In this document: in pieces, positions 1 to 59,229 of the stretch
Layout of the letters: each line of letters begins with the position of its first letter
Numbering within the stretch: position 1 is the first letter of the stretch
Notes under the pieces: model-generated
Seen by the model: the letters and a program-made list of their open reading frames with translations, nothing else
Databases searched by the model: none
Told to the model about the DNA's origin: nothing
Made by a program: the position numbers and the translations under genes
Origin: an uncultured Planctomycetales bacterium
GTDB taxonomy: Bacteria > Omnitrophota > Gorgyraeia > Gygaellales > Profunditerraquicolaceae
Length of the DNA: 59,229 nucleotides
Assembly: GCA_964488935.1 (NCBI GenBank)
Contig: CAZAVF010000002.1
Location: 1-59,229, forward strand
Direction of reading: 5' to 3'

Positions 1-839
1 GAGCTATGGGGATTACTTTCGAAGAGGCGGATTTTTTCATGCGCGGATTCCGCCAGACCGGGGCGATCGAGCGCAGCGTGCTCTACATAAACCTCGCCAA
101 CGACCCGGCCATCGAAAGGATATCGACCCCGCGCCTGGCGCTCACCGCCGCGGAATACCTGGCCTTCGATCTGGACATGCACGTTCTGGTAATACTCATA
201 GACATGACTTTTTACTGCGAGTCGCTGCGAGAGGTCTCCGCGGCCAGAAAAGAGATCCCCGGCAGGCGCGGCTACCCGGGGTATCTCTATACAGACCTGG
301 CCACTCTTTACGAGCGCGCAGGCAGGATAAAGGACAAAAAGGGCTCCATAACTCTTTTGCCGGTCCTGACCATGCCCGAGGACGACAAGACGCATCCCAT
401 TCCCGACCTTACCGGTTATATCACGGAAGGCCAGATAATCCTGGCCAGAGACCTGCACCGTAAAGGTATATATCCTCCGGTGGACGTTCTCCCGAGTCTA
501 TCCCGCCTGAAAGACAAAGGTATAGGCAGGGGCAAGACCAGGGAAGACCACTCCGACGTGCTGAACCAGCTTTTCGCCTGTTACGCAAAGGGCAAGGAGG
601 CGCGGGAACTGGCGGTGATCCTCGGCGAAGCCGCGCTTTCCGAACTGGACAAATTATATCTGCAGTTCGCCGCTTCCTTCGAGGAGAGGTTCGTGCGCCA
701 GGGGGAGGACGAGGACCGGGGCATAGAGGCGACCCTGGAGCTGGGGTGGGAACTTCTGCGCAAACTGCCGCGCCAGGAACTGAAACGCATCCGGCAGGAA
801 TATCTGGATAAATATTACGGAGCAAAAGAGCAAGCATGA
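1..839 (+). CDS. atpB: V/A-type ATP synthase subunit B, C-terminal part (5' end lies outside the window)
   Basis: The reading frame is open to the window edge. The translation ...[65 protein letters not shown]... matches the conserved V/A-ATPase B-subunit core. It is followed by subunit D with an ATGA stop/start overlap. Confidence 0.9.
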
Positions 840-1456
840 TCCTGCGCGTTAACCCTAACAGAATGGAATTGCTGCGGCTGCGGCGCAGGCTGGCGCTGGC
901 CAGGCGCGGGCACAAACTTCTCCAGGACAAGCTGGAGGAGATGATGCGCAGGTTCATGCTGATGCTGAAGGAGATAGACACCGCCAAAGAGGAATTCCGC
1001 GTCAAGACGGCGGGGACGCTGCGCGCGCTCACTTACTGCCGGATCACCTCTTCTCCGGAACAGTTCCTGTCGGCGGCGGGAAAAGTGGATGTCGATCTGC
1101 GTCTTGATGTCTCCAGGTCCAGGATCATGAACGTGAGCGTCCCGGCGCTCAGGCTGGAAGGGCTGTCCGTGAGCAGACATTATCCGCTGCTGGGGATCTC
1201 CGGGGAGTTCGACCTGGCCGTGGATTCCTCAAGGGACTATATTCAGGCCATATTGAAGCTTGCCGGTATATTCAAATCGCTGGAGATACTTGCCGACGAG
1301 ATCGAGCGCACCAGGCGCCGCGTGAACGCCCTGGAATACATGTTGATCCCTTCATTGCGGGACACCATACGCTATATCACCCAGAAACTCAACGAGATCG
1401 AGCGCGGCAATCTGACCCGTCTCATGCGCGTGAAGGATATCGTGCGGGCGCATTGA
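836..1456 (+). CDS. atpD: V/A-type ATP synthase subunit D
   Basis: 206 aa. The N-terminus [37 protein letters not shown] is the typical coiled-coil subunit D signature. The start overlaps the subunit B stop. Confidence 0.9.
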
Positions 1457-1485
1457 CAGCGGCGGATTTATAAATTATACTTGTT

Positions 1486-1520
1486 TCTCTGCGGGGGGAT
1501 ACGGTTCCCGCTCCGCAGAG
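1486..1520 (+). terminator. Imperfect GC-rich hairpin after the ATPase operon (possible terminator, no clear U-tract)
   Basis: CTCTGCGG(GGGGA TACGGT TCCCG)CTCCGCAGAG inverted repeat 30 nt after the atpD stop. No T-run follows, so the terminator call is weak. Confidence 0.3.
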
Positions 1521-1604
1521 GGCGGTTGGCGCGGCCCCGGCATCCAAGGTCCGGATAATAGCCGCTCAGGAAAAAGCCGGGACCGGTGCCGTATATAAGC
1601 TTCA

Positions 1605-1678
1605 GGGCGATTAGCTCAGTTGGTTAGAGCATCTGCTTTACACGCAGAGGGTCAGGGGTTCAAGTCCTCTATCGCCCA
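1605..1678 (+). tRNA. tRNA-Val (anticodon TAC)
   Basis: Hand-folded cloverleaf. Acceptor GGGCGAT/ATCGCCC; D arm GCTC-AGTTGGTTA-GAGC; anticodon stem TCTGC/GCAGA with loop TTTACAC; T arm AGGGG-TTCAAGT-CCTCT; discriminator A. No CCA is encoded. Confidence 0.9.
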
Positions 1679-1808
1679 TTTTTATTTTTCTGCCCGTTCA
1701 TAACGGGAGAACCGCGCAAGCCGGCCCCGGCACAGGTGCCGGCAGGAATTCATCTCTCTGCGCGGCAAGATGTTGCGGCGATGCCCGCCTTCGCGGTTAA
1801 ACAAAAGA

Positions 1809-1836
1809 TTGCAAAAATCCGGAATTGGGGTATAAT
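1809..1836 (+). promoter_or_regulatory. Sigma70-like promoter upstream of tRNA-Asp
   Basis: TTGCAA (1809-1814), 16-nt spacer, TATAAT (1831-1836), about 22 nt upstream of the mature tRNA 5' end. Confidence 0.55.
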
Positions 1837-1857
1837 AGCAACCATTCTGTAATTTTA

Positions 1858-1933
1858 GGGGTCGTAGTGTAGTCTGGTTTAACACGTCGCCCTGTCACGG
1901 CGAAGATCGCGAGTTCAAATCTCGTCGACCCCG
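1858..1933 (+). tRNA. tRNA-Asp (anticodon GTC)
   Basis: Hand-folded cloverleaf. Acceptor GGGGTCG/CGACCCC; D arm GTGT-AGTCTGGTTTA-ACAC; anticodon stem TCGCC/GGCGA with loop CTGTCAC; T arm GCGAG-TTCAAAT-CTCGT; discriminator G. Confidence 0.9.
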
Positions 1934-2107
1934 TTATTATACTGCCGAAGTAAGAGACAACGGAGAGATAGCAAGAACTATTAAGGAACCGCTCTTTCCT
2001 CCGGCGCCCGCCTTCTCCTTTTTTCCTTCTTATCGTAGAAATACAGTAAAAACCGGTCCTGCCCGGGGTCTCTCTATGATATAATACGGGGAACAGGAGG
2101 GAACAAC

Positions 2108-2428
2108 ATGGCTAGCATAGATGATTTCAAAAAGCTTGAATTCAGGATCGCCGAGATAAAAGAGGCCGTCGAGCATCCGCAGGCGGACAGGCTTTACGTG
2201 CTGAAGGTCGACGTGGGGGGCAGCGAGAAACAGATCGTCGCCGGCATACGCGCCGGTTACGGCAAGGAAGACCTGGTCGGGAAACAGGTCGTGCTGGTGA
2301 ATAATCTCGAGCCCGCGGTGCTGCGCGGAGTGGAGAGCCAGGGTATGCTGCTGGCGGCTTCTGATGAACAGGGGGTATGTCTGGTGTCCCCTCTGCGCAA
2401 GGTAGCCCCGGGCAGCGTGGTGAAATGA
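2108..2428 (+). CDS. Stand-alone tRNA-binding domain protein (CsaA/Trbp111 / MetRS C-terminal-domain-like OB fold)
   Basis: 106 aa. FRIAEIKEAVEHPQADRLYVLKVDVGG..KQIVAGI...LVGKQVVLVNNLEPAVLRGVESQGMLLAA is the canonical tRNA_bind pattern. AGGAGG RBS lies 7 nt upstream, with an extended -10 TGATATAAT at about 2079-2087. Confidence 0.85.
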   Translation: MASIDDFKKLEFRIAEIKEAVEHPQADRLYVLKVDVGGSEKQIVAGIRAGYGKEDLVGKQVVLVNNLEPAVLRGVESQGMLLAASDEQGVCLVSPLRKVAPGSVVK

Positions 2429-2922
2429 TCGGGCAGCTGCCGGGCAGCGATGTTTGCCTGAAATGCCGGGGGTGCTGCCGTTTCCGGGAGAAGAATTCCG
2501 TCTGGACCCCTCTCCTGAGCAGCGAGGAGCGGGACCGCGTTTCCATGTCCTTCCCCGGGGAGGAACTCGTTGCCGGGGGGAGACTCTCCACCGTCCCGGC
2601 CCCCGAAGAAGGCCTTCATTATTGCGCTCTTTTTTCCCCTTCCGGGAATTCCTGCCGGTTTTATTCCCGCCGCCCGCTGGAGTGCCGGCTCTATCCTTTC
2701 TTGATCAACCTCGACCCGGGCAGCGGCAGGGTTTTTCTCTGCGTGGACACCAACTGTCCGTTCGCCGCCGAGCATTACAACGACGCATCTTTCCGCGAAT
2801 ACGCCTCTTGTCTGGCGGATTATCTTAATTCTCCCGAGATACTGGAGCTCTTTCGCAGGGAGAGGCGGCTGCTTCAATCGTATCCGGGAAAGATGCCGGA
2901 GTTTGCCGAGATCAGGGTTTAA
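2425..2922 (+). CDS. YkgJ-family cysteine-cluster protein (CxxCxxCC, UPF0153)
   Basis: CLKCRGCCRF motif near the N-terminus plus later Cys residues. I moved the start to the internal ATG at 2425, which gives an ATGA overlap with the upstream stop; the 2377 start in the ORF track would overlap the upstream gene by 52 nt. Confidence 0.7.
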   Translation: MIGQLPGSDVCLKCRGCCRFREKNSVWTPLLSSEERDRVSMSFPGEELVAGGRLSTVPAPEEGLHYCALFSPSGNSCRFYSRRPLECRLYPFLINLDPGSGRVFLCVDTNCPFAAEHYNDASFREYASCLADYLNSPEILELFRRERRLLQSYPGKMPEFAEIRV

Positions 2923-2924
2923 CG

Positions 2925-3830
2925 ATGGACCCGACCGAGCTCCTACCGGGACACAAACCGCGCCTGCAGGAATATTTGCGTCTTTCCAGCGGCTGCCGCC
3001 TGAGCGCTTACGCCGCGGAGAACATCTACATCTGGAGCGGGCTTTACCGGATCAGTTGGACGATAGTGGAGGGCTGTCTCTGCGTTTTTTTCGAGGACGG
3101 GACCGGGCGGTTCCTTTATCTCCCGCCGCTGGGGAAAGATGAGGGGGGCAGGAGGGAAGCGGCGCGCAGAAGTTTTCTTTATATGCGCGGGAAGAACGGG
3201 GACTCCGGCGGGATCTCCAGGATCGAGAACGTTCCGGGTGAAATGCTCGCCTCTTTCGGCGACGGTTATCTGTCCCGGCCGTCGATGCGCGAATATATTT
3301 GTTCCAGGGAAGAACTGGCGGAATTGCGCGGCAACGCCTTCAAACACAAGCGCGCCTGCTGTAATCATTTCGCAGTAAATCACAGGTACGAATACCGCGA
3401 TTTCCGTTCGGCCGCGCGCGAGGAGATAGACGAACTTTTCGGCACCTGGGCCGGACAACGCAGGAAGAAGCATGACAGGGTGTACGAGGGGATGATCGCC
3501 GACTCCCGCCTGGCGCTGAATAAGGCGCTGCAGGCTTCCGGCGTTCTCGATTACAGGGGGGGGGCGCTTTTCGCGGAGGGGAGGCTTAAAGGGTTCACTC
3601 TCGGTTACGCCCTGGACGCCGACACCTTCTGCGTGCTTTACGAATTCACCGATCTTTCCTGCAGGGGCGCCGCGCAGTTCATTTTTCGGGAATTCTGCCG
3701 CAGCCTGAACGGATACCGGTGCATAAACGTGATGGACGATTCCGGACTGGAGAACCTGCGCAGGGTGAAGATGTCTTACCGCCCGCGCGAGATCCTGCAG
3801 GCATATTCCGTCTTCCCCGCGGGGGCATAA
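2925..3830 (+). CDS. DUF2156-family protein (fold of the MprF/LysX C-terminal aminoacyl-tRNA-dependent transferase domain)
   Basis: 301 aa. The N-terminal pattern ...LSAYAAENIYIWSGLYRISWTIVEGCLCVFFED..GRFLYLPPLG resembles the DUF2156 N-terminus (x-y-s-F-x-N-l-y-i-W...pP-G). Recognised from memory only. Confidence 0.55.
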   Translation: MDPTELLPGHKPRLQEYLRLSSGCRLSAYAAENIYIWSGLYRISWTIVEGCLCVFFEDGTGRFLYLPPLGKDEGGRREAARRSFLYMRGKNGDSGGISRIENVPGEMLASFGDGYLSRPSMREYICSREELAELRGNAFKHKRACCNHFAVNHRYEYRDFRSAAREEIDELFGTWAGQRRKKHDRVYEGMIADSRLALNKALQASGVLDYRGGALFAEGRLKGFTLGYALDADTFCVLYEFTDLSCRGAAQFIFREFCRSLNGYRCINVMDDSGLENLRRVKMSYRPREILQAYSVFPAGA

Positions 3831-3902
3831 AATAACTATGCAACCGGCGGCTAAAGAGATAAAATGTAGGACAAAAGCGGCAGTGATCCCAACCAGTCTA
3901 TT

Positions 3903-6266
3903 ATGACAGATAAAAGTCGTATAATACCGGCAGTTATGTCGGCCGCGGGCGCGGCGTTGCTGTTTTTCGCCGCCGGCTGCGGTGACGGATCTCCCGTTTC
4001 CGAAGCGCGGAATTATGTCTACCGCTCCGATGTCTTCTATAAACGCGCGGCGGCCCTTTACCGCAGCATAAAGGGGCCGCAGGCGAGGCTGGAGCTGGGG
4101 AGTCTCTATTTCTCTCGGGGGGAATACGAGCAGGCGGCCGCGGAATTGTCCGGCCTGGATTTCCCGGAGGCTCAGCGCATGCTGGCCATGTCTTATTTCC
4201 GTTCCGGAGACTTTACCGGCGCCCTGGAAATATTCAAAAAGAATCCCGGCGGTGAGGGGGAGTATTTATATTATTACGGGCGGACCTGCGAGAAACTTAA
4301 TCTGTTCGACGACGCGCTTTCCGTTTACAGGAAGATAAAGTCCGGGAGATTCCTGGCCCTTGCCTCCGAAAGGGTGGGATCCATCGCCAAGTCCGCCGAA
4401 TCCGGCAAGGCCGGCGGGGAGATGCGCGCCCTGATAGCCGCGTCGGGAGGGCAGGCCGAGTACCCGGAGGCAGGAGCCCTGATCCTGTTCGCCCGTGAGT
4501 CGATGGAGATCACCCCGGACAACAGGGAGATCAGCGGCTGTCATTACGCGGTGAAGATATTGAACCAGCGCGGCAAAGAGGATTTCTCGGAGGCCAAGAT
4601 AGAGTATGACTCCACCTACGAGAAAGTGGAGCTGGAATTCGCGCGGGTGATCAAGCCGGACGGTTCGATGGTCGAGGTCGGAGAAAGGCACCTGCGGGAT
4701 GTTTCTAAATACCTGAATTTCCCGCTCTACAGCAATGCCAGGGTGCTCATTATTTCCTTCCCGGAGATAGGGGAAGGCGCGGTCATAGAATATAAATTCC
4801 GTATAGTGCGCAGCGAACTTCTGGCGGGGAAGGAATTCGTCGCTCATTATCCGGTAAAGAGCTCGGAACCGGTACTGCGCGCCGATTTCTCCCTGCGTCT
4901 TCCCGCCGGCAGGGAGGCTAAAATAAAGCTGTTGAACGAGCCGTTCAACGATTCCGGGGCCAAGCTTGCCCCCGCCGTGGAGAGGGATGAGGATTCGGTG
5001 GTCTACAGGTGGAGTTTCCGTTCCATCCCGCAGATAATCCCGGAACCGCAGATGCCGCCCTCCGCGGAGATAAATCCCTCCGTGCTGATATCCTCCTTTT
5101 CCTCCTGGCGGGAGATATACGATTGGTGGGACGCTCTTTCCCGGGACAAGACCGTAAGCGACGAAGCCGTCCGCCGCAAGGTGAAAGAGCTGCTGCGTAA
5201 ATGCCGATCCGACGAGGAGAAAGCCCGGGCGGTCTATAATTATTGCGCCGGGCAGATCAGGTACGTGGCCGTGGAATACGGGCAGGCCGGCTACGAGCCG
5301 CACAATGCCGGGGACATCTTCCGCAATAAATACGGGGATTGCAAGGACCAGGCGGTGCTGCTGGTGACCATGCTGCGCGAAGCCGGTCTGAAGGCGTGGC
5401 TGGTGCTGATACCCACGCAGGATACCTATAACCTGAACCCGGATTTTCCGGCGGTCATTTTCGACCACTGCATCGCGGCGGTCGATTTGAACGGCGGGCC
5501 GGTGTTCATGGACCCCACGGCCGAGACCTGTTCTTTCGGGGACCTTCCCCCCGCGGACCAGGCGCGCAGAGTGCTGGTTTTCCGCTCTGCAGGCTGCGAG
5601 ATCGCCGAGACCCCTCTTTTTCCGGCGGCGCATAATCTGCTTGTGCAGGGATTGAAGATATTTCCGCAGAAGCAATACGGGATATCGGCCTTGAGGACGG
5701 TCTCCGCCTGCGGAGTCTACGGTCAGGGCCAGAGATACTGGCTGCAGTATACCCAGCCGGATATGATCAAGCAGTCGCTTACCCAGCGGGTCCAGGAGAT
5801 CGCCGTGGGCGCGGAACTTGAGAAGTACGACATCTCCGGCCTGAATAACCTGGACCTTCCGGTGGTCCTGAGTTATTCATTCCGCGGGGGGGATTATTTC
5901 ATACCCGCGGGGGATCTGCGCATCCTTCCACAGATGGCCTCCGCGGACACCTCCCTGACGGCGAGGGAAAAGCGGACCTACGATATAGAATTCGATATGC
6001 TGGACCGCCGGGAGAGCGCGCAGGAGATCGTCCTGCCCGCCGGCTGGAAGGTCAGATACCTGCCCGGGAGTTTCAGCGAGGACAGCCCGTGGGTGAGGGT
6101 GGACGTTGAATATTCCGTCAAGGGGGACAGCCTTTTCTTCCGGCAGAAGACGGAGCTCAAACGCCGAAGGATACCGGCCGCCGAATACGGGGATTTCCGG
6201 GAATTCTGCCGGCGGCTGGCGTTGAGGACTAAAGAGCGCGTGGTGCTCGAAGAGGACAGAAGATGA
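3903..6266 (+). CDS. Lipoprotein with TPR-like N-terminus, DUF3857-like region and transglutaminase-like cysteine protease core
   Basis: Signal peptide with lipobox LLFFAAGC. The motif NKYGDCKDQAVLLVTMLREAGLKAWLVL is the transglutaminase-core Cys motif. 787 aa. Confidence 0.75.
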   Translation: MTDKSRIIPAVMSAAGAALLFFAAGCGDGSPVSEARNYVYRSDVFYKRAAALYRSIKGPQARLELGSLYFSRGEYEQAAAELSGLDFPEAQRMLAMSYFRSGDFTGALEIFKKNPGGEGEYLYYYGRTCEKLNLFDDALSVYRKIKSGRFLALASERVGSIAKSAESGKAGGEMRALIAASGGQAEYPEAGALILFARESMEITPDNREISGCHYAVKILNQRGKEDFSEAKIEYDSTYEKVELEFARVIKPDGSMVEVGERHLRDVSKYLNFPLYSNARVLIISFPEIGEGAVIEYKFRIVRSELLAGKEFVAHYPVKSSEPVLRADFSLRLPAGREAKIKLLNEPFNDSGAKLAPAVERDEDSVVYRWSFRSIPQIIPEPQMPPSAEINPSVLISSFSSWREIYDWWDALSRDKTVSDEAVRRKVKELLRKCRSDEEKARAVYNYCAGQIRYVAVEYGQAGYEPHNAGDIFRNKYGDCKDQAVLLVTMLREAGLKAWLVLIPTQDTYNLNPDFPAVIFDHCIAAVDLNGGPVFMDPTAETCSFGDLPPADQARRVLVFRSAGCEIAETPLFPAAHNLLVQGLKIFPQKQYGISALRTVSACGVYGQGQRYWLQYTQPDMIKQSLTQRVQEIAVGAELEKYDISGLNNLDLPVVLSYSFRGGDYFIPAGDLRILPQMASADTSLTAREKRTYDIEFDMLDRRESAQEIVLPAGWKVRYLPGSFSEDSPWVRVDVEYSVKGDSLFFRQKTELKRRRIPAAEYGDFREFCRRLALRTKERVVLEEDRR

Positions 6267-8188
6267 CTCAGCAGCAGAAGAGCCAGGCCGATCAGGAACG
6301 CAGGCAATATATACGTCTTGATTCCGTGCTGCCGGTGCAGTTCCGCGTTTTCGGCAGGGACAAGAAGGAATATTCTGCGGATTGGCTGCAGGGATTTACC
6401 AGCGACATCAGCAAGGGCGGCATTTGTCTTGCCGTCAACAATCCTTCCCGCCAGCTGCTGGAATTCGTCTCGGACCCCCAGGCGGAACTGGAGCTGGTCA
6501 TAGAGATCCCACTGATAAAGACTCCGGTCACCGCCAGCGGCCGGGTCGCCTGGGTCAAGGAAGTCCCCGGCCAGGGACGCAAATGCCTGCTGGGGCTCAT
6601 ATACGAGAAGATCGACGAGGGGCAGAACGACCGTATCATGCGGTACGCCATAACGAAAAAGGTCATTTTCCCCTCTTCGGTGGCGGCGATTGTTCTCCTC
6701 GGTCTGTTCCTGGGCGTCAACAGCTATATGAACATGAGGCTGTTGAAGGGGAATAAGATGCTGGTCAAACAGCTGGTCACCATCCTGCAGGAATCGGTGA
6801 TGGCCAAACAGAAGATAAGCGATATAAGCAAGGAAAAACAGGACCTGCAGCTCAAGATGCAGGCCCTGCAGGTGCGCATGGATTCTCTGGAAGAGGAACG
6901 CCGGAAAGAGAGCGAGGAGAAACGCAAGGCGGAGAAACTTACCGCGGCGCTCAACGACCTGACAAAAGAGAAAAATGAGCTGCAGGCGCAGTTGATAATC
7001 CTTCAGCATAAAGAAAGCAAGGTCACGGAGGAACTGCTGCAGCTGGACAAGCAGCGGACCGAGGTGGAGAAGGCCAATTTCGACAAGATATATCACTGGC
7101 TGACGGTCCATCAGAATCCGAGGACCGGGCTGGTGATGAGTTTCGAAGGCGACGATTCCCTGAAGGACTGGGCCTTCATCTACGACCAGTCGCTGGCCAT
7201 GCAGGCTTATTTATTGTTCTCCGACACGGAGAGGGCCAAGAGCATGCTTGATTTCTTCTCCAGGAAAGCCAGGCGCGGGGACGGGCTCTTCTACAACGCC
7301 TATTACGCCGACGACGGCTCGCCGGCGGAATACGTGGTCCACTGCGGGCCGAACATCTGGCTCGGTATAGCGGCGCTTCATTACACCGACAGGACGGGAG
7401 ACAGATCGTACCTGCCCCTGGCCGAGGAGATATATGCCGGCGTGATGAAAATGCAGGGCGCCGACGGCGGGCTGCGCGGCGGACCGGGGGTGGAATGGTT
7501 CTCCACCGAGCATAACCTGGACGCCTATTCTTTCTGCAACATGCTCTATAAAATTACGGGGGACGCCAAGTATCTCGTCGGCAGGGACAAGATCCTGAAC
7601 TGGCTGGTGGTCAACACTTATAACCGCGGCGATATCCCGATAAACCGGGGCAAGGGGGATTCCACGATAGCCACCGATACCTACGCCTGGGCGATCGCAG
7701 CCGTGGGCCCGTCCCAGCTGGAGGCCGTGGGGATGAATCCCGACAAGATCATGGAATTCGCCGAAGAGCATTGCGCGGTGGAGGCGGAATACGTAAAGCA
7801 GGATAACCGGACGGTCATGATCAAAGGGTTCGATTTCTCCGCAGCGGAGCACCTCGCCCGCGGCGGGGTGGTATCTTCCGAGTGGACCGCCCAGATGATA
7901 CTGGCATTCCGTATCATGGCCGATTTCTACGGCGCCAAGGGCGTGGATTCGAAAGTCCAGATGTACGAGGCGAAAGCGGACGAGTATTTGAACGGGCTGG
8001 TCAATCTTATCGTCACCAGCCCTTCTCCCTCCGGCCAGGGGCAGAGCTGCCTGCCTTATGCCACCCAAGACTGCGTGGACACCGGCCACGGCTGGACATC
8101 CCCTAAGGGCAAGTGCACAGGTTCGGTCTCCGGCACCGCATACACTCTTTTCGCCTATTACCGTTACAACCCGCTGGAAATAAAATAA
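6263..8188 (+). CDS. PilZ domain - TM - coiled coil - C-terminal (alpha/alpha)6-barrel-like domain protein
   Basis: Canonical c-di-GMP-binding PilZ motifs RxxxR (RQYIR, aa 14-18) and DxSxxG (DISKGG, aa 48-53). Hydrophobic segment VIFPSSVAAIVLLGLFLGV. Heptad-rich region LQLKMQALQVRMDSLEEERRKESEEKRK... The C-terminal approximately 350 aa is rich in W/Y/G-D repeats, as in six-hairpin glycosidase folds. Confidence 0.75.
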   Translation: MTQQQKSQADQERRQYIRLDSVLPVQFRVFGRDKKEYSADWLQGFTSDISKGGICLAVNNPSRQLLEFVSDPQAELELVIEIPLIKTPVTASGRVAWVKEVPGQGRKCLLGLIYEKIDEGQNDRIMRYAITKKVIFPSSVAAIVLLGLFLGVNSYMNMRLLKGNKMLVKQLVTILQESVMAKQKISDISKEKQDLQLKMQALQVRMDSLEEERRKESEEKRKAEKLTAALNDLTKEKNELQAQLIILQHKESKVTEELLQLDKQRTEVEKANFDKIYHWLTVHQNPRTGLVMSFEGDDSLKDWAFIYDQSLAMQAYLLFSDTERAKSMLDFFSRKARRGDGLFYNAYYADDGSPAEYVVHCGPNIWLGIAALHYTDRTGDRSYLPLAEEIYAGVMKMQGADGGLRGGPGVEWFSTEHNLDAYSFCNMLYKITGDAKYLVGRDKILNWLVVNTYNRGDIPINRGKGDSTIATDTYAWAIAAVGPSQLEAVGMNPDKIMEFAEEHCAVEAEYVKQDNRTVMIKGFDFSAAEHLARGGVVSSEWTAQMILAFRIMADFYGAKGVDSKVQMYEAKADEYLNGLVNLIVTSPSPSGQGQSCLPYATQDCVDTGHGWTSPKGKCTGSVSGTAYTLFAYYRYNPLEIK

Positions 8189-8196
8189 GCACCGTC

Positions 8197-8835
8197 ATGA
8201 GAAGACGTCTCAATACCGTTTACCGCAGGCTTTTCGCCTGTTTCGGCAGCCAGCACTGGTGGCCTGCGAAGACGCCGCTGGAAGTAGCCGTCGGCGCCGT
8301 GTTGACGCAGAATACCAGCTGGCGCAACGTGGAGAGGGCGATCTCCAATCTGCGGAAGGCAAGGGCGCTTTCTTTCAGGGCCTTGCGCGGTCTGCCGCGG
8401 GAGCGGCTTTCGGCCTTGATACGGCCGGCAGGATATTATAATATAAAGGCCGCCCGGCTGGCCTGTCTGGTGGAGTTTTTCGACAGGGAATACGGCGGCG
8501 ATCTGGGCAGGGCGGGAAATACCGCTACCGGGGAACTGCGCGAGCGGCTGCTTGCCGTTAAAGGGATCGGCCCGGAAACAGCCGATTCAATACTTCTTTA
8601 CGCTTTCAACAGGCCGGTGTTCGTGGTGGACGCCTATACACGCAGGTTCGCTTTGAGGCACGGCTTCCTGTCCGGCGATGAGGACTATACGGCGGTGCAA
8701 AAATTGTTTATGCATAATCTGAAATGTGATGTAAAATTATTCAATGAATATCACGCCTTGATCGTGCGTTTGAACAAGGATTTCTGCCGCAAAAACGACC
8801 CTTTATGCGGCAATTGCCCTTTAAAAGAGGTGTGA
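8197..8835 (+). CDS. Endonuclease III-related HhH-GPD family protein
   Basis: WWPAKTPLEVAVGAVLTQNTSWRNVERAI...LLAVKGIGPETADSILLYAF..PVFVVDAYTRR pattern, with a C-terminal Cys pair (CGNCP). The start was moved to the ATG at 8197, just after the upstream stop. Confidence 0.8.
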   Translation: MRRRLNTVYRRLFACFGSQHWWPAKTPLEVAVGAVLTQNTSWRNVERAISNLRKARALSFRALRGLPRERLSALIRPAGYYNIKAARLACLVEFFDREYGGDLGRAGNTATGELRERLLAVKGIGPETADSILLYAFNRPVFVVDAYTRRFALRHGFLSGDEDYTAVQKLFMHNLKCDVKLFNEYHALIVRLNKDFCRKNDPLCGNCPLKEV

Positions 8836-8856
8836 GCGGCGGAGAGCCGCAGCAAA

Positions 8857-9075
8857 ATGCCTATATATGAATATAATTGCCGGGATTGCGGCAGGCGTTC
8901 CGAGTGCTTCCTGCGCAGTCCCGGGGAAGAACCGGTATGCCAGTGGTGCGGCGGCCGTGACCTGGAGCGGCTCGTTTCGCGTTTCGCCTTCAAGTCCGGT
9001 CCTTCGTCGGAAGGCCGTTCGTCCGGAGGTTGCAGCGGATGTTCCGGCGGAAATTGTTCAACGTGCGGGCATTAA
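8857..9075 (+). CDS. FmdB-family zinc-ribbon protein (CxxC...CxxC)
   Basis: MPIYEYNCRDCG....CQWCGG..LERLVS is the signature N-terminus of the FmdB/CxxC_CxxC_SSSS family. The tail is Gly/Ser/Cys-rich. Confidence 0.85.
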   Translation: MPIYEYNCRDCGRRSECFLRSPGEEPVCQWCGGRDLERLVSRFAFKSGPSSEGRSSGGCSGCSGGNCSTCGH

Positions 9076-9132
9076 GCCCCTCCGCACTATCGCAGGGATG
9101 ATAAAACGGGGAATGAACTACAGAGGCAAGAG

Positions 9133-10281
9133 ATGATCAAAAAAAGCAGGCTGGTTTCCCTGTTGAGAAAGCTTATCTCCATAAATTCGGAGAATCCCGG
9201 CGGGAATGAATTCCGTATAGCCAGATTTGCCGGCGACTATCTTGCCAGGCTGGGGCTTAAGATACAGATATATGAGTTCAAAGAGAAACGCTCCAACCTG
9301 ATCGCCCTCCTGGAAGGGAAAGACCGCAGGCGCTCCCTGCTGCTGACGCCGCATCTTGATACCGTTCCGCGCGGCGGAAGCTGGACAAAGAAACCGTTCG
9401 CGGGCACCATAAGCAACGGCAGGCTTTACGGCCTGGGAGCGACGGACAGGAAAGGCGACCTCTCCGCGGCGATGGAGGCGATCACCAGTATTGTCGAGAG
9501 CGGCAGGAAACTCGATTACAATCTCATTCTGGCCGCCACGGCGGACGAAGAGACCGGGTCTCATTACGGCATCATACCCCTGCTGGAGAAACGTATTCTC
9601 AACCCTGACGCCGCCGTGGTCCTGGATTCGGACGATTTCAGCATCGTGGTGGCGCAGAAAGGGCTGATACATCTTACTGTGAGCATCCGGGGCAAGAGGG
9701 CCCACGGCGCTTATCCCTGGCTTGGCGACAGCGCCATAGACAGGGCGGCGGCGGTCATAAACGATATCAGGAGGCACCGTTTTCCGTCCCGGCCGCACGA
9801 ATACCTGCGCCCGCCGACGGTCAACGTGGGGACGATCCGCGGCGGTGACAAGGTCAACGTGGTGGCCGACCGGTGCGACTTCGAACTGGACATAAGGTTT
9901 TTGCCGGGGACCACGGCAGCCGGCATACTCTCGGAGCTCAAAAGCATATTGAAAAAGAACGCCGGCCGGCGTTATAAAATAGCCGTGCAGAGCCTGCAGC
10001 AGCCGTACAGCATCGGACTGGAGCATCCGCTGGTGGAGCATCTTCGGGCCGCGATGCGCATCCGCCGGGTAAGGCCGAATATCAGCGGATCGGAGGGGGC
10101 TACGGTCATCACCTTCTTCCAGGAACGGGGTATCCCGGCGGTCGCCACCGGATTCGGCTGCGAAGGATGCAACCACATCAGCGACGAGTACGTCAAAATA
10201 GATAATCTTTACAAGGGAGCCGGGATACTGGAAACATTCCTGAGGAACTACAGTTTTTCTTCTGCGAAAGACCTACGATAA
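9133..10281 (+). CDS. M20-family metallopeptidase (ArgE/DapE-like deacylase)
   Basis: 382 aa. LLLTPHLDTVP, YGLGATDRKG and ADEETGS motifs match the M20 metal ligands. Confidence 0.8.
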   Translation: MIKKSRLVSLLRKLISINSENPGGNEFRIARFAGDYLARLGLKIQIYEFKEKRSNLIALLEGKDRRRSLLLTPHLDTVPRGGSWTKKPFAGTISNGRLYGLGATDRKGDLSAAMEAITSIVESGRKLDYNLILAATADEETGSHYGIIPLLEKRILNPDAAVVLDSDDFSIVVAQKGLIHLTVSIRGKRAHGAYPWLGDSAIDRAAAVINDIRRHRFPSRPHEYLRPPTVNVGTIRGGDKVNVVADRCDFELDIRFLPGTTAAGILSELKSILKKNAGRRYKIAVQSLQQPYSIGLEHPLVEHLRAAMRIRRVRPNISGSEGATVITFFQERGIPAVATGFGCEGCNHISDEYVKIDNLYKGAGILETFLRNYSFSSAKDLR

Positions 10282-10291
10282 GGAGCAATTC

Positions 10292-11260
10292 ATGAAGAAC
10301 GAAGGCATAAAAATATACAGGAAGCCCCGGTTAAAGAACCCATTTCTGATACTTGCGTGGCCGGGGATGGGGGAGGTGGCGTTCAAGTCGGCATCTTATC
10401 TCATCGAGAAGCTGCGCGCGGAACCGCTGGCTTCGATAGACCCGGGCAAATCTTTTTATCTTACCGGATGCAGCGTCCAGGACGGCATCGTGTCATTGCC
10501 CGATCTGCCGGAGAGCAATTTCTACGTCTGGAAGAACAGGGCCGGACAGAACGATATCGTGATCTTTCTGGGGAGCGCCCAGCCCGATCTCGCGGGTGCG
10601 GAGGAATACGCCGGGAAGATAATACAGGTGGCCGGGCAGCTGAAGATAAAGACCGTCGTTAACCTGGCGGCGATCCCCCAGCCGATAGAGCACACGCAGC
10701 CTCCGGCGGTATGGTTCAGCGGCACTTCCGCTGCGGTGAACGCGGAACTGAAGAAATACAGCCTTAACCGGCTGAATGAAGGCCAGATCAGCGGGATGAA
10801 CGGGCTGTTTCTCGGCATAGCCAAACGCGCCGGTTTCGAAGGTTTTTGCCTGCTGGGGGAGATCCCGTTGTATACGATCCAGATAGAGAATCCGCGCGCC
10901 TCTTACGCCGTCCTGGAGGCCCTTTGCCGCATACTCAAGCTCGATATAGATCTTAACCCTTTGCTGGAACAGGCCCAGAGCATGGAAAGCGAGATAAACA
11001 AACTGATGGATTTTCTCAAATCGGGACCGCAGTCCAGCCCGATAGGGGAGGACGAGATAGAGAGGATAAAGAAAAGCCTCGGGCAGCTTACCCGGCTGCC
11101 TTCCTCGGTCAAAGAGAAGATAGAAAGGCTCTTTTCCCAGGTCAAGAGCGACATAAGCAAGGCGGCGGAATTGAAGCTGGAACTGGACAAGTGGAACGTT
11201 TATAAGGAATACGAAGACCGTTTCCTGGACCTGTTCAAGAAGAATGAGCAAAGCAACTAA
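10292..11260 (+). CDS. PAC2 (proteasome-assembly-chaperone-2-like) family protein
   Basis: The N-terminus LKNPFLILAWPGMGEVAFKSASYLIEKL matches the PAC2 pattern (P-x-l-i-x-g-x-p-G-x-G-x-v-a). The C-terminal tail is coiled-coil/acidic. Confidence 0.55.
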   Translation: MKNEGIKIYRKPRLKNPFLILAWPGMGEVAFKSASYLIEKLRAEPLASIDPGKSFYLTGCSVQDGIVSLPDLPESNFYVWKNRAGQNDIVIFLGSAQPDLAGAEEYAGKIIQVAGQLKIKTVVNLAAIPQPIEHTQPPAVWFSGTSAAVNAELKKYSLNRLNEGQISGMNGLFLGIAKRAGFEGFCLLGEIPLYTIQIENPRASYAVLEALCRILKLDIDLNPLLEQAQSMESEINKLMDFLKSGPQSSPIGEDEIERIKKSLGQLTRLPSSVKEKIERLFSQVKSDISKAAELKLELDKWNVYKEYEDRFLDLFKKNEQSN

Positions 11261-11999
11261 AGACCGCGGGTTCCAGCCGCGTTTTTACCGGGACTGGATG
11301 AGGACGGAAGGTCTGCATTCCGGGCGGGTGGCCGTGTGCGAGACGGATTTGCAGATAATCACCGATCTGCCGTTTGATTATGCTTATTGCCGCGCGGAGG
11401 TGGAGGCCTTACGCGGCGATATCCGCGCCTATATAGAGAAGGACGATCGTTTTCTGAAGAGCCTGGAGCCGTTGAAGGTCCCTTCTTCGGCTGCGCCGCT
11501 GGTGAGACGCATGGCATCCGCCGGCAGGAAAGCCGGGGTCGGTCCGATGGCCGCGGTAGCCGGGGCCGTCGCCGAAGCCGTCGGCCGCCGTCTGCTGGAT
11601 AAGGGGTGTCTGGAGGTGATCGTTGAGAACGGCGGGGACGTCTTCCTCGCGGGAAAGACCGCCAAACGCGTGGGGATATTCGCCGGAAACGACCTCCCCT
11701 GCTGGCGGGACCTGACGATCAGTATCCCTCCGGAGGATATGCCTTCGGGCGTATGCACGTCTTCCGGCATTTTCGGGCATTCTTTCAGTTTCGGCCGCGC
11801 CGACAGCGTGGTCATTATGTCTCCGGACGCCGCCCTGGCCGACGCGGCGGCCACCGCGGTCTGCAACCGCGTTTCCGCGGCGGAAGACATGCGGGAAGCT
11901 CTCTCTTTCGGGCGTTCGATCCGGGGGGTGTCCGGGATAGTCATTATCGTCGGCAATAAACTCGCTAGCTGGGGTAAGGTAGAATTCGTTTCCCGATAA
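11244..11999 (+). CDS. UPF0280 / ApbE-like family protein
   Basis: 251 aa. RFYRDW......V.V.ETDLQI N-terminus, and GPMAAVAGAVAEAVG as in the ApbE-related UPF0280 family. Recognised from memory only. Confidence 0.5.
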   Translation: MSKATKDRGFQPRFYRDWMRTEGLHSGRVAVCETDLQIITDLPFDYAYCRAEVEALRGDIRAYIEKDDRFLKSLEPLKVPSSAAPLVRRMASAGRKAGVGPMAAVAGAVAEAVGRRLLDKGCLEVIVENGGDVFLAGKTAKRVGIFAGNDLPCWRDLTISIPPEDMPSGVCTSSGIFGHSFSFGRADSVVIMSPDAALADAAATAVCNRVSAAEDMREALSFGRSIRGVSGIVIIVGNKLASWGKVEFVSR

Positions 12000-12003
12000 C
12001 CTT

Positions 12004-13173
12004 GTGGTCATGCCGACGCGCAATCTTTTATATGTCATAACCAAACTGGAACTGGGCGGGGCCCAGACCCAGTTGCTGTGTCTGGCCGGAGGGATAGACA
12101 AGCTGGAATTCAGTCCGCGGCTGGCCGCTTCTCCGGGAATTCTCAGCGGCGCTTTTTCTTCCCTTGAAGGGGTGATCCCGGAAAAGGTCCGGTTCCTTGT
12201 CAGGCCGGTGCATCCGTTGAAAGACCTCTGCGCGGTTTTCGAGCTGGCGTATTTGATGCGCCGGCGCGGGATCCAGATTGTCCATACCCACAGCTCGAAG
12301 GCGGGTATCATCGGGCGGCTGGCAGCGCGGCTGGCCGGCGTCAAGGTGATAATACATACCGTGCACGGCTGGAGTTTCAACGACCGGCAGCCGCTCCCGC
12401 TAAGGGGACTTTATGTTTTCTTTGAGCGGGTCTGCGCCGGGTTCAGCGACGCCATTATCGCGGTCTCGGAACATGACAGGCTGACCGGCCTGTCCCTCGG
12501 GATCGGCGGTCCGGACAGGTATGAATTGATCCGTTACGGCATAGATTTCAACCGTTATCCCCGGGGGGACAGGGAATATCTGCGGCGTTCTTTCGGCCTG
12601 GCGCCAGAAGATAAGGTCGTATGCATGGCGGGATGTTTCAAACCGCAGAAGGCCCCTCTTGATTTCATAAGGGCCGCCGCCTTCGTTTCCGCCCGCTGCC
12701 CTTCGTCCAGGTTCCTGCTGGCCGGCGACGGGATAATGCGTCCGGCTGTAGAACAGGCGGTGCGCGGATACGGGCTGCAGGGACGCGTTATCCTCGCAGG
12801 CTGGAGATACGACCTGCCGGAACTGCTGGCCGGGGCGGACGTTTTCGTCCTTACCTCTCTCTGGGAAGGGCTGCCGGTGTCTGCGCTCGAGGCCCTGAAA
12901 AGCGGAGTCCCCGTGATCGCCACCGACACCGGGGGCATAAAGGAAGCGGTCGTGGACGGGGTCAACGGTTATATCGTCCCGCGGAGCGACGCGCAGGCTA
13001 TGAGCCGCCGTATATGCTGCCTGCTGCAGGATGAGGCGTTAAGAATGAGGATGGCGGAGAACGCGGCGCGCAGCCTGGGCAACGAGTATTCCCTGCAGGA
13101 GATGCTTCTTAACACGCAGAATCTATACAGGGAGAAATCAAGGGAGAAAACGGGAGATGTCCCAATTCCTTAG
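12004..13173 (+). CDS. Glycosyltransferase family 4 (GT-B)
   Basis: ITKLELGGAQ N-terminus, HTHSSKAG, and a C-terminal E-G-x-P-x-x-x-x-E-A motif (WEGLPVSALEALKSGVPVIATDTGG). Confidence 0.85.
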   Translation: MVMPTRNLLYVITKLELGGAQTQLLCLAGGIDKLEFSPRLAASPGILSGAFSSLEGVIPEKVRFLVRPVHPLKDLCAVFELAYLMRRRGIQIVHTHSSKAGIIGRLAARLAGVKVIIHTVHGWSFNDRQPLPLRGLYVFFERVCAGFSDAIIAVSEHDRLTGLSLGIGGPDRYELIRYGIDFNRYPRGDREYLRRSFGLAPEDKVVCMAGCFKPQKAPLDFIRAAAFVSARCPSSRFLLAGDGIMRPAVEQAVRGYGLQGRVILAGWRYDLPELLAGADVFVLTSLWEGLPVSALEALKSGVPVIATDTGGIKEAVVDGVNGYIVPRSDAQAMSRRICCLLQDEALRMRMAENAARSLGNEYSLQEMLLNTQNLYREKSREKTGDVPIP

Positions 13174-14131
13174 GATGTCCGTCATTGCCGTCTCGGCGTT
13201 CGTCTGCTCGCGGGTACTGACCGCTTTTTATATACGCGCCGCCGGCAGGTTCTCGCATCCTTCCTCCTCCGGGATCCCTTCCGGCGCCGGGATCGTCTTC
13301 GGGGCATGTTCCCTGGCGGCCGCGTCTATTTTCAGTCCGGGCGGCGGGAATGCCTTCTTTCTGCCGGCTGTTTTTATACTATTGTCGGGTATACTGGACG
13401 ATATCTTCGAGTTCTCCGTGGCGGTCAAGATACTCGTCCAGACGGCGGCGGTGGCATTGCTGGTGCATAACGGTCTGTCTTTGGGAATACTGCCAGGCAA
13501 GGCGGACGCGGCCCTGACGTTCCTCTGGGTGCTCGGCATAACCAACGCCTTCAATTATCTGGACATCGTCGACGGACTGGCCGCTTCCCTGGGGATCATC
13601 TCTTCGCTCGCTTTCTTCATTCTTTTCGCCGCCTGCGGCGACCTTTCAAGGGCCGCCGTCTTCCTCTCTCTTTGCCTGGCGTTATCGGGTTTCTTCCTCA
13701 GCAATTATCCGCCTGCGAAAGTCTACATGGGAAATACCGGCAGTCATTTCATAGGCTTTATGCTGGCGCTCGCCCCGCTGCCGTCGGTTTGCGCTCCGGC
13801 TGCGGCGGGGGCAGGCGTTAACGTCCTGCCGGCGGCGGTCTTGATCGCCGGAGTGCCGGTTTTTGATACCGCTTTCGTGACGCTGCTGCGTTTTTGCCGG
13901 CGCCAGCCTCTTTTCAAGAAAAGCGGAGATCATCTTGCCCTGCGTCTTATCGGGCAGGGGGTCCCGTTGAACGGAATACTCAGGAAAATGACCGCGGCTT
14001 CGGCGTTTTTCTGTCTCTCCGGACTGCTGTTTTGTTATCCCCGGTTGAGGTTATTGTCCGCGGTAGTCGTGCTGCCGGCTTTGTTCATCTGCTTCCGGCT
14101 GGCCAGCGCTGCCGTGCAGAGCGGAAGATGA
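13157..14131 (+). CDS. Polyprenyl-phosphate sugar-1-phosphate transferase (MraY/WecA, glycosyltransferase 4 family)
   Basis: Multi-TM protein with LGITNAFNYLDIVDGLA (NxxNxxDGxDGLA motif). Confidence 0.8.
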   Translation: MSQFLRMSVIAVSAFVCSRVLTAFYIRAAGRFSHPSSSGIPSGAGIVFGACSLAAASIFSPGGGNAFFLPAVFILLSGILDDIFEFSVAVKILVQTAAVALLVHNGLSLGILPGKADAALTFLWVLGITNAFNYLDIVDGLAASLGIISSLAFFILFAACGDLSRAAVFLSLCLALSGFFLSNYPPAKVYMGNTGSHFIGFMLALAPLPSVCAPAAAGAGVNVLPAAVLIAGVPVFDTAFVTLLRFCRRQPLFKKSGDHLALRLIGQGVPLNGILRKMTAASAFFCLSGLLFCYPRLRLLSAVVVLPALFICFRLASAAVQSGR

Positions 14132-15426
14132 ACGGCAGAAAACGGGTGGTGGTCATCGGGGCAGGGCTGTCCGGGTTGAGCGCCGGTATCCGTCTTAAGG
14201 AAAGGGACGCCGATTTCGTCGTTCTGGAGCAGGAGAGCGAACCGGGCGGGCTTTGCCGGTCTAGGAAAAACGGCCGGTTCATTTTTGATTGCTCGGGACA
14301 CCTGCTGCATTTCCGGACCGCCGCCGGCTTCAGCATGGTGGACAGGATGCTCAAGGGCGGATTGGTGGAATTCTCCAGGGACGCCTCGGTCAGGTTGCGG
14401 GAATACGATATCCCGTATCCTTTCCAGGCCAATCTTTACGCGCTGCCGGAGAAATTGCGCCTTGAATGCGTGCGCGGCCTGCAACACCGCGGCCGGTCCG
14501 GCAGGGACCAGGATTTCGCTTCCTGGATCGCGGCAAAGTTCGGTCCCGGCATCGCGAGGCATTTTATGCTGCCGTACAACAGGAAGTTCTGGCGGTATCC
14601 TTTGAGCAGAATGACCTGCGGCTGGACGAAGTCTTTCGTTCCCGCGCCGTCCGCCGGGAGAATGCTTTCCGGCGCGCGCGGGAGGAACGGAGAATCCTTG
14701 GGATATAATGCCAGGTTCTGGTATCCGTCGGCGGGAAGGATAGATGTTCTGCCGCGCAGCATGGCGGAAACCTGCGGTAACATTCTTTACGGCCGCAGGG
14801 TCGTGCGTATAGACGCCAAGCGCCGCGTAGTGCGCACCTCGCGGGGGGAGGAGTTCTCTTATCGCAGATTGATCTCCACTATGCCGATGCCGGACCTCGG
14901 CTCCGCATGCCCCGGTATGGGCAGGGAGGAAATGTCGTGTCTCCGGCGGCTGAGGTGGAATTCGCTGCTGGTATTCAGTTTCGGACTTTCGGAGAGGCCG
15001 GCTCCTTCCAGACATTGGATTTATTTCCCGGGGAAGGAATTCGTTTTCTACCGCGTCTGCTTCCCTCACAATTTTTCTCCCTCCGCCGCTCCGGAAGGAC
15101 AGGGGAGTCTTTACGCGGAAGTGTCCTTTCCCCCGGGAAAGAGACCCGGGGGGAAGCGGTTGAAGAGGGAAATACTTTCGGGTTTACGCAGGGCCGGCAT
15201 CGTCTCCGGAAAGGCGCGGGTCTGCGCGGAGGACGTCCTGGAGATAAAATACGCCTATCCAGTTTACGACCGGGAATATGCCGCGTCGCGCAGGCGTATA
15301 GTCTCAAGTTTTCTTTCCGGCGGAGCGGTTTTGTGCGGGAGATACGGTAACTGGCGTTATTTTTCCATGGAGGACGCGATCCTGGACGGGATATCGGCTG
15401 CGGAAAGAGCGGTGGAGAATGCGTAG
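14128..15426 (+). CDS. FAD/NAD(P)-binding oxidoreductase (amine-oxidase / UDP-galactopyranose-mutase superfamily)
   Basis: Rossmann motif VVVIGAGLSGLSAG...VVLEQESEPGGLCRS. The start was moved to the ATG at 14128 (ATGA overlap with the upstream stop). Confidence 0.7.
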   Translation: MNGRKRVVVIGAGLSGLSAGIRLKERDADFVVLEQESEPGGLCRSRKNGRFIFDCSGHLLHFRTAAGFSMVDRMLKGGLVEFSRDASVRLREYDIPYPFQANLYALPEKLRLECVRGLQHRGRSGRDQDFASWIAAKFGPGIARHFMLPYNRKFWRYPLSRMTCGWTKSFVPAPSAGRMLSGARGRNGESLGYNARFWYPSAGRIDVLPRSMAETCGNILYGRRVVRIDAKRRVVRTSRGEEFSYRRLISTMPMPDLGSACPGMGREEMSCLRRLRWNSLLVFSFGLSERPAPSRHWIYFPGKEFVFYRVCFPHNFSPSAAPEGQGSLYAEVSFPPGKRPGGKRLKREILSGLRRAGIVSGKARVCAEDVLEIKYAYPVYDREYAASRRRIVSSFLSGGAVLCGRYGNWRYFSMEDAILDGISAAERAVENA

Positions 15427-16195
15427 TTCATTCAGACTTATCTGGGATAACCGGGGGATATTGCGCAGCATCGCGCTTTCGCAGCTGCGCGCCAAATACG
15501 CGGGAACGGCGCTGGGCGCGGCATGGGGCGTCCTGAATCCGATCGCCGTCACCCTGGCCATAATCTTCGCCTTCTCCGCGGTGCTGAAGATAAACATGGA
15601 AAAGTTCCCGCTTTTCGTCCTCGCCGGGTTTTTCCCGTGGAATTTCTTTTCTTCTTCCGTGAGCGAAGCCTCGCGCTCCCTGCTGGAAAGAAAGGATATC
15701 ATGCGGCAGCTGGATTTTCCCAGGGCGGCGGTGCCGCTGGCGTACGGACTGGCCGGATTCGCGGATTATCTCAGAGAATGGATATTCATTCTGCCGCTGT
15801 TCGCCGTATTCAACCCCAAGACGCTGTTATTTCTTCCCTGGCTGCCGGTGATCCTGTTCCTTCACCTGCTTTTTGTCTGCGGGATGTGTCTTTTAGTCGC
15901 GGCGGTCAACGTATATTGCCGCGATACGTCGCACCTGCTGAATCTGGGACTCATGTTCTGGTTCTGGATCACGCCGATATTCTATACATCGGACATGATC
16001 CCCGGCAGGTTTTACTGGATAATAGCCTTTAACCCGCTGGCGCAGTTCCTGGAGGCGTACCGGGCGGTCCTTTTCTCGGCGCACGCCCCGGCTGCGGGCG
16101 TGCTCGCCGCGTCGGCGGCGTGGTCCTGTCTCAGCGCCGCCGCCGGGATCGCGGTGTTCCGCGGGCTGGAAGGGGATATACTGAAGAGGCTGTAG
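15419..16195 (+). CDS. ABC-2 type polysaccharide/teichoic-acid exporter permease (Wzm/TagG-like)
   Basis: 258 aa, about 6 TM segments. The N-terminus LSQLRAKYAGTALGAAWGVLNP is typical of ABC-2 permeases. Immediately precedes the ATPase gene. Confidence 0.8.
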   Translation: MRSSFRLIWDNRGILRSIALSQLRAKYAGTALGAAWGVLNPIAVTLAIIFAFSAVLKINMEKFPLFVLAGFFPWNFFSSSVSEASRSLLERKDIMRQLDFPRAAVPLAYGLAGFADYLREWIFILPLFAVFNPKTLLFLPWLPVILFLHLLFVCGMCLLVAAVNVYCRDTSHLLNLGLMFWFWITPIFYTSDMIPGRFYWIIAFNPLAQFLEAYRAVLFSAHAPAAGVLAASAAWSCLSAAAGIAVFRGLEGDILKRL

Positions 16196-16205
16196 ACGGC
16201 GGGGA

Positions 16206-18935
16206 ATGATAAAGGGGGATGGCGGACGAATGAGTATCGTAAAGTTCAGCGACGTCTGGGAGATGTTCAGGATAAGGTTTTCCGGAGAAGGGCGTTCCTG
16301 CTGGGAGAACTACTGGGCGCTGCGAGGGATAACTTTCTCCGTCTCAGAGGGGGAGATCCTGGGCATCATGGGGGAGAACGGATCGGGAAAGACCACGATA
16401 CTCAAGCTTGCCGCCGGGATCCTCCGTCCGGACCGCGGCAGCGTGGAAGTGAAAGGAAAAGCCGCCGGTCTTCTTGAGCTCGGGGCGGGATTCCAGCCGG
16501 AACTTACCGGCAGGGAGAACGTTCTTATCTGCGCCGGCATGCACGGTTATTCCGGAGAGGCCGCCGCCAAAAAACTGGAAGAGGTGTCCGGTTTCGCCCG
16601 TATCGGAGATTTCATGAACGCCCCGGTGAAGAATTATTCGCAGGGCATGTTCGTCAGGCTCGCTTTTTCTTTCGCCGTCAGCCTGGAGCCGGACGTTCTC
16701 CTTATCGACGACAGTCTGGCCGTCGGGGACGCCGATTTCCAGAAAAGCTGTATCGAAAAGATACTGTTCCTGAAAGACTCCGGGCGCACCATAATTTTCG
16801 TCACGCACGATACGGGGCTGCTGAACAAGATCGCCACCCGCGCGCTGCTTTTGAAGAACGGCAGGATAATGGAGGATTCGCAGCCGGAGCGCGTCGGCGC
16901 CCTCTATGCACTTGTCTGCGGAAGCCGGGAAGGGAAGGCTTCCCTTGAACAGGGCAGACTTCAGATGGTGTTCAACAACGGTAGATTGTTCTTTTCCTGG
17001 AACGGACTGCAGGTGACTTCCGAGAAAGGCATTGCCGCGTATCTGCTCTGCTCCGGAGAATGGGCGTTTTCCTATTCCGGGGAATGGAAGATAACCGGCG
17101 GCGGCGGGAACAAGATAGAGGCGGAAGGGGTTTTCGCGGACAAAGGGCTGTCGTTGAAGTGGGTCGCCGAGATCCTGGATAACGGCGGCGGCGTCCAGTG
17201 GGACATATACGCGTATTCCGCCGAGGGAACGGCTCCTGTTTCCGACTGCCGGATGGAGCTTTGTTTCGACCGGGACTACAGCGAGTGGTTCACAAACGTT
17301 TCGCGGGGGAGATTGGGGGCGGTGTCCTCCGATCCGGAGACCGAACCCGTTTCCGACAGGATCCGTTACGCAGCGGTCAAACCGGAGGCGCGGGGAAAAG
17401 ACCGGGACGCCGCGCTGCCGGAGGTAGTGGTGGAGCCCCGCAGAGAGAGAGACGACCTGGACGCGGTGGAGATCCTGGACGGGAAGGAGAACTTCGGCAG
17501 GATGATGCTGCGGAGCGCCCACCCCCCGTTGTCCTCGGCCCCGAAATGGCGCTCTGCGGCGGCCTGTTTCTCCGGCAGGATATTTTTCCGCGGACAGCAG
17601 TCGCCGCCGCCGGTCCCGGAGGCCGAGGACGGCAAAGACCTTGTCTCCGGGGACAGCAGGTTCCTTTTCCGTAACGGAGAGTTGTTGATAATCAGCGCGG
17701 GCGTGCCGCTTACCTTTTCCCGGCATATATGCGCGGAGTTATACGGTGACAGACGTATATACGATTCCCGGGAGGCCGTCTGGAAAATCAGGAAGACGGG
17801 GCCGGACAGGATAGTGGCCTGCGGTTCCTGGCCGGGAACGCTGTTCCGGCAGCTCTGGGAAATCCTGCTGGCCGCGGACGGAACGCTGCGCCTGAAGATA
17901 TGGGCGGTATGCCGTTCCTCTTCCGTCTTCATCCGGAGCAGGCTGCAGGTCATGTGCCTGCCGGCATATTCGTCTTATTTCAGCTGTTTCGGCTCGGGAG
18001 AATTCCCTCCCAGGTTCTTCACCGAGGAGTACGACGTGCTGCAGAGATGCCTGCCATGCGGCGACCTGGGGGTCTGCGACAACGGCGGCAAACTCCCCAC
18101 CTTGTCGCTTTCGTTCGAGGGAGAGGAGAATAATTTCGCGAAGGTCCTGAATTCCGACCTTTTCAACCGCAGCCGCATATTGAGAGTGGAAAAAGTTGAA
18201 CCGGAGGATAAGACGCTGTTCCCTCCCGGCATGCACCGCTGTTTTTCCGTTTCCATCAGGGCTTTCCCCCCGGGAACAGACCTTTCTTCGGGGGCGGAAT
18301 TACATTCAGGCAAAGCCGGACTGTATTTTTCCGGCGGAAGATTCGCGCTTCTATACGAAGGTATGCCCCTGAGCGGAGACCTGGGGTTGTACGTTTCTTT
18401 CCGTTCCGGCGGGCGGTGGCATGATTCCGTTTCCAAGGCGGTATGGGAAATGGAGTATTGTAAAGATGGGAAGCTGGCCTGTTCCGCGCAATGGCGGCAT
18501 CTGCCGGTAAAACAGGCGTGGAGCATCGAAGCAAAAGGGAAGGGGAGGTTCGGCATACGTGTGGTCTTGATCGTTAGCGGGGACATCGTGCTGGAAAGAC
18601 AGCAGTTCAACCTGGCGCTCCGCGAGGCTTACAGCCTTTGGTCTCATCGTTCCGGCGGCGGCGGATTCGCTGCGTTCCTGCGGGATACCGGCGATGACTG
18701 GCAAACGGTGGCGACGGTGCCTCCCGGCGCGCAGCCGCTAAGCGCCTCCGGCAGGGAGAACGGCGTGCCGGACGTGGAGCTGTCCGTAGATGAAATAAAG
18801 GAAGGCTGGAAACTGGAAGCGGTCAATTCCGATCTCTGCTACCGTTCAAGGGTCCTGCGGTTGAGCAATTCCGGCAAGACCGCGCTTTCCCCCGGGGAAA
18901 CCGTGTTTTTTTCCGGAACACTGACGGTGGAATGA
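16206..18935 (+). CDS. ABC transporter ATP-binding protein (Wzt/TagH-like) with about 670-aa C-terminal extension made of three repeats
   Basis: Walker A GENGSGKTT, signature-like YSQGM, Walker B LLIDDSLAVGD in the first 240 aa or so. The rest is a three-fold internal repeat (see findings). The start could instead be the ATG at 16230. Confidence 0.85.
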   Translation: MIKGDGGRMSIVKFSDVWEMFRIRFSGEGRSCWENYWALRGITFSVSEGEILGIMGENGSGKTTILKLAAGILRPDRGSVEVKGKAAGLLELGAGFQPELTGRENVLICAGMHGYSGEAAAKKLEEVSGFARIGDFMNAPVKNYSQGMFVRLAFSFAVSLEPDVLLIDDSLAVGDADFQKSCIEKILFLKDSGRTIIFVTHDTGLLNKIATRALLLKNGRIMEDSQPERVGALYALVCGSREGKASLEQGRLQMVFNNGRLFFSWNGLQVTSEKGIAAYLLCSGEWAFSYSGEWKITGGGGNKIEAEGVFADKGLSLKWVAEILDNGGGVQWDIYAYSAEGTAPVSDCRMELCFDRDYSEWFTNVSRGRLGAVSSDPETEPVSDRIRYAAVKPEARGKDRDAALPEVVVEPRRERDDLDAVEILDGKENFGRMMLRSAHPPLSSAPKWRSAAACFSGRIFFRGQQSPPPVPEAEDGKDLVSGDSRFLFRNGELLIISAGVPLTFSRHICAELYGDRRIYDSREAVWKIRKTGPDRIVACGSWPGTLFRQLWEILLAADGTLRLKIWAVCRSSSVFIRSRLQVMCLPAYSSYFSCFGSGEFPPRFFTEEYDVLQRCLPCGDLGVCDNGGKLPTLSLSFEGEENNFAKVLNSDLFNRSRILRVEKVEPEDKTLFPPGMHRCFSVSIRAFPPGTDLSSGAELHSGKAGLYFSGGRFALLYEGMPLSGDLGLYVSFRSGGRWHDSVSKAVWEMEYCKDGKLACSAQWRHLPVKQAWSIEAKGKGRFGIRVVLIVSGDIVLERQQFNLALREAYSLWSHRSGGGGFAAFLRDTGDDWQTVATVPPGAQPLSASGRENGVPDVELSVDEIKEGWKLEAVNSDLCYRSRVLRLSNSGKTALSPGETVFFSGTLTVE

Positions 18936-21067
18936 CAATATCGGGCAGAACTTCGGAAAACGGCGGTGTCCGCGCAGCGGTAAAGCCGGCAAAAGTATTT
19001 TCCGCCTCAAGCGGGCGGGCCGTCTGTATCGCGCTTTTTTTGTCCCTCTGCTGCTGCGGATACGTGTTCCGGTCGGCGGAATCACCGGCGAAGGCGTTTT
19101 ACTCCGCACAGTGGCGGATATTGACGGATTCCGGCTGGGCCGCGGCTTCCGGCGGTCAGGCCGAACTGTACAGCGGGACGAAAAGTTTTCCGGTAAAGCT
19201 GCGCTATTTATTGAAGAAAACAGATCTTTGGCAATGGCCGGAAATAACGTTCTCTCTGGATCTCCCGGAGGCGGCGGATCTAAGCGGTTTCTCATGGCTC
19301 AAGGTCCGCCTGAGGGGTCCGGCAAAAGAAGAGATGTACATCGTCGTGACGGTCGAGGATAAGAACACCGGGGCGTTGAAGCCGTGCATATGCCGGATCC
19401 GCACGGCCGGTTATCCTATAGATTACAAACTGCCTTTTTCCGCGTTTGTTGTCGCTCCGGACTGGACGGTGCGCAATCCCGGGTATTCCAAGGGCATTGA
19501 ATGGGGAAGAACGCGTTCGATAGGAGTGCATAAAAAGGGGGCGGACGGCGGCAGCGGCAGCCTTTTATGGGAGCGCCTGGCTTTTTACGGCGGAGATTGT
19601 CCTTCGCCTTACGATATAGAAAAAGACAGGAGTTCGCTTCCGCGGCGCTCTTTGATTTCACTGGAACAGCGCGGGAAAAAAGACGCTTACCCCGGCCGCG
19701 TGGAGATATTTCCCGGCAAAGGGAACAGCAGAACAGTGGGCAGGTATTTATACGGAGTGAACCTGGCCAGCTGGCTGGATCTTCCGGACGAGGAACAGGT
19801 CAGGCTTTTGAGACCGTCGTTACTGCGCCTGGGAGGCCCTTTCCTTGACCGTTATTCCTGGCGCAGCGGCAGTTATACTTTCCCCGGATCCGAGTTCCCG
19901 GTACGGATGTTCGGGCTGGACAGGTTCGTGCGGTTCTGCCGTTCCGTGGGGAGCGAACCGTTGATCCAGGTAAATGCCCTGGGGTTAAGCGGCGAAGCCG
20001 GGGACGGCAGCGATGCGGATAAAGAGGCCGCGGAGATGGTGCGGTATTTGAACGGCGGACCGGGCCGCGGCGTACAGTTCTTCGAGATAGGGAACGAGCC
20101 GTTCATCTGGCACCTGACGCACCGCGACCTGCATCCGCGGCCCTGCTCCGCGGAGGAATATACTCTCCGTTTCGGGAAGATAGCCGGGGCCATGCGCCGC
20201 GCCCAGCGTGGATTGCGAAACGGACGGGACATCAGGATATTCGCCCCGGCGATCTCCACATCCTGGCAGGGATGGCGTGATTGTCTGGGCGGAGAGAAGA
20301 GCGCCGTGGAGAAATTCCTTGCCGGCTGCGCTTCTCTGAAGGACGGAACCGACGGCAGGCCTTTGCTGGACGTTTTGAGCTTCCATCTGTTCGATTGCTT
20401 TTCCTCCGCAGGGAACCCGGATGTGCAGCACGGTAATGCGGCCCTGCTTGACGCTACCGCCGTATGGTGGAAAGAAGATTACGTCAACAGCTACGACAAG
20501 GCGTTTGCCGCAGGGGACAGGCCGGCGGTATTGCCGCGTTTCAGGAAATGGATGTCCGGCTGCAGGCCGGGGCTCGAGCTGGCGGTGACGGAGTTCAATA
20601 TCGAATCCGAATCAATGGTAAATTACGATATGATCTGGAAGGTGCTGTATTTAAGCGACCTCTACGGCATTCTCGCGGAGGAAGGCGTCGATTACGCCGC
20701 GCAATTCTGTCTGAACTCGTCCGACCAGAACATAGCGATGCTGGACGATACCGGGAAAAAGACAGCCCTGTATCATCCGTTCCGGATGTATTCCAATTAT
20801 TTTTCCGGGGTGTTGCTGGATAAGAAAGTCATCCCTTCGGACTGGGTGAGCGTATATGCTTCCCGCCCGGGCCGGGATTATACGATCATGGCGGTCAACA
20901 AGGCAAACGAGGCCCGGGATACGGAGTTCCTGGTCGGAAAAGATGACGGGAGCCGCATAGTATTTCACCGCAGGCTGCCCGCTTTGAGCTTAAGCTGCAT
21001 CAGGTTGAAAGGCCCCGCTTACAAGGAAGCGGAAGTATGGGAATATGGCAGAGAACAGATCAATTGA
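18932..21067 (+). CDS. Membrane-anchored protein with N-terminal carbohydrate-binding-like domain and clan GH-A-like glycoside hydrolase domain
   Basis: Hydrophobic anchor AVCIALFLSLCCCGYVF. FFEIGNEPFIW (acid/base-type NEP motif) and LAVTEFNIES (nucleophile-type motif) are spaced about 180 aa apart, as in (beta/alpha)8 clan GH-A enzymes. Confidence 0.6.
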   Translation: MTISGRTSENGGVRAAVKPAKVFSASSGRAVCIALFLSLCCCGYVFRSAESPAKAFYSAQWRILTDSGWAAASGGQAELYSGTKSFPVKLRYLLKKTDLWQWPEITFSLDLPEAADLSGFSWLKVRLRGPAKEEMYIVVTVEDKNTGALKPCICRIRTAGYPIDYKLPFSAFVVAPDWTVRNPGYSKGIEWGRTRSIGVHKKGADGGSGSLLWERLAFYGGDCPSPYDIEKDRSSLPRRSLISLEQRGKKDAYPGRVEIFPGKGNSRTVGRYLYGVNLASWLDLPDEEQVRLLRPSLLRLGGPFLDRYSWRSGSYTFPGSEFPVRMFGLDRFVRFCRSVGSEPLIQVNALGLSGEAGDGSDADKEAAEMVRYLNGGPGRGVQFFEIGNEPFIWHLTHRDLHPRPCSAEEYTLRFGKIAGAMRRAQRGLRNGRDIRIFAPAISTSWQGWRDCLGGEKSAVEKFLAGCASLKDGTDGRPLLDVLSFHLFDCFSSAGNPDVQHGNAALLDATAVWWKEDYVNSYDKAFAAGDRPAVLPRFRKWMSGCRPGLELAVTEFNIESESMVNYDMIWKVLYLSDLYGILAEEGVDYAAQFCLNSSDQNIAMLDDTGKKTALYHPFRMYSNYFSGVLLDKKVIPSDWVSVYASRPGRDYTIMAVNKANEARDTEFLVGKDDGSRIVFHRRLPALSLSCIRLKGPAYKEAEVWEYGREQIN

Positions 21068-22949
21068 CATATCGGTGGTGATCCCCACCTATAACCGTAA
21101 ACACCTGCTGGCGGATTGTCTTGATTCGCTGCTGCGCCAGGGACTGCCTGGAAGGGCCTTCGAAATAATCGTGGTGGATGACGGTTCCTCGGACGGCACG
21201 GATGTTCTCGCCGGAGAAGCCGGCAGGAGAGAGGGCAATGTCCGGTATATAAGGCAGGAGCGCCGCGGTCCGGCCGCGGCCAGGAATAACGGAGCAGCGC
21301 ATTGCGGCGGCAGGATAGTCGCCTTCATAGACGACGATTGCCGCGCCTGCCCGGGCTGGCTTCAGGGTATGCTGGATGCCCACCGGCTGCATCCTGATGC
21401 GGCGGCCGTGGGCGGATATACTCTGCCGGATCCGGAAGGCGACGCCGCGCAGGAAGTAAGCCAGTTCCTGAGCAACAGCAGCATCGAGATCGACTGCGGC
21501 GGAGGCCGGGAGCCGATATTCTTCCCTACCTGCAACGTCTCCCTGAAGAAAGACGTCCTCTCGCGCTGCAAGTTCGATCCTTCTTTCCCTTTCCCCGCCG
21601 GAGAAGACCTGGAATTCTTCTGGAGGCTGCATAAGCAGGGGGCGGGACTGGTTTTCGATCCGGAGATCAGGGTTACTCACCGCCGCCTCCCGGGCACGGC
21701 GGCCTTCTGCAGGCAGGCGTATCTTTACGGCAGGGGCAATCTGTTGGTGCAGCGCATTCACCGCGACCACGTGCTGCTTAAGGAGTTGAAGACCGGACGG
21801 TTCGGCTTCTGGGCCGGCACACTGGTCAACATTGCCGGGATACCCCGGTTCGCTTACTGTCTCTACAGGCTCTTCATGCGTTCCAGAGGGAGATCTTACG
21901 GACTGTTGAAAAAAGCCGGCGTGTTCTTTTATTTCTGCCTGCATAAGACGGCGTACATCCTCGGCAATATGGCGGAATTCCGCAGCCGGCGCAGACTTCC
22001 TTTCACCGCTCCGCAGCTTTTAATACTGGACGTCACGCATAAATGCAATCTGCATTGCCGTATCTGCGATATCTGGAAGAACGCGGGACGGGAAAAAGAC
22101 ATCCCCGGAAGGTACGTCAGGAAGCTGCTGAAAGAAGCGGCGTCGCTGGGCATAAAAGAGGTGACCTTTTCCGGCGGGGAAGCCATGCTGCGCAGCGACA
22201 TCCTGGATCTTCTGGCATATGCCCGGGGCCAGGGGCTTAAAGGAGTAGGGCTGCTTTCCAACGGGATCGCCGTGCGGAAGAACCTCGGGAAGATAGAGCC
22301 GTTCCTGCGCGACGGGACGGCGGTCCCTGTCCTGTCCCTGGATTCCCTGCGCCCGGAACTGCATAATTACGTGAGGGCCGACGGGCGGGCCTGGGAGAAT
22401 TCGATCGAAACGCTCAAGTCCCTGGGCGCTTTAAGGAAACAGGCCCCGGAGGTTAAGTTCAGCCTGATCAGCATCGTTTTCGAGCGTAACCTTGAGGAGC
22501 TCGAAGACCTCTATGTTTTCGCGCGCGAACTGGGCGCGTGTAATATCCAGTACCAGCCGCTGCTGGCAAATAATTTGAGGATGTCGGAGAGAAAGAACGC
22601 GGAGTTATGGGTGAAACCGGGGAGTTTCGACAGGCTGGAAAGCGCGGTCGAGAGACTCGCCGCGCGCGGGCGCTCGGACGGCGGGTTCCTGCGGAATTCC
22701 GGGGAAAATCTCAGGCTGTTCAGAAAATATTTTGCCGGTGAGCTGGTCCCCGGCGATTGCGCGTGTTCTTCCGCCGGCAGGACCGTTCTTATCGCCAACG
22801 ACGGGCATTGCCGGACCTGTTTTTCCGCTTACGGGGATATCCGCCGGCAGAGCCTTGAGGATATCCTTGCCGGGCCGCGGATCATCGAGGCCAGGGGGAG
22901 CGTGCGTAAATGCCCCTGGCCGTGCCTGCTGCCCTGTTTTTGCGATTGA
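21045..22949 (+). CDS. Fusion protein: GT2 glycosyltransferase (N) - hydrophobic linker - radical SAM domain with C-terminal Cys cluster (C)
   Basis: N-terminal ISVVIPTYNRKHLLADCLDSLL....IIVVDDGSSDGT (GT2). From about aa 320, LDVTHKCNLHCRICD (CxxxCxxC) and FSGGEAMLRSDI. The C-terminus has ...CRTCF...CPWPCLLPCFCD. Confidence 0.85.
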   Translation: MAENRSIDISVVIPTYNRKHLLADCLDSLLRQGLPGRAFEIIVVDDGSSDGTDVLAGEAGRREGNVRYIRQERRGPAAARNNGAAHCGGRIVAFIDDDCRACPGWLQGMLDAHRLHPDAAAVGGYTLPDPEGDAAQEVSQFLSNSSIEIDCGGGREPIFFPTCNVSLKKDVLSRCKFDPSFPFPAGEDLEFFWRLHKQGAGLVFDPEIRVTHRRLPGTAAFCRQAYLYGRGNLLVQRIHRDHVLLKELKTGRFGFWAGTLVNIAGIPRFAYCLYRLFMRSRGRSYGLLKKAGVFFYFCLHKTAYILGNMAEFRSRRRLPFTAPQLLILDVTHKCNLHCRICDIWKNAGREKDIPGRYVRKLLKEAASLGIKEVTFSGGEAMLRSDILDLLAYARGQGLKGVGLLSNGIAVRKNLGKIEPFLRDGTAVPVLSLDSLRPELHNYVRADGRAWENSIETLKSLGALRKQAPEVKFSLISIVFERNLEELEDLYVFARELGACNIQYQPLLANNLRMSERKNAELWVKPGSFDRLESAVERLAARGRSDGGFLRNSGENLRLFRKYFAGELVPGDCACSSAGRTVLIANDGHCRTCFSAYGDIRRQSLEDILAGPRIIEARGSVRKCPWPCLLPCFCD

Positions 22950-23007
22950 ACGCGCCGGAAAGTTGACAAACTCCGACGGCAGCGGATAATATTATAGGGA
23001 ACTTATC

Positions 23008-24372
23008 ATGAGAATAGCTTTGGTCATGCCGCCGCTTTACGGCGTGGATATGCCCCCTTTAGGTATCGCTTACGTGGCGGGGCGCCTGATGCGGGACGGG
23101 CATGAAGTCCGCGTGTTCTGCCTGAACTCCGAGCTTTTTCATCATAACCCGGATAAGCGGTATCTCTGGGACTGGGACAGTTCCGACGAATGGCGGTCTC
23201 TGGAAAGGGTGGGCGCGCATTTCGATCTCCCGGCGCTTTTGCGGGAATGGACCGGCAGGATATCAGCTTTTGCCCCGGGGATGGTGGGATTCAGCGTGAA
23301 CAGTCATTCTTTGCCGCTTGCCGGGGCGCTCGCGGGGAGTATCCGCGCGGCCGTGAAAGGCGTCCCTTTGATCTTCGGCGGGCCGATGTGTTCCGAAAGC
23401 GATATCTCAAAGGAGACGCGTCCCTGCGCCGACATATACGTGCGGGGAGAAGGGGAAGAGACGGTTTCGGCGATCGCGGCGGCCGCCGGGTCGGGGGCCG
23501 ACCTGCGGGCCCTGACCCTGCCGGGAACGGTGGTAGACACCGGTTCCGGGCTGCGCGACAACGGGCCGGCCGTAAGGATAGGCGATATAGATTCCATCCC
23601 GATCCCGGCGCTGGAGTTATTCGACCTGGAAAGGTATACCAATAAAGAAGAGATACCGATACTTTTTTCCCGGGGCTGCGACTTTTCCTGCAGGTTTTGC
23701 ACCGATAAGCCTATGTGGGGGAACTACCGGGTGAGGACCCCCGAAAGCATCTTCGCGGAGATGAAAAAGCGTTATGCCTCCTGCGGCAGAAAAAAGTTCA
23801 AGTGCAACGATCTGATGGTCAACGGCTCCCCCGCAGCGCTCGACAGGCTGAGTTCGATGATAGCTTCCTCGGGCAGCGGTTTTTCCTGGGGTGGTATGGC
23901 CAGGGCATCCGAGAAGATGACGGCACGGCAGGCCGCCGGATGGAAGGCCGGCGGGTGCGGGTATCTTACTTACGGCGTGGAGAGCGGGTCCCAGGCGGTA
24001 TTGTCGGACATGGGCAAGCCTTCGAGGAGGGCCCTGTCCGTTTCCTTCTCGGCGGCGCACAAGGCGGGGATCAAGGTCAATACCCTCTGGATGGTAGGCT
24101 ATCCCAGCGAGAGATGGCGGGATTTCTTCCGGACCATGTCTTTCCTGCTGCTCCAGCGCGGCAATATCGACGAATTCGTCAGCGTGAGCTGTTGTTATAT
24201 CCCGAGACTTTCCTGGCTGGGGAGGCACAGCCGGGAACTGGGAATAGATTATGATCCCGGCGGCAACTGGTATAACAGGAAAGGGAATAACGCGGGGTTG
24301 CGCCGCCTGCGCAGAAAGCTCCTGCTTATTTACGCCCGTTTGATCGGGATCTACAGAGGGGGGATATCTTAG
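23008..24372 (+). CDS. B12-binding-domain radical SAM protein (class B rSAM)
   Basis: N-terminus MRIALVMPP...PLGIAYVAG (B12-binding Rossmann-like). rSAM motif FSRGCDFSCRFCTD. Confidence 0.85.
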   Translation: MRIALVMPPLYGVDMPPLGIAYVAGRLMRDGHEVRVFCLNSELFHHNPDKRYLWDWDSSDEWRSLERVGAHFDLPALLREWTGRISAFAPGMVGFSVNSHSLPLAGALAGSIRAAVKGVPLIFGGPMCSESDISKETRPCADIYVRGEGEETVSAIAAAAGSGADLRALTLPGTVVDTGSGLRDNGPAVRIGDIDSIPIPALELFDLERYTNKEEIPILFSRGCDFSCRFCTDKPMWGNYRVRTPESIFAEMKKRYASCGRKKFKCNDLMVNGSPAALDRLSSMIASSGSGFSWGGMARASEKMTARQAAGWKAGGCGYLTYGVESGSQAVLSDMGKPSRRALSVSFSAAHKAGIKVNTLWMVGYPSERWRDFFRTMSFLLLQRGNIDEFVSVSCCYIPRLSWLGRHSRELGIDYDPGGNWYNRKGNNAGLRRLRRKLLLIYARLIGIYRGGIS

Positions 24373-24380
24373 GAGAAAAG

Positions 24381-25442
24381 ATGCGCAAATTCACGGGTTT
24401 TCTACGGCTTGCCGGATTCTGGGCGTCCAGGCGGGTAAATTATCCGTTTATCTGCCCGGAGACGGTGCAGTTTTCTTTGACTTCGCGCTGCAACCTGCGC
24501 TGCAAAATGTGCAGTATCGCCGGGCGGCAGCCGGAGGAGGAGGAACTTTCCACTTCCTGTATAAAAGGGCTGATAGACCAGGCGGCGGCATGGGGTGTAA
24601 AAGAAGTCCTGTTCACGGGAGGAGAGCCTTTCCTGCGGAACGACATCTACGAGCTGTGCTCTCACGCCGGAAGGAACAGGATGAGAAGCATCATAACTAC
24701 CAACGGGACTCTTCTCGACCGGGATTCCTGCCGCAGGCTCGCCGAATGCGGAGCCGGGCACGTTCACTTCTCCCTGGACGGGTTGGAAAGGACGCACGAT
24801 CTTCTCCGCGGCAAAGGAACGTTCGCGTCAGCGGTCAGGGCGTTCGGGATGCTGAACGAGGAGAGGGCCCGCGGCGCGGGTTTTTCCCTCGGCGCGGCCT
24901 TCACGGTAATGGATATCAACGCGGGGGAACTTTGCGATTTTGTCCGCCTCTGCGCGGAACTGGGGATGGACGTGGTCAATTTTCAGCCGTTCACTACCGA
25001 TAACGGGGATTTCAGCGCCGATGATCACGGCCTGCGTTTCTGGCCGGGGCCGGAGAAAATAGCGCTGTTGAGGGAGCAGATCAAGGAGCTTGAGAGGACG
25101 AAACCGGATAGGCCGACGATTTTTCAGGAGCCGTCCCTGCGTCTTCTCCCCGCGTATTACGCCGGCACCCTCGGCCCGCGCGACTGGACCTGCTTCGGGG
25201 GGTTCAAGACGGCATTCGTCTGCTATTCAAAAAGGGAGCCGCTGCTTTATACCTGCCACGGTATTTGCGGCGGCCTGGATAAAATGAAAATGCCGGAAGC
25301 ATGGAAATCTTCCGAGGCATACCGCCTGCGTCTGCATTCCCGTTCCTGTCCCAAGCCCTGTCTGCAGAGCTGCTATTCTCTCTCTGCCGCCTCCAGCCTG
25401 GGGGCGGTACTGAAGAAATGCCTGAAAGGGAGCTGCGCATGA
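24381..25442 (+). CDS. Radical SAM protein with SPASM/twitch-like C-terminal Cys motif (paralog 1)
   Basis: LTSRCNLRCKMCS (CxxxCxxC), FTGGEPFLRNDI, and C-terminal Cys residues (CFGG...CHGICGG...CPKPCLQSC). Confidence 0.85.
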   Translation: MRKFTGFLRLAGFWASRRVNYPFICPETVQFSLTSRCNLRCKMCSIAGRQPEEEELSTSCIKGLIDQAAAWGVKEVLFTGGEPFLRNDIYELCSHAGRNRMRSIITTNGTLLDRDSCRRLAECGAGHVHFSLDGLERTHDLLRGKGTFASAVRAFGMLNEERARGAGFSLGAAFTVMDINAGELCDFVRLCAELGMDVVNFQPFTTDNGDFSADDHGLRFWPGPEKIALLREQIKELERTKPDRPTIFQEPSLRLLPAYYAGTLGPRDWTCFGGFKTAFVCYSKREPLLYTCHGICGGLDKMKMPEAWKSSEAYRLRLHSRSCPKPCLQSCYSLSAASSLGAVLKKCLKGSCA

Positions 25443-26698
25443 ACAAAATCGGATATTCCGTTCTTTTCGAAGAGTTGTTCGGTTTCTACGCGGGCAGGGA
25501 AATAGGCGTTCCCCTGGTGCCGCCGGAACACGTCTATTTCTCTTTGACCAACCGCTGCAACCTGAAATGCAGGATGTGTTCCGTCTCCGGCGGCGGGGAC
25601 TGCGAGATGGGGACCGGAGAAGTCTGCGCGATAATCAGGCAGGTTAAGGATCTGGGGGTGCGCCATCTTATATTGTCGGGGGGCGAAGCCCTGCTGCGCC
25701 GGGACCTTAAGGAAATAGTGTCTTTCTCCGTCTCGTGCGGCATAGAGATGGTGGACGTCATCACGAACGGCACTCTCCTGAATGAAGAGACGGCCGATTT
25801 CTTCGTTAAAGAGGGGTTGAACCATTTGACGGTCTCCCTGGACGGGCTGAGAAAGAACAACGATCATATACGCGGCGAAGGGGTGTTCGACAGGGTGGAG
25901 GCGGCCATGGACATTCTCAACCGCGTTAAAAAGACCCGCGGCAGGCGTAACCCGACCCTGGGGATCAATTTCACGGTAATGGACAGGAATGTGGAGGATA
26001 TGCTTCCCATGCTCGATTTTGCCCGCGGCAAGGAGTGCAATATCGTGGTCTTCCAGCCGGTGCTGTTCGATAACGTCAAAATGCACGTGAAGCAAAAGAG
26101 TCCCCTGTGGCCGTGCGGGGATAAATTGCGTCTGCTGGAGGGGAACCTCAAGAGGCTGCAGGAGTTGAAAAGAGATCCGGGGCATTCCCCCATGATCTAT
26201 ACCTCCGGGCAGGTTTTGTCTTCCATGCCGGCGTACTTTCGCGGCAGGATGCCGGCGGGCAGGATCGGCTGTTACGAGGGGATAAAAAGGATGGTTATAA
26301 CCTCCGGCGGACAGGTCTGGAGCTGTCTTGGCGTATACGGCGACGCGCGCAGGGAAAAGCTGGCGGATATCTGGGTTTCCGCGCCGGCGCGCCGCGTCAG
26401 AAAAAAGGCCAGGCGCTGCCGCAGGCATTGCCTGCAGGATTGCGTGTATTTCCCCTCCTCGGTGGCGGAAGAGGCCCTTAAAGTGGTCGCCGGCGCGCCG
26501 GATGAAGAAAAAGGACTGGCCGCATCCTCTCTGGAAGCGGTCCTGGAGAAGACGGGAACCGCGCTTGCCGCGGCCGACGCCGGATTCCTCGGAAAAATAC
26601 GCGGCAGGAACGCGCTCGGTTCGCTGAAAGCGGAGATCAGGTCTGCCGGGGTGATGCGTGAGAGCGCCGGCGGGAGAGAGGACCGGGTATGCAGATAG
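25439..26698 (+). CDS. Radical SAM protein with SPASM/twitch-like C-terminal Cys motif (paralog 2)
   Basis: LTNRCNLKCRMCS, LSGGEALLRRDL, C-terminal CYEG...WSCLG...CRRHCLQDC. The start was moved to the ATG at 25439 (ATGA overlap with the upstream stop). Confidence 0.85.
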   Translation: MNKIGYSVLFEELFGFYAGREIGVPLVPPEHVYFSLTNRCNLKCRMCSVSGGGDCEMGTGEVCAIIRQVKDLGVRHLILSGGEALLRRDLKEIVSFSVSCGIEMVDVITNGTLLNEETADFFVKEGLNHLTVSLDGLRKNNDHIRGEGVFDRVEAAMDILNRVKKTRGRRNPTLGINFTVMDRNVEDMLPMLDFARGKECNIVVFQPVLFDNVKMHVKQKSPLWPCGDKLRLLEGNLKRLQELKRDPGHSPMIYTSGQVLSSMPAYFRGRMPAGRIGCYEGIKRMVITSGGQVWSCLGVYGDARREKLADIWVSAPARRVRKKARRCRRHCLQDCVYFPSSVAEEALKVVAGAPDEEKGLAASSLEAVLEKTGTALAAADAGFLGKIRGRNALGSLKAEIRSAGVMRESAGGREDRVCR

Positions 26699-27876
26699 AA
26701 GGTAATTGCGTAAAAGAATTCAAACGGGATCTCGCTTATCATTTCTCCGAGGAACTGAACCATCCTTTCTCCAGGCCGAAATGGGTCTATATAAGTTTAA
26801 GCCATAAATGCACATATTCCTGTAAAATGTGCGGAGTGGTGAATATTCTTAAGGGGTACGAACTGCCCGGGGAGACGGTTATGCGGGCGCTTGACGAGAT
26901 AGCGTCCTGGGAATGGGGCAGCACGGTCGTCCTGACCGGCGGCGAGCCGTTCCTGCGCCGGGACATCTTTGATATCATCAACCGCGCCGTTTCGGCCGGG
27001 GTGCACACGGAGGCGGTTTCCAACGGCTCCCTTATAGACGAAAATATGGCTGGGCGCATCGTCTCCAGCGGTTTAAAGAACATAGCGGTCTCGCTGGACG
27101 GGGCGCTTCCCGGGACACACGATTATTTCCGCGGCAAAGGCGCTTTCGATTCCGCTTTGCGCGCGGTAAGGAACCTGGCCGCGGCAAAAAAGAAGCTGGG
27201 ACGCGGTCCGCAGATATCTGTCTGGAGCACGATCATGAAAGAGAATATCCCGGAGTTGTCCCGCATGCCGGCCCTGGCCGTTTCCGCCGGGGCGGAATGT
27301 TTCGTAATGCATCCGGTGATCGTTGCGCAGGACGATATGCAGAACACTTCCGGCAGCGCGCCGTTCTGGCCGGGAGAAAAGGAGATAGATATCCTGCGCG
27401 GACAGATAAGGGCGCTCGCCGCTCCTGAAGGCGGCTGCGGGATCACGGCCTTCCTGCACGACCCCTTTCTCTGGACGGAATATTTCTCCGGGCGGTTGAC
27501 CAGACGGCATTGGAAGTGTAATCCTTTCGTTTTCATCAATATCGGTCCGGACGGGGAGATCAGGAGCTGCGGGGAGTCTTTCGGCAATATAAAGGATGCC
27601 GGTATAACGGCCGCGCTTTTCACCAGGGAGGCGTCGGCGGCCCGGGAAAAGATGAAACAATGCCGCAAACCCTGCCTGCAGACGTGCTGGGCACATCCCG
27701 ACGCCGACACCATCTCCGGGCTTACGGCAAAAATGATCGGGGCCTCCCGTAACGTCCCCGGGCGCGCGGCATTGCTGCGCGAGTGCCTCGCGGAATTAAA
27801 AGAATACAAAAATATCCTGAAGGAAGCGTCCGCAGCCCGCAAAGGCCGCGCAAAAGGAGAAAAATGTTCAAACTGA
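26689..27876 (+). CDS. Radical SAM protein with SPASM/twitch-like C-terminal Cys motif (paralog 3)
   Basis: LSHKCTYSCKMCG, LTGGEPFLRRDI, C-terminal WKCNP...IRSCG...CRKPCLQTC. Confidence 0.85.
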   Translation: MQIEGNCVKEFKRDLAYHFSEELNHPFSRPKWVYISLSHKCTYSCKMCGVVNILKGYELPGETVMRALDEIASWEWGSTVVLTGGEPFLRRDIFDIINRAVSAGVHTEAVSNGSLIDENMAGRIVSSGLKNIAVSLDGALPGTHDYFRGKGAFDSALRAVRNLAAAKKKLGRGPQISVWSTIMKENIPELSRMPALAVSAGAECFVMHPVIVAQDDMQNTSGSAPFWPGEKEIDILRGQIRALAAPEGGCGITAFLHDPFLWTEYFSGRLTRRHWKCNPFVFINIGPDGEIRSCGESFGNIKDAGITAALFTREASAAREKMKQCRKPCLQTCWAHPDADTISGLTAKMIGASRNVPGRAALLRECLAELKEYKNILKEASAARKGRAKGEKCSN

Positions 27877-29048
27877 AAGAGATTATATTTTCTGTGACCG
27901 CCAGATGCAATTTGAAGTGCATAATGTGCGACATCCCTGCTTCCCGCGGCGTGGAATTGCCCACGGGCGTCCTTTTCTCGGCCCTGGAAGATGCCGCGGC
28001 ATTGGGCGCTTCTACCGCGGTATTCAGCGGGGGGGAACCGCTTTTGCGCCGGGATATTTTCGAACTGGCGGAGTTCTCCAGGAAGCTGGGACTGAACGCC
28101 TGCCTTACCTCTAACGGCTGCCTTATCGATGAAGAGGCCGCCGGAAGGATCGCGGACAGCGGTGTTAACGTGGTGAACGTTTCACTGGAAGGCGACAGAC
28201 AGGTGCACGAGAGATTGCGCGGCGCCGGGACTTATGACAAGGCATTGCTGGCGCTGCGGCTGCTGCGGGCCAGGGGCGTGGAAACCACCATCGCCTCCAC
28301 GGTCTCAAGATATAATTATTCCTCCCTGGAGCATATAGTGGAGCTGGCCGGGGAAACAGGGGCCACCACGCTCAAGTTCCAGCCCTTCAGCCGCATATTC
28401 GTCTCCCCGGGCAGGAACTGCAGCGAGTTCCTTCTCGGGGAGGTTGAAGCCGGTATCGCTATGGACATCCTGCGTAACATACATAAGCTTTGCGGACAGC
28501 GCGGGATATCGGTCAATCCTTTACCGTATCTGGAACGTATCCCCGCCTATCTGTCCAGGGGGATCGGCGGCAGCGCGGCCAGCTGCAGGGCGCTTTTTTC
28601 TTCCTGCCCGGTGGACTCCTCCGGAAAGGTCTTTCCCTGCTGGGTGTTGTCCGGCAAGGACATGCTGATAGGCGATATCTCGCGCACCCCTTTAAGGGAA
28701 ATATGGGGTAATCCCAGGCACCGCGATATCATAGGTCATATCAGCAGCCGTAACTGCGGTGGATGCCTGATGAGTTGTTACGACGCAAACTTCGGCCGTA
28801 CCGTTTTCAGCCCGGCAGCCGGATTATCAGGCAGTGCGGCGTCTTCGGGGCGGGGATCGGCGCTGCGTAAACTGAAGAGGAAGATAATGTTCTACTCCGC
28901 TTATCGGGGATCTCTTCCGCGTTTGCTGCGGCGTCTCTTGCCGGCTGCGCGGCGCCGCGGCGCCGCGGCGCGGACAATCCCGGGAATAAAGACCTCCGAG
29001 ATAGAAAAAGCGGAGGAGATGATCCGCAAGGAATTGAGACGTTCTTAA
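27864..29048 (+). CDS. Radical SAM protein with SPASM/twitch-like C-terminal Cys motif (paralog 4)
   Basis: VTARCNLKCIMCD, FSGGEPLLRRDI, C-terminal CRALFSSCPVDSSGKVFPCW...CGGCLMSC. The start was moved to the ATG at 27864. Confidence 0.85.
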   Translation: MFKLKEIIFSVTARCNLKCIMCDIPASRGVELPTGVLFSALEDAAALGASTAVFSGGEPLLRRDIFELAEFSRKLGLNACLTSNGCLIDEEAAGRIADSGVNVVNVSLEGDRQVHERLRGAGTYDKALLALRLLRARGVETTIASTVSRYNYSSLEHIVELAGETGATTLKFQPFSRIFVSPGRNCSEFLLGEVEAGIAMDILRNIHKLCGQRGISVNPLPYLERIPAYLSRGIGGSAASCRALFSSCPVDSSGKVFPCWVLSGKDMLIGDISRTPLREIWGNPRHRDIIGHISSRNCGGCLMSCYDANFGRTVFSPAAGLSGSAASSGRGSALRKLKRKIMFYSAYRGSLPRLLRRLLPAARRRGAAARTIPGIKTSEIEKAEEMIRKELRRS

Positions 29049-30319
29049 TGAAGATATCCTGTTACGTCCCGCTGTATAATAACGCGGACACGATAGCTTA
29101 TTGTCTGGATTCTCTGCTGCGGCAGTCTTTGGCGCCGGAAGAGATACTGGTCGTGGACGACGCTTCTTCCGACCGAAGTCCGCAGATCGCGGCGCGGTAC
29201 CCGGTGAAATTGATCAGGCATCCCAGGAATCTGGGGCTGGCCGCGGCCAGGAACACCGCTCTTAATAACGCCGGCGGGGAATTCATCGCTTCCATAGACG
29301 CCGACTGCACGGCAGATCCCGGATGGCTTCATATCCTCTCCGGAGCCCTGGCATCTTCGCCGCGCGCGGCCGGGGCCGGCGGCAGGGTCATGGAGACGCA
29401 GGCTTCTTCGGTCTTCGATATGTGGAGGGCGGCGCATATGCGCCAGCTCTGGCAGGAAAGCGAGACCAACCCGCCGTTCCTTTTCGGGGCCAACACTATT
29501 TTCCGCTCCGGCAGCCTGCGGATGGTCGGCATGTACGACGAGGCCCTCGGGAACAACGCCGAGGATGTTGATATCTGCGGCAGGCTGAAATCCGCCGGTA
29601 ACGACCTGATATATTGTCATAACGCCGTCGTGTATCATCAAAAGAAAGACAGCCTGAAGTCGCTGTTTAACAGCCACTGGAACTGGCACAGGTTGTATTA
29701 TGAGAAAACAGGGTGGTTCCGCGGCGATCTCGGCGCCAAGATCAGGGAGAATATCGGGGCCGCCAACCATTATCTTGAGGAGGATCTGTCCGCCGGCCGG
29801 CATCAGTTGTTGTACCTGGATTTCCTGCTCGGGCTGTTTTATTCTTTTAAGGACCTCCTTTATATAAAGGGCAGCTATGTTATCCCTTCCCCCGCGGTCT
29901 TATGGGCTGCGTTGACCGACCTGAGATTGAGCGAAGCGTTTTCCCGGGGAAACAACCGGGTGTTCCGTTTCGACAGAGGGGAGACCGGCTACGCCGCCGA
30001 CTTCCTGTCCGCGGCCCTGTCCATCGGAGGAACGATCAAGCGAAAGTTCCCGAACGACGATTTCCTGACGCGCATATACGCCGACCTGCAGGAAGCCGTC
30101 TATGGTATAGAGGACAGGCAGTTGGCGAGAGCGATAGAGGCGTGCTCATGCGTTGACTGGGACTGGTTGCCCGACGGTAATTACCCCCTCTCGGGGGAGC
30201 AGCTGCTCCCTGTCTTAAAGGAGGAGTTATCTTCCTGGCTGGACATGGTCGTCACCAAGTCCGGGGAGACCCCGACTTTGATAGAACTGGCTTCAAGAGA
30301 ACAGGCGTCCAGACATTGA
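29048..30319 (+). CDS. GT2 glycosyltransferase with about 170-aa C-terminal extension
   Basis: ISCYVPLYNNADTIAYCLDSLLRQSLAPEEILVVDDASSDRS plus a DxD-like IDAD. TAATG stop/start overlap with the upstream gene. Confidence 0.85.
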   Translation: MKISCYVPLYNNADTIAYCLDSLLRQSLAPEEILVVDDASSDRSPQIAARYPVKLIRHPRNLGLAAARNTALNNAGGEFIASIDADCTADPGWLHILSGALASSPRAAGAGGRVMETQASSVFDMWRAAHMRQLWQESETNPPFLFGANTIFRSGSLRMVGMYDEALGNNAEDVDICGRLKSAGNDLIYCHNAVVYHQKKDSLKSLFNSHWNWHRLYYEKTGWFRGDLGAKIRENIGAANHYLEEDLSAGRHQLLYLDFLLGLFYSFKDLLYIKGSYVIPSPAVLWAALTDLRLSEAFSRGNNRVFRFDRGETGYAADFLSAALSIGGTIKRKFPNDDFLTRIYADLQEAVYGIEDRQLARAIEACSCVDWDWLPDGNYPLSGEQLLPVLKEELSSWLDMVVTKSGETPTLIELASREQASRH

Positions 30320-30459
30320 ATCAATCTCCTCGCCTATATATCGTATTCAGGCGGGAGGGATTGTCCGCGTCCTTAAGGGCGCTGTTTTAGCGCCGCCCGA
30401 GTATAAATACCGCCGCCCGCAGCGCGGCCTTAGATCTTACCGCATGGAAAGGAGACAAT

Positions 30460-31212
30460 ATGTCGCGTAAAAAAACACCGGTCGCAAGGGTTTTGATGTT
30501 CTTTTCCTGGTCCGTCCCGTTGATCACGGCCGCCGCCGCCGCATCGGGAGTATTCCTGCAGGGCGGCCCGTTGTTCGTATCGGGAATATTCTTGCTGGTG
30601 ACGGCAAGCTTGATCCTTTCTGCCCTTCTGCGCATGTGCGCGAATCTTACGCAGATGATCTTCGAGATACAGAATACCATGCAGTATGCTTATAAGGAGC
30701 ATTCGGAGATGTTCTCTTCGCTCGCGGCGAACGTGCAGAGTATGCGCAGGGAGGACATCCCGGCCATAATAAGGGAGATGAACGCGCGGCTGCTTGCCGG
30801 GAATTCCGAGGCGGCTGAGGGGGTCTCGGACATGACCAGACTTCTTTCCCGGATAGCGGAAGGGCTCGACGCCCTGCCCGGCAAGGTGGGGCCGCTCCAC
30901 GAAGAAGATATGCTTATGATCATGAGAGAGCTGAACGCAAGGATGCTCTCCGGCAATGTGGAAGTTGTAGAGGGGATTAACGCTCTGTCCGCGCAGAATG
31001 AGAAAGTGCTGAATGAGTCTGCCGCGCGCCTGGAAGCCCTGCATGCCGAGCTGCAGAGGATCGGTAAGGATGAACATAAGGAGGAACTGCGTTCCTGCCT
31101 GGAAGACCTGCGGGAGATCAAAAGCAACTGCGCGCAGGTGTCCTGCGATACCAGGGACATCTCCTCTTTCTTCAGCCTGATGGAAAAACACCTGAACATT
31201 AAAAAGACATGA
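30460..31212 (+). CDS. Hypothetical membrane protein (2 TM) with coiled-coil cytoplasmic region containing an internal duplication
   Basis: GGAAAGGAGA RBS upstream. Two hydrophobic helices at aa 11-60. The repeat REDIPAIIREMNARLLAGNSEAAEGV pairs with EEDMLMIMRELNARMLSGNVEVVEGI. No family recognised. Confidence 0.6.
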   Translation: MSRKKTPVARVLMFFSWSVPLITAAAAASGVFLQGGPLFVSGIFLLVTASLILSALLRMCANLTQMIFEIQNTMQYAYKEHSEMFSSLAANVQSMRREDIPAIIREMNARLLAGNSEAAEGVSDMTRLLSRIAEGLDALPGKVGPLHEEDMLMIMRELNARMLSGNVEVVEGINALSAQNEKVLNESAARLEALHAELQRIGKDEHKEELRSCLEDLREIKSNCAQVSCDTRDISSFFSLMEKHLNIKKT

Positions 31213-32567
31213 TGCGGGTGGCTTTGGTCAATCTTCCCTGGAGCAGCGAAGGAAGGCTGGGCGTAAGGGCCGGATCCCGCTGGCCTTTTACCAGCGAACC
31301 CGTTCCCGGCGGCCGGCTGCTTTATCTGCCGTTCCCTTTTTTCCTGGCTTACGCGGCGGCGCTGTTGAAAAAGAACGGTTTCCCGGTGACGCTTGCGGAT
31401 TGTATCGCTTCCGGGGAGGGATACGCCGAGTTGTGCGGCAGGCTGTCCGCCGCACAGCCGCAGCTGCTGGCCGCGGAGATATCCGCCCCATCCCTTTCCT
31501 GCGATCTGAAGATGCTGAAAGATCTGCGGGAGGCTTTCCCCGCGATGAAGATCGCCGTTTGCGGGGCCCACGCCACGGCGAGATACGCGGAACTGCTCGA
31601 GAACGGCCCGTTCATAGATTTTGTCCTGCGCGGGGAATACGAACCTGTCCTGCTCGATCTTTCCAGGGCGCTGGATTCCGGCCGCGGGCCGGACGGTATA
31701 CTGGGACTCGTCTGCCGCGGTCCCGGGGGGGAGATCAGGGCGAACGGTGCCCGCCGCATTCAGGATCTCGACAACCTGCCCTGGCCGGAACGCGGTGACC
31801 TGCCGCTGTTGAATTACAACGACGGGTTCTGCGGGCTGCCTTCCCCCAACGTCCAGATGCTTTCCAGCCGCGGTTGTCCGCTGGGATGCTCGTTCTGCCT
31901 CTGGCCGCAGACCGTATATTCCGGGGGGGAATACCGCTGCAGGTCGGTTGTCGATGTAGCCGATGAGTTTGAATCCCTCGCCGCAAAAAAGGTGTTCAGA
32001 GCCGTTTATTTCGACGACGATACATTCAACCTGCGCAGGGAGCGCGTTTTGTCCCTCTGCGCCGAAATAAAGAGAAGAAAATTGAACGTGCCGTGGGCGG
32101 CCATGGCGCGGGCGGACCTGATGGACGAAGAATTGCTCTCCGTCATGGCGGATGCCGGGGCGTACGCGGTGAAATACGGTATAGAATCGGCAGATCCCCG
32201 CGTGAACGAGCTGTGCGGCAAACGCGCGGACCTCCGGCGTTCCCTGGAGATGATACGTTCCACCCGCAGGCACGGGATAAAAGTCCATCTCGCTTTTTGC
32301 GTCGGCCTGCCAGGGGAAGATAAGGGCACCCTGGCCAAGAACACGGAGTTTGTCGGCATGGCCTCCCCCGATTCCCTGCAGGTCTCTTTCGCCGTACCTT
32401 TCCCGGGCACGGCGTATTACGACCTCGTTTTAAAAGAGGGGCTGCTTGCGTCCGGCAACCTGGATGATTATGACGGCAGCCGCATGTGCGTGGTGAAGAA
32501 CCCGGGGCTTTCCCCGTCGGATATGGAAAAGGCGAGAGATGCTCTCTATAGTTGTTGCCGTTTATAA
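31209..32567 (+). CDS. B12-binding-domain radical SAM protein (class B rSAM), second copy
   Basis: N-terminus MRVALVNLPW...; rSAM motif SSRGCPLGCSFCLWP. ATGA overlap with the upstream gene. Confidence 0.85.
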   Translation: MMRVALVNLPWSSEGRLGVRAGSRWPFTSEPVPGGRLLYLPFPFFLAYAAALLKKNGFPVTLADCIASGEGYAELCGRLSAAQPQLLAAEISAPSLSCDLKMLKDLREAFPAMKIAVCGAHATARYAELLENGPFIDFVLRGEYEPVLLDLSRALDSGRGPDGILGLVCRGPGGEIRANGARRIQDLDNLPWPERGDLPLLNYNDGFCGLPSPNVQMLSSRGCPLGCSFCLWPQTVYSGGEYRCRSVVDVADEFESLAAKKVFRAVYFDDDTFNLRRERVLSLCAEIKRRKLNVPWAAMARADLMDEELLSVMADAGAYAVKYGIESADPRVNELCGKRADLRRSLEMIRSTRRHGIKVHLAFCVGLPGEDKGTLAKNTEFVGMASPDSLQVSFAVPFPGTAYYDLVLKEGLLASGNLDDYDGSRMCVVKNPGLSPSDMEKARDALYSCCRL

Positions 32568-33411
32568 CGGTTCTTCCGTGATCGAAAGATGTCTGGAGTC
32601 CCTGCTTTCCCAGGAGTGCCTGGAGGCCCCGGAGATCATAGTGGTGGACAATGGCTCTTCCGACGGCACCGCCGGCATCGTCCGGGAACGGTTCCCCTCG
32701 GTGACCCTGCTGGAGAACGGGAAAAATCTCGGCGCGGCGGCGGCGAGGAACCTCGGCATATCGGCGTCCCGGGGGGAGTGGGTCTTTACTTTCGACTGCG
32801 ATACGGTGGCCGGCAAAGGTTTCCTCTCGGCGGTCGAGTTCCTGACCGGAGCGGAAGAGGGGTCTATGGTAGGGATAATCCAGCCTCTGATATTAGGCTC
32901 CGGGGGCGGAAAGGTATTCTCCCGCGGGATAAGTCTGGATTTCTTCTGGCGTTTCAGCGATATAGACAGGGACGAATCCTGCCGGAAGAGCGAGCGCAAC
33001 CCGGAACGCATAGACGCCGCCTGTTCGGCGTGCGCCGGTTACCGCAGGCGCATGCTGGAAGAGATAAAAGACGGCCACGGGTATTTCGACGAAAGATTCT
33101 TTTTCATGGTGGAGGACGTCGACCTCGGGATGAGGGCCGGTATGGCCGGATGGAAGACCGCGTTCTGCCCGGGCGCGACGGCTTATCATTACGGCAACTC
33201 TTCCGGATTTTCCCGCAGGGAAAGACAGTATCTTTGCTGGAGGAACAGGAAGTTTATGCTGAAGAAGATGAAAAAAACGCCGCTGCGCGCCTGCGCCGCC
33301 CGCTTGTGCTACGATCTGCCGAAAGACACCGTTCTGTTCTTTCGCAACTTTCATGTGAGACGCGCCGTGCTCCGCGGCAGATATGACAATCCCCGGACGT
33401 CTGCCGTTTGA
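32539..33411 (+). CDS. GT2 glycosyltransferase
   Basis: LSIVVAVYNGSSVIERCLESLLSQ....IIVVDNGSSDGT, and a DxD-like FDCD. Confidence 0.85.
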   Translation: MLSIVVAVYNGSSVIERCLESLLSQECLEAPEIIVVDNGSSDGTAGIVRERFPSVTLLENGKNLGAAAARNLGISASRGEWVFTFDCDTVAGKGFLSAVEFLTGAEEGSMVGIIQPLILGSGGGKVFSRGISLDFFWRFSDIDRDESCRKSERNPERIDAACSACAGYRRRMLEEIKDGHGYFDERFFFMVEDVDLGMRAGMAGWKTAFCPGATAYHYGNSSGFSRRERQYLCWRNRKFMLKKMKKTPLRACAARLCYDLPKDTVLFFRNFHVRRAVLRGRYDNPRTSAV

Positions 33412-33500
33412 GGATTCCCTTGTTCCCTCCGGAGGGGTAAGCGGTCTTGGCGCGGGGATGCGCCGGGTTTTTCCCGGCCGCGGCCGGACTATGTCACTTA

Positions 33501-33509
33501 TGGTATAAT
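33501..33509 (+). promoter_or_regulatory. Extended -10 promoter element (TGGTATAAT) in the 377-bp gap upstream of the GT2/RiPP-like cassette
   Basis: TGgTATAAT at 33501-33509. The same extended -10 wording recurs upstream of other operon starts in this window (45216, 58615, 1828). Confidence 0.45.
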
Positions 33510-33788
33510 TGTGTTATACTGAAAACCGGGGCATCCCGGGGGCTGCCAGGGGGGCCGGGTTCTATACCTGCGCGGCCGGGAGACCGCGTCATCTCCGGCC
33601 CTTATGGGATCCGGCCGTTTCTTCGGGGATTACGAAGGACGGCGCATTGTTCCTTTCCGGAATAACCGCGGGCGCCTGTGCCGGACAGCTTGAGAGGCCC
33701 GCTGCTGAAGTCCGTCCAAGGATCAGTCAGCGGCGCGCCGAATTGATCGCGCGAAAGATCCCTTTCACGCGCCGCAGAAAGGTTTTTT

Positions 33789-34502
33789 ATGCCGGGGCTG
33801 GAGATCATAGTTCCCGTACATAACGAAGAAGAGACGATCGCGGAAACCCTGTCGAGATTAAGAAAAGAGGTCAGGTACAGTAACCGCGTGACCATAGTGG
33901 ATGATCATTGCGACGACGGCTCCCTGGAGCGGCTGAAGGGGCCGGATGCGGCAGGCGATAATACAGAACTGGTCAGCAATGAGAACCGCAGGGGATTCGC
34001 GAATGCCCTGAGAAGGGGTATAAAGAATGTCCGCGGATCGGAGGACGCGGTGGTCTTCGTGATGGCGGACGGGTGCGATGATCCGGCCGACATAAACAGG
34101 ATGTTCGAATTAGTGAAGAACGGTTACGACGTCGTTTGCGCCTCGCGTTTCCTGCCCGGCGGTAAAAGAGAGGGCGGCGACCCGGTGAAAAGCCTGTTCT
34201 CTTACTTCGGGAACAGGATATTGACCGTCTTGTTGCCGGGCAGGTTCACCGACTGGACGAATTCTTTCAAGATATACAGAAAAAGGGTCATTGACGAAAT
34301 AAGCCCGTTGAGCAGCGGTTTTGAGATTTCCCTGGAACTGGCGGTGAAGGCATCGGAAGGCGCTTATTCGATCAAGGAAGTTCCCACGGTATGGAGGGAG
34401 CGGGACAAGGGCGTCTCCAAATTCGGCTTTAAGGACGTCCGCGGATATTTAAGGTGGGTCATGTTTGCGCTGGCCTTTAGAATCGGGTTGAGAAAAACGT
34501 GA
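33789..34502 (+). CDS. GT2 glycosyltransferase, polyprenol-phosphate sugar synthase (DPM1/ArnC)-like
   Basis: LEIIVPVHNEEETIAETL.....VTIVDDHCDDGS, ...VFVMADGCDDP, CASRF. Size 237 aa. Confidence 0.8.
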   Translation: MPGLEIIVPVHNEEETIAETLSRLRKEVRYSNRVTIVDDHCDDGSLERLKGPDAAGDNTELVSNENRRGFANALRRGIKNVRGSEDAVVFVMADGCDDPADINRMFELVKNGYDVVCASRFLPGGKREGGDPVKSLFSYFGNRILTVLLPGRFTDWTNSFKIYRKRVIDEISPLSSGFEISLELAVKASEGAYSIKEVPTVWRERDKGVSKFGFKDVRGYLRWVMFALAFRIGLRKT

Positions 34503-34515
34503 GGTTCACGCCGTT

Positions 34516-35562
34516 ATGGAAGAGATGAAACTGGTAAGTTTTTACGTGACCCAGAAATGCGGCCTGTCGTGCTCGCATTGTTTCGGTCTGGGCCGTGACC
34601 TTTTCCCGGATGAAGAGCTTTCCGGGGAGGATTTCTGCCGCGTGCTGGACGAATTATCCGATATAGACGTGATAAGGCTGCTGGGAGGAGAATGTCTGTG
34701 CGAGTGGGACAAGGTGCTTGAGATCACCCGGCACGCTTCGCGTCTGGGGAAGAGAACGGTGATCCTGACCAATACAGAGCTGCTGAACGGGGAACGGGTG
34801 CGGCTGCTTAAAGAGGCCGGCAATTGCATCATACAGGTCTCCTGCGAAGGCATGGGCGCGGTACAGGATTGCGTCAGGGGCGACGGGTATTTCGAGAGAG
34901 TGCTGTGGAAGATCAAGCTGATCAGAGAGCACTCCATCCGCTGCAATATGGTGGTAACTTTGACGCCTCATAACATCGGGCAGATCGCGGATATCTATGC
35001 CATGGCCGCCAATCTCGGCATAATGAAGGTCGTATTCTCGATGGTGCTTGAGGTGAACGGACGGGACGGACTGCGCCTGCCGTTCGGGCAGTTTGAGAAG
35101 GGGATGGATGATCTCGCCGGGGTCTTTAAGGATCACGGCGGCAGAAAACCGGTGCAGATAGGTTTTTCCCCCCTTCTGGTGAATTATCTTTACGCCTGCG
35201 ATAATCCCTGGCTGCGGGACAATTGCGGCAGCGAGATCCGGGAGGCGGCCCATAGGCTGAGAAAATGCGTCCATCAGGGGAAGTTCTGTTTGTTCCCCAA
35301 CGGGGACGTTTATCCCTGCCCGTTCCTCCCTTATCTGAAAAACCCGCCGCCTCCGGCCGGTAATATTAAGAAGCAGCCGGTAACGTTGATCCGCCGGAGC
35401 ATAAAAGAGATGTTCGGCAGGATCAATGTGAAGGATCAGGAGTGCAACAATTGTAATTTATTCATGGACTGCGGCGGGGGGTGCCGCGCCAGGGCTTACA
35501 GGGATACCGGCAGCCTGGATGGGGTAGACGGGGGATGTCCGGTAAGGTCAGCAGGGGTGTAA
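34516..35562 (+). CDS. Radical SAM/SPASM-domain peptide-maturase-like protein
   Basis: FYVTQKCGLSCSHCFG (CxxxCxxC). C-terminal SPASM-type cluster CVHQGKFCLFPNGDVYPCPF...CNNCNLFMDCGGGCRARAY. Confidence 0.85.
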   Translation: MEEMKLVSFYVTQKCGLSCSHCFGLGRDLFPDEELSGEDFCRVLDELSDIDVIRLLGGECLCEWDKVLEITRHASRLGKRTVILTNTELLNGERVRLLKEAGNCIIQVSCEGMGAVQDCVRGDGYFERVLWKIKLIREHSIRCNMVVTLTPHNIGQIADIYAMAANLGIMKVVFSMVLEVNGRDGLRLPFGQFEKGMDDLAGVFKDHGGRKPVQIGFSPLLVNYLYACDNPWLRDNCGSEIREAAHRLRKCVHQGKFCLFPNGDVYPCPFLPYLKNPPPPAGNIKKQPVTLIRRSIKEMFGRINVKDQECNNCNLFMDCGGGCRARAYRDTGSLDGVDGGCPVRSAGV

Positions 35563-35589
35563 TAATTAGAGAAGAGAAAGGGGTATTCC

Positions 35590-35751
35590 ATGCATATGCA
35601 GCGTAAATGGCGGGATAAAGAGGCGGGAGGGGAACCCGCCGCCGGGAAAATGAAATACGTCAAGCCGGCGATGGAAAAGGTGGTCATCCCCAGACCGGAA
35701 GAAAAAGATTTCCATGCCGGGTGCACATGCTGCACCTGCGGCTGCAGTTGA
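35590..35751 (+). CDS. Unannotated small ORF: candidate RiPP precursor peptide with Cys/Thr-rich C-terminus (53 aa; possible alternative 33-aa form from the ATG at 35650)
   Basis: Hand translation: MHMQRKWRDKEAGGEPAAGKMKYVKPAMEKVVIPRPEEKDFHAGCTCCTCGCS*. AAAGGGG RBS about 7 nt upstream of 35590. It fills a 204-bp gap in an otherwise tightly packed cassette. It is below the 60-aa cutoff of the ORF track. Confidence 0.6.
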   Translation: MHMQRKWRDKEAGGEPAAGKMKYVKPAMEKVVIPRPEEKDFHAGCTCCTCGCS

Positions 35752-35766
35752 GCATTCAGCGGTAAG

Positions 35767-36759
35767 ATGCGAAGCGGACCGTTTTCGGGGGGGGAGATGG
35801 AGAAATCCGGCGCCGGGGAAAGAGCCGACTTCAGGATATTCCTGGGAATAGAGAAAGGCAACGGTTTCCTGCAGAAGATAGTCTCACATCTGGAGATATT
35901 CGAATGCCGGCAGGCTTCTTCCAGGGAGGAGGCGGATATTGTGCTGGAATTCAGCGATATCTCCTGCCTGGAAGAAAAAACATGCCGTCTCCCGGAAATG
36001 GACGGTAATATATCTATCTGGGGCCCCTGGCATTACAAGTATCCGGACAACAGCAAGATCGTCGCGAGCTGGGGATTAAAGAACCCTTCCCGGGCGGTGA
36101 TCGATATAGATAGAAGAAGCATACGGTTCTTTATTTCCCCGTATCACTGGGACAAGCCGGATCTGGTACCCATAAGGTTCATCAAAGGGGCGATATACCT
36201 GCTTTTATTGTACAGCGACGTTTATTCTTTCCACAGTTCATGCCTGGCCGACGACCGCGACAACGCCTATATGTTCATAGCCCCTTCCGGGCAGGGGAAA
36301 AGCACGGTGTTGAGGAATCTCCTTAAAGAAGGTTTCCGGTGGATCGCCGACGACCAGGTTTTCCTGAAGGCCGCCGGAAGCAGGATATGGGCCTTCTCCA
36401 TATTCAACCAGGTCGGGCGGAATAACGATATAAACCTGGTCAGGGAATTAGGCAGGGCAAATTGCGTGAGTTCAGGGGCTTTTCTGAAATCGGTGGTCGT
36501 GCTTTCCGTGGCGCCCGGGGAAAGGACCGTCATATCTTCCCTGTCCGGTGATGAGGTGCAGGATATCTTCCGGCGTTCCCGCAAGTTCTTTAACTCTACA
36601 TACCTGGAATCGGATCACGATTATCTCAAGGAGCTGTATGAACGGTGGAGCGGGGCGCTGAGGCGGTCCTGCGCGTTCTTCAGAATGGAGTGCGGAGAGG
36701 ACGTCAAGGACGATCCGGCGCTCCTGCATGAAATACTGTCAAACGCCGCCGTATTGTAA
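35767..36759 (+). CDS. HPr-kinase-C-terminal-domain-like P-loop protein (HprK-related kinase / ScmC-like)
   Basis: The P-loop in context, YMFIAPSGQGKSTVLRNLLKEGFRWIADDQVFL, resembles the HprK/P C-terminal kinase domain (G-x-S-G-x-G-K-S...aDD). The start is uncertain (35767 or 35797). Confidence 0.6.
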   Translation: MRSGPFSGGEMEKSGAGERADFRIFLGIEKGNGFLQKIVSHLEIFECRQASSREEADIVLEFSDISCLEEKTCRLPEMDGNISIWGPWHYKYPDNSKIVASWGLKNPSRAVIDIDRRSIRFFISPYHWDKPDLVPIRFIKGAIYLLLLYSDVYSFHSSCLADDRDNAYMFIAPSGQGKSTVLRNLLKEGFRWIADDQVFLKAAGSRIWAFSIFNQVGRNNDINLVRELGRANCVSSGAFLKSVVVLSVAPGERTVISSLSGDEVQDIFRRSRKFFNSTYLESDHDYLKELYERWSGALRRSCAFFRMECGEDVKDDPALLHEILSNAAVL

Positions 36760-36770
36760 GGGAGGACTAT

Positions 36771-37043
36771 ATGGAAAAAGAAGTTTACGGGATAGACAAG
36801 GAAAGGGTAGCCTGGAGGGACATCGAAGGGGAGATAACGATACTAGACAAAAAGGCCGGGGAATTCTTTCATTTGAACGCCGCGGCCTGCAGGATATGGC
36901 ATTTGATCCAGGACGGAGCTTCGGTAGATGAGATTATTTCCGATCTCGGGGGACATTTTGACGCCGGAGAAGAAACGCTGCGCGGGGACATAACCGCTTT
37001 TGTGGGCGAACTTTCCGGGAAAGGGTTCATTAAACGGCAATGA
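36771..37043 (+). CDS. PqqD-family peptide chaperone (RiPP recognition element)
   Basis: 90 aa. VAWRDIEGEITILDKKAGEFFHLNAAACRIWHLIQDGASVDEIISDL...DITAFVGELSGKGFI is the textbook PqqD pattern. Confidence 0.85.
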   Translation: MEKEVYGIDKERVAWRDIEGEITILDKKAGEFFHLNAAACRIWHLIQDGASVDEIISDLGGHFDAGEETLRGDITAFVGELSGKGFIKRQ

Positions 37044-38116
37044 GCGTCGACAGCGGCATAGTCCTGAATAAAGGGATATCCCTGCAGTGGCACATCACTG
37101 AGCGCTGCAACTGGGACTGCCGGCACTGCTACCGCGGCGATATAGCCTCGGAACTGCCGCTCGAGAAACTCTACGCCGTTTTTCTGCAGTTCATCCAGTT
37201 CCTCGATATTTTCGGGATCCCGCGCAGCATGGCCAGATTGAACCTCGTCGGAGGAGAGATATTCATGCGGGAGGACTTCCTCGATTTCCTGGACAGGATA
37301 AGCCCGTATAACGACAGGTACCGTCTTAAGATCCTGACCAACGGCTCTTTGCTGAATAAGGAGGTGGTGGCGAGGATAAAGGCGGCCGGCGTTCACACAC
37401 TTCAATTGAGCGTGGAAGGCATAGGTGAGACGAACGATAGAATAAGGGGGCAGGGCACATTTTCCGGCGTGTTGAAAACGATCGAATTCCTGACCGCCAG
37501 CGGGATGTCGGTGGTGGTCTCCGTTACGCTGGCGAAATACAACCTGCGCGAGATACCGGAGCTCATAGATACTTTTACGGGGATGGGGGTCATGAAACTG
37601 GGTATCCGGCGGCTGGTCCCCATAGGGAATCACCGGAAGGAACTTTTCTCAGGGATGCTCAGTCCCGGGGAGCAGAGGGATTTCTATATGATGCGTTATG
37701 ACCTGGCGAAAGCGGACGCGCGCGGCAAGCAGGCGGTCTATAATCATCTTTGCTGCGAGGACGGCATTTTCTTCCAGGAGGAAGGTCCGGCCGGGGAGTA
37801 TGACAGTCCGGCGATACCCTTATGCGGGGTGCTGAGCAACCGTATCCTGACCGTCATGCCCAACGGCGATGTCCTGCCTTGCCGGAGGCTGCCGATCGTC
37901 CTGGGCAACGTGTTGGAGAGCAGTCTGGTGGACATATGGTTCAGTTCGAAGGTCCTCAACGCTCTGAAGGACCCGCGGCGCGCGGCCCCGGAATGTAAAG
38001 AGTGTAAATATTTCGATTCGTGCAGGGGAGGGGCCAGGTGCGTGAGTTACGGGTATTTCGGTAAACTGGATGCCCCCGATCCCCAGTGCTGGAGATTATT
38101 TAAACGGCTGCCTTAA
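37040..38116 (+). CDS. Radical SAM/SPASM-domain peptide-maturase-like protein (PqqE-like)
   Basis: HITERCNWDCRHCYRG. C-terminal SPASM cluster LCGVLSNRILTVMPNGDVLPCRRL...CKECKYFDSCRGGARCVSY. ATGA overlap with the PqqD gene. Confidence 0.85.
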   Translation: MSVDSGIVLNKGISLQWHITERCNWDCRHCYRGDIASELPLEKLYAVFLQFIQFLDIFGIPRSMARLNLVGGEIFMREDFLDFLDRISPYNDRYRLKILTNGSLLNKEVVARIKAAGVHTLQLSVEGIGETNDRIRGQGTFSGVLKTIEFLTASGMSVVVSVTLAKYNLREIPELIDTFTGMGVMKLGIRRLVPIGNHRKELFSGMLSPGEQRDFYMMRYDLAKADARGKQAVYNHLCCEDGIFFQEEGPAGEYDSPAIPLCGVLSNRILTVMPNGDVLPCRRLPIVLGNVLESSLVDIWFSSKVLNALKDPRRAAPECKECKYFDSCRGGARCVSYGYFGKLDAPDPQCWRLFKRLP

Positions 38117-38132
38117 GTATCAGAGGAGGATT

Positions 38133-39110
38133 ATGAGAAAGAATAGAGCGGTTTTGGCCTGCGGGATAATTCTGGCGCTGGCGGTCAACGCCCGGTACGC
38201 GTACGCGGAGACCGTCCTTCTAAAGTCGGGAAAGAAGGTAGAAGGCAAGATCGTGGAAAGGAACGAGGTCTATATAAAGGTCATGATCGGGGAAGGGATA
38301 ACCGCCCCTTATTTCCTGAGCGAGATAGCCGGGATCGACGGTGTCCCTCCCGTCTCGCGCGCGTCCGGAGAGGGGGTGGAGGAGAAAGAGGTAAAGAAAG
38401 AAGGGAAGGGCGGCCCGGAAGAATTGAACGCAGGCGAGATCGTCTCCAGGATGCTGGATGTTTACGGCGGAGCCGCAAAATGGGAACAAATAGAAGGGTG
38501 GACCTGCGTAACCAGGGTGGCGTTCCCGGGGACGGGAGAAACATGGGAAACGACAAGCTACGTCAGACTGCCGGAACAATTCCGTTTTGACCTGAAAGTG
38601 AGCGGCGGCAAAGGCGCAGGGGAATTCAGCCTGGTCTCTTATAAAGGGGCCGTGAAATATTTTTCCGGCGGAAGGCAGACGAAAGACATCCCGGAGGCAT
38701 ATAAGAGGCAGCTCTATAAGACCCTTCAAAAGGCGAGGAGGACCAGGGCCCCCGCCCAGACCCTGTATTTCTACGAGATCAGGAACCAGATGGTATTTGC
38801 CGGTAAACAGGATGTCAACGGCAGGGAATGTTATATACTGAAATATGAAGACGACGAGGGACCCAAAGGAAGGCTTTTTGTGGATGCGAAGGATTTTCGC
38901 AGTCTTAAGCTGGAATTGGACGAGGATTCCGGCAGACAGGGACAGGAGTGTTTCCTGGGGGAAAAGCTGATAGGGGACCGGGGAATAAGTTTTCCCGCTT
39001 CCAAGTCGGTATATAGCGGCAAGACGCTGGTAATGAGTTCCGAGACGGTGTCCCTGTCTTTTTCCCCTCCGGGGGAGACCTCCTTTGTGACCGGTAAAGA
39101 GAACCGATGA
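38133..39110 (+). CDS. Secreted hypothetical protein, paralog A (LolA/RseB-like fold suspected)
   Basis: GAGGAGGA RBS. Signal peptide MRKNRAVLACGIILALAVNARYAYA. Shares MLDVYGGAAKWEQIEGW...GRECYILKYED blocks with the next two genes. Confidence 0.65.
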   Translation: MRKNRAVLACGIILALAVNARYAYAETVLLKSGKKVEGKIVERNEVYIKVMIGEGITAPYFLSEIAGIDGVPPVSRASGEGVEEKEVKKEGKGGPEELNAGEIVSRMLDVYGGAAKWEQIEGWTCVTRVAFPGTGETWETTSYVRLPEQFRFDLKVSGGKGAGEFSLVSYKGAVKYFSGGRQTKDIPEAYKRQLYKTLQKARRTRAPAQTLYFYEIRNQMVFAGKQDVNGRECYILKYEDDEGPKGRLFVDAKDFRSLKLELDEDSGRQGQECFLGEKLIGDRGISFPASKSVYSGKTLVMSSETVSLSFSPPGETSFVTGKENR

Positions 39111-39919
39111 TCAGGAGCACCCAGGTTCTTTTCTCTTTAGTTCTTTCTGCCGGATTGACGCTTAACGTGTTCTCTTTCTGCCGGGCCGGCGACGTCCGGG
39201 CGGGACATGCCGTAAAAAGAGGGAACGGCGCCTCCGGGAAGACGTCCCCGGATGTCCCGGAGATTATTGCGAGAATGATGAACGCCTATGGCGGCGTAGA
39301 GCAGTGGCGGAACATAAACGGCTGGAGCATATTTTATACCGGGCTGTATAACTGCAAGCGGCCTTATGATCTCAGGATCTATGCTTCCCTGCCGGATAAA
39401 TTCAGGCTGGATTTCAAGTACACGGAAGGGAAACCGGACCTGTTCCAGATATTTTGTTCCGGAGACCGGGTGGAATATCTTAAGAACGGCGTCCGACTGG
39501 GGGACGCGGGGGAAAGCGCGGAACTGCAGGATATGGAACACATCCTTGCGGCGGCGAGAAGGCGGCAGGCCCCCGGGAGCCCGGTGGATTTCTACGACGA
39601 CCGCGGGCAGTATTATTTCGCCGGGGAAAGGACGCTCGGGGGCAGGAAGCATTACGTCCTGGAGAAAAAGGAACCGGTGCAGCGCGAAAAAAGAAGGGTC
39701 TTTGTCGACGAAGAGACATTTTTCGTGACCAAACGGGAGTTCGACAAAATAAGAGGCAAGTTCGTGGAGCTGTATATAAAAGGGGAACCTTTCAGGATCG
39801 GCGGGCTCGTTTATCCTTCGCAGCGCTGGGCTTACCATGACGGCAGGCTCGTCGACAAGCTGAAGGTGACTTTTTTATCCCTGGACTCTCCGGACGATAA
39901 AGTGTTCGACCTCCCCTGA
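39107..39919 (+). CDS. Secreted hypothetical protein, paralog B
   Basis: Signal-like N-terminus. MMNAYGGVEQWRNINGW...GRKHYVLEKKE blocks. ATGA overlap with paralog A. Confidence 0.65.
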   Translation: MIRSTQVLFSLVLSAGLTLNVFSFCRAGDVRAGHAVKRGNGASGKTSPDVPEIIARMMNAYGGVEQWRNINGWSIFYTGLYNCKRPYDLRIYASLPDKFRLDFKYTEGKPDLFQIFCSGDRVEYLKNGVRLGDAGESAELQDMEHILAAARRRQAPGSPVDFYDDRGQYYFAGERTLGGRKHYVLEKKEPVQREKRRVFVDEETFFVTKREFDKIRGKFVELYIKGEPFRIGGLVYPSQRWAYHDGRLVDKLKVTFLSLDSPDDKVFDLP

Positions 39920-39934
39920 GGCGAAGGAGGCATC

Positions 39935-40756
39935 TTGAAAAAGACACGGTTGGCGGCTGTCGTTGTTATGTTGTTCATCGCGGCTGCGGGCGCATATGTT
40001 TGTTCCCGTTCCCGCATCTCTCCCGGGCCCGCGCCGGACGCGGACGGATTGACCCCAAAGCAGATAACCGCCAGGATGATGGCGGCGGTGGGCGGAGAGG
40101 CGAATTGGCGGAAGGCGGAACGCAGCGGTTACAGTATGGCGTTCTCCATGGTGGATTACGCGGCGGGAGTGGACAGAAGGGTATGCGCCTCGATGCTGCC
40201 CGGCGGCAGGATGAGAATAGAATTCGAGACCTTCCGGGGGCCGCGGAAATTGACGCATTTGCTGCTTATCGAGACCCCGGGCAAACAGGCGGTCTTCGAG
40301 AACGGGAAACGGGTGTATCCGCCGTGGAACGGGCCGGAATATCAGTATCTACTGGAAAGCAGGCTGCAGGAAGAGCTGCCGAACCTGCCCACTTTCTTTC
40401 TCAAAATACACGAAGACGCGGATAGCGCCAGGTTAGTCGGCAAGAAGAATGTCCTCGGGAGCCCGTGCTATATCCTCTCGTGGAAGGGGCTTTTCAAGGA
40501 GAAACGCGCGGCCATCGACGCCGAGACTTTCTATCTGCGGGAAATAGAGATACTGAAACCGCACAAACGCATAGAGAAATATTATCAGAGGGACCGGAGA
40601 TTCGGCGACGTCTTCTTCCGCAGGGTCAAGGAGGTGTGGATCAACGGAAAGCCGAGGACCATATTACTGTTCTCGTATCTGTCGTTCGATCCCCCCGACG
40701 AAAGCCTGTTCCGTGCCGAAGATGACCGGCCGGAGCGCGCCGTCGGCGGCGAATAG
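39935..40756 (+). CDS. Secreted hypothetical protein, paralog C
   Basis: TTG start with GAAGGAGG RBS. Signal-like MKKTRLAAVVVMLFIAAAGAYVC. MMAAVGGEANWRKAE...GSPCYILSWKG blocks. Confidence 0.6.
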   Translation: MKKTRLAAVVVMLFIAAAGAYVCSRSRISPGPAPDADGLTPKQITARMMAAVGGEANWRKAERSGYSMAFSMVDYAAGVDRRVCASMLPGGRMRIEFETFRGPRKLTHLLLIETPGKQAVFENGKRVYPPWNGPEYQYLLESRLQEELPNLPTFFLKIHEDADSARLVGKKNVLGSPCYILSWKGLFKEKRAAIDAETFYLREIEILKPHKRIEKYYQRDRRFGDVFFRRVKEVWINGKPRTILLFSYLSFDPPDESLFRAEDDRPERAVGGE

Positions 40757-40842
40757 CGGCATCCGGCTCCTCCGCGTCATCGGCTCTGTACTTCTTAACC
40801 AGTGAAACATGTCCCCAGGTCCAACCGGAGCCCCGGAACCCG

Positions 40843-42378
40843 TCAAAACCCCCAGATTTTCCTGCCGATAGTTTTATTTATCGTCTCCCTGTCTTTTTCC
40901 TCGAATCCTTTATTGAAGAAGGACACGGCCAGATAAAGTGACACCGCGCACAAGAATGCGCCTGCCAGCGAGAACGCGTCTTTTATGAGCGGGCGCAGCA
41001 GGAATAACGGGACGGCGGACAGCAATATGTTGACGGTGAAGACGGCGAAAGACCTCCAGGGATATGCCAGGGGGATGATCCTGCCGGTGGCGGAACGGAA
41101 ATAGAGGATTATCGCGATCCCGGTGATCCCGGTGGCGAAGACCGCCCCCGGCACCCCGTAAAGCGGTATCAAGATAAGGTCCAGTGCCAGATTGAGCAGG
41201 GAGATCAGCCCGGTGATGAATATTATCCGCGTCCTTTCCAGCGTGAATAAAAGCGGTGTGTATACGAACCCGAACTGGTGCACGGCTATGAATGCCAGGG
41301 AAAGCCTGAACAGGTTGGCCGAACCGGCGTATTCCGGGTTCAGCAGGAAGAGGATTATCTTGTCCGCCAGCACCATGGCGAAGACGAACAGCGGGATCAT
41401 CAGGAAGTAAGTGATCCGGTTAAGGAACGAGAAGAGGTAGAAGAAATTACCGGTATCCTTTTCTTTCGTATAATTCCTGATGGAGACCGTTTTCAGGACG
41501 GGATGGAGCTTGTTCGCCGGTGAGAGCTGCATCAGCAGCAGGGGGATGCCGAAACAGACGGAGTATACGCCGACCTCCCGCTGTCCGAGAAAATAAGAGA
41601 TCAGGAAGATATCCAGGCCTTTTCTGCGGAAGAACTGCGTCAGTTTGTGGAAATAAAGGAACTTGGCGAAGTCGAAGAACCTTCTCAGCGGCAGCTTCAC
41701 TATATCCTCTTTCTTTACCGGCAGGAAGAAGATGTCCCTGCAGGCTTTGCCCATCAAGAGCGTGAAAAGCAGCGCCTCCGATATCAGCCAGCCCAGCAGT
41801 ATCCCGTTGATGCCGCGATGCAGCCGGAAAGCCAGGTAGAAGGAAACCAGCTTCACGAAGCTATAGGTTATGCTGCACAGGCTCCAGTAGAGGTTCTTGA
41901 AGAGGGAGACCATTGCGATGTCCCCCAGGAGATAGGATTCCGTGCTCAGCAGGGTTATGGCGGCGAGGACGGAGAACAGTTTGGCGGAATGCAGCGGGAG
42001 GTTGAAAACAGCCGCTATCTTCGTCCTGGCGAGAAATACGGCGGAGAGAACGGCCAAAAGCGAAAGCAGGCACAGCAGCATGGCGAAAGCCAGCACGCGT
42101 TTCTTCAGGTAGTTGTTCCCGGTCTCTTCGTATTCCGGAAGATATCTTTGTATTATCGAGTCGGTCCCGGCGAAGGCGACCGTCTGTATGAAGAATACTG
42201 CGGCGAGGAGGAAATTATAAAAGCCGAATTCTCCCACCGCGAGCTTCTTGAGCACGTAGATAAGGGAGAGAAAATTAAAAAGAGAGGCGGCCGCGGCGGT
42301 GAAATACTGGAAGAGAGAGGCGTGGAATCCGGCGCTCAGCAGCTTCAGCGAGAAAGAGGGACCGCCGGTCTTATCCAT
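40843..42378 (-). CDS. Polysaccharide/oligosaccharide flippase (MOP superfamily, Wzx-like)
   Basis: 511 aa, about 12-14 hydrophobic helices, with the typical basic loops of polysaccharide biosynthesis (Wzx) proteins. Confidence 0.7.
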   Translation of the reverse strand: MDKTGGPSFSLKLLSAGFHASLFQYFTAAAASLFNFLSLIYVLKKLAVGEFGFYNFLLAAVFFIQTVAFAGTDSIIQRYLPEYEETGNNYLKKRVLAFAMLLCLLSLLAVLSAVFLARTKIAAVFNLPLHSAKLFSVLAAITLLSTESYLLGDIAMVSLFKNLYWSLCSITYSFVKLVSFYLAFRLHRGINGILLGWLISEALLFTLLMGKACRDIFFLPVKKEDIVKLPLRRFFDFAKFLYFHKLTQFFRRKGLDIFLISYFLGQREVGVYSVCFGIPLLLMQLSPANKLHPVLKTVSIRNYTKEKDTGNFFYLFSFLNRITYFLMIPLFVFAMVLADKIILFLLNPEYAGSANLFRLSLAFIAVHQFGFVYTPLLFTLERTRIIFITGLISLLNLALDLILIPLYGVPGAVFATGITGIAIILYFRSATGRIIPLAYPWRSFAVFTVNILLSAVPLFLLRPLIKDAFSLAGAFLCAVSLYLAVSFFNKGFEEKDRETINKTIGRKIWGF

Positions 42379-43552
42379 GTTTGACCACGGTTGTATTCTC
42401 CGGCTCCCCTCCGCCGGAGAACAGCCTGCAGAGCATGAACAGGAAGCGTATCCTGTAGAGGGTTTCCGTTTTCTTCGCGTACAAGGGCAGCCCGTAGAAT
42501 TTGGCGAATTCCTCCCTGGTAACGCGGAGCACGTATTGCGCCGGCTCCAACAGGCAGTCGTAGAGAAGAAAATGGGACTGTAGATAAAGACGTTTCGGAC
42601 GGGAAAGCGCCCGCATATTCATGGCGTTCCTTTCCACGAACATCCTTATAAGCAGGCGTTTCCACGCCGGCACACGCAGCCGCTTCATTACCTGCCGCGG
42701 CGGACGGTAACCGGCGAAAAGTTCCGCCTGTATCAGCGCGAAGAAAAGTGTCGTCCGCATCCCGCCTTCCTCCGCTTCCCGGCAGACGTAGTCCCAATCG
42801 AAACTCCCGGCGTGCCGTTCGAGCAGGAGGGCGGCGTCGAGCGAGTTTTTAAGGCATAAGGGATCCCCGAACCTTCGCTGGTGCAGCGCCAGACTGAACA
42901 GAGTGTCCTCGGGAGAAAGCATATTTATCTGCGTCCCGCCGGTCCGGAACGCGCCGGTCCTTTTCCACATTTCCGGCAGTATGCGCTTGCGTCTTTTAAG
43001 GTCGACGGCAAAATGCAGCTCCAGCAGCCAGTTGCCGTCTTCCTTGAGAAAGGGGATATTGAGGTTCCGGTATCTCCAATAGTGATACGAGCCTTTCCCG
43101 AGATGTTTCCTGTAACCGTGTCTCTCCAGGAGACTTTCCGCTTTCTCCAGGTCCTCTTCCCGTACCAGGATATCCATGTCTTTCATCGGCCTGACGGGGT
43201 ATTGGCTGTAAATATCCGCCAGGAGGGCCAGACCTTTAAAAGGGAAGATATCGATATTCTCTCCCTTGAATATATTATGCAGTCTGATAAATTCCTCCTG
43301 GAACCGTATATTCCTGGCAAGGTTGAGGTCGTATTTCCTTTTCAGGTCGTCCAGTAACATTTTATCCGCCGTATCCTCGGAGCGCCTGAAGAGAAGATAG
43401 GCGAACGGCGTCAATTTATGATATTGCAGCATTTTTATAAGCGTCCAGCGGTCTATCCCGGCGTCGAGAGGGACCGGAACGGCCCCGGGATCGGCCCAGG
43501 CGGAGAGGATCTGTTTGAGAATAACCGCGGCCGGTTCCTTATCTTTTTTCAT
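42371..43552 (-). CDS. Nucleotidyltransferase-family protein (NTP_transf_5-like)
   Basis: ...ENIDIFPFKGLALLADIYSQYPVRPMKDMDILVREEDLEKAESLLERHGY....LLELHFAVD matches the 'uncharacterised nucleotidyltransferase' pattern (lKG..la...Y....R...DiDlLV......a...L...GY....lElH). Confidence 0.65.
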   Translation of the reverse strand: MKKDKEPAAVILKQILSAWADPGAVPVPLDAGIDRWTLIKMLQYHKLTPFAYLLFRRSEDTADKMLLDDLKRKYDLNLARNIRFQEEFIRLHNIFKGENIDIFPFKGLALLADIYSQYPVRPMKDMDILVREEDLEKAESLLERHGYRKHLGKGSYHYWRYRNLNIPFLKEDGNWLLELHFAVDLKRRKRILPEMWKRTGAFRTGGTQINMLSPEDTLFSLALHQRRFGDPLCLKNSLDAALLLERHAGSFDWDYVCREAEEGGMRTTLFFALIQAELFAGYRPPRQVMKRLRVPAWKRLLIRMFVERNAMNMRALSRPKRLYLQSHFLLYDCLLEPAQYVLRVTREEFAKFYGLPLYAKKTETLYRIRFLFMLCRLFSGGGEPENTTVVKHG

Positions 43553-45092
43553 AGCAATACACCCACATCCCCTGGAATTCCTTTTCCAGCTTCAATCTAA
43601 GACGGTCATCCAGTCTCTTTTTAACGAGATAAGAATTATAGTCCACGGTTTTTCCTCTCGGCCAGTCGCAGGCGAGGACGAAAAGCCTTTTGAACTCCAT
43701 GTCCCCGGTCTTGTCCAGCGGGATATTGAACTCGCTCTCTTTTTTGGGTTCCATATAACTCGGCGTAAGGCAGCCGGGGGCGAAAATAAAACGGAATCTG
43801 CCCAGGCGTCCGGCCTCGTTCTTTTTGCGCTTGTCGAAGAAAACGTGGTTTTTCCCTTCGCTGTACCAGATCAGGGGCAGTTTGAGGGAATCGTTGGTGA
43901 AGGCTATTATGTCCCCGTCCCCGGAATTCGCCTTGAGGAATTCCACCGCCGCTTTGAACGGTTTCTTCAGATGCACGCCGACGTGGTGGCTTAAGGCGGC
44001 CGGCATACGGTCGGTAAAGAAGCCGTGTATGCCCAAGGCGACAAGGAAAAAGGCCGCCGCCAGGAATACCGCGCGCAGTTTTCTTCCCAGGGCGTCCAAT
44101 CCGGCCCCCAGCAGCAGGTAGTAAAAAGGCGCGGAGACGATAAGCCCGCGGTCGAGGTACATAGGCACGAATAGACGTGAGAAGGCGAACGCGGCCAGCA
44201 CCGGGAAGGCGAGGAGCAGGCAGGAGAAGCCGGCCGTTTTCCTCTCCGCAGGATTTCTTTGTATCCTGCGGAGAGCGGCTGCGCACAGGACAACGGCGAC
44301 CGCATCGAAGAGCCGGTAGGCAGCCAGGGAGCTGTTATAGCCCAGCACGAAATTCTCGAGGGTTATCGGCAGCGATCTCCATCCCGGGGGAGGTATCCAG
44401 TATGCGTTGAGCGTGTGAGACAGTCTTGTCCAGGATTGCGCCAGCAGGGGGATAAAAGCGGCCGCGGTCAGCGCCGTCCACAACGCCGATCCCGACAGGC
44501 GGTCCTTCCCGGAATAAACGAAAAAACAGATCACCTGCGCCGCCGCGAAGAAAATGTAATAAGGATGGGTATAAATACCGGCTATGGCGCACGCCAGCGA
44601 CACGAAAATGTATTTGCGCGTTCCGTATGCGGGTCCTCCGTTGTCCTGCCGGACGATGGAAAGATACTGGAAATAGGCGGAGGCAAGGGCGCAGCATGCA
44701 AGCATACTGTAACAGCGCGCTTCCTGGGCGTACCACAACTGGAAAGGGGAGAGGGCCGTCAATAGCGCGGCATACAGCCCGCACCGCCTGTTGAAAAGCT
44801 CCTTGCCTAAAAGGTATACCAGGAGTACGCATATCGAATTGAACAACAATGAGGGGAACCGCAGGCTTGCCTCTGAGAATCCGAAGATCTTCGTCCAGCC
44901 GGCCATAATAAAATAATACAGCGAGGGATCCGGGATCTTGAATATGCTCAATTTGCATATCCGTATCACGGTAATTATTTCATCATACCAAAGGTCGTGG
45001 TATCCTATATGCCAGGCCCTGATGATAACGCCGGCCGTAAGGATCAGGCATGGTATCGCTGGGATACGTTTGGGGAAAGGGTCGTTGGTCAT
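43539..45092 (-). CDS. GT-C fold glycosyltransferase (family 39 / ArnT-PMT-like) with C-terminal soluble domain
   Basis: Multi-TM N-terminus with an early HDLWYDEIIT (D-E motif in the first loop) and about 11 helices. About 150-aa C-terminal non-membrane domain. Confidence 0.7.
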   Translation of the reverse strand: MTNDPFPKRIPAIPCLILTAGVIIRAWHIGYHDLWYDEIITVIRICKLSIFKIPDPSLYYFIMAGWTKIFGFSEASLRFPSLLFNSICVLLVYLLGKELFNRRCGLYAALLTALSPFQLWYAQEARCYSMLACCALASAYFQYLSIVRQDNGGPAYGTRKYIFVSLACAIAGIYTHPYYIFFAAAQVICFFVYSGKDRLSGSALWTALTAAAFIPLLAQSWTRLSHTLNAYWIPPPGWRSLPITLENFVLGYNSSLAAYRLFDAVAVVLCAAALRRIQRNPAERKTAGFSCLLLAFPVLAAFAFSRLFVPMYLDRGLIVSAPFYYLLLGAGLDALGRKLRAVFLAAAFFLVALGIHGFFTDRMPAALSHHVGVHLKKPFKAAVEFLKANSGDGDIIAFTNDSLKLPLIWYSEGKNHVFFDKRKKNEAGRLGRFRFIFAPGCLTPSYMEPKKESEFNIPLDKTGDMEFKRLFVLACDWPRGKTVDYNSYLVKKRLDDRLRLKLEKEFQGMWVYCYEKR

Positions 45093-45215
45093 ACATTCAC
45101 GGGCATGAGGTCCCTGTTTCAGGGAACATTTTACAATACCGGTATGTTTATGTCAAAAGCAAAAGAACTGCCGGTCGGTCATACGTTAAAATCCTGAGGG
45201 ATACCGGTTTAAAAA

Positions 45216-45224
45216 TGGTATAAT
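45216..45224 (+). promoter_or_regulatory. Extended -10 promoter element (TGGTATAAT) in the divergent intergenic region
   Basis: TGgTATAAT at 45216-45224, about 95 nt upstream of the 45318 start. Confidence 0.45.
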
Positions 45225-45317
45225 TATTTATGCGCGCGCGGCCGGATGATATCACGGGATACTCCCCCGGCGTTTTGCTTCCCGGGAGGAACGGATGAAG
45301 GAGCGGACTGAAGGTAT

Positions 45318-46103
45318 ATGGGTAATATGCGTATATTCTGGTTGACGGCTGTATTCATCGTTCTTTTTTTCCCCCCGGCCAGGTGCGAAAAGCTGCATCT
45401 CAAGGACGGCAGGGCAGTGAAGGGGGTCATAATAGAGGAGAACGGCAAATATGTGGAAATAGTGGATGCCGTTTACGGAAGCCCCAGGTTGTATTTCTCC
45501 GGTGAGATCGACAGGATAACCGACGACTCAGGCCGGCCCAGGAAAGATCTGCCGGTGCCGGATAATCTTCCAGTCCCGGCATATCCTCTTTACAGCAACT
45601 CCGAGTTCGGGTTTGAAATACCGGTGCCGGACGGCTGGGCGATGTCAGCTTCCGGGTCCGCGCATTCCCGCCCGGGGAAAAAGCTGCTTATGGAGGCGAC
45701 CTTTCTCCCGGAGAAGGATAAAACGATACCCTATCTGCGTATCCAGGTGTTCGACACGGATAATTCCCGGGATCTTTTACTGTCGGTAAAGGACAGGATG
45801 AGGAAACAGCTGCTGGTCTGGAAAAAGAAAGGTATCCTTGCTCTTCAGGTCAAGGAATGGCCGCGCATCCGCGCCGCCGGGGGGCAGGAATATATAAGCA
45901 GGGAACTGCTTTTTATAGCTCCGGAAAAAAGCAGACGCCGGTATCAGCCGGGCACGCAGATAGTGCTGGTGGACACTTTTTTCCCGGGGAAGAGGTATAT
46001 AGTTAAGGTTTCCCTGTGCGTGTATCTTGAAGAAAGCAGCCGGTACAAGGCGCTGTACGGGGAGTTGGTCGAAGGCTTTCGTTTCAACGGGCAGGACCGG
46101 TAA
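45318..46103 (+). CDS. Secreted hypothetical protein
   Basis: Signal-like MRIFWLTAVFIVLFFPPARC. The N-terminal module KLHLKDGRAVKGVIIEENGKYVEIV....YFSGEIDRI is shared with the 38133 protein. Confidence 0.55.
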   Translation: MGNMRIFWLTAVFIVLFFPPARCEKLHLKDGRAVKGVIIEENGKYVEIVDAVYGSPRLYFSGEIDRITDDSGRPRKDLPVPDNLPVPAYPLYSNSEFGFEIPVPDGWAMSASGSAHSRPGKKLLMEATFLPEKDKTIPYLRIQVFDTDNSRDLLLSVKDRMRKQLLVWKKKGILALQVKEWPRIRAAGGQEYISRELLFIAPEKSRRRYQPGTQIVLVDTFFPGKRYIVKVSLCVYLEESSRYKALYGELVEGFRFNGQDR

Positions 46104-46153
46104 GCGTCCGCCGTTTTCTCCCGGCGGCGGCAAAGCGGCTGCCATATGAAGAG

Positions 46154-47593
46154 GTGAAGGTGCGTCCAGGAAAAACAATAAAGATAATGATCGTGTCGGC
46201 GGCGGCGGTTTTTTTCGCGGCGGCGTGGTATGTTTCGGAGTTGAAAAAGGCCGAACGGGCATACCGCGAACTGTATGGCGTTTTCCAGGAATACCTGAGC
46301 GCGGAGGATGACATGTTCAAAGCGCTCTCTCTGCGCATTGACCAGACCAGGCGCTGGCTTACCTGGGGGCAGTCGGCGAAAATAGTCCTGAGCGACCCTT
46401 TAGGACAACAGTGGATATTCAAACCATGCCTGCTGCAGGATAGAAGCGGTTTTACATCTTTTTTAAGCTGCAGCGAGAAGTTCAGCGCCGTGGCTATTTA
46501 CCGTATCTACAAGCTTTTCGGGGTGGCCACTCCGAGAGTCGGTGTGATTAACCTGAAAGTGAACGGGAAGGTCCTTTCCGGATCTCTGCAGGAGTACGTC
46601 CCCAATGAAGGCGTGTTAAGGACGGAATATTTCCCTTATCTGTCTCCTGAAGCGTGCGCGTATCTCCAGAAGTCCTACGCGCTGGACTGGATATTCGCCA
46701 ACGTGGATTTCAATCTTACCAATTTTCTGGTGGTTTCCTACAAGGACGGCCTTTCTCCCCATTGTATAATGCGCCTGGACAACGGCTATTCCATGTTCTC
46801 GAGACAGAATTGCCATTTTTATTATGCGGTGGATACGCCGGTCAAGTTCCTGCCCGGTCCGGAAGGGGACGGTGCGCGCTGGGAATACCGCAACGACGCT
46901 TATTTCTGGTTCTGGGACGATTATATCAGAGGCAGGCTTGGCCGCAGGGTCCCTTCCATTTCGGATTTCCTGTTTTTTGTGCGCGATTTTCCGGAGGACT
47001 ATCTCCACGAGCTTGTTCTTTACCAAAAAGTCCCGCGGCTGTCCTGTTCTTCCGAATGCTTCGGGATGCGTAATTATCGCGGTAACGCCGTTGCCCGGGA
47101 AGAAGAGATATACGGGAGAAAAAGAAAAGTTGTGGACGATTTCGGGAAGTTCTACCGCAATATCTCCCGCATACGAAAGAGGATCCGGATCCCCCTGATA
47201 CACAATCCGGCCGGGGTCTCAAGATACATTGCCTTTGTCGCCGGCGGTTTAAAGGAGGAGACGGCCCGCTTGCGGAAGCAGGCGGAGGCGCTGCGGAGCG
47301 AGCCGCGGTTCTCTCCCGACATCACCGCGGTCTTCTCTCTGGAAGGGCTGGCGGAAGTAAGAAAGGTGTACGATGCGTATGATCAGGATAAGGTAAAAGG
47401 AGGATTGAAAGAAGCCGTGTCATCGGCCCTGGATAATCTGCAAGGTCTTTTACGTTCGGCGTCCTGCGCCCCGGAGCGGGAGGCCTTGAATGCGTATATA
47501 GAAGAGATCACGAACATCTCCAACGGCGGCGCGCCTTCCCAGAAACTTGTCACCATAAACCGTATCATTGATTCCTGGCCGCCGGAACGCTGA
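46154..47593 (+). CDS. Membrane-anchored hypothetical protein with divergent PI3K/PI4K-like (atypical kinase) motifs
   Basis: GTG start. TM helix IMIVSAAAVFFAAAWYV. Motifs QQWIFKP, LDWIFANVDFNLTNFLV (compare DRHxxN catalytic loops) and RLDNGYSMF (compare DFG). Confidence 0.5.
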   Translation: MKVRPGKTIKIMIVSAAAVFFAAAWYVSELKKAERAYRELYGVFQEYLSAEDDMFKALSLRIDQTRRWLTWGQSAKIVLSDPLGQQWIFKPCLLQDRSGFTSFLSCSEKFSAVAIYRIYKLFGVATPRVGVINLKVNGKVLSGSLQEYVPNEGVLRTEYFPYLSPEACAYLQKSYALDWIFANVDFNLTNFLVVSYKDGLSPHCIMRLDNGYSMFSRQNCHFYYAVDTPVKFLPGPEGDGARWEYRNDAYFWFWDDYIRGRLGRRVPSISDFLFFVRDFPEDYLHELVLYQKVPRLSCSSECFGMRNYRGNAVAREEEIYGRKRKVVDDFGKFYRNISRIRKRIRIPLIHNPAGVSRYIAFVAGGLKEETARLRKQAEALRSEPRFSPDITAVFSLEGLAEVRKVYDAYDQDKVKGGLKEAVSSALDNLQGLLRSASCAPEREALNAYIEEITNISNGGAPSQKLVTINRIIDSWPPER

Positions 47594-47630
47594 TTTACCG
47601 CCTGACCGGTTTTACTGAGCCGGGGTGGCG

Positions 47631-48527
47631 TCAACGCGATGCGTGCAGGACGGCGATGTATACGCCGGAGATTATCAGCGCAGCGCTGAATAATATCTTT
47701 TTGGTTATCCTTTCGTGTTCCCGGAGAAAGACGCGGCTGAGAAGCAGGGTGGCAAGCGGAGTGACGGCGAAGACGGGGACGACCAGCGAGACCTTCCCGT
47801 AAAGAAGGGATCCCAGGTCGGTGATCTCTCCCATTGAGGTCAGCAGGGCGGCGGAGACGATATATGCGGTCTCCCTGCGGTGAACGAAGAATTCCTTCAC
47901 CTCCTGCCGGTATTTCCCTCTTCTGCAGATAATATAAACGCTCATGCATGCGGAAGCGCTTGTCGCCGCCACCGCCGAGGCGAATACCGGATGCGGCATG
48001 ATACCGAGACCGTATTTTCTCAAGTTCGCGGCAAGTCCGGCCAGGACGGCCGCGCACACCGGGTAGAGCAGATGGGCCTTTCTGTAGCGCTCCGAGTCCC
48101 CCTGTTCGCGGGTTATCAGCACCGTGCCGGCGATTATCAGCGCGATGCCGGCGAATATCGGCGGCCCGGGCGATTCCCCCAGCATCCTGACCGCGATAAG
48201 CACGGCGAAGAGAGGCGTCAGCGCCCGCAGCGGGGCGGCGCGTCCGGCTCCGAGCGTGTGTATGCCGTAATAAGTGAGCGTTCTTACCAAAGGGGGGGCG
48301 AACATCCCTATGACCGCGAAGACGATTATCCCTGCGCGGCAGGAAAAATAAGCTTCCCCGCCGGTGCAGAAAGTTATCAGCCAGAGGAATACCGTGCTGA
48401 GCAGCACCGAAAAGAAGGATACCAGGAACGGGCTAAGCCTGGCAAAGCCTTTCTTAAGCAGGATATTGGAGGACGCGGTGATCAGGGCCATCAGCAATGC
48501 CAGAAATACGGCCGTTTGCATATACAC
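47631..48527 (-). CDS. EamA/DMT-superfamily transporter
   Basis: 298 aa, about 10 TM segments in two-fold repeat organisation. The N-terminus ...ALITASSNILLKKGF is typical of EamA. Confidence 0.75.
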   Translation of the reverse strand: MYMQTAVFLALLMALITASSNILLKKGFARLSPFLVSFFSVLLSTVFLWLITFCTGGEAYFSCRAGIIVFAVIGMFAPPLVRTLTYYGIHTLGAGRAAPLRALTPLFAVLIAVRMLGESPGPPIFAGIALIIAGTVLITREQGDSERYRKAHLLYPVCAAVLAGLAANLRKYGLGIMPHPVFASAVAATSASACMSVYIICRRGKYRQEVKEFFVHRRETAYIVSAALLTSMGEITDLGSLLYGKVSLVVPVFAVTPLATLLLSRVFLREHERITKKILFSAALIISGVYIAVLHASR

Positions 48528-48684
48528 TCCCGTTTTTCAGCCCGCCGGAGGAATACGGTTGAAAATACCCCCGGGCGGCAGATACAGACCAGCATAACAC
48601 AGGTTTTCAGACGATGTCAACAGCTTAGGCTTTACTTCCGGGTAACGATCACCGGTGCGCGGCATCCCGTAACTAAGGATTGAT

Positions 48685-48713
48685 TTGACAAGCCGGAACA
48701 GGTATTTTAATAT
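48685..48713 (+). promoter_or_regulatory. Strong sigma70-like promoter
   Basis: TTGACA (48685-48690), 17-nt spacer, TAATAT (48708-48713). About 210 nt upstream of the SDR start codon. Confidence 0.6.
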
Positions 48714-48927
48714 ATAGTTTAATCCCCTCTTCCAGGGATCTCCGGATTAAAGCCAGGGGATAAATATGGGAATGCTTCGGGGATGTCGCGGGAAAAGGCA
48801 AGAGCCTCCGGTTTTAACCCGGGGAACTTCACCCGCTGTGGTCCCGTATGTAAATACGGCCGTTTACGGCGGCTCCCCGGAACAGCGTGTACGGACAGCC
48901 GTTGCACAGGCAAAGGAGAAGAATAGA

Positions 48928-49704
48928 ATGGATCAAGGGATGCAAGGAAAAACAGCCATCGTTACCGGGGCCAGCAGGGGCATCGGCAGGGCCCTGGCTT
49001 GCAGCGCCGCCGGACTGGGGGTAAACCTGGCCATCGCCGCCCGGCAGTATGAGCCGCTTAAAGCCACTGCGGAGGAGATATCGGGAAAATTCGGGGTCAA
49101 GGTACTGCCGGTTGCCGCCGACGTCACCAAACTCGACGATCTGCGCGCCCTGGTGGATAAGACCAGGGAGGAATTCGGCTCAATAGATATACTTATAAAC
49201 AATGCCGGCGTCTCCAGCCAGTATCCTTTCCAGCAGCAGCCGATAGAGGATTTCGAGAAACTGGTCTATACGAACTATCTCGGCTACGTCAGATTGATAA
49301 GACTGGTGATAGATGAGATGATACAGAAACGCTCCGGCGCCATCATCAATATGGTTTCCGGCTCCACGCTTTGCGATCCCATACCGAGAAATTTCCTCGT
49401 TTACAGTTCCCTTAAAGTAGGCCTGCGGGCTTTTTCCAAAGGGTTGTTCTGGGAATTGCGCGATTACGGGATCAAGGTGACCTCCATCCTTCCGGGAGTC
49501 ACCGATACCGATCTTACCGGCAAGCTCAGCGAAATAACGGCCGATGCCTCCAGGTTGATGAGCACCGAGGCCATAGAGAACGCGGTGAAATTCGCCCTTA
49601 CCGTTCCGGCCAACGTCTGCCCGCTGGAGATATCCGTGATCAACCAGCAGACGCCCTGGACGGCCCCGGTCATCCCTTTTAAACAGCAGCATCCCGGCAA
49701 ATAA
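48928..49704 (+). CDS. Short-chain dehydrogenase/reductase (SDR)
   Basis: GKTAIVTGASRGIGRALA (TGxxxGxG), NNAG, and the YSSLK (YxxxK) catalytic motif. The start was moved to the ATG at 48928, preceded by an AAGGAGAAG RBS. Confidence 0.85.
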   Translation: MDQGMQGKTAIVTGASRGIGRALACSAAGLGVNLAIAARQYEPLKATAEEISGKFGVKVLPVAADVTKLDDLRALVDKTREEFGSIDILINNAGVSSQYPFQQQPIEDFEKLVYTNYLGYVRLIRLVIDEMIQKRSGAIINMVSGSTLCDPIPRNFLVYSSLKVGLRAFSKGLFWELRDYGIKVTSILPGVTDTDLTGKLSEITADASRLMSTEAIENAVKFALTVPANVCPLEISVINQQTPWTAPVIPFKQQHPGK

Positions 49705-49717
49705 AAGGAGCGGCGCC

Positions 49718-50134
49718 TTGGACGAGAAAGACGTTCTATCCCTGAAAAGGAGGTATCTGCTCTGGCTTTACAAGACCACCAAGGAGGCATTTGACCGTTA
49801 CGAGCGCAAATTCACCCAGCTGGAGATAGACAGATTCATCCTGGAGGAGATCTCCAGGGAGTGCCGGCAGGCGTATCTTTCCGATGAAAAAGAGGAGATC
49901 GGCAAGCAGGTGGAAGCGATGCGCGGTTATGTGTCGGAAAAAGAGAACGCCTGTCTTAAACTGAAATACCGGGGGAAAAAGATAAACCCGGAATATCTGT
50001 TCCTGGACATAAAACTTCAGGCGCTGGAGAAAGCGATCGTCAGGGAACTCGGCAACGAGGAATTGCAGCGTATTAAAACTCTCTACGAGCAGGAGATGTC
50101 GGAGAGGATACTCCATTCCAGGGAAGAAAAATAG
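49718..50134 (+). CDS. Hypothetical protein (helical, charged)
   Basis: TTG start 7 nt after an AAGGAG RBS. 138 aa, no recognisable family. Confidence 0.5.
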   Translation: MDEKDVLSLKRRYLLWLYKTTKEAFDRYERKFTQLEIDRFILEEISRECRQAYLSDEKEEIGKQVEAMRGYVSEKENACLKLKYRGKKINPEYLFLDIKLQALEKAIVRELGNEELQRIKTLYEQEMSERILHSREEK

Positions 50135-50161
50135 GTCCCTGCCCAATGAAAGGCCGCAGTA

Positions 50162-51079
50162 ATGATAATCGACGCCCACTGCCATTGGCTGCCGGAAGAG
50201 ATAATCACCAGCGCGCATTTTTTCTCCAGGGCCTGGGGTGATATCGAGGCCGGCCTGTCCTCCATGGAGGCCAACGGCATAGACGCCGCGGTCCTGACGT
50301 ACCCCTCCAGCGACGCGCATCTTAAGCTGGGCGGTTACGCGGCGGCCGCGGATATATTCAACGCCAACCTCGCGCTCCTGGTAAAAAAGTATCCCGGCAG
50401 GGTCATCGGTTCGGCGGTGCTGCCTTTCGGGGACGGGAAAGCTATGGCGGATGCGGTACGCCGCGCCCATGAAGAGCAGGGGCTGCGCGCGGTTTCCCTG
50501 GCGAGCAGTTACGGCGGGGTGTTCCTGGATGACGCGATGTTCGAACCCGCTTACCGGGCCGCCGCCGGGGCCGGTATGCCGGTATTCGTGCATTCCCAGA
50601 CGGTATCCCCGGCCGGCAGCGAGCGCGTCGACGATCCGCTGTTGACCCCGGTGGTGGAATACGTTTTCGACATCACGCTCTGCATCGGGAAGATGCTTAT
50701 GTCCGGCCTCCTGCGGGAATACGCGGGGGGCATAAAGTTCATTTTCGCCAATTCCGGCGGGGCGATACCTTATCTCGCCGCGCGTTTCGACGACACTTAC
50801 AGGATGCTGCGCGGGGTGAATTTCGTCAAGGACCTCGGCTCCGATCCCTCGGAGCAGCTGCGCGGCATCTACGCGGACACCGGGGGGGAAAGGGAAAGCG
50901 CCGCCCTGCTGCCGGCCCTGCGGTTCTTCGGACCCGACAAGCTGCTCTGGGGCAGCGACTGGCCGGCGAAAAAGGACGCCGCCGCATCGTTGAAAGCGGT
51001 GAGGGGACTGGGGCTGGGGAAAAGGGAAGAAGATGGGATAACCGGAGGCACTCTTGCCTCCCTTTTGGGCATCTCATAG
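50162..51079 (+). CDS. Amidohydrolase_2 (ACMSD-like metal-dependent hydrolase/decarboxylase) family protein
   Basis: MIIDAHCHWLPEE N-terminal metal-binding HxH motif, and a C-terminal LLWGSDWP motif. Confidence 0.75.
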   Translation: MIIDAHCHWLPEEIITSAHFFSRAWGDIEAGLSSMEANGIDAAVLTYPSSDAHLKLGGYAAAADIFNANLALLVKKYPGRVIGSAVLPFGDGKAMADAVRRAHEEQGLRAVSLASSYGGVFLDDAMFEPAYRAAAGAGMPVFVHSQTVSPAGSERVDDPLLTPVVEYVFDITLCIGKMLMSGLLREYAGGIKFIFANSGGAIPYLAARFDDTYRMLRGVNFVKDLGSDPSEQLRGIYADTGGERESAALLPALRFFGPDKLLWGSDWPAKKDAAASLKAVRGLGLGKREEDGITGGTLASLLGIS

Positions 51080-51112
51080 AGGACCGGGCTCAACAACAGC
51101 AAGGAGCGATTC

Positions 51113-51865
51113 ATGAAAATGGTGAAGGACGTGCATCTGACCGGAAAAGATCTTACAGCGATGGTCCAGCTCAGGCCGCAGGACGTGGGTAAATACGCGG
51201 TCGTGCCGGGCCCCCGCGACAGGCTTGACGTGCTGATGAAGAAGATAGAGGAGCCCGTGCGCAATTTTTCCTTCATGGAATACACTATGTATACCGGGAC
51301 ATACAAAGGGGTGAAGATCACCGCCATCAACGGCGGCAGGTTCTCCACCGATACCGCCATCACCGCCGAGGTGATCTGTCATTCCGGCATAAAGAACGTC
51401 GTCCGCATCGGCACCTGCGGCGCCCTGGACGAGAAGATGAAGGTCGGGGACCTGGTTATTGCGGATACAGTGCTGCGGGGCGACGGGGTAACTCCTTATT
51501 ACGTGGACGGTTCTTTCGTCACAAAGGCGGACAAACAGCTCTCCGACGTGCTTTTCTCGTCGGCGGAGGCGGCCGGGGCGTCCGTGCACCGCGGATGCGT
51601 CTGGAGCACCGACGCTTTATTGAGGGAGACCAGGGAGATAGTGGAGGACAAACGCGCCAAAGGGGCGGTGGCGGTGGACATGGTCTCCTCTTCCCTGTTG
51701 ACCATCGCGCAGTTCTATAACGTGCGCGCTGCCTCCATTCTGGCGGTCAGCGACAACGTTATCACCGGGGAAATGGGTTTTATGAACCCTCTGTATTACA
51801 TGGCGGAGACGAAATTGATAGAAATAGCGCTGGCGGCAGTGCTGCAACTGGAAGGGAAGAAATGA
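51113..51865 (+). CDS. Nucleoside phosphorylase, PNP_UDP_1 family (uridine / purine / MTA-5'-deoxyadenosine phosphorylase-like)
   Basis: YAVVPGPRDRLDVL (GDPxR-like), VVRIGTCGAL and AVAVDMVSS motifs typical of hexameric nucleoside phosphorylases. Confidence 0.75.
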   Translation: MKMVKDVHLTGKDLTAMVQLRPQDVGKYAVVPGPRDRLDVLMKKIEEPVRNFSFMEYTMYTGTYKGVKITAINGGRFSTDTAITAEVICHSGIKNVVRIGTCGALDEKMKVGDLVIADTVLRGDGVTPYYVDGSFVTKADKQLSDVLFSSAEAAGASVHRGCVWSTDALLRETREIVEDKRAKGAVAVDMVSSSLLTIAQFYNVRAASILAVSDNVITGEMGFMNPLYYMAETKLIEIALAAVLQLEGKK

Positions 51866-52794
51866 AATCCTCCCCGTTATTCTGGCCGGTCTTCCTTAAA
51901 GGAAGGACTATAAGCGTACTGGACGAGACGTCGCTTCCCGGCGTTCCCCGCTATCTTAAGGTCGCGGGTTACCGGCAATCGGTGCAGGTGATCAGGCGCA
52001 TGCAGACCAGGGCGATCGGGCAGGTGCTGCTCGTGATGTATACTTTCCTGCTGGAGATCAGGAAAAGCGGGGGAAAGCCGGACCTGCAGGGTCTGGAAAG
52101 GGCCGCGCAGGCGCTTAATTCGGCCCGTCCCACACTGCCGTTCAAAATGCTTACCGGCATGGTCCTGGGCTGGGCGCAGGCCGGGGAACCGGTGGAACAG
52201 AGGATATCGGGTTTCCTTGATAAATTGAAAGCCGCCAGGACAGCGCAGGCCGGGGAAGCCTCCGCGCTTTTCAATGACGGGGACAGCGTGCTTACGCACT
52301 GCAACGTCAGCGGGCTTCTGCCTTTGATCGCGGGCCTTTGCCGGCAAAAAGGCAAAGTCATTTCTTTTTATGCCACCGAGACCAGGCCTTACTGGCAGGG
52401 CAGCCGCCTGACGGCCTGGGAATTGAAAAAAGCCGGGGTGCAGGTGACGGTGATAACCGACGGCATGGCGGCGCAGGTGATGAAGGAGAAAAGAGTCAAT
52501 AAGGTCATCACCGGGGCCGACCATCTTGCGGCCAACGGGGACATCGCCAACAAGATCGGCACGCTGCAGCTGGCGATCTGCGCGAAATACTTCGGGCTGC
52601 CTTTTTACGTGCTTTGTCCGCCTCCTTCGAAGGCGGACAGCGGGGAGGATATAAAGATCGAGGTCAGGGAAGGGAAGGAATTGCTCTCTTACCGCGGGCT
52701 GAAGTTCGCCCCGTCCGGAGTGGAGGCTTATTACCCGGCTTTCGACGTCACCCCCGCAGGGCTTATCACTCAACATATCCATATGAGGTTTTGA
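51862..52794 (+). CDS. mtnA: eIF-2B alpha/beta/delta-related sugar-1-phosphate isomerase (MtnA-like 5-methylthioribose-1-P / 5-deoxyribose-1-P isomerase)
   Basis: ETRPYWQGSRLTAWEL and VITGADHLAANGDIANKIGTLQLAICAK match the MtnA/M1Pi signatures. ATGA overlap with the upstream gene. Confidence 0.75.
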   Translation: MKSSPLFWPVFLKGRTISVLDETSLPGVPRYLKVAGYRQSVQVIRRMQTRAIGQVLLVMYTFLLEIRKSGGKPDLQGLERAAQALNSARPTLPFKMLTGMVLGWAQAGEPVEQRISGFLDKLKAARTAQAGEASALFNDGDSVLTHCNVSGLLPLIAGLCRQKGKVISFYATETRPYWQGSRLTAWELKKAGVQVTVITDGMAAQVMKEKRVNKVITGADHLAANGDIANKIGTLQLAICAKYFGLPFYVLCPPPSKADSGEDIKIEVREGKELLSYRGLKFAPSGVEAYYPAFDVTPAGLITQHIHMRF

Positions 52795-52796
52795 AG

Positions 52797-53810
52797 ATGA
52801 CGCAGAGACCGGGGAAAGAAAAGGCCGAGGCAGAACTGATTGAGACGGGCAGGGAGCTTTACCGCTGCGGCATGGCGGTGGCGTCCTCCGGTAACCTGAG
52901 CGTACGGCTCGACGATAAATATATCCTGATCACCGCTTCCGGAAGCAGGCTCGGCAGGCTTTGCCCCGAAGACATGGTCTGCGTGGAGCTTGATCCCGGG
53001 GTGTCCGGGGATGGCAGGGCCCCCAGTTCCGAACTGCCGATGCATGCGATGATATATAAAGAATTCCCGGAGATAAAAGCCGTCCTGCATTGCCATCCGC
53101 CTTTCGTAAACGGTTATTTCAGCGTAAGGGATTCTTTCAAGCCGCTTACTTTCGAGGCGTCTTTTTATCTCGGGAATGTCCCGGTGGTGCCGCAGGACAC
53201 CCCCACCGTGACCAGGCCGCAGGAGGTCATCCCGGCCCTGCGGCAGGGGAATCTTATAGTCCTGAAGAACCACGGCATAGTCTCGGCGGCCTGCGATATG
53301 GCCAAGGCCCTTGACCTGGCGCAGACGCTGGAGGAGTCCATAAAGACCGCGGCGCTGGCGCGCCTGTTCTCCTGCGGACCGGGATCTTCGTCCGCGGACG
53401 CGAAAACGGACCGCGCGGCGGCCGCCGGAGAGGCTTACCGGATGTTCTCCCCGGAGCATATAGACGCCATCGTAGACCTGGTGAACAGCGACGCCTTTAT
53501 CTCCGCAAAAGGCAGGGAACTGGAGCTTACCCTGCAGCTTTCGGTGGTGCTGGATGAAGACGGGACCGCTTATAAGTTCTTTTTTCAGCAGGGCAGGATC
53601 GTTTCCGTGGACCGCAATTCAGACGCTCCGTTCGTGATCTCGGCCCCGGCATCGGCCTGGAGAGAGGTCTTCTCCGGACGGCTCGACCCGTTCACGGCGG
53701 TGACCCAGGGGAAAATGAAGCTCAAGGGACAGCTCGGCCAGCTTTCCCGCTGGTACGTGCCGTTCAGCAGGCTGTTCGAGCTTTTCAAACAGGTGCCGGT
53801 ATCGTCATGA
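52797..53810 (+). CDS. Class II aldolase/adducin-family protein fused to a C-terminal SCP2 sterol-carrier-like domain
   Basis: SGNLSVRLDDKYILITASGSRLGRL, ELPMHAMIYKEFPEIKAVLHCHPP (metal His ligands). C-terminal ...FTAVTQGKMKLKGQLGQLSRW resembles the SCP2 GKlkikGdm motif. The start was moved to the ATG at 52797. Confidence 0.75.
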   Translation: MTQRPGKEKAEAELIETGRELYRCGMAVASSGNLSVRLDDKYILITASGSRLGRLCPEDMVCVELDPGVSGDGRAPSSELPMHAMIYKEFPEIKAVLHCHPPFVNGYFSVRDSFKPLTFEASFYLGNVPVVPQDTPTVTRPQEVIPALRQGNLIVLKNHGIVSAACDMAKALDLAQTLEESIKTAALARLFSCGPGSSSADAKTDRAAAAGEAYRMFSPEHIDAIVDLVNSDAFISAKGRELELTLQLSVVLDEDGTAYKFFFQQGRIVSVDRNSDAPFVISAPASAWREVFSGRLDPFTAVTQGKMKLKGQLGQLSRWYVPFSRLFELFKQVPVSS

Positions 53811-55291
53811 ATACCAGGCTTTTCATAGACGGCAGGTTCGTTCCCGGGAGCTTAAGGAAGACAGTGTTCAATCCCTCCAGCGGAGAGCCGTTGTGCGAAG
53901 CGGAGCTGGCCATGGAGCCGGAACTGGAAGCGGCGCTGGAGCGCGCGCGCAGGGCTTGCGATTCCGGCTGCTGGAAGGACTTTTCTCCCGACAGACGGCG
54001 GGAATGCCTGTTTAAGATGGCCTCCGGTATCCGCGAGCGCGCCGCGGAACTGGCGCAGTTGGAGACTTTGAACGCCGGCAAGCCGATAAAAGAGACCACC
54101 TTCATGGACGTCCCTTCTTCCGCCCGGGCCTTTGAGGAGATCGCCGCCCATTTCGAGGAATACCTGATAGATCCGGCGGCGGCAGGGCTCCCGCCCGAGG
54201 CCGAGAGCCGTCTGCTGCGGGAGCCGCTGGGCGTGGTCCTGCTTATCGTCCCCTGGAATTATCCTCTTTTGATAGCCTGCTGGAAACTCTCCTGCGCCCT
54301 TGCCGCCGGCAACTGCGTGATATTGAAACCGTCGTCGCTTACTCCTTTAAGCGCGATAGCCCTGGCCGAAATAGCCTGCGCGGCGGGAATACCGCCGGGG
54401 GTGTTGAACGTGGTCAATTGCGAAGGGGAACTGGCGGGGAGAAAGCTCTGCGCCGACTCCAGAGTAGATATGGTATCGTTTACCGGCAGTAACGAAAGCG
54501 GAGGGACCATCCTCGGGCACACCGCCCTTTCCCCGAAGAAGACGCTGATGGAACTGGGAGGGAAATCCGCAGCCATGGTCTTCGCCGGCAGCGATCTGGA
54601 GACCGCGGTGAACAGCTGCCTGGTCTCCGTGTTCCTGAACCAGGGGCAGATGTGCACGGCGATGTCGCGCATACTGGTGGAAGAGAGCATTTACGACGCT
54701 TTCTGTTCGAAATTCGCCTCCGGGGCCGGAAGGATCTCGGTCGGCGACGCCGCCGATTTCCAGACGCAGATGGGACCGCTTATATCGCAGAGGCAGAGGG
54801 AACTGGTCTCTTCCCGGGTGGAGGAGGCTTTGAGCCGGAAGGCGGAATTGCTTTGCGGGGGCAGGGCGCCGGCAGGAGAGGGCCTTGGCCGCGGGTTTTT
54901 TTACGAACCGACGGTGTTGGCGGGAGTGACCGCGGAAATGGATATCTTCCGCCGCGAGGTCTTCGGACCTGTGGCGGCGCTGTGCAGGTTCAAAGGGCAG
55001 GAAGAGGCGCTGCGTCTTTGCAACGACTCCGATTACGGGCTTGCCGCTTCCATCTGGACGGGGGATGAAGACGCGGCCCTGAAACTTGCGGCGGGGGTAA
55101 ACTCCGGCACGGTCTGGATAAATACCTACGGGATGTTCTATCCGGGGCTGCCGTACGGCGGATTCAAAAAAAGCGGGTTCGGCAAAGAGTTGGGGCTGGC
55201 GGGATTCCTTGAATACACGCGCCTGAAGAACGTGGTGCTGGACAGGAGCGAAGGCGGCAAACCACTGGTGAATTACTGGTACGGTTTCTGA
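53807..55291 (+). CDS. NAD(P)+-dependent aldehyde dehydrogenase
   Basis: VPWNYPLL, ELGGKSA and NQGQMCTAMSR (catalytic Cys) motifs. ATGA overlap with the upstream gene. Confidence 0.9.
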   Translation: MNTRLFIDGRFVPGSLRKTVFNPSSGEPLCEAELAMEPELEAALERARRACDSGCWKDFSPDRRRECLFKMASGIRERAAELAQLETLNAGKPIKETTFMDVPSSARAFEEIAAHFEEYLIDPAAAGLPPEAESRLLREPLGVVLLIVPWNYPLLIACWKLSCALAAGNCVILKPSSLTPLSAIALAEIACAAGIPPGVLNVVNCEGELAGRKLCADSRVDMVSFTGSNESGGTILGHTALSPKKTLMELGGKSAAMVFAGSDLETAVNSCLVSVFLNQGQMCTAMSRILVEESIYDAFCSKFASGAGRISVGDAADFQTQMGPLISQRQRELVSSRVEEALSRKAELLCGGRAPAGEGLGRGFFYEPTVLAGVTAEMDIFRREVFGPVAALCRFKGQEEALRLCNDSDYGLAASIWTGDEDAALKLAAGVNSGTVWINTYGMFYPGLPYGGFKKSGFGKELGLAGFLEYTRLKNVVLDRSEGGKPLVNYWYGF

Positions 55292-55325
55292 ATGGATAAA
55301 GCGTGATTTCTTACAAGGGGGGGGA

Positions 55326-56834
55326 ATGAACGCAGCTGCATTACTGGAAAAACAGGCGCTGGAGCATCCGGAAAAAACGGCTTTCGTTTTCCGGGGAGAG
55401 GAATTCAGTTTCCGGAGGTTAAAGGAGACGGTTTTTCCCTTGGCATCGGCCTTGTCTTCCCGCGGCATAGTCAAAGGGGATAGTGTCGCTTTATACCTGC
55501 CGGGCTGCCCGGAATACATCTTCAGCTACCTGGCTGTCTGGTGTATCGGCGCGACCGCGGTGCCGCTTGATTTTATGCTTACCACCGACGAATTGCTCTC
55601 CTGCCTGGGGCATTGCGGGGCGAAAACGCTGATCATGCGCGAAAAGGCAGGGGTTTCGGCCTGCGGGTTAAAAGAAAGACTGCCCGCGCTCTCTTCGGTC
55701 TTTGTCTGCAATCCCAAAGATACGCCTTTGCCATCCGGAGTATTCCCGTTCAAGGCGCTCCTGGAAAAAGAGCGCGATTTTTCCGGGTTCCCCGTCCCGG
55801 CGGATTCCGATCCGGCGATAATCTTCTACACTTCCGGCACCACCGGCAAGCCCAAGGGCGTGCTCGTAAACTACCGTCAGCTGGAAGCGCCGCCTAAGGC
55901 CATGGAGTATTTCGTGGACCTCAGCGGAAAAGACGCGGCCCTCTGCGCGCTGCCTTTCTCTCATCTCGGAGGTCTGATCTATATCCAGGGCTGCCTCGTG
56001 TATTCGCTTACTTTCGTGCTTATGGAGCGTTTTATTCCTGCGGAGTTCCTGAAGACGGTGGCGGAAAGAAAGATCACCTGTTTCTGGATAGTCCCTTCCA
56101 TGTATTACGCCCTGCTGCAATTGAAAGAGTTCGAGAGTTCCGACCTGTCGAGCCTGCGCTGGGTGGTGACTTTCGGCGCTTCCAGCTCTCCGGAAGCGCT
56201 GCGCAGGTTCCAGAAATTCTGTCCCGGCGCGCAGCTCCTGAACGGCTGGGGCATGACCGAGACCAACGCCCCGACCGTGGTGCTTCCCAGGGGTTCGTCG
56301 AAGATAGAAAGCGTGGGGAGGCCTGCGCCGTGGGTTGACATAAGCATATTGGATGAGAACGACAGGCCTGCGCCCGCCGGCGCGGTGGGCGAAGTGGCGG
56401 TGCGCGGCTGGGTGGTCACCGACGGTTATTTCAAGGACCCGGCGCTGACGGCAGAGAGTATGCGCGGGGGGTGGTTTCATACCGGGGACCTGGGGCGCAT
56501 AGACGCCGAGGGGGATCTTTTCATCGTGGGCCGGAAGAAAGAGATGATCAAGGTCGGGGGGGAGATCGTTTTTGAGCCGGAAGTGGAGTCGGTGTTGCTG
56601 CGTCATCCTGCCGTGGCTGAAGCCGCGGTGGTCGGAGTCCCCGACAAACTGCGCGGGGAAGTCCCCAAGGCATGGGTGGTGCTGAAACAGGAAGCCGCCG
56701 TTTCCGCGGAAGACCTGCGGTATTTCTGCCGCGAACATCTGGCGCGTTTCAAGGTCCCGCACCAGATAGAATTCCTGTCCGTCCTGCCCAAGAACCGCTC
56801 CGGCAAGAACGATAAAGAACGATTGCGCCTGTAG
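55326..56834 (+). CDS. AMP-dependent synthetase/ligase (acyl-CoA synthetase family)
   Basis: IFYTSGTTGKPKGV (AMP-binding motif), GWGMTET, WFHTGDLG, and the C-terminal PKNRSGK. Confidence 0.9.
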   Translation: MNAAALLEKQALEHPEKTAFVFRGEEFSFRRLKETVFPLASALSSRGIVKGDSVALYLPGCPEYIFSYLAVWCIGATAVPLDFMLTTDELLSCLGHCGAKTLIMREKAGVSACGLKERLPALSSVFVCNPKDTPLPSGVFPFKALLEKERDFSGFPVPADSDPAIIFYTSGTTGKPKGVLVNYRQLEAPPKAMEYFVDLSGKDAALCALPFSHLGGLIYIQGCLVYSLTFVLMERFIPAEFLKTVAERKITCFWIVPSMYYALLQLKEFESSDLSSLRWVVTFGASSSPEALRRFQKFCPGAQLLNGWGMTETNAPTVVLPRGSSKIESVGRPAPWVDISILDENDRPAPAGAVGEVAVRGWVVTDGYFKDPALTAESMRGGWFHTGDLGRIDAEGDLFIVGRKKEMIKVGGEIVFEPEVESVLLRHPAVAEAAVVGVPDKLRGEVPKAWVVLKQEAAVSAEDLRYFCREHLARFKVPHQIEFLSVLPKNRSGKNDKERLRL

Positions 56835-56871
56835 CCTGCCGGTAATTGACCGCCCGCCGGCGAGAGGGTAT

Positions 56872-57900
56872 ATGCTCGACATAAAAGATCTGTCTTTAGG
56901 GGAGCTCAAGGAACGGTTTGAGGCCGGAGGTATACGGCCTTTTCACGCGGAGCAGGTTTTTTCCTGGATATACAAGAAGACGGCGGAGACGTTCCGGGAA
57001 ATGAGCGACCTGCCAGCGCCACTCAGGGAATATCTCTCTTCGGCTTTTCTTGTATACGGCGCCGTTGTCGCGCACAGACTGGTCTCAAAGGACGGGACCG
57101 TGAAACTCCTTTCCAGGCTGGCGGACGGGAACATGATAGAATCCGTGCTTATCCCGGCGGAGCGCAGGATGACGGGGTGTATCTCCGTCCAGGCCGGCTG
57201 CAGGCTGCGCTGCGCCTTTTGCGCCAGCGGCGCTCTGGGATTGAAAAGGGACCTGACCTGCGGGGAACTGCTGGAGCAGGTCTGCCGTCTGCAGAAAGAG
57301 GCCGGAGGCCGGCTCACCCACCTGGTCTTTATGGGAACCGGGGAGCCTTTCGAGAATTACGACAATCTTATCAAGGCCGTCAGGATGATCAATTCAAAAG
57401 AGTCATTCCATATCGGCGCCAGGCGCATTACCGTTTCCACGTCGGGCATACTGCCCGGGATAGCCCGTCTCGCCGGGGAAAAGCTGCAGGTCGAGCTTTC
57501 CGTATCTTTGCACGCCGCGGACAATGAATTAAGGAGCCGGCTCATGCCGGTAAACAAGGTTTATCCTTTACCGCGGCTGCTGGCGGCCTGCAGGGATTAT
57601 TCACGCAAGACAGGCAGGCAGGTGACGTTTGAATACATATTGATCAAAGGGGTAAATTCCTCTTTGCCAAACGCGGTTAAATTATGTAAAATATTAAGAG
57701 GCGGGGGATACAAGGTCAATCTGATCCCGCTTAATCCTCTGCCGTCCATGGAATGGCGTCCGCCTTCCGCGGCGGAAACGGCCGTGTTCAGCTCGTTCCT
57801 GCGGAAACATGGCGTGCAGGCCACGGTCAGACAGCCGCGCGGGCGGGACATAGAGGCTGCCTGCGGACAATTGAGACTGCAATACGCGCACAACCGGTAG
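56872..57900 (+). CDS. rlmN: 23S rRNA (adenine2503-C2)/tRNA methyltransferase RlmN (radical SAM)
   Basis: The N-terminus L..LS..EL.......G..PFHAEQVFSWIYKK, then SVQAGCRLRCAFCASG, GTGEPFENYDN and a C-terminal EAACGQL. Confidence 0.9.
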   Translation: MLDIKDLSLGELKERFEAGGIRPFHAEQVFSWIYKKTAETFREMSDLPAPLREYLSSAFLVYGAVVAHRLVSKDGTVKLLSRLADGNMIESVLIPAERRMTGCISVQAGCRLRCAFCASGALGLKRDLTCGELLEQVCRLQKEAGGRLTHLVFMGTGEPFENYDNLIKAVRMINSKESFHIGARRITVSTSGILPGIARLAGEKLQVELSVSLHAADNELRSRLMPVNKVYPLPRLLAACRDYSRKTGRQVTFEYILIKGVNSSLPNAVKLCKILRGGGYKVNLIPLNPLPSMEWRPPSAAETAVFSSFLRKHGVQATVRQPRGRDIEAACGQLRLQYAHNR

Positions 57901-57908
57901 ACCGAGAG

Positions 57909-58577
57909 ATGCGTAGAATAAAAACAGCGGCAACCATATCCGGCATTTGCTCCCTTCCCCTGCTGCTTTTCTTTCTGGCAGGCTGCGTGGATTTTAACAT
58001 CCGCAATCTAAACTCTTCCGGCAAGAACATAATCTGTTTCGGGGACAGCCTTACGGCAGGATACGGGGCCGAGCCCAACAGGTCCTACCCCGTTATTCTC
58101 GCGGGTCTTACTTCATTTAACGTGATAAACGCGGGACTATCGGGAGAGAACACAAGGGAAGCCCTGCAAAGATTAAAGACGGAAGTCATTGACAGGGAAC
58201 CTGTTATGGTGATAGTGGAGTTCGGCGGCAACGATCTCTTAAGTAAACTCCCCCTGGAGGAGACGGTGAAGAACATGGGCGAGATCATAGATACGATCCA
58301 GGAAAGCGGCGCCATGGCGGCGGTGGTGGATATAAGCGTAGACCTGTTGATGGAAGAATACGGACAGGCGTTTCGGTCAATTTGCCGGGAAAAAGGCGCC
58401 ATTTTCATAAGGCGCGTTATGGACGGGATAATCACCGACCCGTCGCTGAAAAGCGATTATCTGCATCCCAACAGTTACGGCTACAGGATCATGGCGCACC
58501 GCATATACCGCGCCATCATGCCTTATTTGAACCGTAACCTTATTGCCAGGAACATAGCGGCAGGCAGGCCGCGTTGA
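57909..58577 (+). CDS. SGNH/GDSL hydrolase lipoprotein (arylesterase/TesA-like)
   Basis: Lipobox LFFLAGC. Block I ICFGDSLTAGYG, block III EFGGND, block V DYLHP. The start was moved to the ATG at 57909. Confidence 0.85.
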   Translation: MRRIKTAATISGICSLPLLLFFLAGCVDFNIRNLNSSGKNIICFGDSLTAGYGAEPNRSYPVILAGLTSFNVINAGLSGENTREALQRLKTEVIDREPVMVIVEFGGNDLLSKLPLEETVKNMGEIIDTIQESGAMAAVVDISVDLLMEEYGQAFRSICREKGAIFIRRVMDGIITDPSLKSDYLHPNSYGYRIMAHRIYRAIMPYLNRNLIARNIAAGRPR

Positions 58578-58594
58578 TCAACCGACTATACTGA

Positions 58595-58623
58595 TTGTTT
58601 TTACATATAAAATAGGGTATAAT
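58595..58623 (+). promoter_or_regulatory. Sigma70-like promoter in AT-rich gap upstream of the prepilin-like gene
   Basis: TTGTTT (58595-58600), 17-nt spacer, TATAAT (58618-58623). A second TATAAT lies at 58652-58657. Confidence 0.45.
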
Positions 58624-58667
58624 TTATATAAACGGACTTATTTATGACTTTTATAATATAGGATCAT

Positions 58668-59102
58668 ATGAGGCGGAACGCTTTTACAATAATGGAACTG
58701 ATGGTGGTGGTGGTAATTATAGGAATATTATCATCACTGGCCGTGCTGGATTTCCAGAAGACGGTGGAGAAGAACAAAGCCAAGACCGCGGAGTACCATC
58801 TTAAAAGCATCTATGACGCCCAGAAAAGGTACAAACTGGACAACGGAGACTACTTTGTATGTTCCAATACCACGGGCGTGGTCAAAGAAGAGGAAATAGG
58901 CAAGGCGTTATTCCCTAATTCAATAAACGCCGATGCTTACAGGAATATAAGCGATACGCTTTTTTCTTACGATATACAGGCCACGGAGGACGGAGGTTAT
59001 ACGGCTACGGCGACGCGTAAATCGGGCATGTGTGCCGGATACGTTGTCAGCATCACCGACGCCGGAGGAGTCCCCGACAAGGAGTGCCCGGTATGGAAAT
59101 GA
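58668..59102 (+). CDS. Prepilin-type N-terminal cleavage/methylation domain protein (type IV pilin / T2SS pseudopilin-like)
   Basis: MRRNAFTIMELMVVVVIIGILSSLAV is the class III signal peptide (F-T-x-x-E) followed by a hydrophobic helix. Confidence 0.85.
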   Translation: MRRNAFTIMELMVVVVIIGILSSLAVLDFQKTVEKNKAKTAEYHLKSIYDAQKRYKLDNGDYFVCSNTTGVVKEEEIGKALFPNSINADAYRNISDTLFSYDIQATEDGGYTATATRKSGMCAGYVVSITDAGGVPDKECPVWK

Positions 59103-59229
59103 AGAATAGGGGATTTTTTATATCGGCCGCGGTAGTGCTGTCCCTCGCCGCCGCCCATTTCTACCCGTGGCATACCGCTTACGCCAAGGATAAATACCTT
59201 AAGTACCTGCCTCAGAACCAGTTTGTGGA
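59099..59229 (+). CDS. Hypothetical protein, N-terminal fragment (runs off the window)
   Basis: ATGA overlap with the pilin-like gene. MKNRGFFISAAVVLSLAAAHF... has a signal/TM-like start and the frame stays open to the window end. Confidence 0.4.
   Translation, partial: MKNRGFFISAAVVLSLAAAHFYPWHTAYAKDKYLKYLPQNQFV

Follow-up and report, generated by a model that had tools for sequence, protein, structure and literature searches.

Two adjacent but separable gene units make up the 17-kb block of radical SAM (rSAM) genes in the window, by which we mean the whole 59,229-nucleotide stretch of DNA that was analysed. The first is best read as an ABC-transporter-dependent surface-glycan locus found in many Omnitrophota, and the second resembles the SynChlorMet RiPP cassette. 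A joint account, in which unit 1 serves a radically tailored surface glycan and unit 2 is a SynChlorMet-like RiPP cassette, is favoured here with moderate confidence. No published description of either unit was found in the literature. The closest named relative of this Omnitrophota genome is Ca. Undivivens industriae, and unit 1, which recurs across this little-known phylum, points to unknown radical sugar chemistry.

Nine radical SAM genes in two units

12.0-33.4 kb: unit 1, ABC-transporter-dependent glycan locus with seven rSAM genes
33446-33467, plus strand: terminator-like hairpin (nine pairs, six G-C) followed by TTTTT, inside the gap between the units
33.8-45.1 kb: unit 2, peptide-modification cassette with two rSAM genes

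The first-pass annotation had called nine non-housekeeping rSAM genes, and this count stands. Each of the nine plus-strand ORFs contains exactly one CxxxCxxC motif and matches Pfam Radical_SAM above the gathering score, and the motif was seen in no further ORF between 9.1 and 40.8 kb; the sole other rSAM gene of the window is RlmN (56872-57900), which scores above its curated cutoff. None of the nine reaches a curated NCBIfam cutoff, and therefore none is a recognised housekeeping enzyme. The two B12-binding rSAM proteins (23008 and 31209; both domains above gathering score), the GT2 domains at four sites (21045, the N-terminal part of a fusion; 29048-30319; 32539-33411; 33789-34502) and the upstream initiating phosphotransferase, GT4, FAD enzyme, ABC-2 exporter and hydrolase (12004-21067) are all present as annotated. 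What we could find agrees with the opinion that rSAM genes at this density are atypical and match no characterised system.

Two non-exclusive readings had been offered for the whole 17 kb, and each of them fits a different sub-block. A radically modified glycan suits 21.0-33.4 kb, where seven rSAM genes lie in a conserved WecA/UGM/Wzm/Wzt locus; a crosslinked ribosomal peptide suits only 34.5-38.1 kb, with its two full-SPASM rSAM proteins, PqqD, HprK-like protein and conserved precursor. The block is divided into two units by a 377-bp gap, the terminator-like hairpin within it and a drop in GC content from about 0.59 to about 0.54 at the boundary. A promoter-like site lies at 33491-33520, and both this site and the hairpin are consensus matches only. 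In locus L068 the 11-gene cassette is that of unit 2, and a minus-strand gene stands upstream in place of unit 1. A functional link between the units is nonetheless possible, because the cassette adjoins unit 1 in close relatives (L064). Independent assemblies (L004-L007) at 84-86% and 70% protein identity keep this gene order, and the junction between the units is bridged, from the rSAM gene at 26689 through the EamA gene, in L064-L066 (92% identity at the last rSAM); the block is therefore not chimeric. Of the refuting outcomes named by the first-pass annotation (a chimeric assembly, housekeeping families, absence of synteny), each was checked and none applies.

Probable glycan assembly and export genes of unit 1

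12004-13173, plus strand: GT4 glycosyltransferase, unit 1 core (Pfam Glycos_transf_1 and Glyco_transf_4)
13157-14131, plus strand: WecA/MraY-family polyprenyl-phosphate HexNAc-1-P transferase, the initiating enzyme (Pfam PF00953, 97 bits)
14131-15426, plus strand: flavoenzyme, UDP-galactopyranose mutase (UGM) homolog of eukaryote type (phmmer against PDB; Pfam)
15419-16195, plus strand: Wzm, ABC-2 permease (Pfam ABC2_membrane)
16206-18935, plus strand: Wzt, nucleotide-binding domain and three tandem beta-sandwich repeats of about 215 aa (PDB, AF2, hhalign, Foldseek)
18932-21067, plus strand: GH44-like protein (Pfam Glyco_hydro_44, 46.7 bits)
29048-30319, plus strand: GT2 glycosyltransferase with a 200-aa C-terminal extension (Pfam Glycos_transf_2, 109.6 bits)
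30460-31212, plus strand: membrane protein with two hydrophobic segments (residues 11-63) and a coiled-coil-like region
32539-33411, plus strand: GT2 glycosyltransferase, final gene of unit 1 (Pfam Glycos_transf_2, 94.5 bits)

The core of unit 1 recurs in 59 loci from species-representative genomes, almost all of which carry an Omnitrophota label. Among the 22 related loci with full flanks (10 kb on either side), Wzm was found in all 22, Wzt in 21, the UGM-like flavoenzyme in 19, the WecA-like initiator in 18 and a GT4 relative in 17; the GH44-like protein occurs in only six, and the membrane protein, which matched no Pfam or NCBIfam family, is kept only in close relatives (4/22). The number of rSAM genes in these 22 loci is 4-10 per locus, with a median of 6.5, and 274 rSAM ORFs were counted over all 59.

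The initiator has multiple hydrophobic segments and its top NCBIfam match is ECA_wecA, under that model's cutoff. The flavoenzyme, whose longest ORF begins at 13894 and whose product is called as 432-433 aa in related loci, matches T. cruzi UGM in the PDB (4dsg, 6.6e-40, residues 5-425), followed by A. fumigatus UGMs (about 1e-39), as well as Pfam Amino_oxidase and NAD_binding_8. The block in the window holds no other nucleotide-sugar gene indicative of sugar composition; judged from this homolog, the glycan probably contains galactofuranose. The best NCBIfam match of Wzm is the galactan export permease Wzm/RfbD, under cutoff. The 900-aa Wzt has over 120 relatives of similar length (about 900 aa; coverage 98-99%), and its nucleotide-binding domain matches A. 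aeolicus O-antigen Wzt (8dku, 2.7e-58) and also M. abscessus Wzt chain 9qfx_C (deposited as RfbE). Its C-terminal 650 aa gave no Pfam match; in the AF2 model (pLDDT 80) this part is all-beta, and the three repeats are mutually homologous (hhalign probability 100, E 1e-39 to 1e-43). They are probably carbohydrate-binding modules, a reading that rests on Foldseek alignment of the model with full-length A. aeolicus Wzt, the top match, over 360-394 columns at a high rmsd of 11-13 angstroms. The GH44-like protein has an N-terminal hydrophobic segment (residues 22-49) and is probably exported. For residues 221-423 of the GT2 at 29048 no family was found; in distant loci a GT2 of this type follows an r6-type gene and precedes an r7-type gene where the locus extends that far, and an ortholog of the final GT2 (43-47% identity) follows the r7-type gene in L033, L036, L055 and L057. 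The rSAM and GT2 proteins contain no membrane segments.

The radical SAM enzymes of unit 1

21045-22949, plus strand: r1, bifunctional GT2-rSAM fusion and locus marker gene (Pfam GT2 residues 10-164, Radical_SAM 330-492)
23008-24372, plus strand: r2, B12-binding-domain rSAM (Pfam B12-binding 48.7 bits, Radical_SAM 40.2 bits)
24381-25442, plus strand: r3, twitch-like rSAM paralog (Pfam Radical_SAM 86.5 bits)
25439-26698, plus strand: r4, twitch-like/SPASM rSAM paralog (Pfam Radical_SAM 73 bits, SPASM 28.6 bits)
26689-27876, plus strand: r5, twitch-like rSAM paralog (Pfam Radical_SAM 70.7 bits)
27864-29048, plus strand: r6, twitch-like/SPASM rSAM paralog (Pfam Radical_SAM 86.2 bits, SPASM 34.5 bits)
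31209-32567, plus strand: r7, B12-binding-domain rSAM, AprD4/HpnJ-like (B12-binding and Radical_SAM above gathering score)

The r1 fusion has 424 homologs, and the 120 listed all align over at least 94% of its length; those of the 120 with a named source are Omnitrophota/Omnitrophica MAGs except for one 'Patescibacteria group' and one 'bacterium'. Invariant across 17 sequences, with catalytic motifs of either half among them, are D96 and D98 of a DDDC stretch, the ED pair E187-D188, CxxxCxxC, GGE, C574, G587, C592, C623, C627 and C631; the SPASM match of r1 is weak, and its AF2 model has a pLDDT of 86.4. Its C-terminal part (r1C) and r3-r6 belong to one paralog cluster with 177 members from 54 loci; five of these members are window proteins. 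Identity of r3 with r1C, r4, r5 and r6 is 26-35% in the A2 alignment and 25-32% by BLASTP. Only five auxiliary Cys, all seen in r3, are conserved in the 166-member paralog alignment, so the domain is twitch-like; r3-r6 would each bind one auxiliary cluster. Among the rSAM proteins of the locus r5 is the best conserved, with best-match relatives of at least 40% identity in 15 of the 22 loci and of 46-57% identity in distant loci, and only 62 cluster representatives among 1.84 billion match it at E <= 1e-30. Its relatives include GT2+rSAM+rSAM proteins (1134-1251 aa), proteins with two or three rSAM domains and one B12-rSAM+rSAM/SPASM protein; where a source is named it is Omnitrophota, except in one case labelled Deltaproteobacteria. 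Several distant loci have an r2 ortholog (47-51% identity), and the top NCBIfam matches of r2 (ApyD, BchE and a RiPP C-methyltransferase) are all far under cutoff.

The best reading of these enzymes is cytoplasmic radical tailoring of a lipid-linked glycan. The WecA-like enzyme would begin the chain on polyprenyl phosphate, the GT4 and several GT2s would lengthen it at the cytoplasmic face with a furanose donor probably supplied by the UGM homolog, and Wzm/Wzt would export the finished chain, some feature of which is probably read by the three Wzt repeats. Before export, the seven rSAM enzymes most likely carry out tailoring of sugar residues initiated by H-abstraction in the cytoplasm, on the lipid-linked glycan or its immediate sugar donors; deoxygenation or dehydration, ring rearrangement, epimerisation, oxidation and C-methylation are possible reactions. 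We know of no rSAM enzyme with a demonstrated lipid-linked polysaccharide substrate. What the data show directly is domain content, paralogy, synteny, recurrent fusions and the lack of peptide-recognition parts in unit 1; the substrates and the chemistry of both units are what we infer. Some homologs of unit 1 rSAMs do act on sugars: r7 resembles AprD4 (6fd2, 6.4e-27, residues 89-451) and HpnJ (NCBIfam, 231.6 bits, E 1.8e-68, nearly full length; cutoff 577.6), and BlsE is among the top PDB matches to the r1C/r3-r6 profile.

Counted against this sugar reading are the nearest characterised relatives of r1C and r3-r6, which in sequence and fold are mostly peptide or cofactor maturases (SkfB, PqqE, CteB, SuiB and NirJ/Ahb), with sugar enzymes ranking no higher. 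Neither a peptide-recognition element nor a precursor gene was found for the unit 1 rSAMs in the window or in the 22 full-length related loci, in which PqqD, an HprK-like protein and relatives of r8 or r9 are also absent. The CxxxCxxC motif of r3-r6 lies at residues 15-41, so close to the start that a fused recognition element would not fit, and the genes overlap or abut, so a precursor gene has no space. Moreover, the unit 1 rSAMs are repeatedly fused to GT2 domains within a WecA/UGM/Wzm/Wzt locus.

The probable peptide-modification cassette, unit 2

33789-34502, plus strand: polyprenyl-phosphate glycosyltransferase-like GT2 (DPM1/ArnC/AglJ type), opening gene (NCBIfam)
34516-35562, plus strand: r8, rSAM/SPASM maturase (Pfam Radical_SAM and SPASM)
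35590-35751, plus strand: 53-aa precursor peptide, core ...DFHAGCTCCTCGCS (ORF within a 204-bp gap)
35767-36759, plus strand: HprK-like P-loop protein in ScmC-like position (Hpr_kinase_C E 0.0095, HprK_rel_A E 1.4e-4, both weak)
36771-37043, plus strand: PqqD-family peptide chaperone, RiPP recognition element (Pfam PqqD 57.2 bits, cutoff 23.4)
37040-38116, plus strand: r9, rSAM/SPASM maturase (Pfam Radical_SAM; SPASM 40.3 bits)
38070-40756 (38070-39110, 39107-39919, 39935-40756), plus strand: three paralogous secreted proteins (N-terminal hydrophobic leaders)
40843-42378, minus strand: Polysacc_synt-type (flippase-like) membrane protein (weak NCBIfam HfsF match)
42371-43552, minus strand: NTP_transf_5 'uncharacterised nucleotidyltransferase' (Pfam PF14907, 154 bits)
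43539-45092, minus strand: PMT_2/ArnT-type GT-C glycosyltransferase (Pfam PMT_2, 58 bits)

The full seven-Cys SPASM motif can be read in r8 and likewise in r9; r8 has no relative among the 59 glycan loci, and r9 has 818 homologs, many from Omnitrophota, with rSAM_ACGX as its top NCBIfam match (155.7 bits, cutoff 400). The Cys-rich candidate precursor proposed earlier corresponds to the ORF at 35590-35751, which ends in GCTCCTCGCS and for which L064-L066 and L068 have a 54-aa gene call. Its motif KYVKP[AQ]MEKV and core GCTCCTCGCS are kept at 61% maturase identity, the N-terminus is variable with indels, and in the distant locus L067 a 68-aa ORF combines NPQMEK with a tail that contains Cys. The HprK-like identity of the next protein is a weak assignment; it has a Walker A motif (APSGQGKST), and the protein at this position in L067 matches ScmC and Hpr_kinase_C. 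The PqqD protein stays under cutoff for each of the NCBIfam PqqD models (lasso, GeoRSP, Scm and HPr-rel-A).

In the proposed pathway, PqqD would hand the precursor to r8 and r9, which probably introduce thioether-type crosslinks in the core, and the HprK-like and NTP_transf_5 proteins may decorate its C-terminal serine. In pseudomycoidin, the C-terminal Ser is phosphorylated by an HprK-family kinase and a hexose is added by an enzyme of an uncharacterized-nucleotidyltransferase family (PMC6993621). Should the peptide carry a sugar, the enzymes to consider are the HprK-like kinase with NTP_transf_5, or the polyprenyl-phosphate GT2 with the PMT_2 GT-C. The SunS-type S-glycosylation suggested by the first-pass annotation finds no support, with scores far under the SunS cutoff of 350 (35 and 24 bits for the GT2s at 32539 and 29048); the GT2 at 33789 gave no SunS match at E <= 0.001, and SunS is absent from the best 25 families listed for r1.

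The cassette is accompanied by the polyprenyl-phosphate GT2, the flippase-like protein, the GT-C and the three secreted paralogs. The top NCBIfam matches of this GT2 (AglJ, PgfS, dolichyl-P hexose transferase, ArnC and PpgS) are all under cutoff; in L068 no GT2 precedes the first rSAM, and a 232-aa GT2 stands at the opposite end beside PMT_2. The flippase-like protein of the window gave no Pfam match, and its orthologs in L064 and L068 have precomputed Polysacc_synt matches. The NTP_transf_5 and PMT_2 genes are kept in the cassette of relatives, as are the secreted paralogs in L064 and L068; the latter share 24-31% mutual identity and are possibly LolA/TP_0789-like, to judge from faint LolA_like and TP_0789-like matches.

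Nine radical SAM genes in two adjoining units

The nine plus-strand ORFs that the first-pass annotation had listed as radical SAM (rSAM) genes were all confirmed, each containing a single CxxxCxxC motif and a Radical_SAM domain (PF04055) above the Pfam gathering score, and this motif was absent from all of the remaining ORFs between 9.1 and 40.8 kb. The other gene assignments made there, viz. a glycosyltransferase-rSAM fusion at 21045, B12-binding domains in the proteins at 23008 and 31209, four GT2 domains and an upstream context of glycan synthesis and export, were also borne out by Pfam. The upstream genes comprise a GT4, a PF00953 phosphotransferase, a flavoenzyme, Wzm, a 909-aa Wzt and a GH44-like protein. 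The main features of the region are as follows.

12004–13173: GT4 glycosyltransferase
16206–18935: Wzt, the ATP-binding component of the exporter
21045–22949, + strand: r1, fusion of GT2 (residues 10–164) and rSAM (residues 330–492; this C-terminal half is r1C)
23008–24372, + strand: r2, rSAM with an N-terminal B12-binding domain (PF02310, 48.7 bits; cutoff 32.1)
24381–25442, + strand: r3, rSAM
25439–26698, + strand: r4, rSAM, Pfam SPASM above gathering score
26689–27876, + strand: r5, rSAM
27864–29048, + strand: r6, rSAM, Pfam SPASM above gathering score
29048–30319: GT2 glycosyltransferase
31209–32567, + strand: r7, rSAM with an N-terminal B12-binding domain (PF02310, 34.7 bits; cutoff 32.1)
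32539–33411: GT2 glycosyltransferase
33789–34502: GT2 glycosyltransferase, polyprenyl-phosphate type
34516–35562, + strand: r8, rSAM, Pfam SPASM above gathering score
35590–35751: precursor, 53-aa ORF
36771–37043: PqqD-family protein, 90-aa ORF
37040–38116, + strand: r9, rSAM, Pfam SPASM above gathering score

BLASTP comparisons among the proteins of the window divided the rSAM sequences into three paralog groups. The first is formed by the C-terminal half of the fusion together with r3, r4, r5, and r6, which are 25–32% identical over their full length and share in their alignments an invariant GGE; the second consists of the two B12-domain proteins and the third of r8 and r9. None of the nine rSAM proteins reached a curated NCBIfam cutoff, nor did any of the GT2, PqqD or HprK-like proteins, and hence no sub-family name can be assigned to them. 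A housekeeping role was rejected, as the nine passed no curated model and the sole housekeeping rSAM gene in the window is that for RlmN (56872–57900). An exact-sequence look-up for r3 found no identical sequence on record.

The nine genes belong to two units, a glycan locus (unit 1; 12.0–33.4 kb) and a peptide-modification cassette (unit 2; 33.8–45.1 kb). The units are separated by a gap of 377 bp between 33411 and 33789, which contains a nine-pair hairpin followed by a run of T as well as a promoter-like site, and the GC content drops at this boundary from about 0.59 to about 0.54. The precursor and PqqD genes, both small and not fully resolved by the first-pass annotation, lie in gaps to the right of it. 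An assembly chimera was rejected, since the gene order is common to independent assemblies, which also span the junction of the units. The first-pass annotation had offered two readings of the block, a glycan with radically modified sugars and a glycosylated, crosslinked ribosomal peptide. Because each of these fits a different sub-block, its interpretation is supported in part, and the SunS-type glycosyltransferase that it had brought into the second reading is not supported. Taken as a whole, the account of a glycan locus with rSAM tailoring adjoining a separate peptide cassette is one that we regard with moderate confidence as correct; our confidence is greatest for the division into two conserved units and smallest for the substrates and the chemistry.

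The glycan locus and its distribution in Omnitrophota

Unit 1 combines in one locus a PF00953 initiator, Wzm, Wzt, and cytoplasmic glycosyltransferases, and its layout is that of an ABC-transporter-dependent pathway for a polyprenol-linked glycan. No Wzy_C match was found between 12.0 and 33.4 kb, and a flippase-like gene is present only in the neighbouring unit 2. The flavoenzyme, whose Pfam families are Amino_oxidase and NAD_binding_8 and not GLF, is a full-length homolog of the eukaryote-type UDP-galactopyranose mutases (UGMs; 4dsg at 6.6e-40, residues 5–425). PDB sequence searches gave no match of the GT2 domains to a GlfT2-type galactofuranosyltransferase, so that it is from the mutase homolog that Galf is proposed as a constituent. 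All of the rSAM and GT2 proteins lack membrane segments, and the GH44-like protein has one at its N-terminus. The GT4 has a weak match (69 bits; cutoff 400) to TIGR04157 ("glyco_rSAM_CFB"), the name of which suggests a glycosyltransferase family defined by its rSAM association in Bacteroidota and thus a possible distant precedent for a linkage of these enzymes.

The nucleotide-binding domain of Wzt is nearest to that of the Aquifex aeolicus O-antigen Wzt, and the Mycobacterium abscessus Wzt chain 9qfx_C was also matched. Its C-terminal 650 residues have no Pfam match; they are predicted by AlphaFold to be all-beta (pLDDT 80, with low confidence for residues 356–467 in the middle of the first repeat) and consist of three homologous repeats of about 215 residues (hhalign probability 100, E values from 1e-39 to 1e-43). 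The best Foldseek matches were full-length A. aeolicus Wzt chains (360–394 aligned columns), the alignment extending, with a high rmsd, beyond the nucleotide-binding domain into the carbohydrate-binding domain. The length of about 900 aa is kept in full in more than 120 protein clusters, whose organism-named members are Omnitrophota/Omnitrophica MAGs. Pfam at E <= 1 gave nothing usable for the Wzt C-terminus, the flanks of GH44, the extension of the GT2 at 29048 or a 250-aa membrane protein, and an Rfam scan returned only two tRNAs, with neither a cobalamin nor a SAM riboswitch in the vicinity. On the basis of these components, the chain would be assembled on polyprenyl diphosphate in the cytoplasm, would probably contain a furanose, and would be exported by Wzt, which may recognize some feature of the finished chain.

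In comparison with the ABC-dependent O-antigen and galactan pathways (Escherichia coli O9a, the Klebsiella pneumoniae O-galactans, A. aeolicus WzmWzt, and the mycobacterial galactan with Glf, GlfT1/2, and Wzm-Wzt), unit 1 shares a WecA-type initiator acting on polyprenyl phosphate, cytoplasmic extension by GT4 and GT2 enzymes, a homolog of the UGM-type mutase, Wzm, the lack of a Wzy polymerase in the block and a C-terminal beta domain in Wzt where the carbohydrate-binding domain sits. However, it differs from all of the characterized examples in the number of its rSAM genes, the fusion of rSAM to GT2, and the triple repeat of Wzt: the known pathways have no rSAM step, whereas loci of the unit 1 type have 4–10 rSAM genes; three tandem repeats take the place of a single carbohydrate-binding domain; and the UGM homolog is, unlike theirs, of the long eukaryote-like type. 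In searches of the literature on Omnitrophota with radical SAM or glycosyltransferases, and on radical SAM with O-antigen, capsule, Wzt or galactofuranose, we found no description of this locus, and there is a substantial chance that new glycan chemistry underlies it.

The core of unit 1 recurs in many Omnitrophota genomes, and its rSAM complement varies. The fusion has 424 homologs at E <= 1e-10, with a coverage of at least 94% in all 120 matches listed; among these, the homologs with a named source are from Omnitrophota/Omnitrophica MAGs, except for one "Patescibacteria group" and one "bacterium". A scan of species-representative genomes recovered 59 unit 1-type loci. Among the named relatives, Ca. 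Undivivens industriae, whose phylum was confirmed, comes closest (84% identity), and the gene order from the PRK04334-family gene through the GT2 at 32539 is identical in relatives of 84–86% and of 70% identity. As the order and the recurrence agree in related loci, unit 1 is no assembly artefact. In the 22 loci with full 10-kb flanks, Wzm was present in all 22, Wzt in 21, the flavoenzyme in 19, the WecA-like initiator in 18, and the GT4 in 17; these loci have 4–10 rSAM genes each (median 6.5). Across the 59 loci, 274 rSAM ORFs were counted. A single cluster of twitch-like paralogs comprises 177 proteins, including the five of the window, and is represented in 54 of the loci, and several separate groups of B12-domain rSAM proteins are also present. 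Two sub-cassettes recur at 40–57% identity, one having the order r5-r6-GT2-[r7 B12]-GT2 and the other r2 B12...r3-r4. The varied complement, the apparent duplications, and the multi-rSAM fusions suggest that the tailoring set is diversifying fast.

Several individual loci deserve mention. One of them (L022) has 10 rSAM ORFs in 22 kb, and one protein of 1034 aa contains three rSAM domains. In two others (L048 and L049), two consecutive genes each have their best match to the fusion, which indicates an apparent duplication of GT2-rSAM or one gene split by a frameshift. In the interval 10292–11999 of the window, directly 5' of the glycan locus, there is a PAC2-family (proteasome-assembly-chaperone-like) gene and, with or without the PRK04334-family gene, it is also found directly upstream in four divergent loci (L020, L023, L030, and L045), in which the fusion is 41–45% and PAC2 59–61% identical. 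Since this neighbour is kept in divergent loci, the locus occupies a conserved chromosomal position and is no mobile island.

Probable substrates of the unit 1 rSAM enzymes

A role on the sugar side is probable for the seven rSAM proteins of the glycan locus, as is argued by the GT2-rSAM fusions, the lack of peptide machinery, the likeness of r7 to sugar enzymes and the twitch-like auxiliary domain of the paralogs. The covalent fusion is found in hundreds of genomes, and an alignment of 17 fusion sequences shows no variation in a DDDC stretch, an ED pair, CxxxCxxC, and GGE. When r5 was used as the query of an exhaustive phmmer search, only 62 cluster representatives were found at E <= 1e-30; the long proteins matched in this search are GT2+rSAM+rSAM proteins (1134–1251 aa), double and triple rSAM proteins and one B12-rSAM+rSAM/SPASM protein, those with names being from Omnitrophota plus one labelled Deltaproteobacteria. 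With regard to peptide machinery, neither a precursor nor a RiPP recognition element (RRE) was detected for 21.0–33.4 kb in the window or in the 22 related loci, the tightly packed unit 1 genes of the window leave no precursor-sized gap, and the position of CxxxCxxC at residues 15–41 in r3–r6 leaves no space for a fused recognition element. The S-glycosyltransferase of the SunS type (TIGR04195, cutoff 350) that had been suggested for the GT2s was not found: the GT2s at 32539 and 29048 score 35.4 and 23.7 bits, the one at 33789 has no match at E <= 0.001, and for the fusion this family is absent from the best 25 of 66 families.

Over nearly its full length, r7 is homologous to AprD4 (6.4e-27), an aminoglycoside diol dehydratase, and to HpnJ, which carries out the ring contraction of a hopanoid-linked glucosamine. 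Its scores on the curated equivalog models are 231.6 bits for HpnJ (TIGR03471, cutoff 577.6) and 118.9 bits for AprD4 (NF033070, cutoff 500), so that, judged by sequence, r7 is a homolog of both and a member of neither. AprD4, its closest solved relative, is not known to use cobalamin. In the paralog family (166 members) only five auxiliary cysteines are conserved, corresponding in r3 to C271, C292, C323 (86%), C327, and C331, and these are enough for one auxiliary cluster and not for two. The seven-Cys SPASM motif CX9-15GX4C...CX2CX5CX3C...C is not present in r1C or r3–r6; its first half is seen in the fusion family as C-x12-G-x4-C, the spacing in r3 being longer (C-x20-C), and its second half is shrunk to C-x3-C-x3-C. 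As to whether the auxiliary domains are of the SPASM or the twitch type, for which the first-pass annotation had looked to structure prediction, the sequence thus points to a twitch-like domain in r1C and r3–r6 and to full seven-Cys SPASM in r8 and r9. Fold searches with the AF2 model of the fusion matched its GT2 half to generic GT-A enzymes (AvpGT, WrtF, K4CP, TarP) and its rSAM half to SkfB, CteB, and SuiB, and this predicted model does not discriminate between a sugar and a peptide substrate. Action on the sugar side has against it that the nearest characterized relatives, both by sequence and by fold, are mostly peptide or cofactor maturases, and rSAM enzymes are not known to act on lipid-linked glycans.

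The rSAM enzymes known to modify sugars (AprD4, HpnJ, BtrN, DesII, BlsE, and GenK) provide the closest comparison. The likeness of r7 to AprD4 and HpnJ extends over nearly the full length, the paralogs resemble BtrN in the region of the twitch-like single auxiliary cluster, and HpnJ also functions beside a GT2 (HpnI), as do the rSAM enzymes of unit 1. However, the unit 1 proteins score far below the curated cutoffs of the AprD4/HpnJ-type families, and the substrates of the known enzymes are sugars that are small and soluble or hopanoid-linked; these enzymes work alone or two at a time and are not known to occur as 5–10 paralogs in the locus of an exported polymer or to be fused to glycosyltransferases. 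To our knowledge, rSAM chemistry on sugars is confined to a few antibiotic and hopanoid pathways with one or two enzymes each.

A variant of the sugar-side reading, rather than its opposite, is that the paralogs act on free nucleotide sugars and supply unusual donors (deoxy, branched-chain or epimerized), as in the antibiotic sugar pathways of DesII, BlsE, GenK, and AprD4, and do not act on the growing glycan. BlsE, DesII, and BtrN are among the PDB matches, a single auxiliary cluster of the twitch type is typical of small-molecule rSAM enzymes such as BtrN, and all of the well-studied sugar-modifying examples that we know of (DesII, BtrN, AprD4, BlsE) use small soluble substrates. However, that GT2 recurs in covalent fusion with one or two rSAM domains speaks for their acting when the sugar is transferred, and the block in the window lacks the partners needed, e.g., aminotransferases, 4,6-dehydratases, and reductases; we therefore regard this variant as unlikely. 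We judge as equally improbable that the seven enzymes make or modify a non-sugar acceptor (a lipid, isoprenoid or cofactor-like molecule), which the GT2s would glycosylate and Wzm/Wzt would export as a glycolipid or glycosylated metabolite, in the manner of hopanoid HpnH/I/J/K or mycofactocin MftC/MftF. This would agree with HpnJ being the best NCBIfam match of r7, with the occurrence of the tetraether synthase 7tol among the PDB matches to the paralog profile, and with the mention of Omnitrophota in several papers on rSAM-dependent synthesis of membrane-spanning lipids. Two of the GT2s, that of the fusion and that at 29048, also score on the MftF model (TIGR03965, cutoff 280) with 137.2 and 129.9 bits, i.e., about as on EPS glycosyltransferase models. 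However, all of these family matches are far below the curated cutoffs, no lipid, isoprenoid or precursor-peptide gene is present in the block, and its core, WecA-like, GT4, UGM-like, Wzm, and a Wzt with a C-terminus like a carbohydrate-binding domain, is the signature of a polymer linked to polyprenyl diphosphate.

Returning to action on the sugars of the exported chain, a more far-reaching proposal, to which we give somewhat less than an even chance, is that a surface polysaccharide of Omnitrophota is remodelled by a battery of rSAM enzymes, some of them acting as GT2-rSAM(-rSAM) assembly-line fusions, with diverse non-canonical sugars and a serotype-like variation of the rSAM set. The products could be carbocyclic or ring-contracted, deoxygenated, C-methylated or C-C/ether-bridged sugars, and this class of glycan chemistry would be without a characterized precedent. 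The variable set of 4–10 genes from many orthogroups would then be this phylum's equivalent of serotype diversity, which would be read by a Wzt with three repeats of the carbohydrate-binding type. A locus of this kind that recurs across a phylum and has some of its rSAM proteins fused to glycosyltransferases would indicate that much of polysaccharide modification is still unexplored, and its enzymes would be new to glycoengineering. Omnitrophota are reported to be very small cells, some described as host-dependent or predatory, and their contact with other cells, their recognition by phages or the stability of their envelope may depend on an unusual surface glycan that is conserved yet variable. 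The GT2-rSAM fusion, the triple-repeat Wzt of about 900 aa, and the UGM homolog provide sequence markers for finding such loci.

The peptide-modification cassette and neighbouring genes

Unit 2 consists, in order, of the polyprenyl-phosphate-type GT2, r8, the precursor, an HprK-like protein, the PqqD protein, r9, and three secreted paralogs; a flippase-like protein, an NTP_transf_5 protein, and a PMT_2 GT-C are encoded on the opposite strand. Only between 34.5 and 38.1 kb are a precursor, a PqqD/RRE protein, and maturases both co-located and co-conserved. The precursor has the C-terminal end ...DFHAGCTCCTCGCS, the PqqD protein scores 57.2 bits in Pfam (cutoff 23.4), and both r8 (C-x11-G-x4-C, CNNCNLFMDCGGGC and a further C) and r9 (C-x14-G-x4-C, CKECKYFDSCRGGARC and a further C) contain the seven-Cys SPASM motif. 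The HprK-like protein has a Walker A sequence (APSGQGKST), also conserved in the related locus L068, and its scores are below the cutoffs of TIGR04352 (21.1 bits; cutoff 200) and Hpr_kinase_C (15.9 bits; gathering score 33.3); hence, we refer to it as HprK-like and not as a family member.

The same gene set, adjoining unit 1, is present in L064–L066 (92% identity at r9) and was also found in L068 (61% identity), where r8 is preceded by a minus-strand gene and the GT2 is at the far end beside PMT_2. This arrangement indicates that the cassette is a unit in its own right, of which the GT2 at 33789 is a part. Even so far from the window, the L068 precursor keeps KYVKP[AQ]MEKV and has an identical GCTCCTCGCS core, its N-terminus having diverged with indels. 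A locus with a 46% identical r9 homolog (L067) encodes another PqqD, a ScmC/HprK-like protein, further rSAM proteins and a 68-aa ORF whose leader motif is similar and whose tail contains Cys. A metagenome scan anchored on r8 gave one locus (L063; 23% identity), the context of which was uninformative.

Of the known systems, unit 2 is most comparable to SynChlorMet (Scm), HPr-rel-A, GeoRSP, and ACGX as defined in NCBIfam/TIGRFAM. With the Scm type it has in common two rSAM/SPASM proteins, a PqqD chaperone, an HprK-like protein in the position of ScmC and a short precursor with a Cys-rich C-terminus. However, r9 (ScmE 123.7, ScmF 64.3, and ACGX 155.7 bits), r8 (ScmE 70.9), and PqqD (ScmD 25.1) are all below the cutoffs (400 for ScmE, ScmF, and rSAM_ACGX; 100 for ScmD), as is the HprK-like protein for HprK_rel_A; the GCTCCTCGCS core is no ACGX repeat; and the NTP_transf_5, GT-C, GT2, flippase-like, and three secreted proteins are additions. 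We regard unit 2 as a new representative of the rSAM/SPASM-PqqD RiPP class, and its accessory genes are unusual. Three of these form a possible trio for extracytoplasmic glycosylation, in which the GT2 has sub-cutoff matches to AglJ, ArnC, and PpgS, PMT_2 is above its gathering score and the flippase-like protein is weakly assigned; all three are conserved together in L064 and L068. Pseudomycoidin is phosphorylated at its C-terminal serine by a kinase of the HprK family and receives hexose from an enzyme of an uncharacterized nucleotidyltransferase family (PMC6993621), and by analogy the HprK-like and NTP_transf_5 proteins may decorate the terminal serine of the precursor. The resemblance to the lasso peptides paeninodin and pseudomycoidin (PadeK/PsmK kinases and the PsmN nucleotidyltransferase; PMC6993621) lies in a precursor ending in Ser, a P-loop protein of the HprK-like type and NTP_transf_5, PsmN being likened by its family description; unit 2 differs in having no lasso cyclase or leader protease, its maturases are rSAM/SPASM proteins and the kinase similarity is weak. 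Unit 2 brings a new precursor family (KYVKPxMEKV ... GCTCCTCGCS) with unusual co-conserved tailoring and export genes.

That the whole of 21–38 kb is a single RiPP pathway, in which nine rSAM enzymes and the GT2s would act on the Cys-rich peptide or an unrecognized protein to give a heavily crosslinked glycopeptide exported via Wzm/Wzt, is very improbable. In its favour, the cassette and unit 1 are neighbours of equal orientation both here and in L064–L066, the nearest characterized homologs of the twitch-like paralogs are peptide maturases and the GT4 weakly matches TIGR04157, whose short name suggests an rSAM association. Against it, 22 fully flanked loci keep the rSAM-rich glycan block and have nothing related to PqqD, to the HprK-like protein or to r8 and r9, the L068 cassette does not follow unit 1, a metagenome sample with a 70%-identity unit 1 contig (L002) has the 46% r9 homolog on a separate contig in another context, r3–r6 lack a fused peptide-recognition element, the GT2s are not supported as SunS-type enzymes, and the gap, the terminator-like hairpin and the GC shift separate the blocks.

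Some other genes of the region may be noted. The three tandem secreted paralogs (38070–40756) show faint LolA/TP_0789-like similarity, with nothing usable from Pfam at E <= 1, and are conserved with the cassette in L064 and L068, as is a protein at 45318–46103, which shares with the first paralog a short N-terminal motif of the "LA_0442/LA_0875" type (LxLKxGxxVxGxIxE). An FmdB-type zinc-ribbon ORF (8857–9075, + strand; 72 aa) has a Cys/Gly/Ser-rich tail (...GGCSGCSGGNCSTCGH) and could pass for a RiPP precursor; it was rejected as such, being an ordinary Zn_ribbon_8 protein 25 kb from the cassette. Between 3903 and 8188 is found a 787-aa protein with TPR, DUF3857, and transglutaminase-core domains, followed by a 641-aa protein with an N-terminal PilZ domain. 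Lastly, a run of five plus-strand genes (51113–56834), which lies some 13 kb beyond the rSAM-rich block, with RlmN after it, encodes a nucleoside phosphorylase (PNP_UDP_1), an MtnA-type 5-(methylthio)ribose-1-phosphate isomerase (passing the TIGR00524 cutoff), a class II aldolase-SCP2 fusion, an aldehyde dehydrogenase, and an acyl-CoA ligase. The compound 5'-deoxyadenosine is a by-product of every radical SAM turnover, and this run resembles the "DHAP shunt" by which it is salvaged.

Follow-up and report, generated by a model that had tools for sequence, protein, structure and literature searches.

The closest known systems that combine a glycosyltransferase (GT) with a radical SAM (rSAM) enzyme are those of the hopanoid side chain (HpnI/HpnK/HpnJ) and of calditol synthase (Cds). 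In these precedents, the GT step comes first and the rSAM enzyme then acts on the lipid-bound sugar; HpnJ- and Cds-type enzymes contract the ring of a membrane-anchored hexose to a cyclitol (PMC13459092). Sugar rings are also the target of radical chemistry in the rSAM enzymes BlsE (cytosylglucuronate decarboxylase) and DesII. Both belong to antibiotic pathways, are soluble and stand alone, and act on sugars linked to a nucleoside or nucleotide. Another pairing is found in mycofactocin biosynthesis (MftC/MftF), where a SPASM-type rSAM enzyme and a family 2 GT (GT2) belong to one pathway. SPASM-type rSAM enzymes are mostly peptide maturases.

The gene described here encodes a GT2 and an rSAM domain of SPASM type in a single protein. 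It is found in a window of 59,229 nucleotides (contig CAZAVF010000002.1) from an Omnitrophota genome, at 21045..22949 on the + strand, as are all genes mentioned below. Our preferred reading, to which we give a probability of roughly 0.55, is that the fusion is a bifunctional "add and edit" enzyme in a pathway that makes the polyprenyl-linked surface glycan of an Omnitrophota bacterium and depends on an ABC transporter. No description of a GT2-rSAM fusion enzyme was found in the literature, no curated NCBIfam model matches either half at its cutoff, and the database annotation of the family is "glycosyltransferase".

A conserved fusion of GT2 and radical SAM domains

The initial annotation, which placed both domains in one polypeptide with an unbroken frame, is borne out. 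The ORF begins with ATG, encodes 634 amino acids, and has no stop codon at the GT2/rSAM junction. Its translation contains the quoted motifs VVIPTYNR, VVDDGSSDGT, THKCNLHCRICD, FSGGEAMLRSDI, and CPWPCLLPCFCD, and Pfam matches both halves. The fusion is neither a chance product nor an assembly artefact, because the same architecture recurs in at least 120 full-length homologs of about 635 aa (41-85% identity) and the gene is collinear over 1905 nt, with zero indels, with three relatives from independent assemblies. Among these relatives, substitutions fall mainly on codon position 3, in the linker as well as in the GT2 and rSAM portions. The search for this architecture, which had been suggested as a check, places the fusion in about 60 GTDB species genomes, nearly all labelled Omnitrophota. 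Across 64 sequences, down to about 43% identity, neither half varies in its catalytic motifs. The fusion is thus genuine, conserved, and under selection. The AF2 model of the whole protein has a pLDDT of 90.5.

The GT2 (GT-A) catalytic domain (aa 9-250; 21069..21794) is defined by Pfam PF00535, its motifs, and profile and fold matches. The Glycos_transf_2 match (aa 10-164) has an E-value of 2.1e-35 and 122.6 bits against a cutoff of 23.3. The DxD motif (D96/D98) and the catalytic pair E187-D188 are invariant in the 64 sequences. By sequence, profile, and fold, aa 1-250 match best to the chondroitin polymerase K4CP, GalT1, the PglI-like AvpGT, WrtF, and TarP/TarS, which have the GT-A fold, DxD, and E-D base in common with the fusion. 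Since K4CP scores 2e-40, compared to 2e-11 for DPMS and 6e-7 for ArnC, the GT2 half resembles glycan-elongating GT2s much more closely than polyprenyl-phosphate-sugar synthases. Unlike the fusion, none of these best matches carries an rSAM domain, and the amphipathic helix pair at the C-terminus of the fusion's GT2, with an invariant Y-x-x-G-N-x-x-E, is specific to its family.

This helix pair (21798..21986; supported by the model, hydropathy, and invariant residues) corresponds to the two hydrophobic segments initially noted at aa 253-310. Two helices are indeed modelled there (aa 252-281, with a kink at P267, and aa 287-314), but they are amphipathic and not clear transmembrane spans, because their hydropathy is below threshold and conserved charged or polar residues lie inside them. 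Their Kyte-Doolittle maxima are 1.11 and 0.95 in 19-residue windows, neither reaching 1.2 (the mean maximum over the family is 1.41). K265, R268, H300, K301, N308, and E311 are the charged or polar residues that are invariant or nearly so, and F255, F269, Y304, and G307 are also invariant, as are H300, K301, N308, and E311. Stand-alone GT2 relatives keep both helices and terminate directly after them, so the helices form the C-terminal subdomain of the GT2. They are probably a membrane-interface element, which would place the GT2 on the cytoplasmic side of the membrane. The membrane-proximal linker suggested earlier is thus not a hydrophobic transmembrane one: the two domains are actually joined by a connector about 10 residues long (aa 315-324; 21987..22016). 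It is marked by the ends and starts of stand-alone relatives, of which those of the rSAM half start about 30 aa ahead of the first rSAM strand, and by a fall in pLDDT to about 80 in the AF2 model.

The conserved cassette around the fusion

The fusion lies in a cassette (12004-33411) in which each gene was counted by best-match ORFs across 38 loci. About 34 loci keep the GT4, WecA-like, FAD oxidoreductase, Wzm, long Wzt, fusion, and rSAM genes, with a median of six rSAM-domain genes per cassette locus. As kept across loci, the cassette starts with a GT4 gene (12004..13173; Pfam; 21 of 38 loci), followed by a WecA/MraY-family polyprenyl-phosphate sugar-1-phosphate transferase, or primer (13157..14131; Pfam Glycos_transf_4; 23 of 38), for which the NCBIfam wecA match (1.4e-18) is below cutoff. 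The next gene (13894..15426; 25 of 38) encodes an FAD/NAD-binding oxidoreductase with an amine-oxidase fold, PRK07208-like. Its homolog alignments begin at residues 78-82, except for that of the closest relative, and its true start is probably near 14130. A Wzm-like ABC-2 permease (15419..16195; 32 of 38) and a Wzt-like ABC ATPase (16206..18935; 30 of 38) follow. Between Wzt and the fusion, the gene for a GH44-like protein whose N-terminus has a hydrophobic segment (18932..21067; Pfam Glyco_hydro_44, 5e-12) is an accessory insertion in this lineage, found in 7 of 38 loci only; 19 of 33 loci have Wzt directly upstream of the fusion.

The downstream neighbour of the fusion is always an rSAM gene in the loci examined. 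In the window it is a B12-binding rSAM enzyme (23008..24372; 27 of 38), which is followed by four stand-alone rSAM genes (24381-25442, 25301-26698, 26689-27876, and 27783-29048; 23-29 of 38). Two of these four exceed the Pfam SPASM cutoff. Judged by BLASTP (25-27% identity over about 300-330 aa, E-values of 5e-18 to 4e-35), the four are paralogs of the fused rSAM domain. A second GT2 (29048..30319; 423 aa, MftF/EpsD-like; 15 of 38), an HpnJ-like B12-binding rSAM enzyme (31209..32567; 17 of 38), and a third GT2 (32539..33411; 290 aa; 12 of 38), which is the last conserved gene, complete the cassette. Because the cassette is conserved and the fused rSAM is paralogous to its stand-alone neighbours, the earlier suggestion that the fusion serves as a "Rosetta stone" for the locus is well founded.

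The exporter is of a known type. The nucleotide-binding domain (NBD) of Wzt has 42% identity to that of Aquifex aeolicus Wzt (TM-score 0.81 to 6m96), and the best Foldseek match of its AF2 model (pLDDT 75) is full-length A. aeolicus Wzt (7k2t/8dku), with the NBD and first beta-domain aligned along the full length including the CBD. The protein is a bona fide Wzt of the O-antigen type. It has 909 aa, and its all-beta C-terminal extension of about 660 aa, which gave zero matches in Pfam and PDB sequence searches, is predicted to consist of three tandem repeats of about 220 aa each, while Wzt of the A. aeolicus or E. coli O9a type has one such domain. In E. coli O9a the gene order is wzm-wzt-wbdD, and WbdD is a terminator. 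The cassette order, wzm-wzt followed by a modifying enzyme, recalls this order, with GT2-rSAM in the place of the kinase/methyltransferase WbdD.

The two halves are also found in other arrangements. In one locus (L060) they are separate genes of the same rSAM-rich cluster, and larger fusions exist (B12-rSAM+GT2+rSAM, GT2+rSAM+rSAM, and GT2+GT4+rSAM). Both the split form and the larger fusions support the earlier claim that the fusion couples glycosyl transfer and radical SAM chemistry, as a link within one pathway. More distant GT2-rSAM-SPASM fusions sit in glycan loci in two of the three cases whose context was read, together with Wzx flippase, DegT, epimerase/dehydratase, and GT4 genes; another (L072) is not clearly inside a glycan cluster. 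The fusion might serve only for co-expression or co-localisation, with the halves acting on different residues or steps without direct hand-over, or with a non-catalytic rSAM domain. The split halves of L060 are not adjacent but have two other rSAM genes between them, and loci differ in how many rSAM genes they have and in what order, as this explanation would allow. It is nevertheless very improbable: the catalytic residues of both halves are invariant even among distant homologs, the fusion is kept in some 60 species and was re-invented or extended in several architectures, and the model's pTM of 0.74 suggests a defined mutual arrangement of the two domains.

The radical SAM half and its possible targets

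The rSAM core (aa 325-505; 22017..22559) is defined by Pfam PF04055 (aa 330-492; E-value 8.8e-18, 65.5 bits against a cutoff of 29.5), invariant motifs, and profile and fold matches. The cluster motif CX3CX2C (C334/C338/C341; nt 22044-22067) and the SAM-binding GGE (aa 377-379) are invariant. It is followed by a predicted SPASM-like auxiliary Fe-S region (22764..22943) with conserved Cys in the pattern C574-x12-G587-x4-C592 and a terminal C623-x3-C627-x3-C631-x-C633. Six auxiliary Cys are invariant or nearly so, and predicted beta-strands (580-583, 588-590, and 595-598) surround them. With 6-7 Cys and CX3CX3CXC, this pattern departs from the canonical SPASM motif. A complete rSAM domain with a Cys-rich tail had been proposed: the core and the conservation of the tail are confirmed, but the SPASM match (aa 574-622) reaches 20.5 bits, slightly below the 21.5 cutoff, which relatives of the fusion exceed.

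Among solved structures, the rSAM half is closest in profile and fold to BlsE (6e-15; lowest rmsd, 3.6 Å over 283 columns), which as a sugar-acting enzyme supports the "add and edit" reading. Against this, the peptide maturases SkfB (2e-14) and SuiB score nearly equal to BlsE. MoaA and anSME are also profile matches, and SuiB, SkfB, and DesII are fold matches. BlsE and DesII have only about 18% identity to the fused rSAM domain, which ends in a conserved auxiliary motif of 6-7 Cys. NCBIfam BlsE is absent among the listed matches for the fusion, and its matches to the rSAM paralogs are far below cutoff.

Since the sugars on which BlsE and DesII act are bound to a nucleoside or nucleotide, the rSAM domain could act before transfer, converting a common nucleotide sugar to an unusual, maybe labile donor that is channelled to the fused GT2. 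Classical genes for modifying nucleotide sugars (epimerase/dehydratase, aminotransferase) are missing from the stretch 12004-33411, and for this reason the rSAM enzymes might make unusual donors. Epimerase/dehydratase and DegT genes are, however, present in other cassette loci and in those of the distant fusions, the rSAM half resembles BlsE and DesII remotely and not more than it does the peptide maturases, and the paired precedents (HpnI then HpnJ; Cds) work after transfer. We regard this reversed order as possible but rather doubtful.

A RiPP- or cofactor-like peptide is a much poorer candidate for the target. As in MftC/MftF or with glycocin S-glycosyltransferases, the rSAM-SPASM domain and its paralogs would modify or cross-link a peptide and the GT2 would glycosylate it. 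Such maturation is typical of SPASM enzymes; MftF is among the top NCBIfam matches of the GT half (7e-40), mycofactocin rSAM matches the rSAM half (1e-13), the paralogs match sactipeptide maturases below threshold, and SuiB and SkfB are fold matches. These NCBIfam scores are far under the curated cutoffs, however (137 against 280 bits for MftF and 51 against 265 for the mycofactocin rSAM). Pfam and the model show no RRE or PqqD-like domain in the fusion, where the region ahead of the rSAM core consists of GT2-module helices. Unlike the mycofactocin system, the cassette has no MftB/RRE or mft genes. Its genes are packed too densely for a precursor-peptide gene to fit, and among its small ORFs none is a plausible conserved one. 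It is a polysaccharide export locus, and the partners are WecA-like, GT4, and O-antigen-type Wzm/Wzt proteins, with no peptidase or peptide exporter.

It is also unlikely, though less so, that the target of the rSAM domain and its paralogs is a lipid, such as the polyprenyl carrier or a membrane lipid (cf. Tes, Mss, Hbs, and hopanoid/ladderane-type enzymes). The GT2 would then add a head-group sugar, and the product would therefore be a glycolipid. In a single-sequence comparison with the PDB, the rSAM half matches the tetraether synthase GDGT-MAS best (7tol, 4.6e-8), and Mss and Hbs homologs are reported in Omnitrophota (10.1101/2023.10.20.563219). The 7tol match is limited to the generic cluster-binding N-terminus (aa 325-438), however, and with a family profile it ranks behind BlsE, SkfB, and MoaA. 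The cassette resembles the HpnI/HpnK/HpnJ system in holding an HpnJ-like B12-rSAM gene and several GT2s, and it also has a "lipid biosynthesis B12-rSAM"-like gene and the FAD oxidoreductase, of CrtI/HpnE fold. Its HpnJ-like protein matches NCBIfam HpnJ at 1.8e-68, with 231.6 bits against a cutoff of 577.6, and neither squalene-hopene cyclase nor hpn genes are found in the cassette. Unlike the fusion, the Hpn and Cds enzymes are separate proteins with a hopanoid or GDGT lipid as acceptor, and HpnJ has a B12-binding domain while the fused domain is of SPASM type. The conserved genes of the cassette include none for lipid synthesis, its Wzm/Wzt is of O-antigen type, and WecA, GT4, and several GT2s indicate an oligo- or polysaccharide.

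A proposed route from priming to export

In the "add and edit" reading, the WecA-like enzyme would prime polyprenyl phosphate, and GT4 and GT2 enzymes would assemble the glycan on the cytoplasmic side. The N-terminal module of the fusion, as an inverting, glycan-elongating GT2 in which DxD forms the metal/nucleotide-sugar site and E-D the base, would add one sugar to the lipid-linked intermediate. In the SPASM-type rSAM domain, the CX3CX2C cluster would cleave SAM; the domain also has a Cys-rich auxiliary Fe-S site. The radical domain may then take a hydrogen from the added or an adjacent sugar on this intermediate, leading to a tailoring reaction such as oxidation, epimerisation, decarboxylation, deoxygenation, or ring rearrangement. 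A GT step before an rSAM step on a lipid-bound sugar has its precedents in HpnI/HpnK/HpnJ and Cds, and the cassette itself has an HpnJ-like gene. The stand-alone paralogous rSAM and B12-rSAM enzymes would make further edits. Wzm/Wzt would export the completed glycan, and recognition of its modified chain end is a plausible role for the extended beta-domain region. A surface-polysaccharide export locus with unusually many radical enzymes suggests an undescribed form of chemical editing of the sugars that cells display on their surface.

Integrity and architecture of the GT2-radical SAM fusion

The reading frame at 21045-22949 (plus strand) encodes 634 aa and is open throughout, as the initial annotation claimed for this fusion of a GT2 glycosyltransferase to a radical SAM (rSAM) domain. 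All sequence strings quoted in that annotation are located in the translation, and in a Pfam scan both halves match their own HMM above the curated cutoff (Glycos_transf_2 and Radical_SAM). Among 5.8 billion proteins searched, 550 match the fusion. The best 120 of these 550 matches are all full-length, share its Pfam architecture at 41-85% identity, and are nearly all ~630-650 aa long. Three close relatives, each assembled independently, have a fusion gene of the same length (1905 nt) that aligns without indels. Substitutions relative to another locus (L003) are biased toward codon position 3 in the GT2 part (32/16/74), the linker (13/10/30), and the rSAM part (25/19/80). Because at least 120 homolog clusters share the architecture, the gene is collinear and indel-free in close relatives, and the position-3 bias extends across the joint, an assembly or frameshift artefact is ruled out.

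The AF2 model of the fusion (mean pLDDT 90.5, pTM 0.74) has the domain order GT-A, helices (252-264/266-281 and 287-314), short coil, rSAM core, and C-terminal beta-sheet region. Residue invariance is taken throughout from 64 aligned homologs with identities as low as 43%; this alignment establishes the fusion as a putative bifunctional protein with two intact and invariant active sites. Neither the fusion nor the other scanned cassette genes reach the cutoff of any curated NCBIfam model.

The GT2 half matches PF00535 at aa 10-164 (E = 2.1e-35; 122.6 bits vs. a cutoff of 23.3). In its DxD motif, D96-D97-D98, both D96 and D98 are invariant among the 64 homologs, as is the acidic catalytic-base pair E187-D188. 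The GT-A fold matches AvpGT, PcManGT, K4CP, WrtF, and TarP with a Foldseek probability of 1.0. By family profile, the GT half matches the K4CP chondroitin polymerase at E = 2.4e-40, and its other relatives include GalT1, TarS/TarP, PglI-like AvpGT, and WrtF. Single-sequence, profile, and fold searches thus agree that it is closest to glycan-elongating GT2 enzymes, the type of activity predicted here. Profile matches to polyprenyl-phosphate sugar synthases are far weaker (2e-11 for DPMS and 6e-7 for ArnC). With these weak scores against that for K4CP, and with helices that stay below the transmembrane level, a polyprenyl-phosphate-sugar synthase of the GtrB/DPMS/ArnC type is rejected as the closest type. 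Sub-threshold NCBIfam matches of the N-terminal half are to EpsD and MftF.

The two hydrophobic segments described earlier after the GT2 domain exist as helices, but not as clear transmembrane spans: no 19-residue window reaches a Kyte-Doolittle value of 1.2. The maxima are 1.11 (position 260) and 0.95 (position 291), with a family mean maximum of 1.41, and some distant fusions have a more hydrophobic segment. Residues K265, R268, H300, K301, N308, and E311 in the helices are invariant or nearly so. The helix pair is amphipathic, and a true transmembrane hairpin linker is unsupported by hydropathy. Stand-alone GT2 relatives (~310-320 aa) keep both helices and end right after a conserved Y-x-x-G-N-x-x-E; therefore, the helices are part of the GT2 module. 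Stand-alone rSAM relatives start ~30 residues ahead of the first rSAM strand. The joint itself, as placed by these alignments, is a connector of ~10 residues (aa 315-324, nt ~21987-22016), in agreement with the junction at about nt 22000 proposed at first.

The radical SAM half and its relatives

The rSAM half matches PF04055 at aa 330-492 (E = 8.8e-18; 65.5 bits vs. a cutoff of 29.5). The cluster motif CX3CX2C (C334-x3-C338-x2-C341) and the SAM-binding GGE (G377-G378-E379) are both invariant among the 64 homologs. In the AF2 model the alternating beta/alpha rSAM core extends from 325 to ~505. The SPASM model PF13186 scores 20.5 bits vs. a cutoff of 21.5 at aa 574-622 of the query protein; the cutoff is passed by the close relatives P0122 (27.4) and P0139 (33.0) and by distant fusions. 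C574-x12-G587-x4-C592 fits the opening half of the SPASM signature (CX9-15GX4C) exactly, as CX12GX4C, and C574, G587, and C592 are invariant. The second half (CX2CX5CX3C...C) is present as a variant at the extreme C-terminus, C623-x3-C627-x3-C631-x-C633. Among the 64 homologs C623, C627, and C631 are invariant, C633 is found in 97%, and C589 is found in 58% only. Six Cys of the C-terminal region are thus invariant or nearly so, and the model places among the conserved Cys a small beta-sheet (580-598) resembling SPASM/twitch domains.

When solved structures are ranked by profile, BlsE, a cytosylglucuronate decarboxylase, comes first for the rSAM half (5.7e-15), followed by SkfB (2.3e-14), MoaA, viperin, GDGT-MAS/Tes (1.2e-10), and anSME. 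BlsE also gives the tightest superposition in the fold search (rmsd 3.6 Å over 283 columns), where SuiB, SkfB, and DesII are found too. The fused rSAM is a full-length paralog of four stand-alone rSAMs of the cassette (25-27% identity over ~300-330 residues, E = 5e-18 to 4e-35).

Two other substrate classes bear on these resemblances. A lipid substrate would be in line with the presence of GDGT-MAS/Tes in the ranking, but the likeness is confined to the generic core. The single-sequence match to the tetraether synthase 7tol covers aa 325-438 only (326-419 by profile), the generic cluster-binding N-terminus. A lipid-coupling rSAM of the Tes/GDGT-MAS type is rejected for want of full-length likeness, and a lipid substrate is the less likely reading. 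A peptide (RiPP) substrate is also less likely. Most known SPASM-type rSAM enzymes mature peptides or cofactors, and sub-threshold NCBIfam matches of the C-terminal half are to NirJ2/AhbD, PqqE, MoaA, mycofactocin, and sactipeptide maturases. However, all NCBIfam RiPP-maturase models (sactisynthases, MftC, PqqE, and similar) score far below cutoff for the fusion, and the Pfam scan of the fusion finds no RRE/PqqD-like peptide-recognition domain; the segment ahead of the rSAM core is helical and part of the GT2 module. The cassette has no peptide exporter, and it offers neither intergenic room for a precursor peptide nor a plausible conserved small ORF. A RiPP locus is without support, since both RRE and precursor ORF are missing.

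A conserved export cassette and its variants

The fusion sits in a co-directional, gene-dense block on the plus strand that is conserved in about 30 loci. Conservation was counted among 38 loci of at least 15 kb as the presence of an ORF best matched by the window gene. The block opens with a GT4 (12004-13173; 21 of 38 loci), a WecA/MraY-family primer enzyme (from 13157; wecA-like at 1.4e-18, below the equivalog cutoff; 23 loci), and an FAD oxidoreductase of the amine-oxidase fold (13894-15426; 25 loci). A Wzm-like ABC-2 permease (from 15419; 32 loci), a Wzt-like ABC ATPase of 909 aa (16206-18935; 30 loci), and a GH44-like protein of 711 aa (18932-21067; 7 loci) precede the fusion, which is itself found in 34 of the 38. 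After the fusion come five rSAM genes, namely a B12-rSAM (23008) and four rSAMs, two of them with SPASM (24381, 25301, 26689, and 27783), each found in 23-29 loci. The remainder consists of a GT2 of 423 aa (29048; 15 loci), a 250-aa protein with no assigned function (30460), an HpnJ-like B12-rSAM (31209-32567; 1.8e-68, 232 bits vs. a cutoff of 578; 17 loci), and another GT2 (32539). With a WecA-type primer, GTs, a permease, and a Wzt with a beta-domain, the cassette contains the predicted components of a Wzm/Wzt-dependent polyprenyl-linked glycan pathway.

The neighbours of the full-length fusion are regular. Immediately upstream is Wzt in 19 of 33 loci, GH44 in 5, and Wzm in 4, and downstream is always an rSAM (25) or a B12-rSAM (8). 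Within 10 kb either side, these 33 loci have a median of six rSAM-domain genes (range 4-9). The GH44-like protein, which has an N-terminal hydrophobic segment, stands between Wzt and the fusion only here, in the closest relatives, and in L029, and its stop overlaps the fusion start by 23 nt. The HpnJ-like gene has GT2 genes on both sides, and hopanoid genes are absent nearby; its similarity hints at contraction of sugar rings outside a hopanoid context. Alignments of the FAD oxidoreductase begin at residues 78-82 in all but the closest relative, placing its start near 14130, just past the WecA-like gene. Those of the rSAM at 25301 with distant homologs begin at residues ~28-79. The ORF starts of both genes (13894 and 25301) are probably too far upstream. 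Sub-threshold NCBIfam matches of the GT4, the GH44-like protein, and the GT2 half of the fusion are to EpsE, EpsB, and EpsD of one exopolysaccharide system, and the best match of the GT4 is a PEP-CTERM/XrtA-system GT4 (TIGR03088). These Eps- and XrtA-type matches hint at an EPS-type locus as the origin of the glycan scaffold genes.

The nucleotide-binding domain of the ATPase is 42% identical to A. aeolicus Wzt and has a TM-score of 0.81 to 6m96. Together with the first beta-domain, it aligns along full-length Wzt including the carbohydrate-binding domain (7k2t and 8dku). On these alignments the cassette ATPase is taken to be a genuine O-antigen-type Wzt. Its extension of ~660 aa (16956-18935) is predicted to be all-beta, apparently in three repeats of ~220 aa. 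Only the first repeat aligns with the known carbohydrate-binding domain, and the remaining ~450 residues resemble two more units. The C-terminal extension has neither a Pfam match nor a PDB sequence match. The model is only moderately confident (pLDDT 75) because the word-indexed homolog search found only nine relatives. The extension is kept at full length across the cassette (33-36% identity). The public gene call for Wzt is 901 aa vs. the 909-aa ORF.

Among the same 38 loci, none of the window genes upstream of 10292 is conserved, and there is a single weak match downstream of 34516. The upstream flank has housekeeping-type genes (within 6-1456, 6263-8188, and 10292-11260), including V/A-type ATPase B (partial) and D subunits, a 641-aa protein with an N-terminal PilZ domain, and a PAC2-family protein. 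Downstream, GC falls from ~0.59 to ~0.54 between ~34 and ~50 kb. The region 33789-47593 opens with an AglJ/PpgS/ArnC-like polyprenyl-P-hexose synthase GT2 (33789) and has two further rSAM-SPASM genes (34516 and 37040). It also includes, on the minus strand, an NTP_transf_5 gene (42371-43552) and a PMT_2/ArnT-like GT-C (43539-45092), as well as ORFs without a Pfam match at 35767, 38070, 39107, 39935, 40843 (minus strand), 45318, and 46154. Other loci do not conserve this region next to the cassette, and it may be an independent glycosylation or rSAM module, possibly one that was acquired.

The suggestion that the fusion could serve as a Rosetta stone is borne out in L060, where the two halves exist as separate genes within one cluster, and by higher-order fusions. 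In L060 one gene encodes the GT2 with helices (residues 7-316, 38% identity) and another the rSAM (residues 312-634, 39% identity), with a B12-rSAM and another rSAM in between. This locus (2556-17102; labelled 'uncultured Methanosarcinales') has the split enzyme and nine consecutive rSAM/B12-rSAM genes. The higher-order forms are GT2-rSAM-rSAM/SPASM (963-976 aa; P0110), B12-rSAM-GT2-rSAM/SPASM (1161 aa; P0122), GT2-coiled coil-rSAM-rSAM (P0156), and GT2+GT4+rSAM/SPASM (P0310, labelled Aenigmatarchaeota). Two different GT2-rSAM fusions exist in the Omnitrophota-type locus L002, of 963 aa (with a second rSAM-SPASM) and 880 aa, at 10001-12892 and 20045-22687, and its upstream genes include two Peptidase_U32 and a PEMT-like gene. 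By exhaustive profile search the close family amounts to about five clusters at 50% identity, and the same search gave stand-alone halves and distant full-length GT2-rSAM-SPASM fusions (P0211, P0212, P0230, and P0253). The fused-type rSAM is also found at the C-terminus of multi-GT2 proteins of 1000-1500 aa. Context was read for three distant fusions, and two of them lie in glycan loci. One (L071) has a Wzx-type flippase, an rSAM-SPASM, an rSAM, a GT2, a DegT aminotransferase, two GT4s, and a B12-rSAM, and the other (L073) has four B12-rSAMs, a GT2-methyltransferase, an epimerase/dehydratase, DegT, and a TPP enzyme; L072 is less clear. Polysaccharide genes thus accompany such fusions repeatedly and independently, and no other argument for a carbohydrate substrate class is as strong.

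One genome per GTDB species was scanned, which gave 68 loci, ~60 of them with the fusion family; since the scan used family-specific peptide patterns, it is no measure of how widely GT2-rSAM fusions in general occur. By taxon labels as deposited, nearly all family-carrying genomes are Candidatus Omnitrophota. The closest matches are in two Omnitrophota MAGs (85-86%) and in Candidatus Undivivens industriae (84%), a named Omnitrophota species. Some carriers have other labels (uncultured Planctomycetales, Nanoarchaeota, Woesearchaeota, Paceibacterota, and Methanosarcinales). Loci L044, L045, L056, L029, and L060, which carry the last four labels, have family members at 36-44% identity. The odd labels may be noise from binning or labelling among ultra-small-cell fractions, or may reflect horizontal transfer between episymbiotic lineages.

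Proposed glycan editing and its significance

In ABC-transporter-dependent pathways, glycan assembly is typically cytoplasmic, which fits enzymes that are oxygen-sensitive and reductant-dependent. At the cytoplasmic membrane face, the GT2 would add a sugar to a polyprenyl-linked glycan, and the rSAM domain would then abstract a hydrogen atom from the added or a neighbouring residue. The abstraction would lead to tailoring, for which oxidation, epimerisation, decarboxylation, deoxygenation, and ring contraction are candidates, and the paralogous rSAMs and B12-rSAMs would make further edits ahead of export. In the main rival explanation the order is reversed: the rSAM would make an unusual nucleotide sugar, which is channelled to the GT2. 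The resemblance of the rSAM half to BlsE and DesII speaks for this order, as does the absence of classical nucleotide-sugar tailoring genes from the window's cassette. Glycosyl transfer first, with an rSAM then acting on a membrane-bound sugar, has precedents in HpnI/HpnK/HpnJ and calditol synthase (PMC13459092).

The joint reading, for which we estimate about one chance in four, is that Omnitrophota, and possibly other ultra-small anaerobes, make an O-antigen-type glycan that is rewritten while lipid-linked by 4-9 rSAMs. Such rewriting would parallel RiPP maturation, but on carbohydrate, and would define a glycan-directed clade of SPASM-type rSAMs. Within it, the fusion would be an add-and-edit module and might form a radical-modified chain-end cap recognised by the triple beta-domain of Wzt for export, an idea tied to the position of the fusion gene directly after wzt in most loci.

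The GT2 and rSAM domains are each ordinary members of huge superfamilies. Databases name the fusion 'glycosyltransferase' (NCBI), a label that hides the rSAM half, or 'MoaA/NifB/PqqE/SkfB family radical SAM enzyme/GT2 family glycosyltransferase' (JGI). Full-text searching of the literature turned up neither the fusion nor the cassette; the Omnitrophota papers found mention rSAM only as giant-protein domains, as lipid enzymes (Mss/Hbs), or in generic BGC mining, and other hits were irrelevant. Clusters of this kind may pass for RiPP- or ladderane-like ones in genome mining. To our knowledge, only a handful of rSAM enzymes act on sugars. Fusion to a glycan-elongating GT, together with four paralogs and two B12-rSAMs in an O-antigen-type export cassette, points to extensive unexplored radical chemistry on surface polysaccharides. 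Most interesting is not the fusion alone but the implied clade of glycan-dedicated SPASM-type rSAMs, 4-9 per locus, in an O-antigen-type pathway. For all the paralogs, the GT2 half limits the search for substrates to the sugars of one pathway. The finding is relevant to a phylum that is almost uncultured and whose members are very small and possibly host-dependent, with an envelope likely central to their lifestyle.

Follow-up and report, generated by a model that had tools for sequence, protein, structure and literature searches.

In the window (the whole stretch of DNA analyzed, 59,229 nucleotides), five co-directional genes on the plus strand occupy positions 34516 to 38116, in the order radical SAM (rSAM)/SPASM enzyme, Cys-rich open reading frame (ORF) of 53 aa, P-loop HprK-like protein, PqqD, and second rSAM/SPASM enzyme. 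The ORF check recovered all of them at the coordinates given by the first-pass annotation, which had described five such genes within 3.6 kb. Every related contig of sufficient length has the identical gene order, small ORF included, so the cassette goes beyond a chance arrangement. The conserved unit is larger than 3.6 kb, with ca. 12 genes over roughly 33.8 to 45.1 kb and the cassette as its core. Its other members are three exported paralogs, a MOP-type flippase, a PF14907 nucleotidyltransferase, a PMT_2 protein, and a GT2 glycosyltransferase, as follows.

33789-34502, plus strand: GT2 glycosyltransferase, polyprenyl-phosphate sugar synthase-like (Pfam Glycos_transf_2, 3.5e-21)
34516-35562, plus strand: rSAM/SPASM enzyme 1, 348 aa (Pfam Radical_SAM, 57.6 bits; SPASM, 26.1 bits)
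35590-35751, plus strand: predicted precursor peptide gene, 53 aa (MHMQRKWRDKEAGGEPAAGKMKYVKPAMEKVVIPRPEEKDFHAG-CTCCTCGCS; C-terminal GCTCCTCGCS)
35767-36759, plus strand: HprK/ScmC-like P-loop protein, putative peptide kinase, 330 aa (APSGQGKSTV...IADDQ)
36771-37043, plus strand: PqqD-family RRE, 90 aa (Pfam PqqD, 2.1e-15, 57.2 bits)
37040-38116, plus strand: rSAM/SPASM enzyme 2, 358 aa (Pfam Radical_SAM, 71.0 bits; SPASM, 40.3 bits)
38133-39110, plus strand: exported paralog 1 (N-terminal signal-like segment; weak Lepto_7_Nterm match)
39107-39919, plus strand: exported paralog 2 (signal-like N-terminus; LolA_like sub-threshold, 0.028)
39935-40756, plus strand: exported paralog 3 (signal-like N-terminus)
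40843-42378, minus strand: MOP-superfamily (Wzx/Polysacc_synt-like) flippase or exporter, called from its L001 ortholog
42371-43552, minus strand: PF14907 (NTP_transf_5) nucleotidyltransferase-fold enzyme (Pfam, 5.1e-45)
43539-45092, minus strand: PMT_2 membrane glycosyltransferase, GT-C fold (Pfam PMT_2, 1.6e-15)
45128-45156, minus strand: sigma-70-like promoter candidate for the PMT_2-nucleotidyltransferase-flippase operon (TTGACA-17-TAAAAT)

The two rSAM/SPASM enzymes and PqqD all scored above the curated Pfam cutoffs (Radical_SAM, 29.5 bits; SPASM, 21.5 bits; PqqD, 23.4 bits). Enzyme 1 carries the CxxxCxxC motif at C15/C19/C22, a C-terminal CNNCNLFMDCGGGC, and C-terminal Cys residues at 251, 258, 268, 310, 313, 319, 323, and 341; it reached 47.5 bits against the NCBIfam SPASM domain (cutoff, 27). 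This enzyme is clade-specific, with 59 to 61% identity in loci L001 and L012. Enzyme 2 (motifs CNWDCRHC and CKECKYFDSCRGGARC) is a maturase common to other Omnitrophota cassettes with peptides of the CxC-S type (C-[GA]-C-S), and it is 45% identical to the lone rSAM/SPASM enzyme located next to a peptide ...SSCGCSNCGCSACW in L016. Its top NCBIfam match was rSAM_ACGX (155.7 bits; cutoff, 400). By sequence, the nearest solved structures of both enzymes are SkfB and CteB (6efn, 5.7e-14, and 5wgg, 3e-11, respectively, for enzyme 1), which are thioether synthases.

The peptide had been described as hidden, which is not the case, since public gene callers predict it and an ortholog is deposited at NCBI (MCK4809547.1, hypothetical protein). 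On the other hand, the proposal that a plausible substrate gene lies inside the cassette was borne out. In all related loci, the rSAM1 gene and the gene of the kinase-like protein flank a small Cys-rich ORF (the identical slot in 6/6 lineages found). Purifying selection on it is strong: in the final 32 codons, pS was 0.80 versus a pN of 0.08 between the window and L001, with only synonymous changes in the core codons. In every lineage, a Shine-Dalgarno-like site is found 6 to 9 nt 5' of the upstream ATG. These comparisons show the small ORF to be a real, translated gene encoding a precursor; no NCBIfam or Pfam peptide family matched it. A variable N-terminus is followed by the conserved leader segment KYVKPxMEKVxIPxPExKDF and then by the invariant core, GCTCCTCGCS. 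In the most distant relative, whose kinase-like protein is 36% identical, the leader is preserved as KFVKPRIEEL; the core differs, yet again contains five Cys (WCACAGCGFGCACSAT). The leader motif K-[YF]-V-K-P-x-[MI]-E is of lasso type, resembling those of lasso precursors (Azospirillum, WHKPAL; Butyrivibrio, WNTPVME), and PqqD likewise resembles lasso RREs, its top NCBIfam matches being lasso-peptide PqqD chaperones (NF033530, 43.6 bits with a cutoff of 70; NF033536, 35 bits).

The HprK-like assignment of the P-loop protein was sub-threshold in single-sequence HMM scans, with 15.9 bits (0.0095) for Pfam Hpr_kinase_C (cutoff, 33.3) and 21.1 bits (1.4e-4) for NCBIfam HprK_rel_A (cutoff, 200), but was backed by profile comparison. 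Aligned by hhalign with an Omnitrophota protein of L016 annotated as ScmC (PF27840), the family profile gave an end-to-end match of 282 columns (probability, 97.2%; E, 3e-11), and its ca. 240 twilight matches were HprK_rel_A, HprK_rel_B, or ScmC-like. The wider family keeps H156, S174, G177, K178, T180, and D195/D196 (His, Walker-A GxGKS/T, and DD), and only two family-level clusters exist among 1.84 billion representatives. Judged from these profiles, the protein is homologous to ScmC/HprK-related proteins over its full length. Translation may start at Met 35806 instead of 35767; the P0001 protein begins where Met-14 of the window copy falls. The AF2 model (pLDDT, 42) was unusable. Lasso kinases target the C-terminal Ser (PMC8498205), and the terminal Ser of the peptide is a plausible phosphorylation site, keeping in mind that the most distant relative ends in ...CSAT. 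Outside the close clade this Ser is not conserved (L014 ends in SAT and L016 in ACW), and several lasso precursors of the plasmid loci described below also lack it.

In the nucleotidyltransferase, D125-x-D127 is invariant. The AF2 model (pLDDT, 90.6) had as top Foldseek matches MenT1, LnuA, TM1012, ANT(2'')-Ia (5cfs and 4xje), and FKRP; 5cfs and 4xje have been reported as distant relatives of PsmN (PMC6993621). In pseudomycoidin, one C-terminal Ser is phosphorylated by PsmK and then hexosylated by PsmN (PMC6993621), an activity of PsmN never reconstituted in vitro (PMC11912497). The pair formed here by the HprK-like protein and PF14907 is the counterpart of this PsmK/PsmN phospho-glycosylation pair, and the kinase-like protein has its putative partner in the nucleotidyltransferase. 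With the window enzyme as the query, we found seven plasmid loci from six phyla; exactly one HprK/ScmC-like ORF was present in six, and lasso cyclase and/or B2 genes were present in four. In other Omnitrophota, rSAM and PqqD genes were found within 10 kb of NTP_transf_5 in 4/6 loci and ScmC in 3/6. The P0230 locus and L020 have NTP_transf_5 in a purely glycan context, without PqqD or ScmC, so its substrate here could be a glycan or lipid.

As for the remaining genes, the upstream GT2 (33789-34502) has sub-cutoff NCBIfam matches to dolichyl-phosphate hexose transferase, ArnC-like, and PpgS proteins. Its position is variable, its relatives in L001 and L012 (39 to 40% identity) being located at the opposite end of the block. 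A promoter-like (33491-33520) and a terminator-like (33446-33467) site, both consensus matches only, lie 5' of it. The ORF of paralog 1 opens at 38070, with a likely start at MRKNRAVLACGIILALAVNARYAYA; orthologs are present in L001, L005, and L012, and its N-terminal domain is also found in a secreted protein within the L018 cassette. The LolA_like match of paralog 2 covers a profile region also matched by its orthologs, and the L001 ortholog of paralog 3 reached 25 bits (1.7e-5; cutoff, 30) for LolA_like and is faintly TP_0789-like. The window copy of the flippase had no Pfam match; its L001 ortholog (63% identical) matched Polysacc_synt and Polysacc_synt_3. The nucleotidyltransferase gene overlaps the flippase gene by 8 nt and the PMT_2 gene by 14 nt, and relatives of PMT_2 (33 to 47% identity) adjoin NTP_transf_5 in L016, L018, and L019. 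The promoter candidate of this operon matches the consensus at 11/12 positions and is the best site in 31 to 46.5 kb, as a consensus match only. The block encodes no protease or leader peptidase and no dedicated peptide ABC exporter. It should be noted that rSAM and glycosyltransferase genes are generally plentiful in the window, making adjacency by chance more likely than it would otherwise be.

Our preferred reading, which we hold with slightly better than even confidence, is a RiPP-type biosynthetic locus of ca. 12 genes. Comparative sequence evidence shows a 53-aa precursor made of a leader of ca. 43 aa and a core of ca. 10 aa (GCTCCTCGCS). From family knowledge and motif conservation, PqqD would bind the leader at K-Y-V-K-P-A-M-E-K-V, which follows the lasso-type [YFW]-x-x-P-x-[LMI], and hand the core to the enzymes. 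Both rSAM/SPASM enzymes would then modify the five Cys, most likely giving intramolecular thioether crosslinks of the sacti or ranthi type. The HprK/ScmC-like protein would phosphorylate a peptide hydroxyl, the best candidate being the Ser that closes the terminal CGCS, with PadeK and PsmK, two kinases of lasso peptides, as precedents. The PF14907 enzyme, on the opposite strand, would elaborate the phosphate, likely with a hexose, as PsmN does in pseudomycoidin. More speculatively, PMT_2, the MOP flippase, and GT2 could add further glycosylation at the external face of the membrane and/or act in export, and the three exported LolA-like paralogs could handle the product in the periplasm.

The first-pass annotation had placed the cassette within a glycan locus. 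Glycan-type genes are indeed found downstream, but they are conserved together with the cassette, so the nucleotidyltransferase, PMT_2, and flippase probably belong to the unit. The most serious alternative, unlikely in our view, is that the five genes alone make an rSAM-crosslinked, possibly phosphorylated peptide, and that these three genes and GT2 are an unrelated neighboring surface-glycan pathway. The two operons are convergent rather than a single transcript, the entire window forms a large island of glycan and rSAM genes, NTP_transf_5 homologs in Omnitrophota are always found among Wzy_C, PMT_2, and GT4/GT2 genes, and 2/6 of their loci have neither a PqqD nor a ScmC gene within 10 kb. 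However, L001 and L012 retain the complete rSAM1-to-PMT_2 block with its three minus-strand genes at only ca. 60% identity (50 to 64%; 33 to 45% for the three paralogs), while both flanks have been replaced by unrelated sequence. Besides, HprK-like and PF14907 genes occur together in 6/7 of the unrelated plasmid loci, and in pseudomycoidin the kinase and the nucleotidyltransferase act on one residue (PMC6993621).

It is rather improbable that the peptide serves as a sacrificial scaffold, giving rise to a small molecule or a metal-binding product instead of a crosslinked peptide. The rSAM/SPASM enzymes might turn Cys into thiooxazole-type heterocycles, as SbtM does, or the C-terminal residues might be processed in the manner of mycofactocin MftC into a glycosylated cofactor or metallophore. 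The rSAM of L016 has SbtM as its best NCBIfam match (157.7 bits; cutoff, 350), the scores of enzyme 2 are 115.7 bits (SbtM) and 117.9 bits (MftC), and an upstream GT2 (32539-33411) weakly matches mycofactocin MftF (66 bits; cutoff, 280). The core Cys have small flanking residues, and thiooxazole RiPPs are known to bind copper (PMC12538549). Nevertheless, the SbtM, MftC, and MftF scores are all far under their cutoffs, no oxidase or peptidase resembling MftD or MftE is encoded in the block, and the nearest solved structures are those of thioether synthases. Finally, a GT2-rSAM/SPASM fusion (21045-22949) and, elsewhere in the window, five more rSAM genes interspersed with glycosyltransferase genes, plus two B12-rSAM genes, suggest that rSAM enzymes of this organism may target sugars, but it is highly improbable that a glycan or lipid intermediate is the substrate of the rSAM/SPASM enzymes and the kinase-like protein, with the small ORF being a micro-ORF that is regulatory or incidental, given the PqqD gene overlapping rSAM2, the purifying selection at the protein level, the RRE-type leader motif with an invariant Cys-rich core, and the ScmC-like genes elsewhere, which always adjoin PqqD, rSAM, and small-ORF genes.

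Returning to the RiPP-type pathway, the similarity to SynChlorMet and HPr-rel-A systems that the earlier annotation proposed holds for architecture and superfamily only, and that to ACGX for architecture only; none of the NCBIfam equivalog cutoffs of the three systems was reached, with SynChlorMet and HPr-rel-A missed by a wide margin. The gene set is real and conserved in uncultured Omnitrophota, where it makes a small Cys-rich peptide that is most likely cross-linked, phosphorylated, and sugar-decorated by the cassette, a variant of RRE-dependent rSAM RiPP systems confined to a few Omnitrophota.

The five forward-strand ORFs placed by the first-pass annotation at 34516-38116 are present at those coordinates, with the motifs quoted for them. 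They sit in a larger block of conserved genes with the following content.

33789-34502, forward strand: GT2 glycosyltransferase, polyprenyl-phosphate-sugar-synthase-like
34516-35562, forward strand: rSAM/SPASM protein 1 (rSAM1; Pfam Radical_SAM 57.6 bits, SPASM 26.1 bits)
35590-35751, forward strand: small ORF, the precursor, without NCBIfam or Pfam family match
35767-36759, forward strand: kinase-like protein (Hpr_kinase_C 15.9 bits versus a cutoff of 33.3; HprK_rel_A 21.1 bits versus 200)
36771-37043, forward strand: PqqD (Pfam PqqD 57.2 bits, cutoff 23.4)
37040-38116, forward strand: rSAM/SPASM protein 2 (rSAM2; Pfam Radical_SAM 71 bits, SPASM 40.3 bits)
38133-40756, forward strand: three paralogous exported proteins
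40843-42378, reverse strand: MOP-type flippase
42371-43552, reverse strand: PF14907 (NTP_transf_5) nucleotidyltransferase
43539-45092, reverse strand: PMT_2 membrane glycosyltransferase (GT-C fold)

Both radical SAM proteins have the CxxxCxxC core and a SPASM auxiliary-cluster domain (HMM scan), with Radical_SAM and SPASM above the Pfam gathering thresholds in each, the same standard that PqqD passes. The two maturases and the RiPP recognition element (RRE) claimed earlier are therefore upheld. rSAM1 scores in addition 47.5 bits on TIGR04085. What defines a RiPP, a precursor gene with leader and core conserved beside modifying enzymes, is found here, and from gene content we interpret the cassette and its block as an RRE-dependent radical-SAM RiPP locus. 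The gene set itself is restricted to a few Omnitrophota lineages.

The substrate gene suspected inside the cassette proved to be real. In every related contig that spans the region from rSAM1 to the kinase-like gene, an ORF of 53-56 aa lies between the two. Among members of the close clade, its first ~20 residues vary without loss of the reading frame, whereas the segment KYVKPxMEKVxIPxPExKDF is conserved and the C-terminal ten residues are always GCTCCTCGCS. When the window is compared with L001 (a related locus with the same block), the last 32 codons show 15 synonymous and 6 non-synonymous differences (pS 0.80, pN 0.08), the core codons differing synonymously only, as expected under purifying selection. 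A Shine-Dalgarno site of the AAAGGGG or AAGGAGG type is located 6-9 nt before the upstream ATG in 6/6 lineages. A spurious ORF is ruled out by the pN/pS ratio and the synteny. Public gene callers already predict these peptides, as hypothetical proteins. In the most distant relative, L014, the peptide (MRQAKQEEKEAEIQHKQKFVKPRIEELIISPSKERRARGAWCACAGCGFGCACSAT) retains the leader motif and has a different core, again with five cysteines, that terminates in SAT instead of S. A C-[GA]-C-S motif is common to the cores of the window, L014 and L016 (another Omnitrophota locus), and in the window clade the Ser of this motif is the last residue of the peptide. No NCBIfam or Pfam peptide family matched the precursors, even at an E of 10, which sets them apart from SCIFF, ACGX and all other modelled precursors. 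A GC-rich inverted repeat (GGCGGG-N7-CCCGCC, 35622-35640), flagged on the minus strand by a terminator scan, lies within the variable N-terminal stretch of the window ORF.

The protein first described as an HprK-like kinase scored below all curated cutoffs, and more sensitive tests were required. With hhalign, its family profile aligned end to end with an Omnitrophota protein carrying the precomputed annotation PF27840:ScmC (probability 97.2%, E 3e-11, 282 columns). HprK/P enzymes are characterized by a conserved His, a Walker-A GxSGxGKS/T and an Asp-Asp motif ~15 residues later. An alignment of 12 sequences across the diversity of the family has H156, S174, G177, K178, T180 and D195/D196 invariant or nearly so, which we take to be this His, Walker-A and Asp-Asp signature. 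Given the end-to-end profile match and the signature residues, we place the protein in the HprK/ScmC superfamily of P-loop enzymes, and it is probably catalytically competent. The HprK-like assignment is thus backed by profile comparison and signature residues, but is weak by the curated models. The family is very rare. Four clusters (90, 81, 62 and 60% identity) came out of a word-indexed search of 5.8 billion proteins. When the family profile was run in a full HMM search against 1.84 billion representatives, only two matches were at family level, one of them the protein cluster P0005, a new distant member (E 1.3e-67); a further ~240 twilight matches were confined to the P-loop region and were typed by NCBIfam as HprK_rel_A, HprK_rel_B or ScmC-like. 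The AF2 model, built from five sequences, had a low pLDDT (42.4) and for this reason was left out of the fold search. Neither the kinase-like profile nor that of the nucleotidyltransferase had a meaningful sequence match in the PDB.

L001/L002/L003, the L005 group and L012 (from a Candidatus Omnitrophota MAG) share the gene order of the window, i.e., rSAM1, peptide, kinase-like gene, PqqD, rSAM2 and the three paralogs, then the flippase, nucleotidyltransferase and PMT_2 genes on the other strand. Identity between the window and L001 or L012 is 50-64% for the enzymes and 33-45% for the three paralogs, and the flanks of the block are unrelated. The GT2 gene travels with the block and is found at either end. 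Genes of the minus-strand trio overlap by 8 nt and 14 nt, and the trio is preceded by the best sigma-70-like match of the region, a candidate promoter by consensus match only. The first-pass annotation had described the cassette as embedded in a glycan locus. Glycan-looking genes are indeed there, and those downstream probably belong to the system. The N-termini of the three paralogs are signal-like, and 6/9 of the paralog orthologs gave LolA_like matches, all sub-threshold and most at the same region of the profile. Neither a leader peptidase nor a peptide ABC exporter was found among the block genes, and no equivalents of the S24-like and transglutaminase-like proteins encoded in related Omnitrophota loci were found in the window. 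The B12-rSAM gene at 31209-32567 was left out of the system because of its low identity (20-25%) to the B12-rSAMs found near NTP_transf_5 in the Omnitrophota loci L016 and L019, and its absence from the L001 and L012 blocks. The G+C content drops from ~0.59 to ~0.54 over the conserved block (33000-48000), and in L001 the block has hicAB and genes of cytochrome c biogenesis on its upstream side and a transposase on its downstream side. The lower G+C and the hicAB and transposase flanks are consistent with a horizontally mobile module.

Whether the nucleotidyltransferase is linked to the peptide cassette was examined in two independent ways, in other Omnitrophota loci and in unrelated plasmids. 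The enzyme has at least 149 homolog clusters, and all the taxon-named ones come from Omnitrophota; some homologs are fused to a Peptidase_S24 domain. The comparison was read over 13 loci, and pattern scans of genomes and metagenomes added one new locus each. In the six Omnitrophota loci inspected (homologs at 34-49% identity to the window protein), the following genes accompany NTP_transf_5.

L016: PMT_2, a 51-aa ORF (...RYEKP...SSCGCSNCGCSACW), rSAM/SPASM, ScmC, three PqqD, a transglutaminase-like protein
L017: three rSAM, ScmC and two PqqD, with NTP_transf_5 fused to S24
L018: rSAM, PqqD, two YcaO, a 59-aa ORF, an S24-like protein, PMT_2
L019: PMT_2, ScmC, PqqD, a 58-aa ORF (...KWIKP...), rSAM/SPASM, an S24-like protein
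P0230 locus: glycan-type genes alone, without PqqD
L020: glycan-type genes alone, without PqqD

The rSAM2 protein of the window is 45% identical to the rSAM of L016, and rSAM1 had no close counterpart among the other Omnitrophota loci compared. The fusions of PF14907 to the signal-peptidase-like Peptidase_S24 occur in several Omnitrophota (L017, 10001-11860, and the clusters P0173, P0179, P0188 and P0268), and stand-alone S24-like proteins lie within the rSAM/PqqD cassettes of L017, L018 and L019, with none in the window. Both forms are candidate leader peptidases. At 1-1828, L019 encodes one protein of >1453 aa in which three radical SAM/SPASM modules follow one another; ScmC, PqqD, NTP_transf_5 and two PMT_2 genes are further members of this locus. 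At 3379-7686 of L018, two YcaO-TPR genes are followed by the 59-aa ORF (MKKKKWKKPKLSVL...CGSCSWQTSS), adjoining rSAM, PqqD, NTP_transf_5 and PMT_2; this appears to be a different RiPP chemistry joined to the same nucleotidyltransferase/GT-C pair.

A tblastn search of 72,556 plasmids with the window nucleotidyltransferase matched 11 records, seven of which, from six phyla, were inspected. The HprK/ScmC-like profile matched exactly one ORF in 6/7 of these plasmid loci and none in the Omnitrophota loci without ScmC. The kinase-like and PF14907 genes, which share one conserved block in the window, are hence paired in six of the seven plasmid loci as well. Annotated lasso genes (cyclase and/or B2) are present in four of the seven (L022, L023, L024 and L025), all four with a PqqD gene; in L022, the annotated B2 protein is the nucleotidyltransferase homolog itself. 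The Azospirillum precursor has W-H-K-P-A-L inside and Ser at its end, and the Butyrivibrio precursor starts with MKAWNTPVMES...; both resemble the Y-V-K-P-A-M-E-K of the window. On L021, a Bacillus sp. BS98 plasmid, the pair (a PF14907 nucleotidyltransferase and an HprK-like "hypothetical protein") occurs at 617-8011 next to genes for a radical SAM protein, a NUDIX hydrolase, an aminotransferase and a phosphotransferase. Lasso genes are absent there and no PqqD is annotated, making it another non-lasso setting for the pair.

The lasso peptide pseudomycoidin is phosphorylated on its C-terminal Ser by PsmK, an HprK-family enzyme. The addition of one or two hexoses to this phosphate requires PsmN, an "uncharacterized nucleotidyltransferase" that needs D134 and D136 for activity and is distantly similar in structure to ANT(2'') 5cfs and 4xje (PMC6993621; PMC8498205). 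Phosphorylation of Ser followed by hexose on the phosphate is known only from pseudomycoidin in vivo (PMC6993621). Phosphorylated RiPPs are rare, and among those enumerated in a 2025 paper, HprK-superfamily kinases are named for lasso peptides only (PMC12639078). The window nucleotidyltransferase has an invariant D125-x-D127 and a confident AF2 model (pLDDT 90.6), whose best Foldseek matches include ANT(2'')-Ia (5cfs and 4xje), LnuA, MenT1 and FKRP. Judged by this model and the Asp pair, it fits PsmN as described in the literature.

Among known systems, the likeness to SynChlorMet and HPr-rel-A drawn in the first pass holds for the gene-type architecture, but every equivalog cutoff was missed. 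SynChlorMet, named bioinformatically, comprises ScmC (HprK-like), ScmD (PqqD), and ScmE and ScmF (rSAM/SPASM), TIGR04248-04251. The same four protein types (two rSAM/SPASM, PqqD and an HprK-related P-loop protein) occur here, and the full-length alignment of the kinase-like protein with the Omnitrophota PF27840:ScmC protein is a likeness at superfamily level. The two rSAM proteins scored 70.9 and 123.7 bits with ScmE (TIGR04250) and 43.8 and 64.3 bits with ScmF (TIGR04251), versus 400 in both cases; PqqD scored 25.1 bits with ScmD (TIGR04248) versus 100, and ScmC (TIGR04249, cutoff 125 bits) gave no match at E up to 0.01. For HPr-rel-A, TIGR04352 reached 21.1 bits versus 200 and its PqqD, TIGR04353, 23.1 bits versus 35. 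Unlike SynChlorMet, the window cassette has an identified, conserved precursor gene inside and PF14907, PMT_2 and flippase genes as linked neighbors. With the lasso pair (PsmK/PadeK and PsmN of pseudomycoidin and paeninodin), it shares an HprK-superfamily P-loop protein, a PqqD RRE, a PF14907-type nucleotidyltransferase whose model resembles ANT(2'')-Ia (as PsmN does by description), a [YFW]xxPx[LM] leader motif and, in the window clade, a precursor ending in Ser. However, HMM scans detected no Asn-synthase-like (lasso cyclase) or B2 transglutaminase-like (protease) domain in any conserved-block gene, and tblastn with a Transglut_core3 protein found no match in the window. In addition, the Cys-rich core would be matured by two rSAM/SPASM enzymes, and the nucleotidyltransferase has a GT-C transferase and a flippase as partners.

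The thioether RiPPs (SkfB sactipeptides; CteB and PapB ranthipeptides/SCIFF) resemble the window system in their rSAM/SPASM maturases with a complete C-terminal Cys set and in a short precursor whose Cys-rich core is C-terminal, and SkfB and CteB are the closest solved structures of both window rSAMs by sequence. In contrast, the SkfB, SCIFF and PapB model scores of these proteins are far below cutoff, the RRE is a separate PqqD protein instead of an N-terminal domain, the peptide lacks a SCIFF model match, and the window system has a kinase-like enzyme and a nucleotidyltransferase besides. The uncharacterised ACGX family (TIGR04340 rSAM/SPASM, ACGX-repeat peptides) is the best NCBIfam match of rSAM2 (155.7 bits) and also a top match of the L016 rSAM (152.3 bits). 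It shares cores with Cys flanked by small residues, but the rSAM2 score compares with a cutoff of 400 and the window peptide has no model match. Mycofactocin (precursor MftA, RRE MftB, rSAM/SPASM MftC and GT2 MftF) also has a short precursor, a PqqD-like RRE, glycosyltransferase genes and an rSAM/SPASM enzyme, which here too would act at the C-terminus; it differs in MftC scores of 76 and 117.9 bits versus 265, in MftD and MftE, both missing from the block, and in a C-terminal Val-Tyr versus a Cys-rich core. Membership in the SCM, HPr-rel-A, ACGX, SCIFF, PapB, SkfB, mycofactocin or PQQ families was rejected, all curated cutoffs having been missed. Gene types are all known and the architecture has been named before; by content, it joins a lasso-type tailoring module (RRE, kinase and nucleotidyltransferase) to a cassette like that of SynChlorMet (ScmC/D/E/F). 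Our literature search found no mention of SynChlorMet, nothing relevant on ScmC-type cassettes or on an rSAM RiPP with an HprK-type kinase (results were dominated by unrelated acronyms), and no described product or substrate for rSAM/SPASM, PqqD and HprK-like cassettes.

As for the chemistry, PqqD would bind the [YFW]-x-K-P-x-[MLI] leader motif, and the rSAM/SPASM enzymes would act on the five cysteines. Thioethers are our first guess for the product, given that no solved structures lie closer than SkfB and CteB; the same enzymes may instead form thiooxazoles, as SbtM-type proteins do. The kinase-like enzyme would phosphorylate a hydroxyl of the peptide, for which the Ser of the shared C-[GA]-C-S motif is a candidate, and the nucleotidyltransferase would elaborate the phosphate. 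More speculatively, PMT_2, GT2 and the flippase might extend a glycan on the exported peptide, and the LolA-like paralogs might carry the product. A further-reaching reading, which taken whole we consider rather unlikely, is that Omnitrophota hold an unrecognised "phosphoglyco-RiPP" class, i.e., an rSAM-crosslinked, Cys-rich, glycan-bearing peptide phosphorylated by an HprK/ScmC-type kinase. The PF14907 enzyme, with the GT-C (PMT_2), flippase and GT2 proteins, would use the phosphate as the attachment point of the glycan, and the peptide would prime or anchor a glycoconjugate, either cell-surface or secreted, with LolA-like periplasmic carriers.

Several other regions of the window deserve mention. 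A dense run of seven radical SAM genes among GT2 genes (21045-32567) lies outside the block conserved with L001 and L012.

21045-22949: GT2-rSAM/SPASM fusion
starts 23008 and 31209: B12-rSAM genes
starts 24381 and 26689: rSAM genes
starts 25301 and 27783: rSAM/SPASM genes

The array suggests radical-SAM chemistry on glycans or on further unrecognised peptide substrates; no Cys-rich small ORF was found in it. At 13157-16195, a Glycos_transf_4 gene (polyprenyl-phosphate sugar-phosphate transferase type), a flavin amine oxidase and an ABC-2 membrane protein have the same order as in L016 (18798-21230), and the first two are also found in L020; the shared order suggests a larger recurring surface-glycan island in Omnitrophota. 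The only other gene-like small Cys-rich ORF in the window (72 aa, 8857-9075) has an N-terminal CxxC...CxxC zinc ribbon and a Gly/Ser/Cys-rich tail; we take it to be FmdB-like, and it is probably an ordinary regulatory zinc-ribbon protein. A 787-aa protein with TPR, DUF3857 and transglutaminase-core domains (3903-6266) is unlikely to be the missing leader protease, since it is distant from the cassette and not conserved with it. The sole Rfam or ARAGORN matches in the window are two tRNAs.

1605-1678: tRNA-Val(TAC)
1858-1933: tRNA-Asp(GTC)

The conserved leader motif, the invariant 10-residue core and the shared C-[GA]-C-S motif pin down the precursor, which makes the cassette directly testable by co-expression and gives a clean entry point into an uncharacterised cassette type and a possible phosphoglyco-peptide chemistry. 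The pair of HprK-like kinase and PF14907 nucleotidyltransferase is experimentally known from lasso peptides only, and phospho-glycosylated RiPPs from a single case. Our data suggest that this pair is a portable tailoring module that serves non-lasso radical-SAM RiPPs too, and that in Omnitrophota it is wired to the membrane glycosylation machinery. The locus adds to the scant knowledge of the biosynthetic products of this phylum, and, if the phosphoglyco-RiPP reading were true, it would provide the first substrate and function for ScmC-type cassettes.
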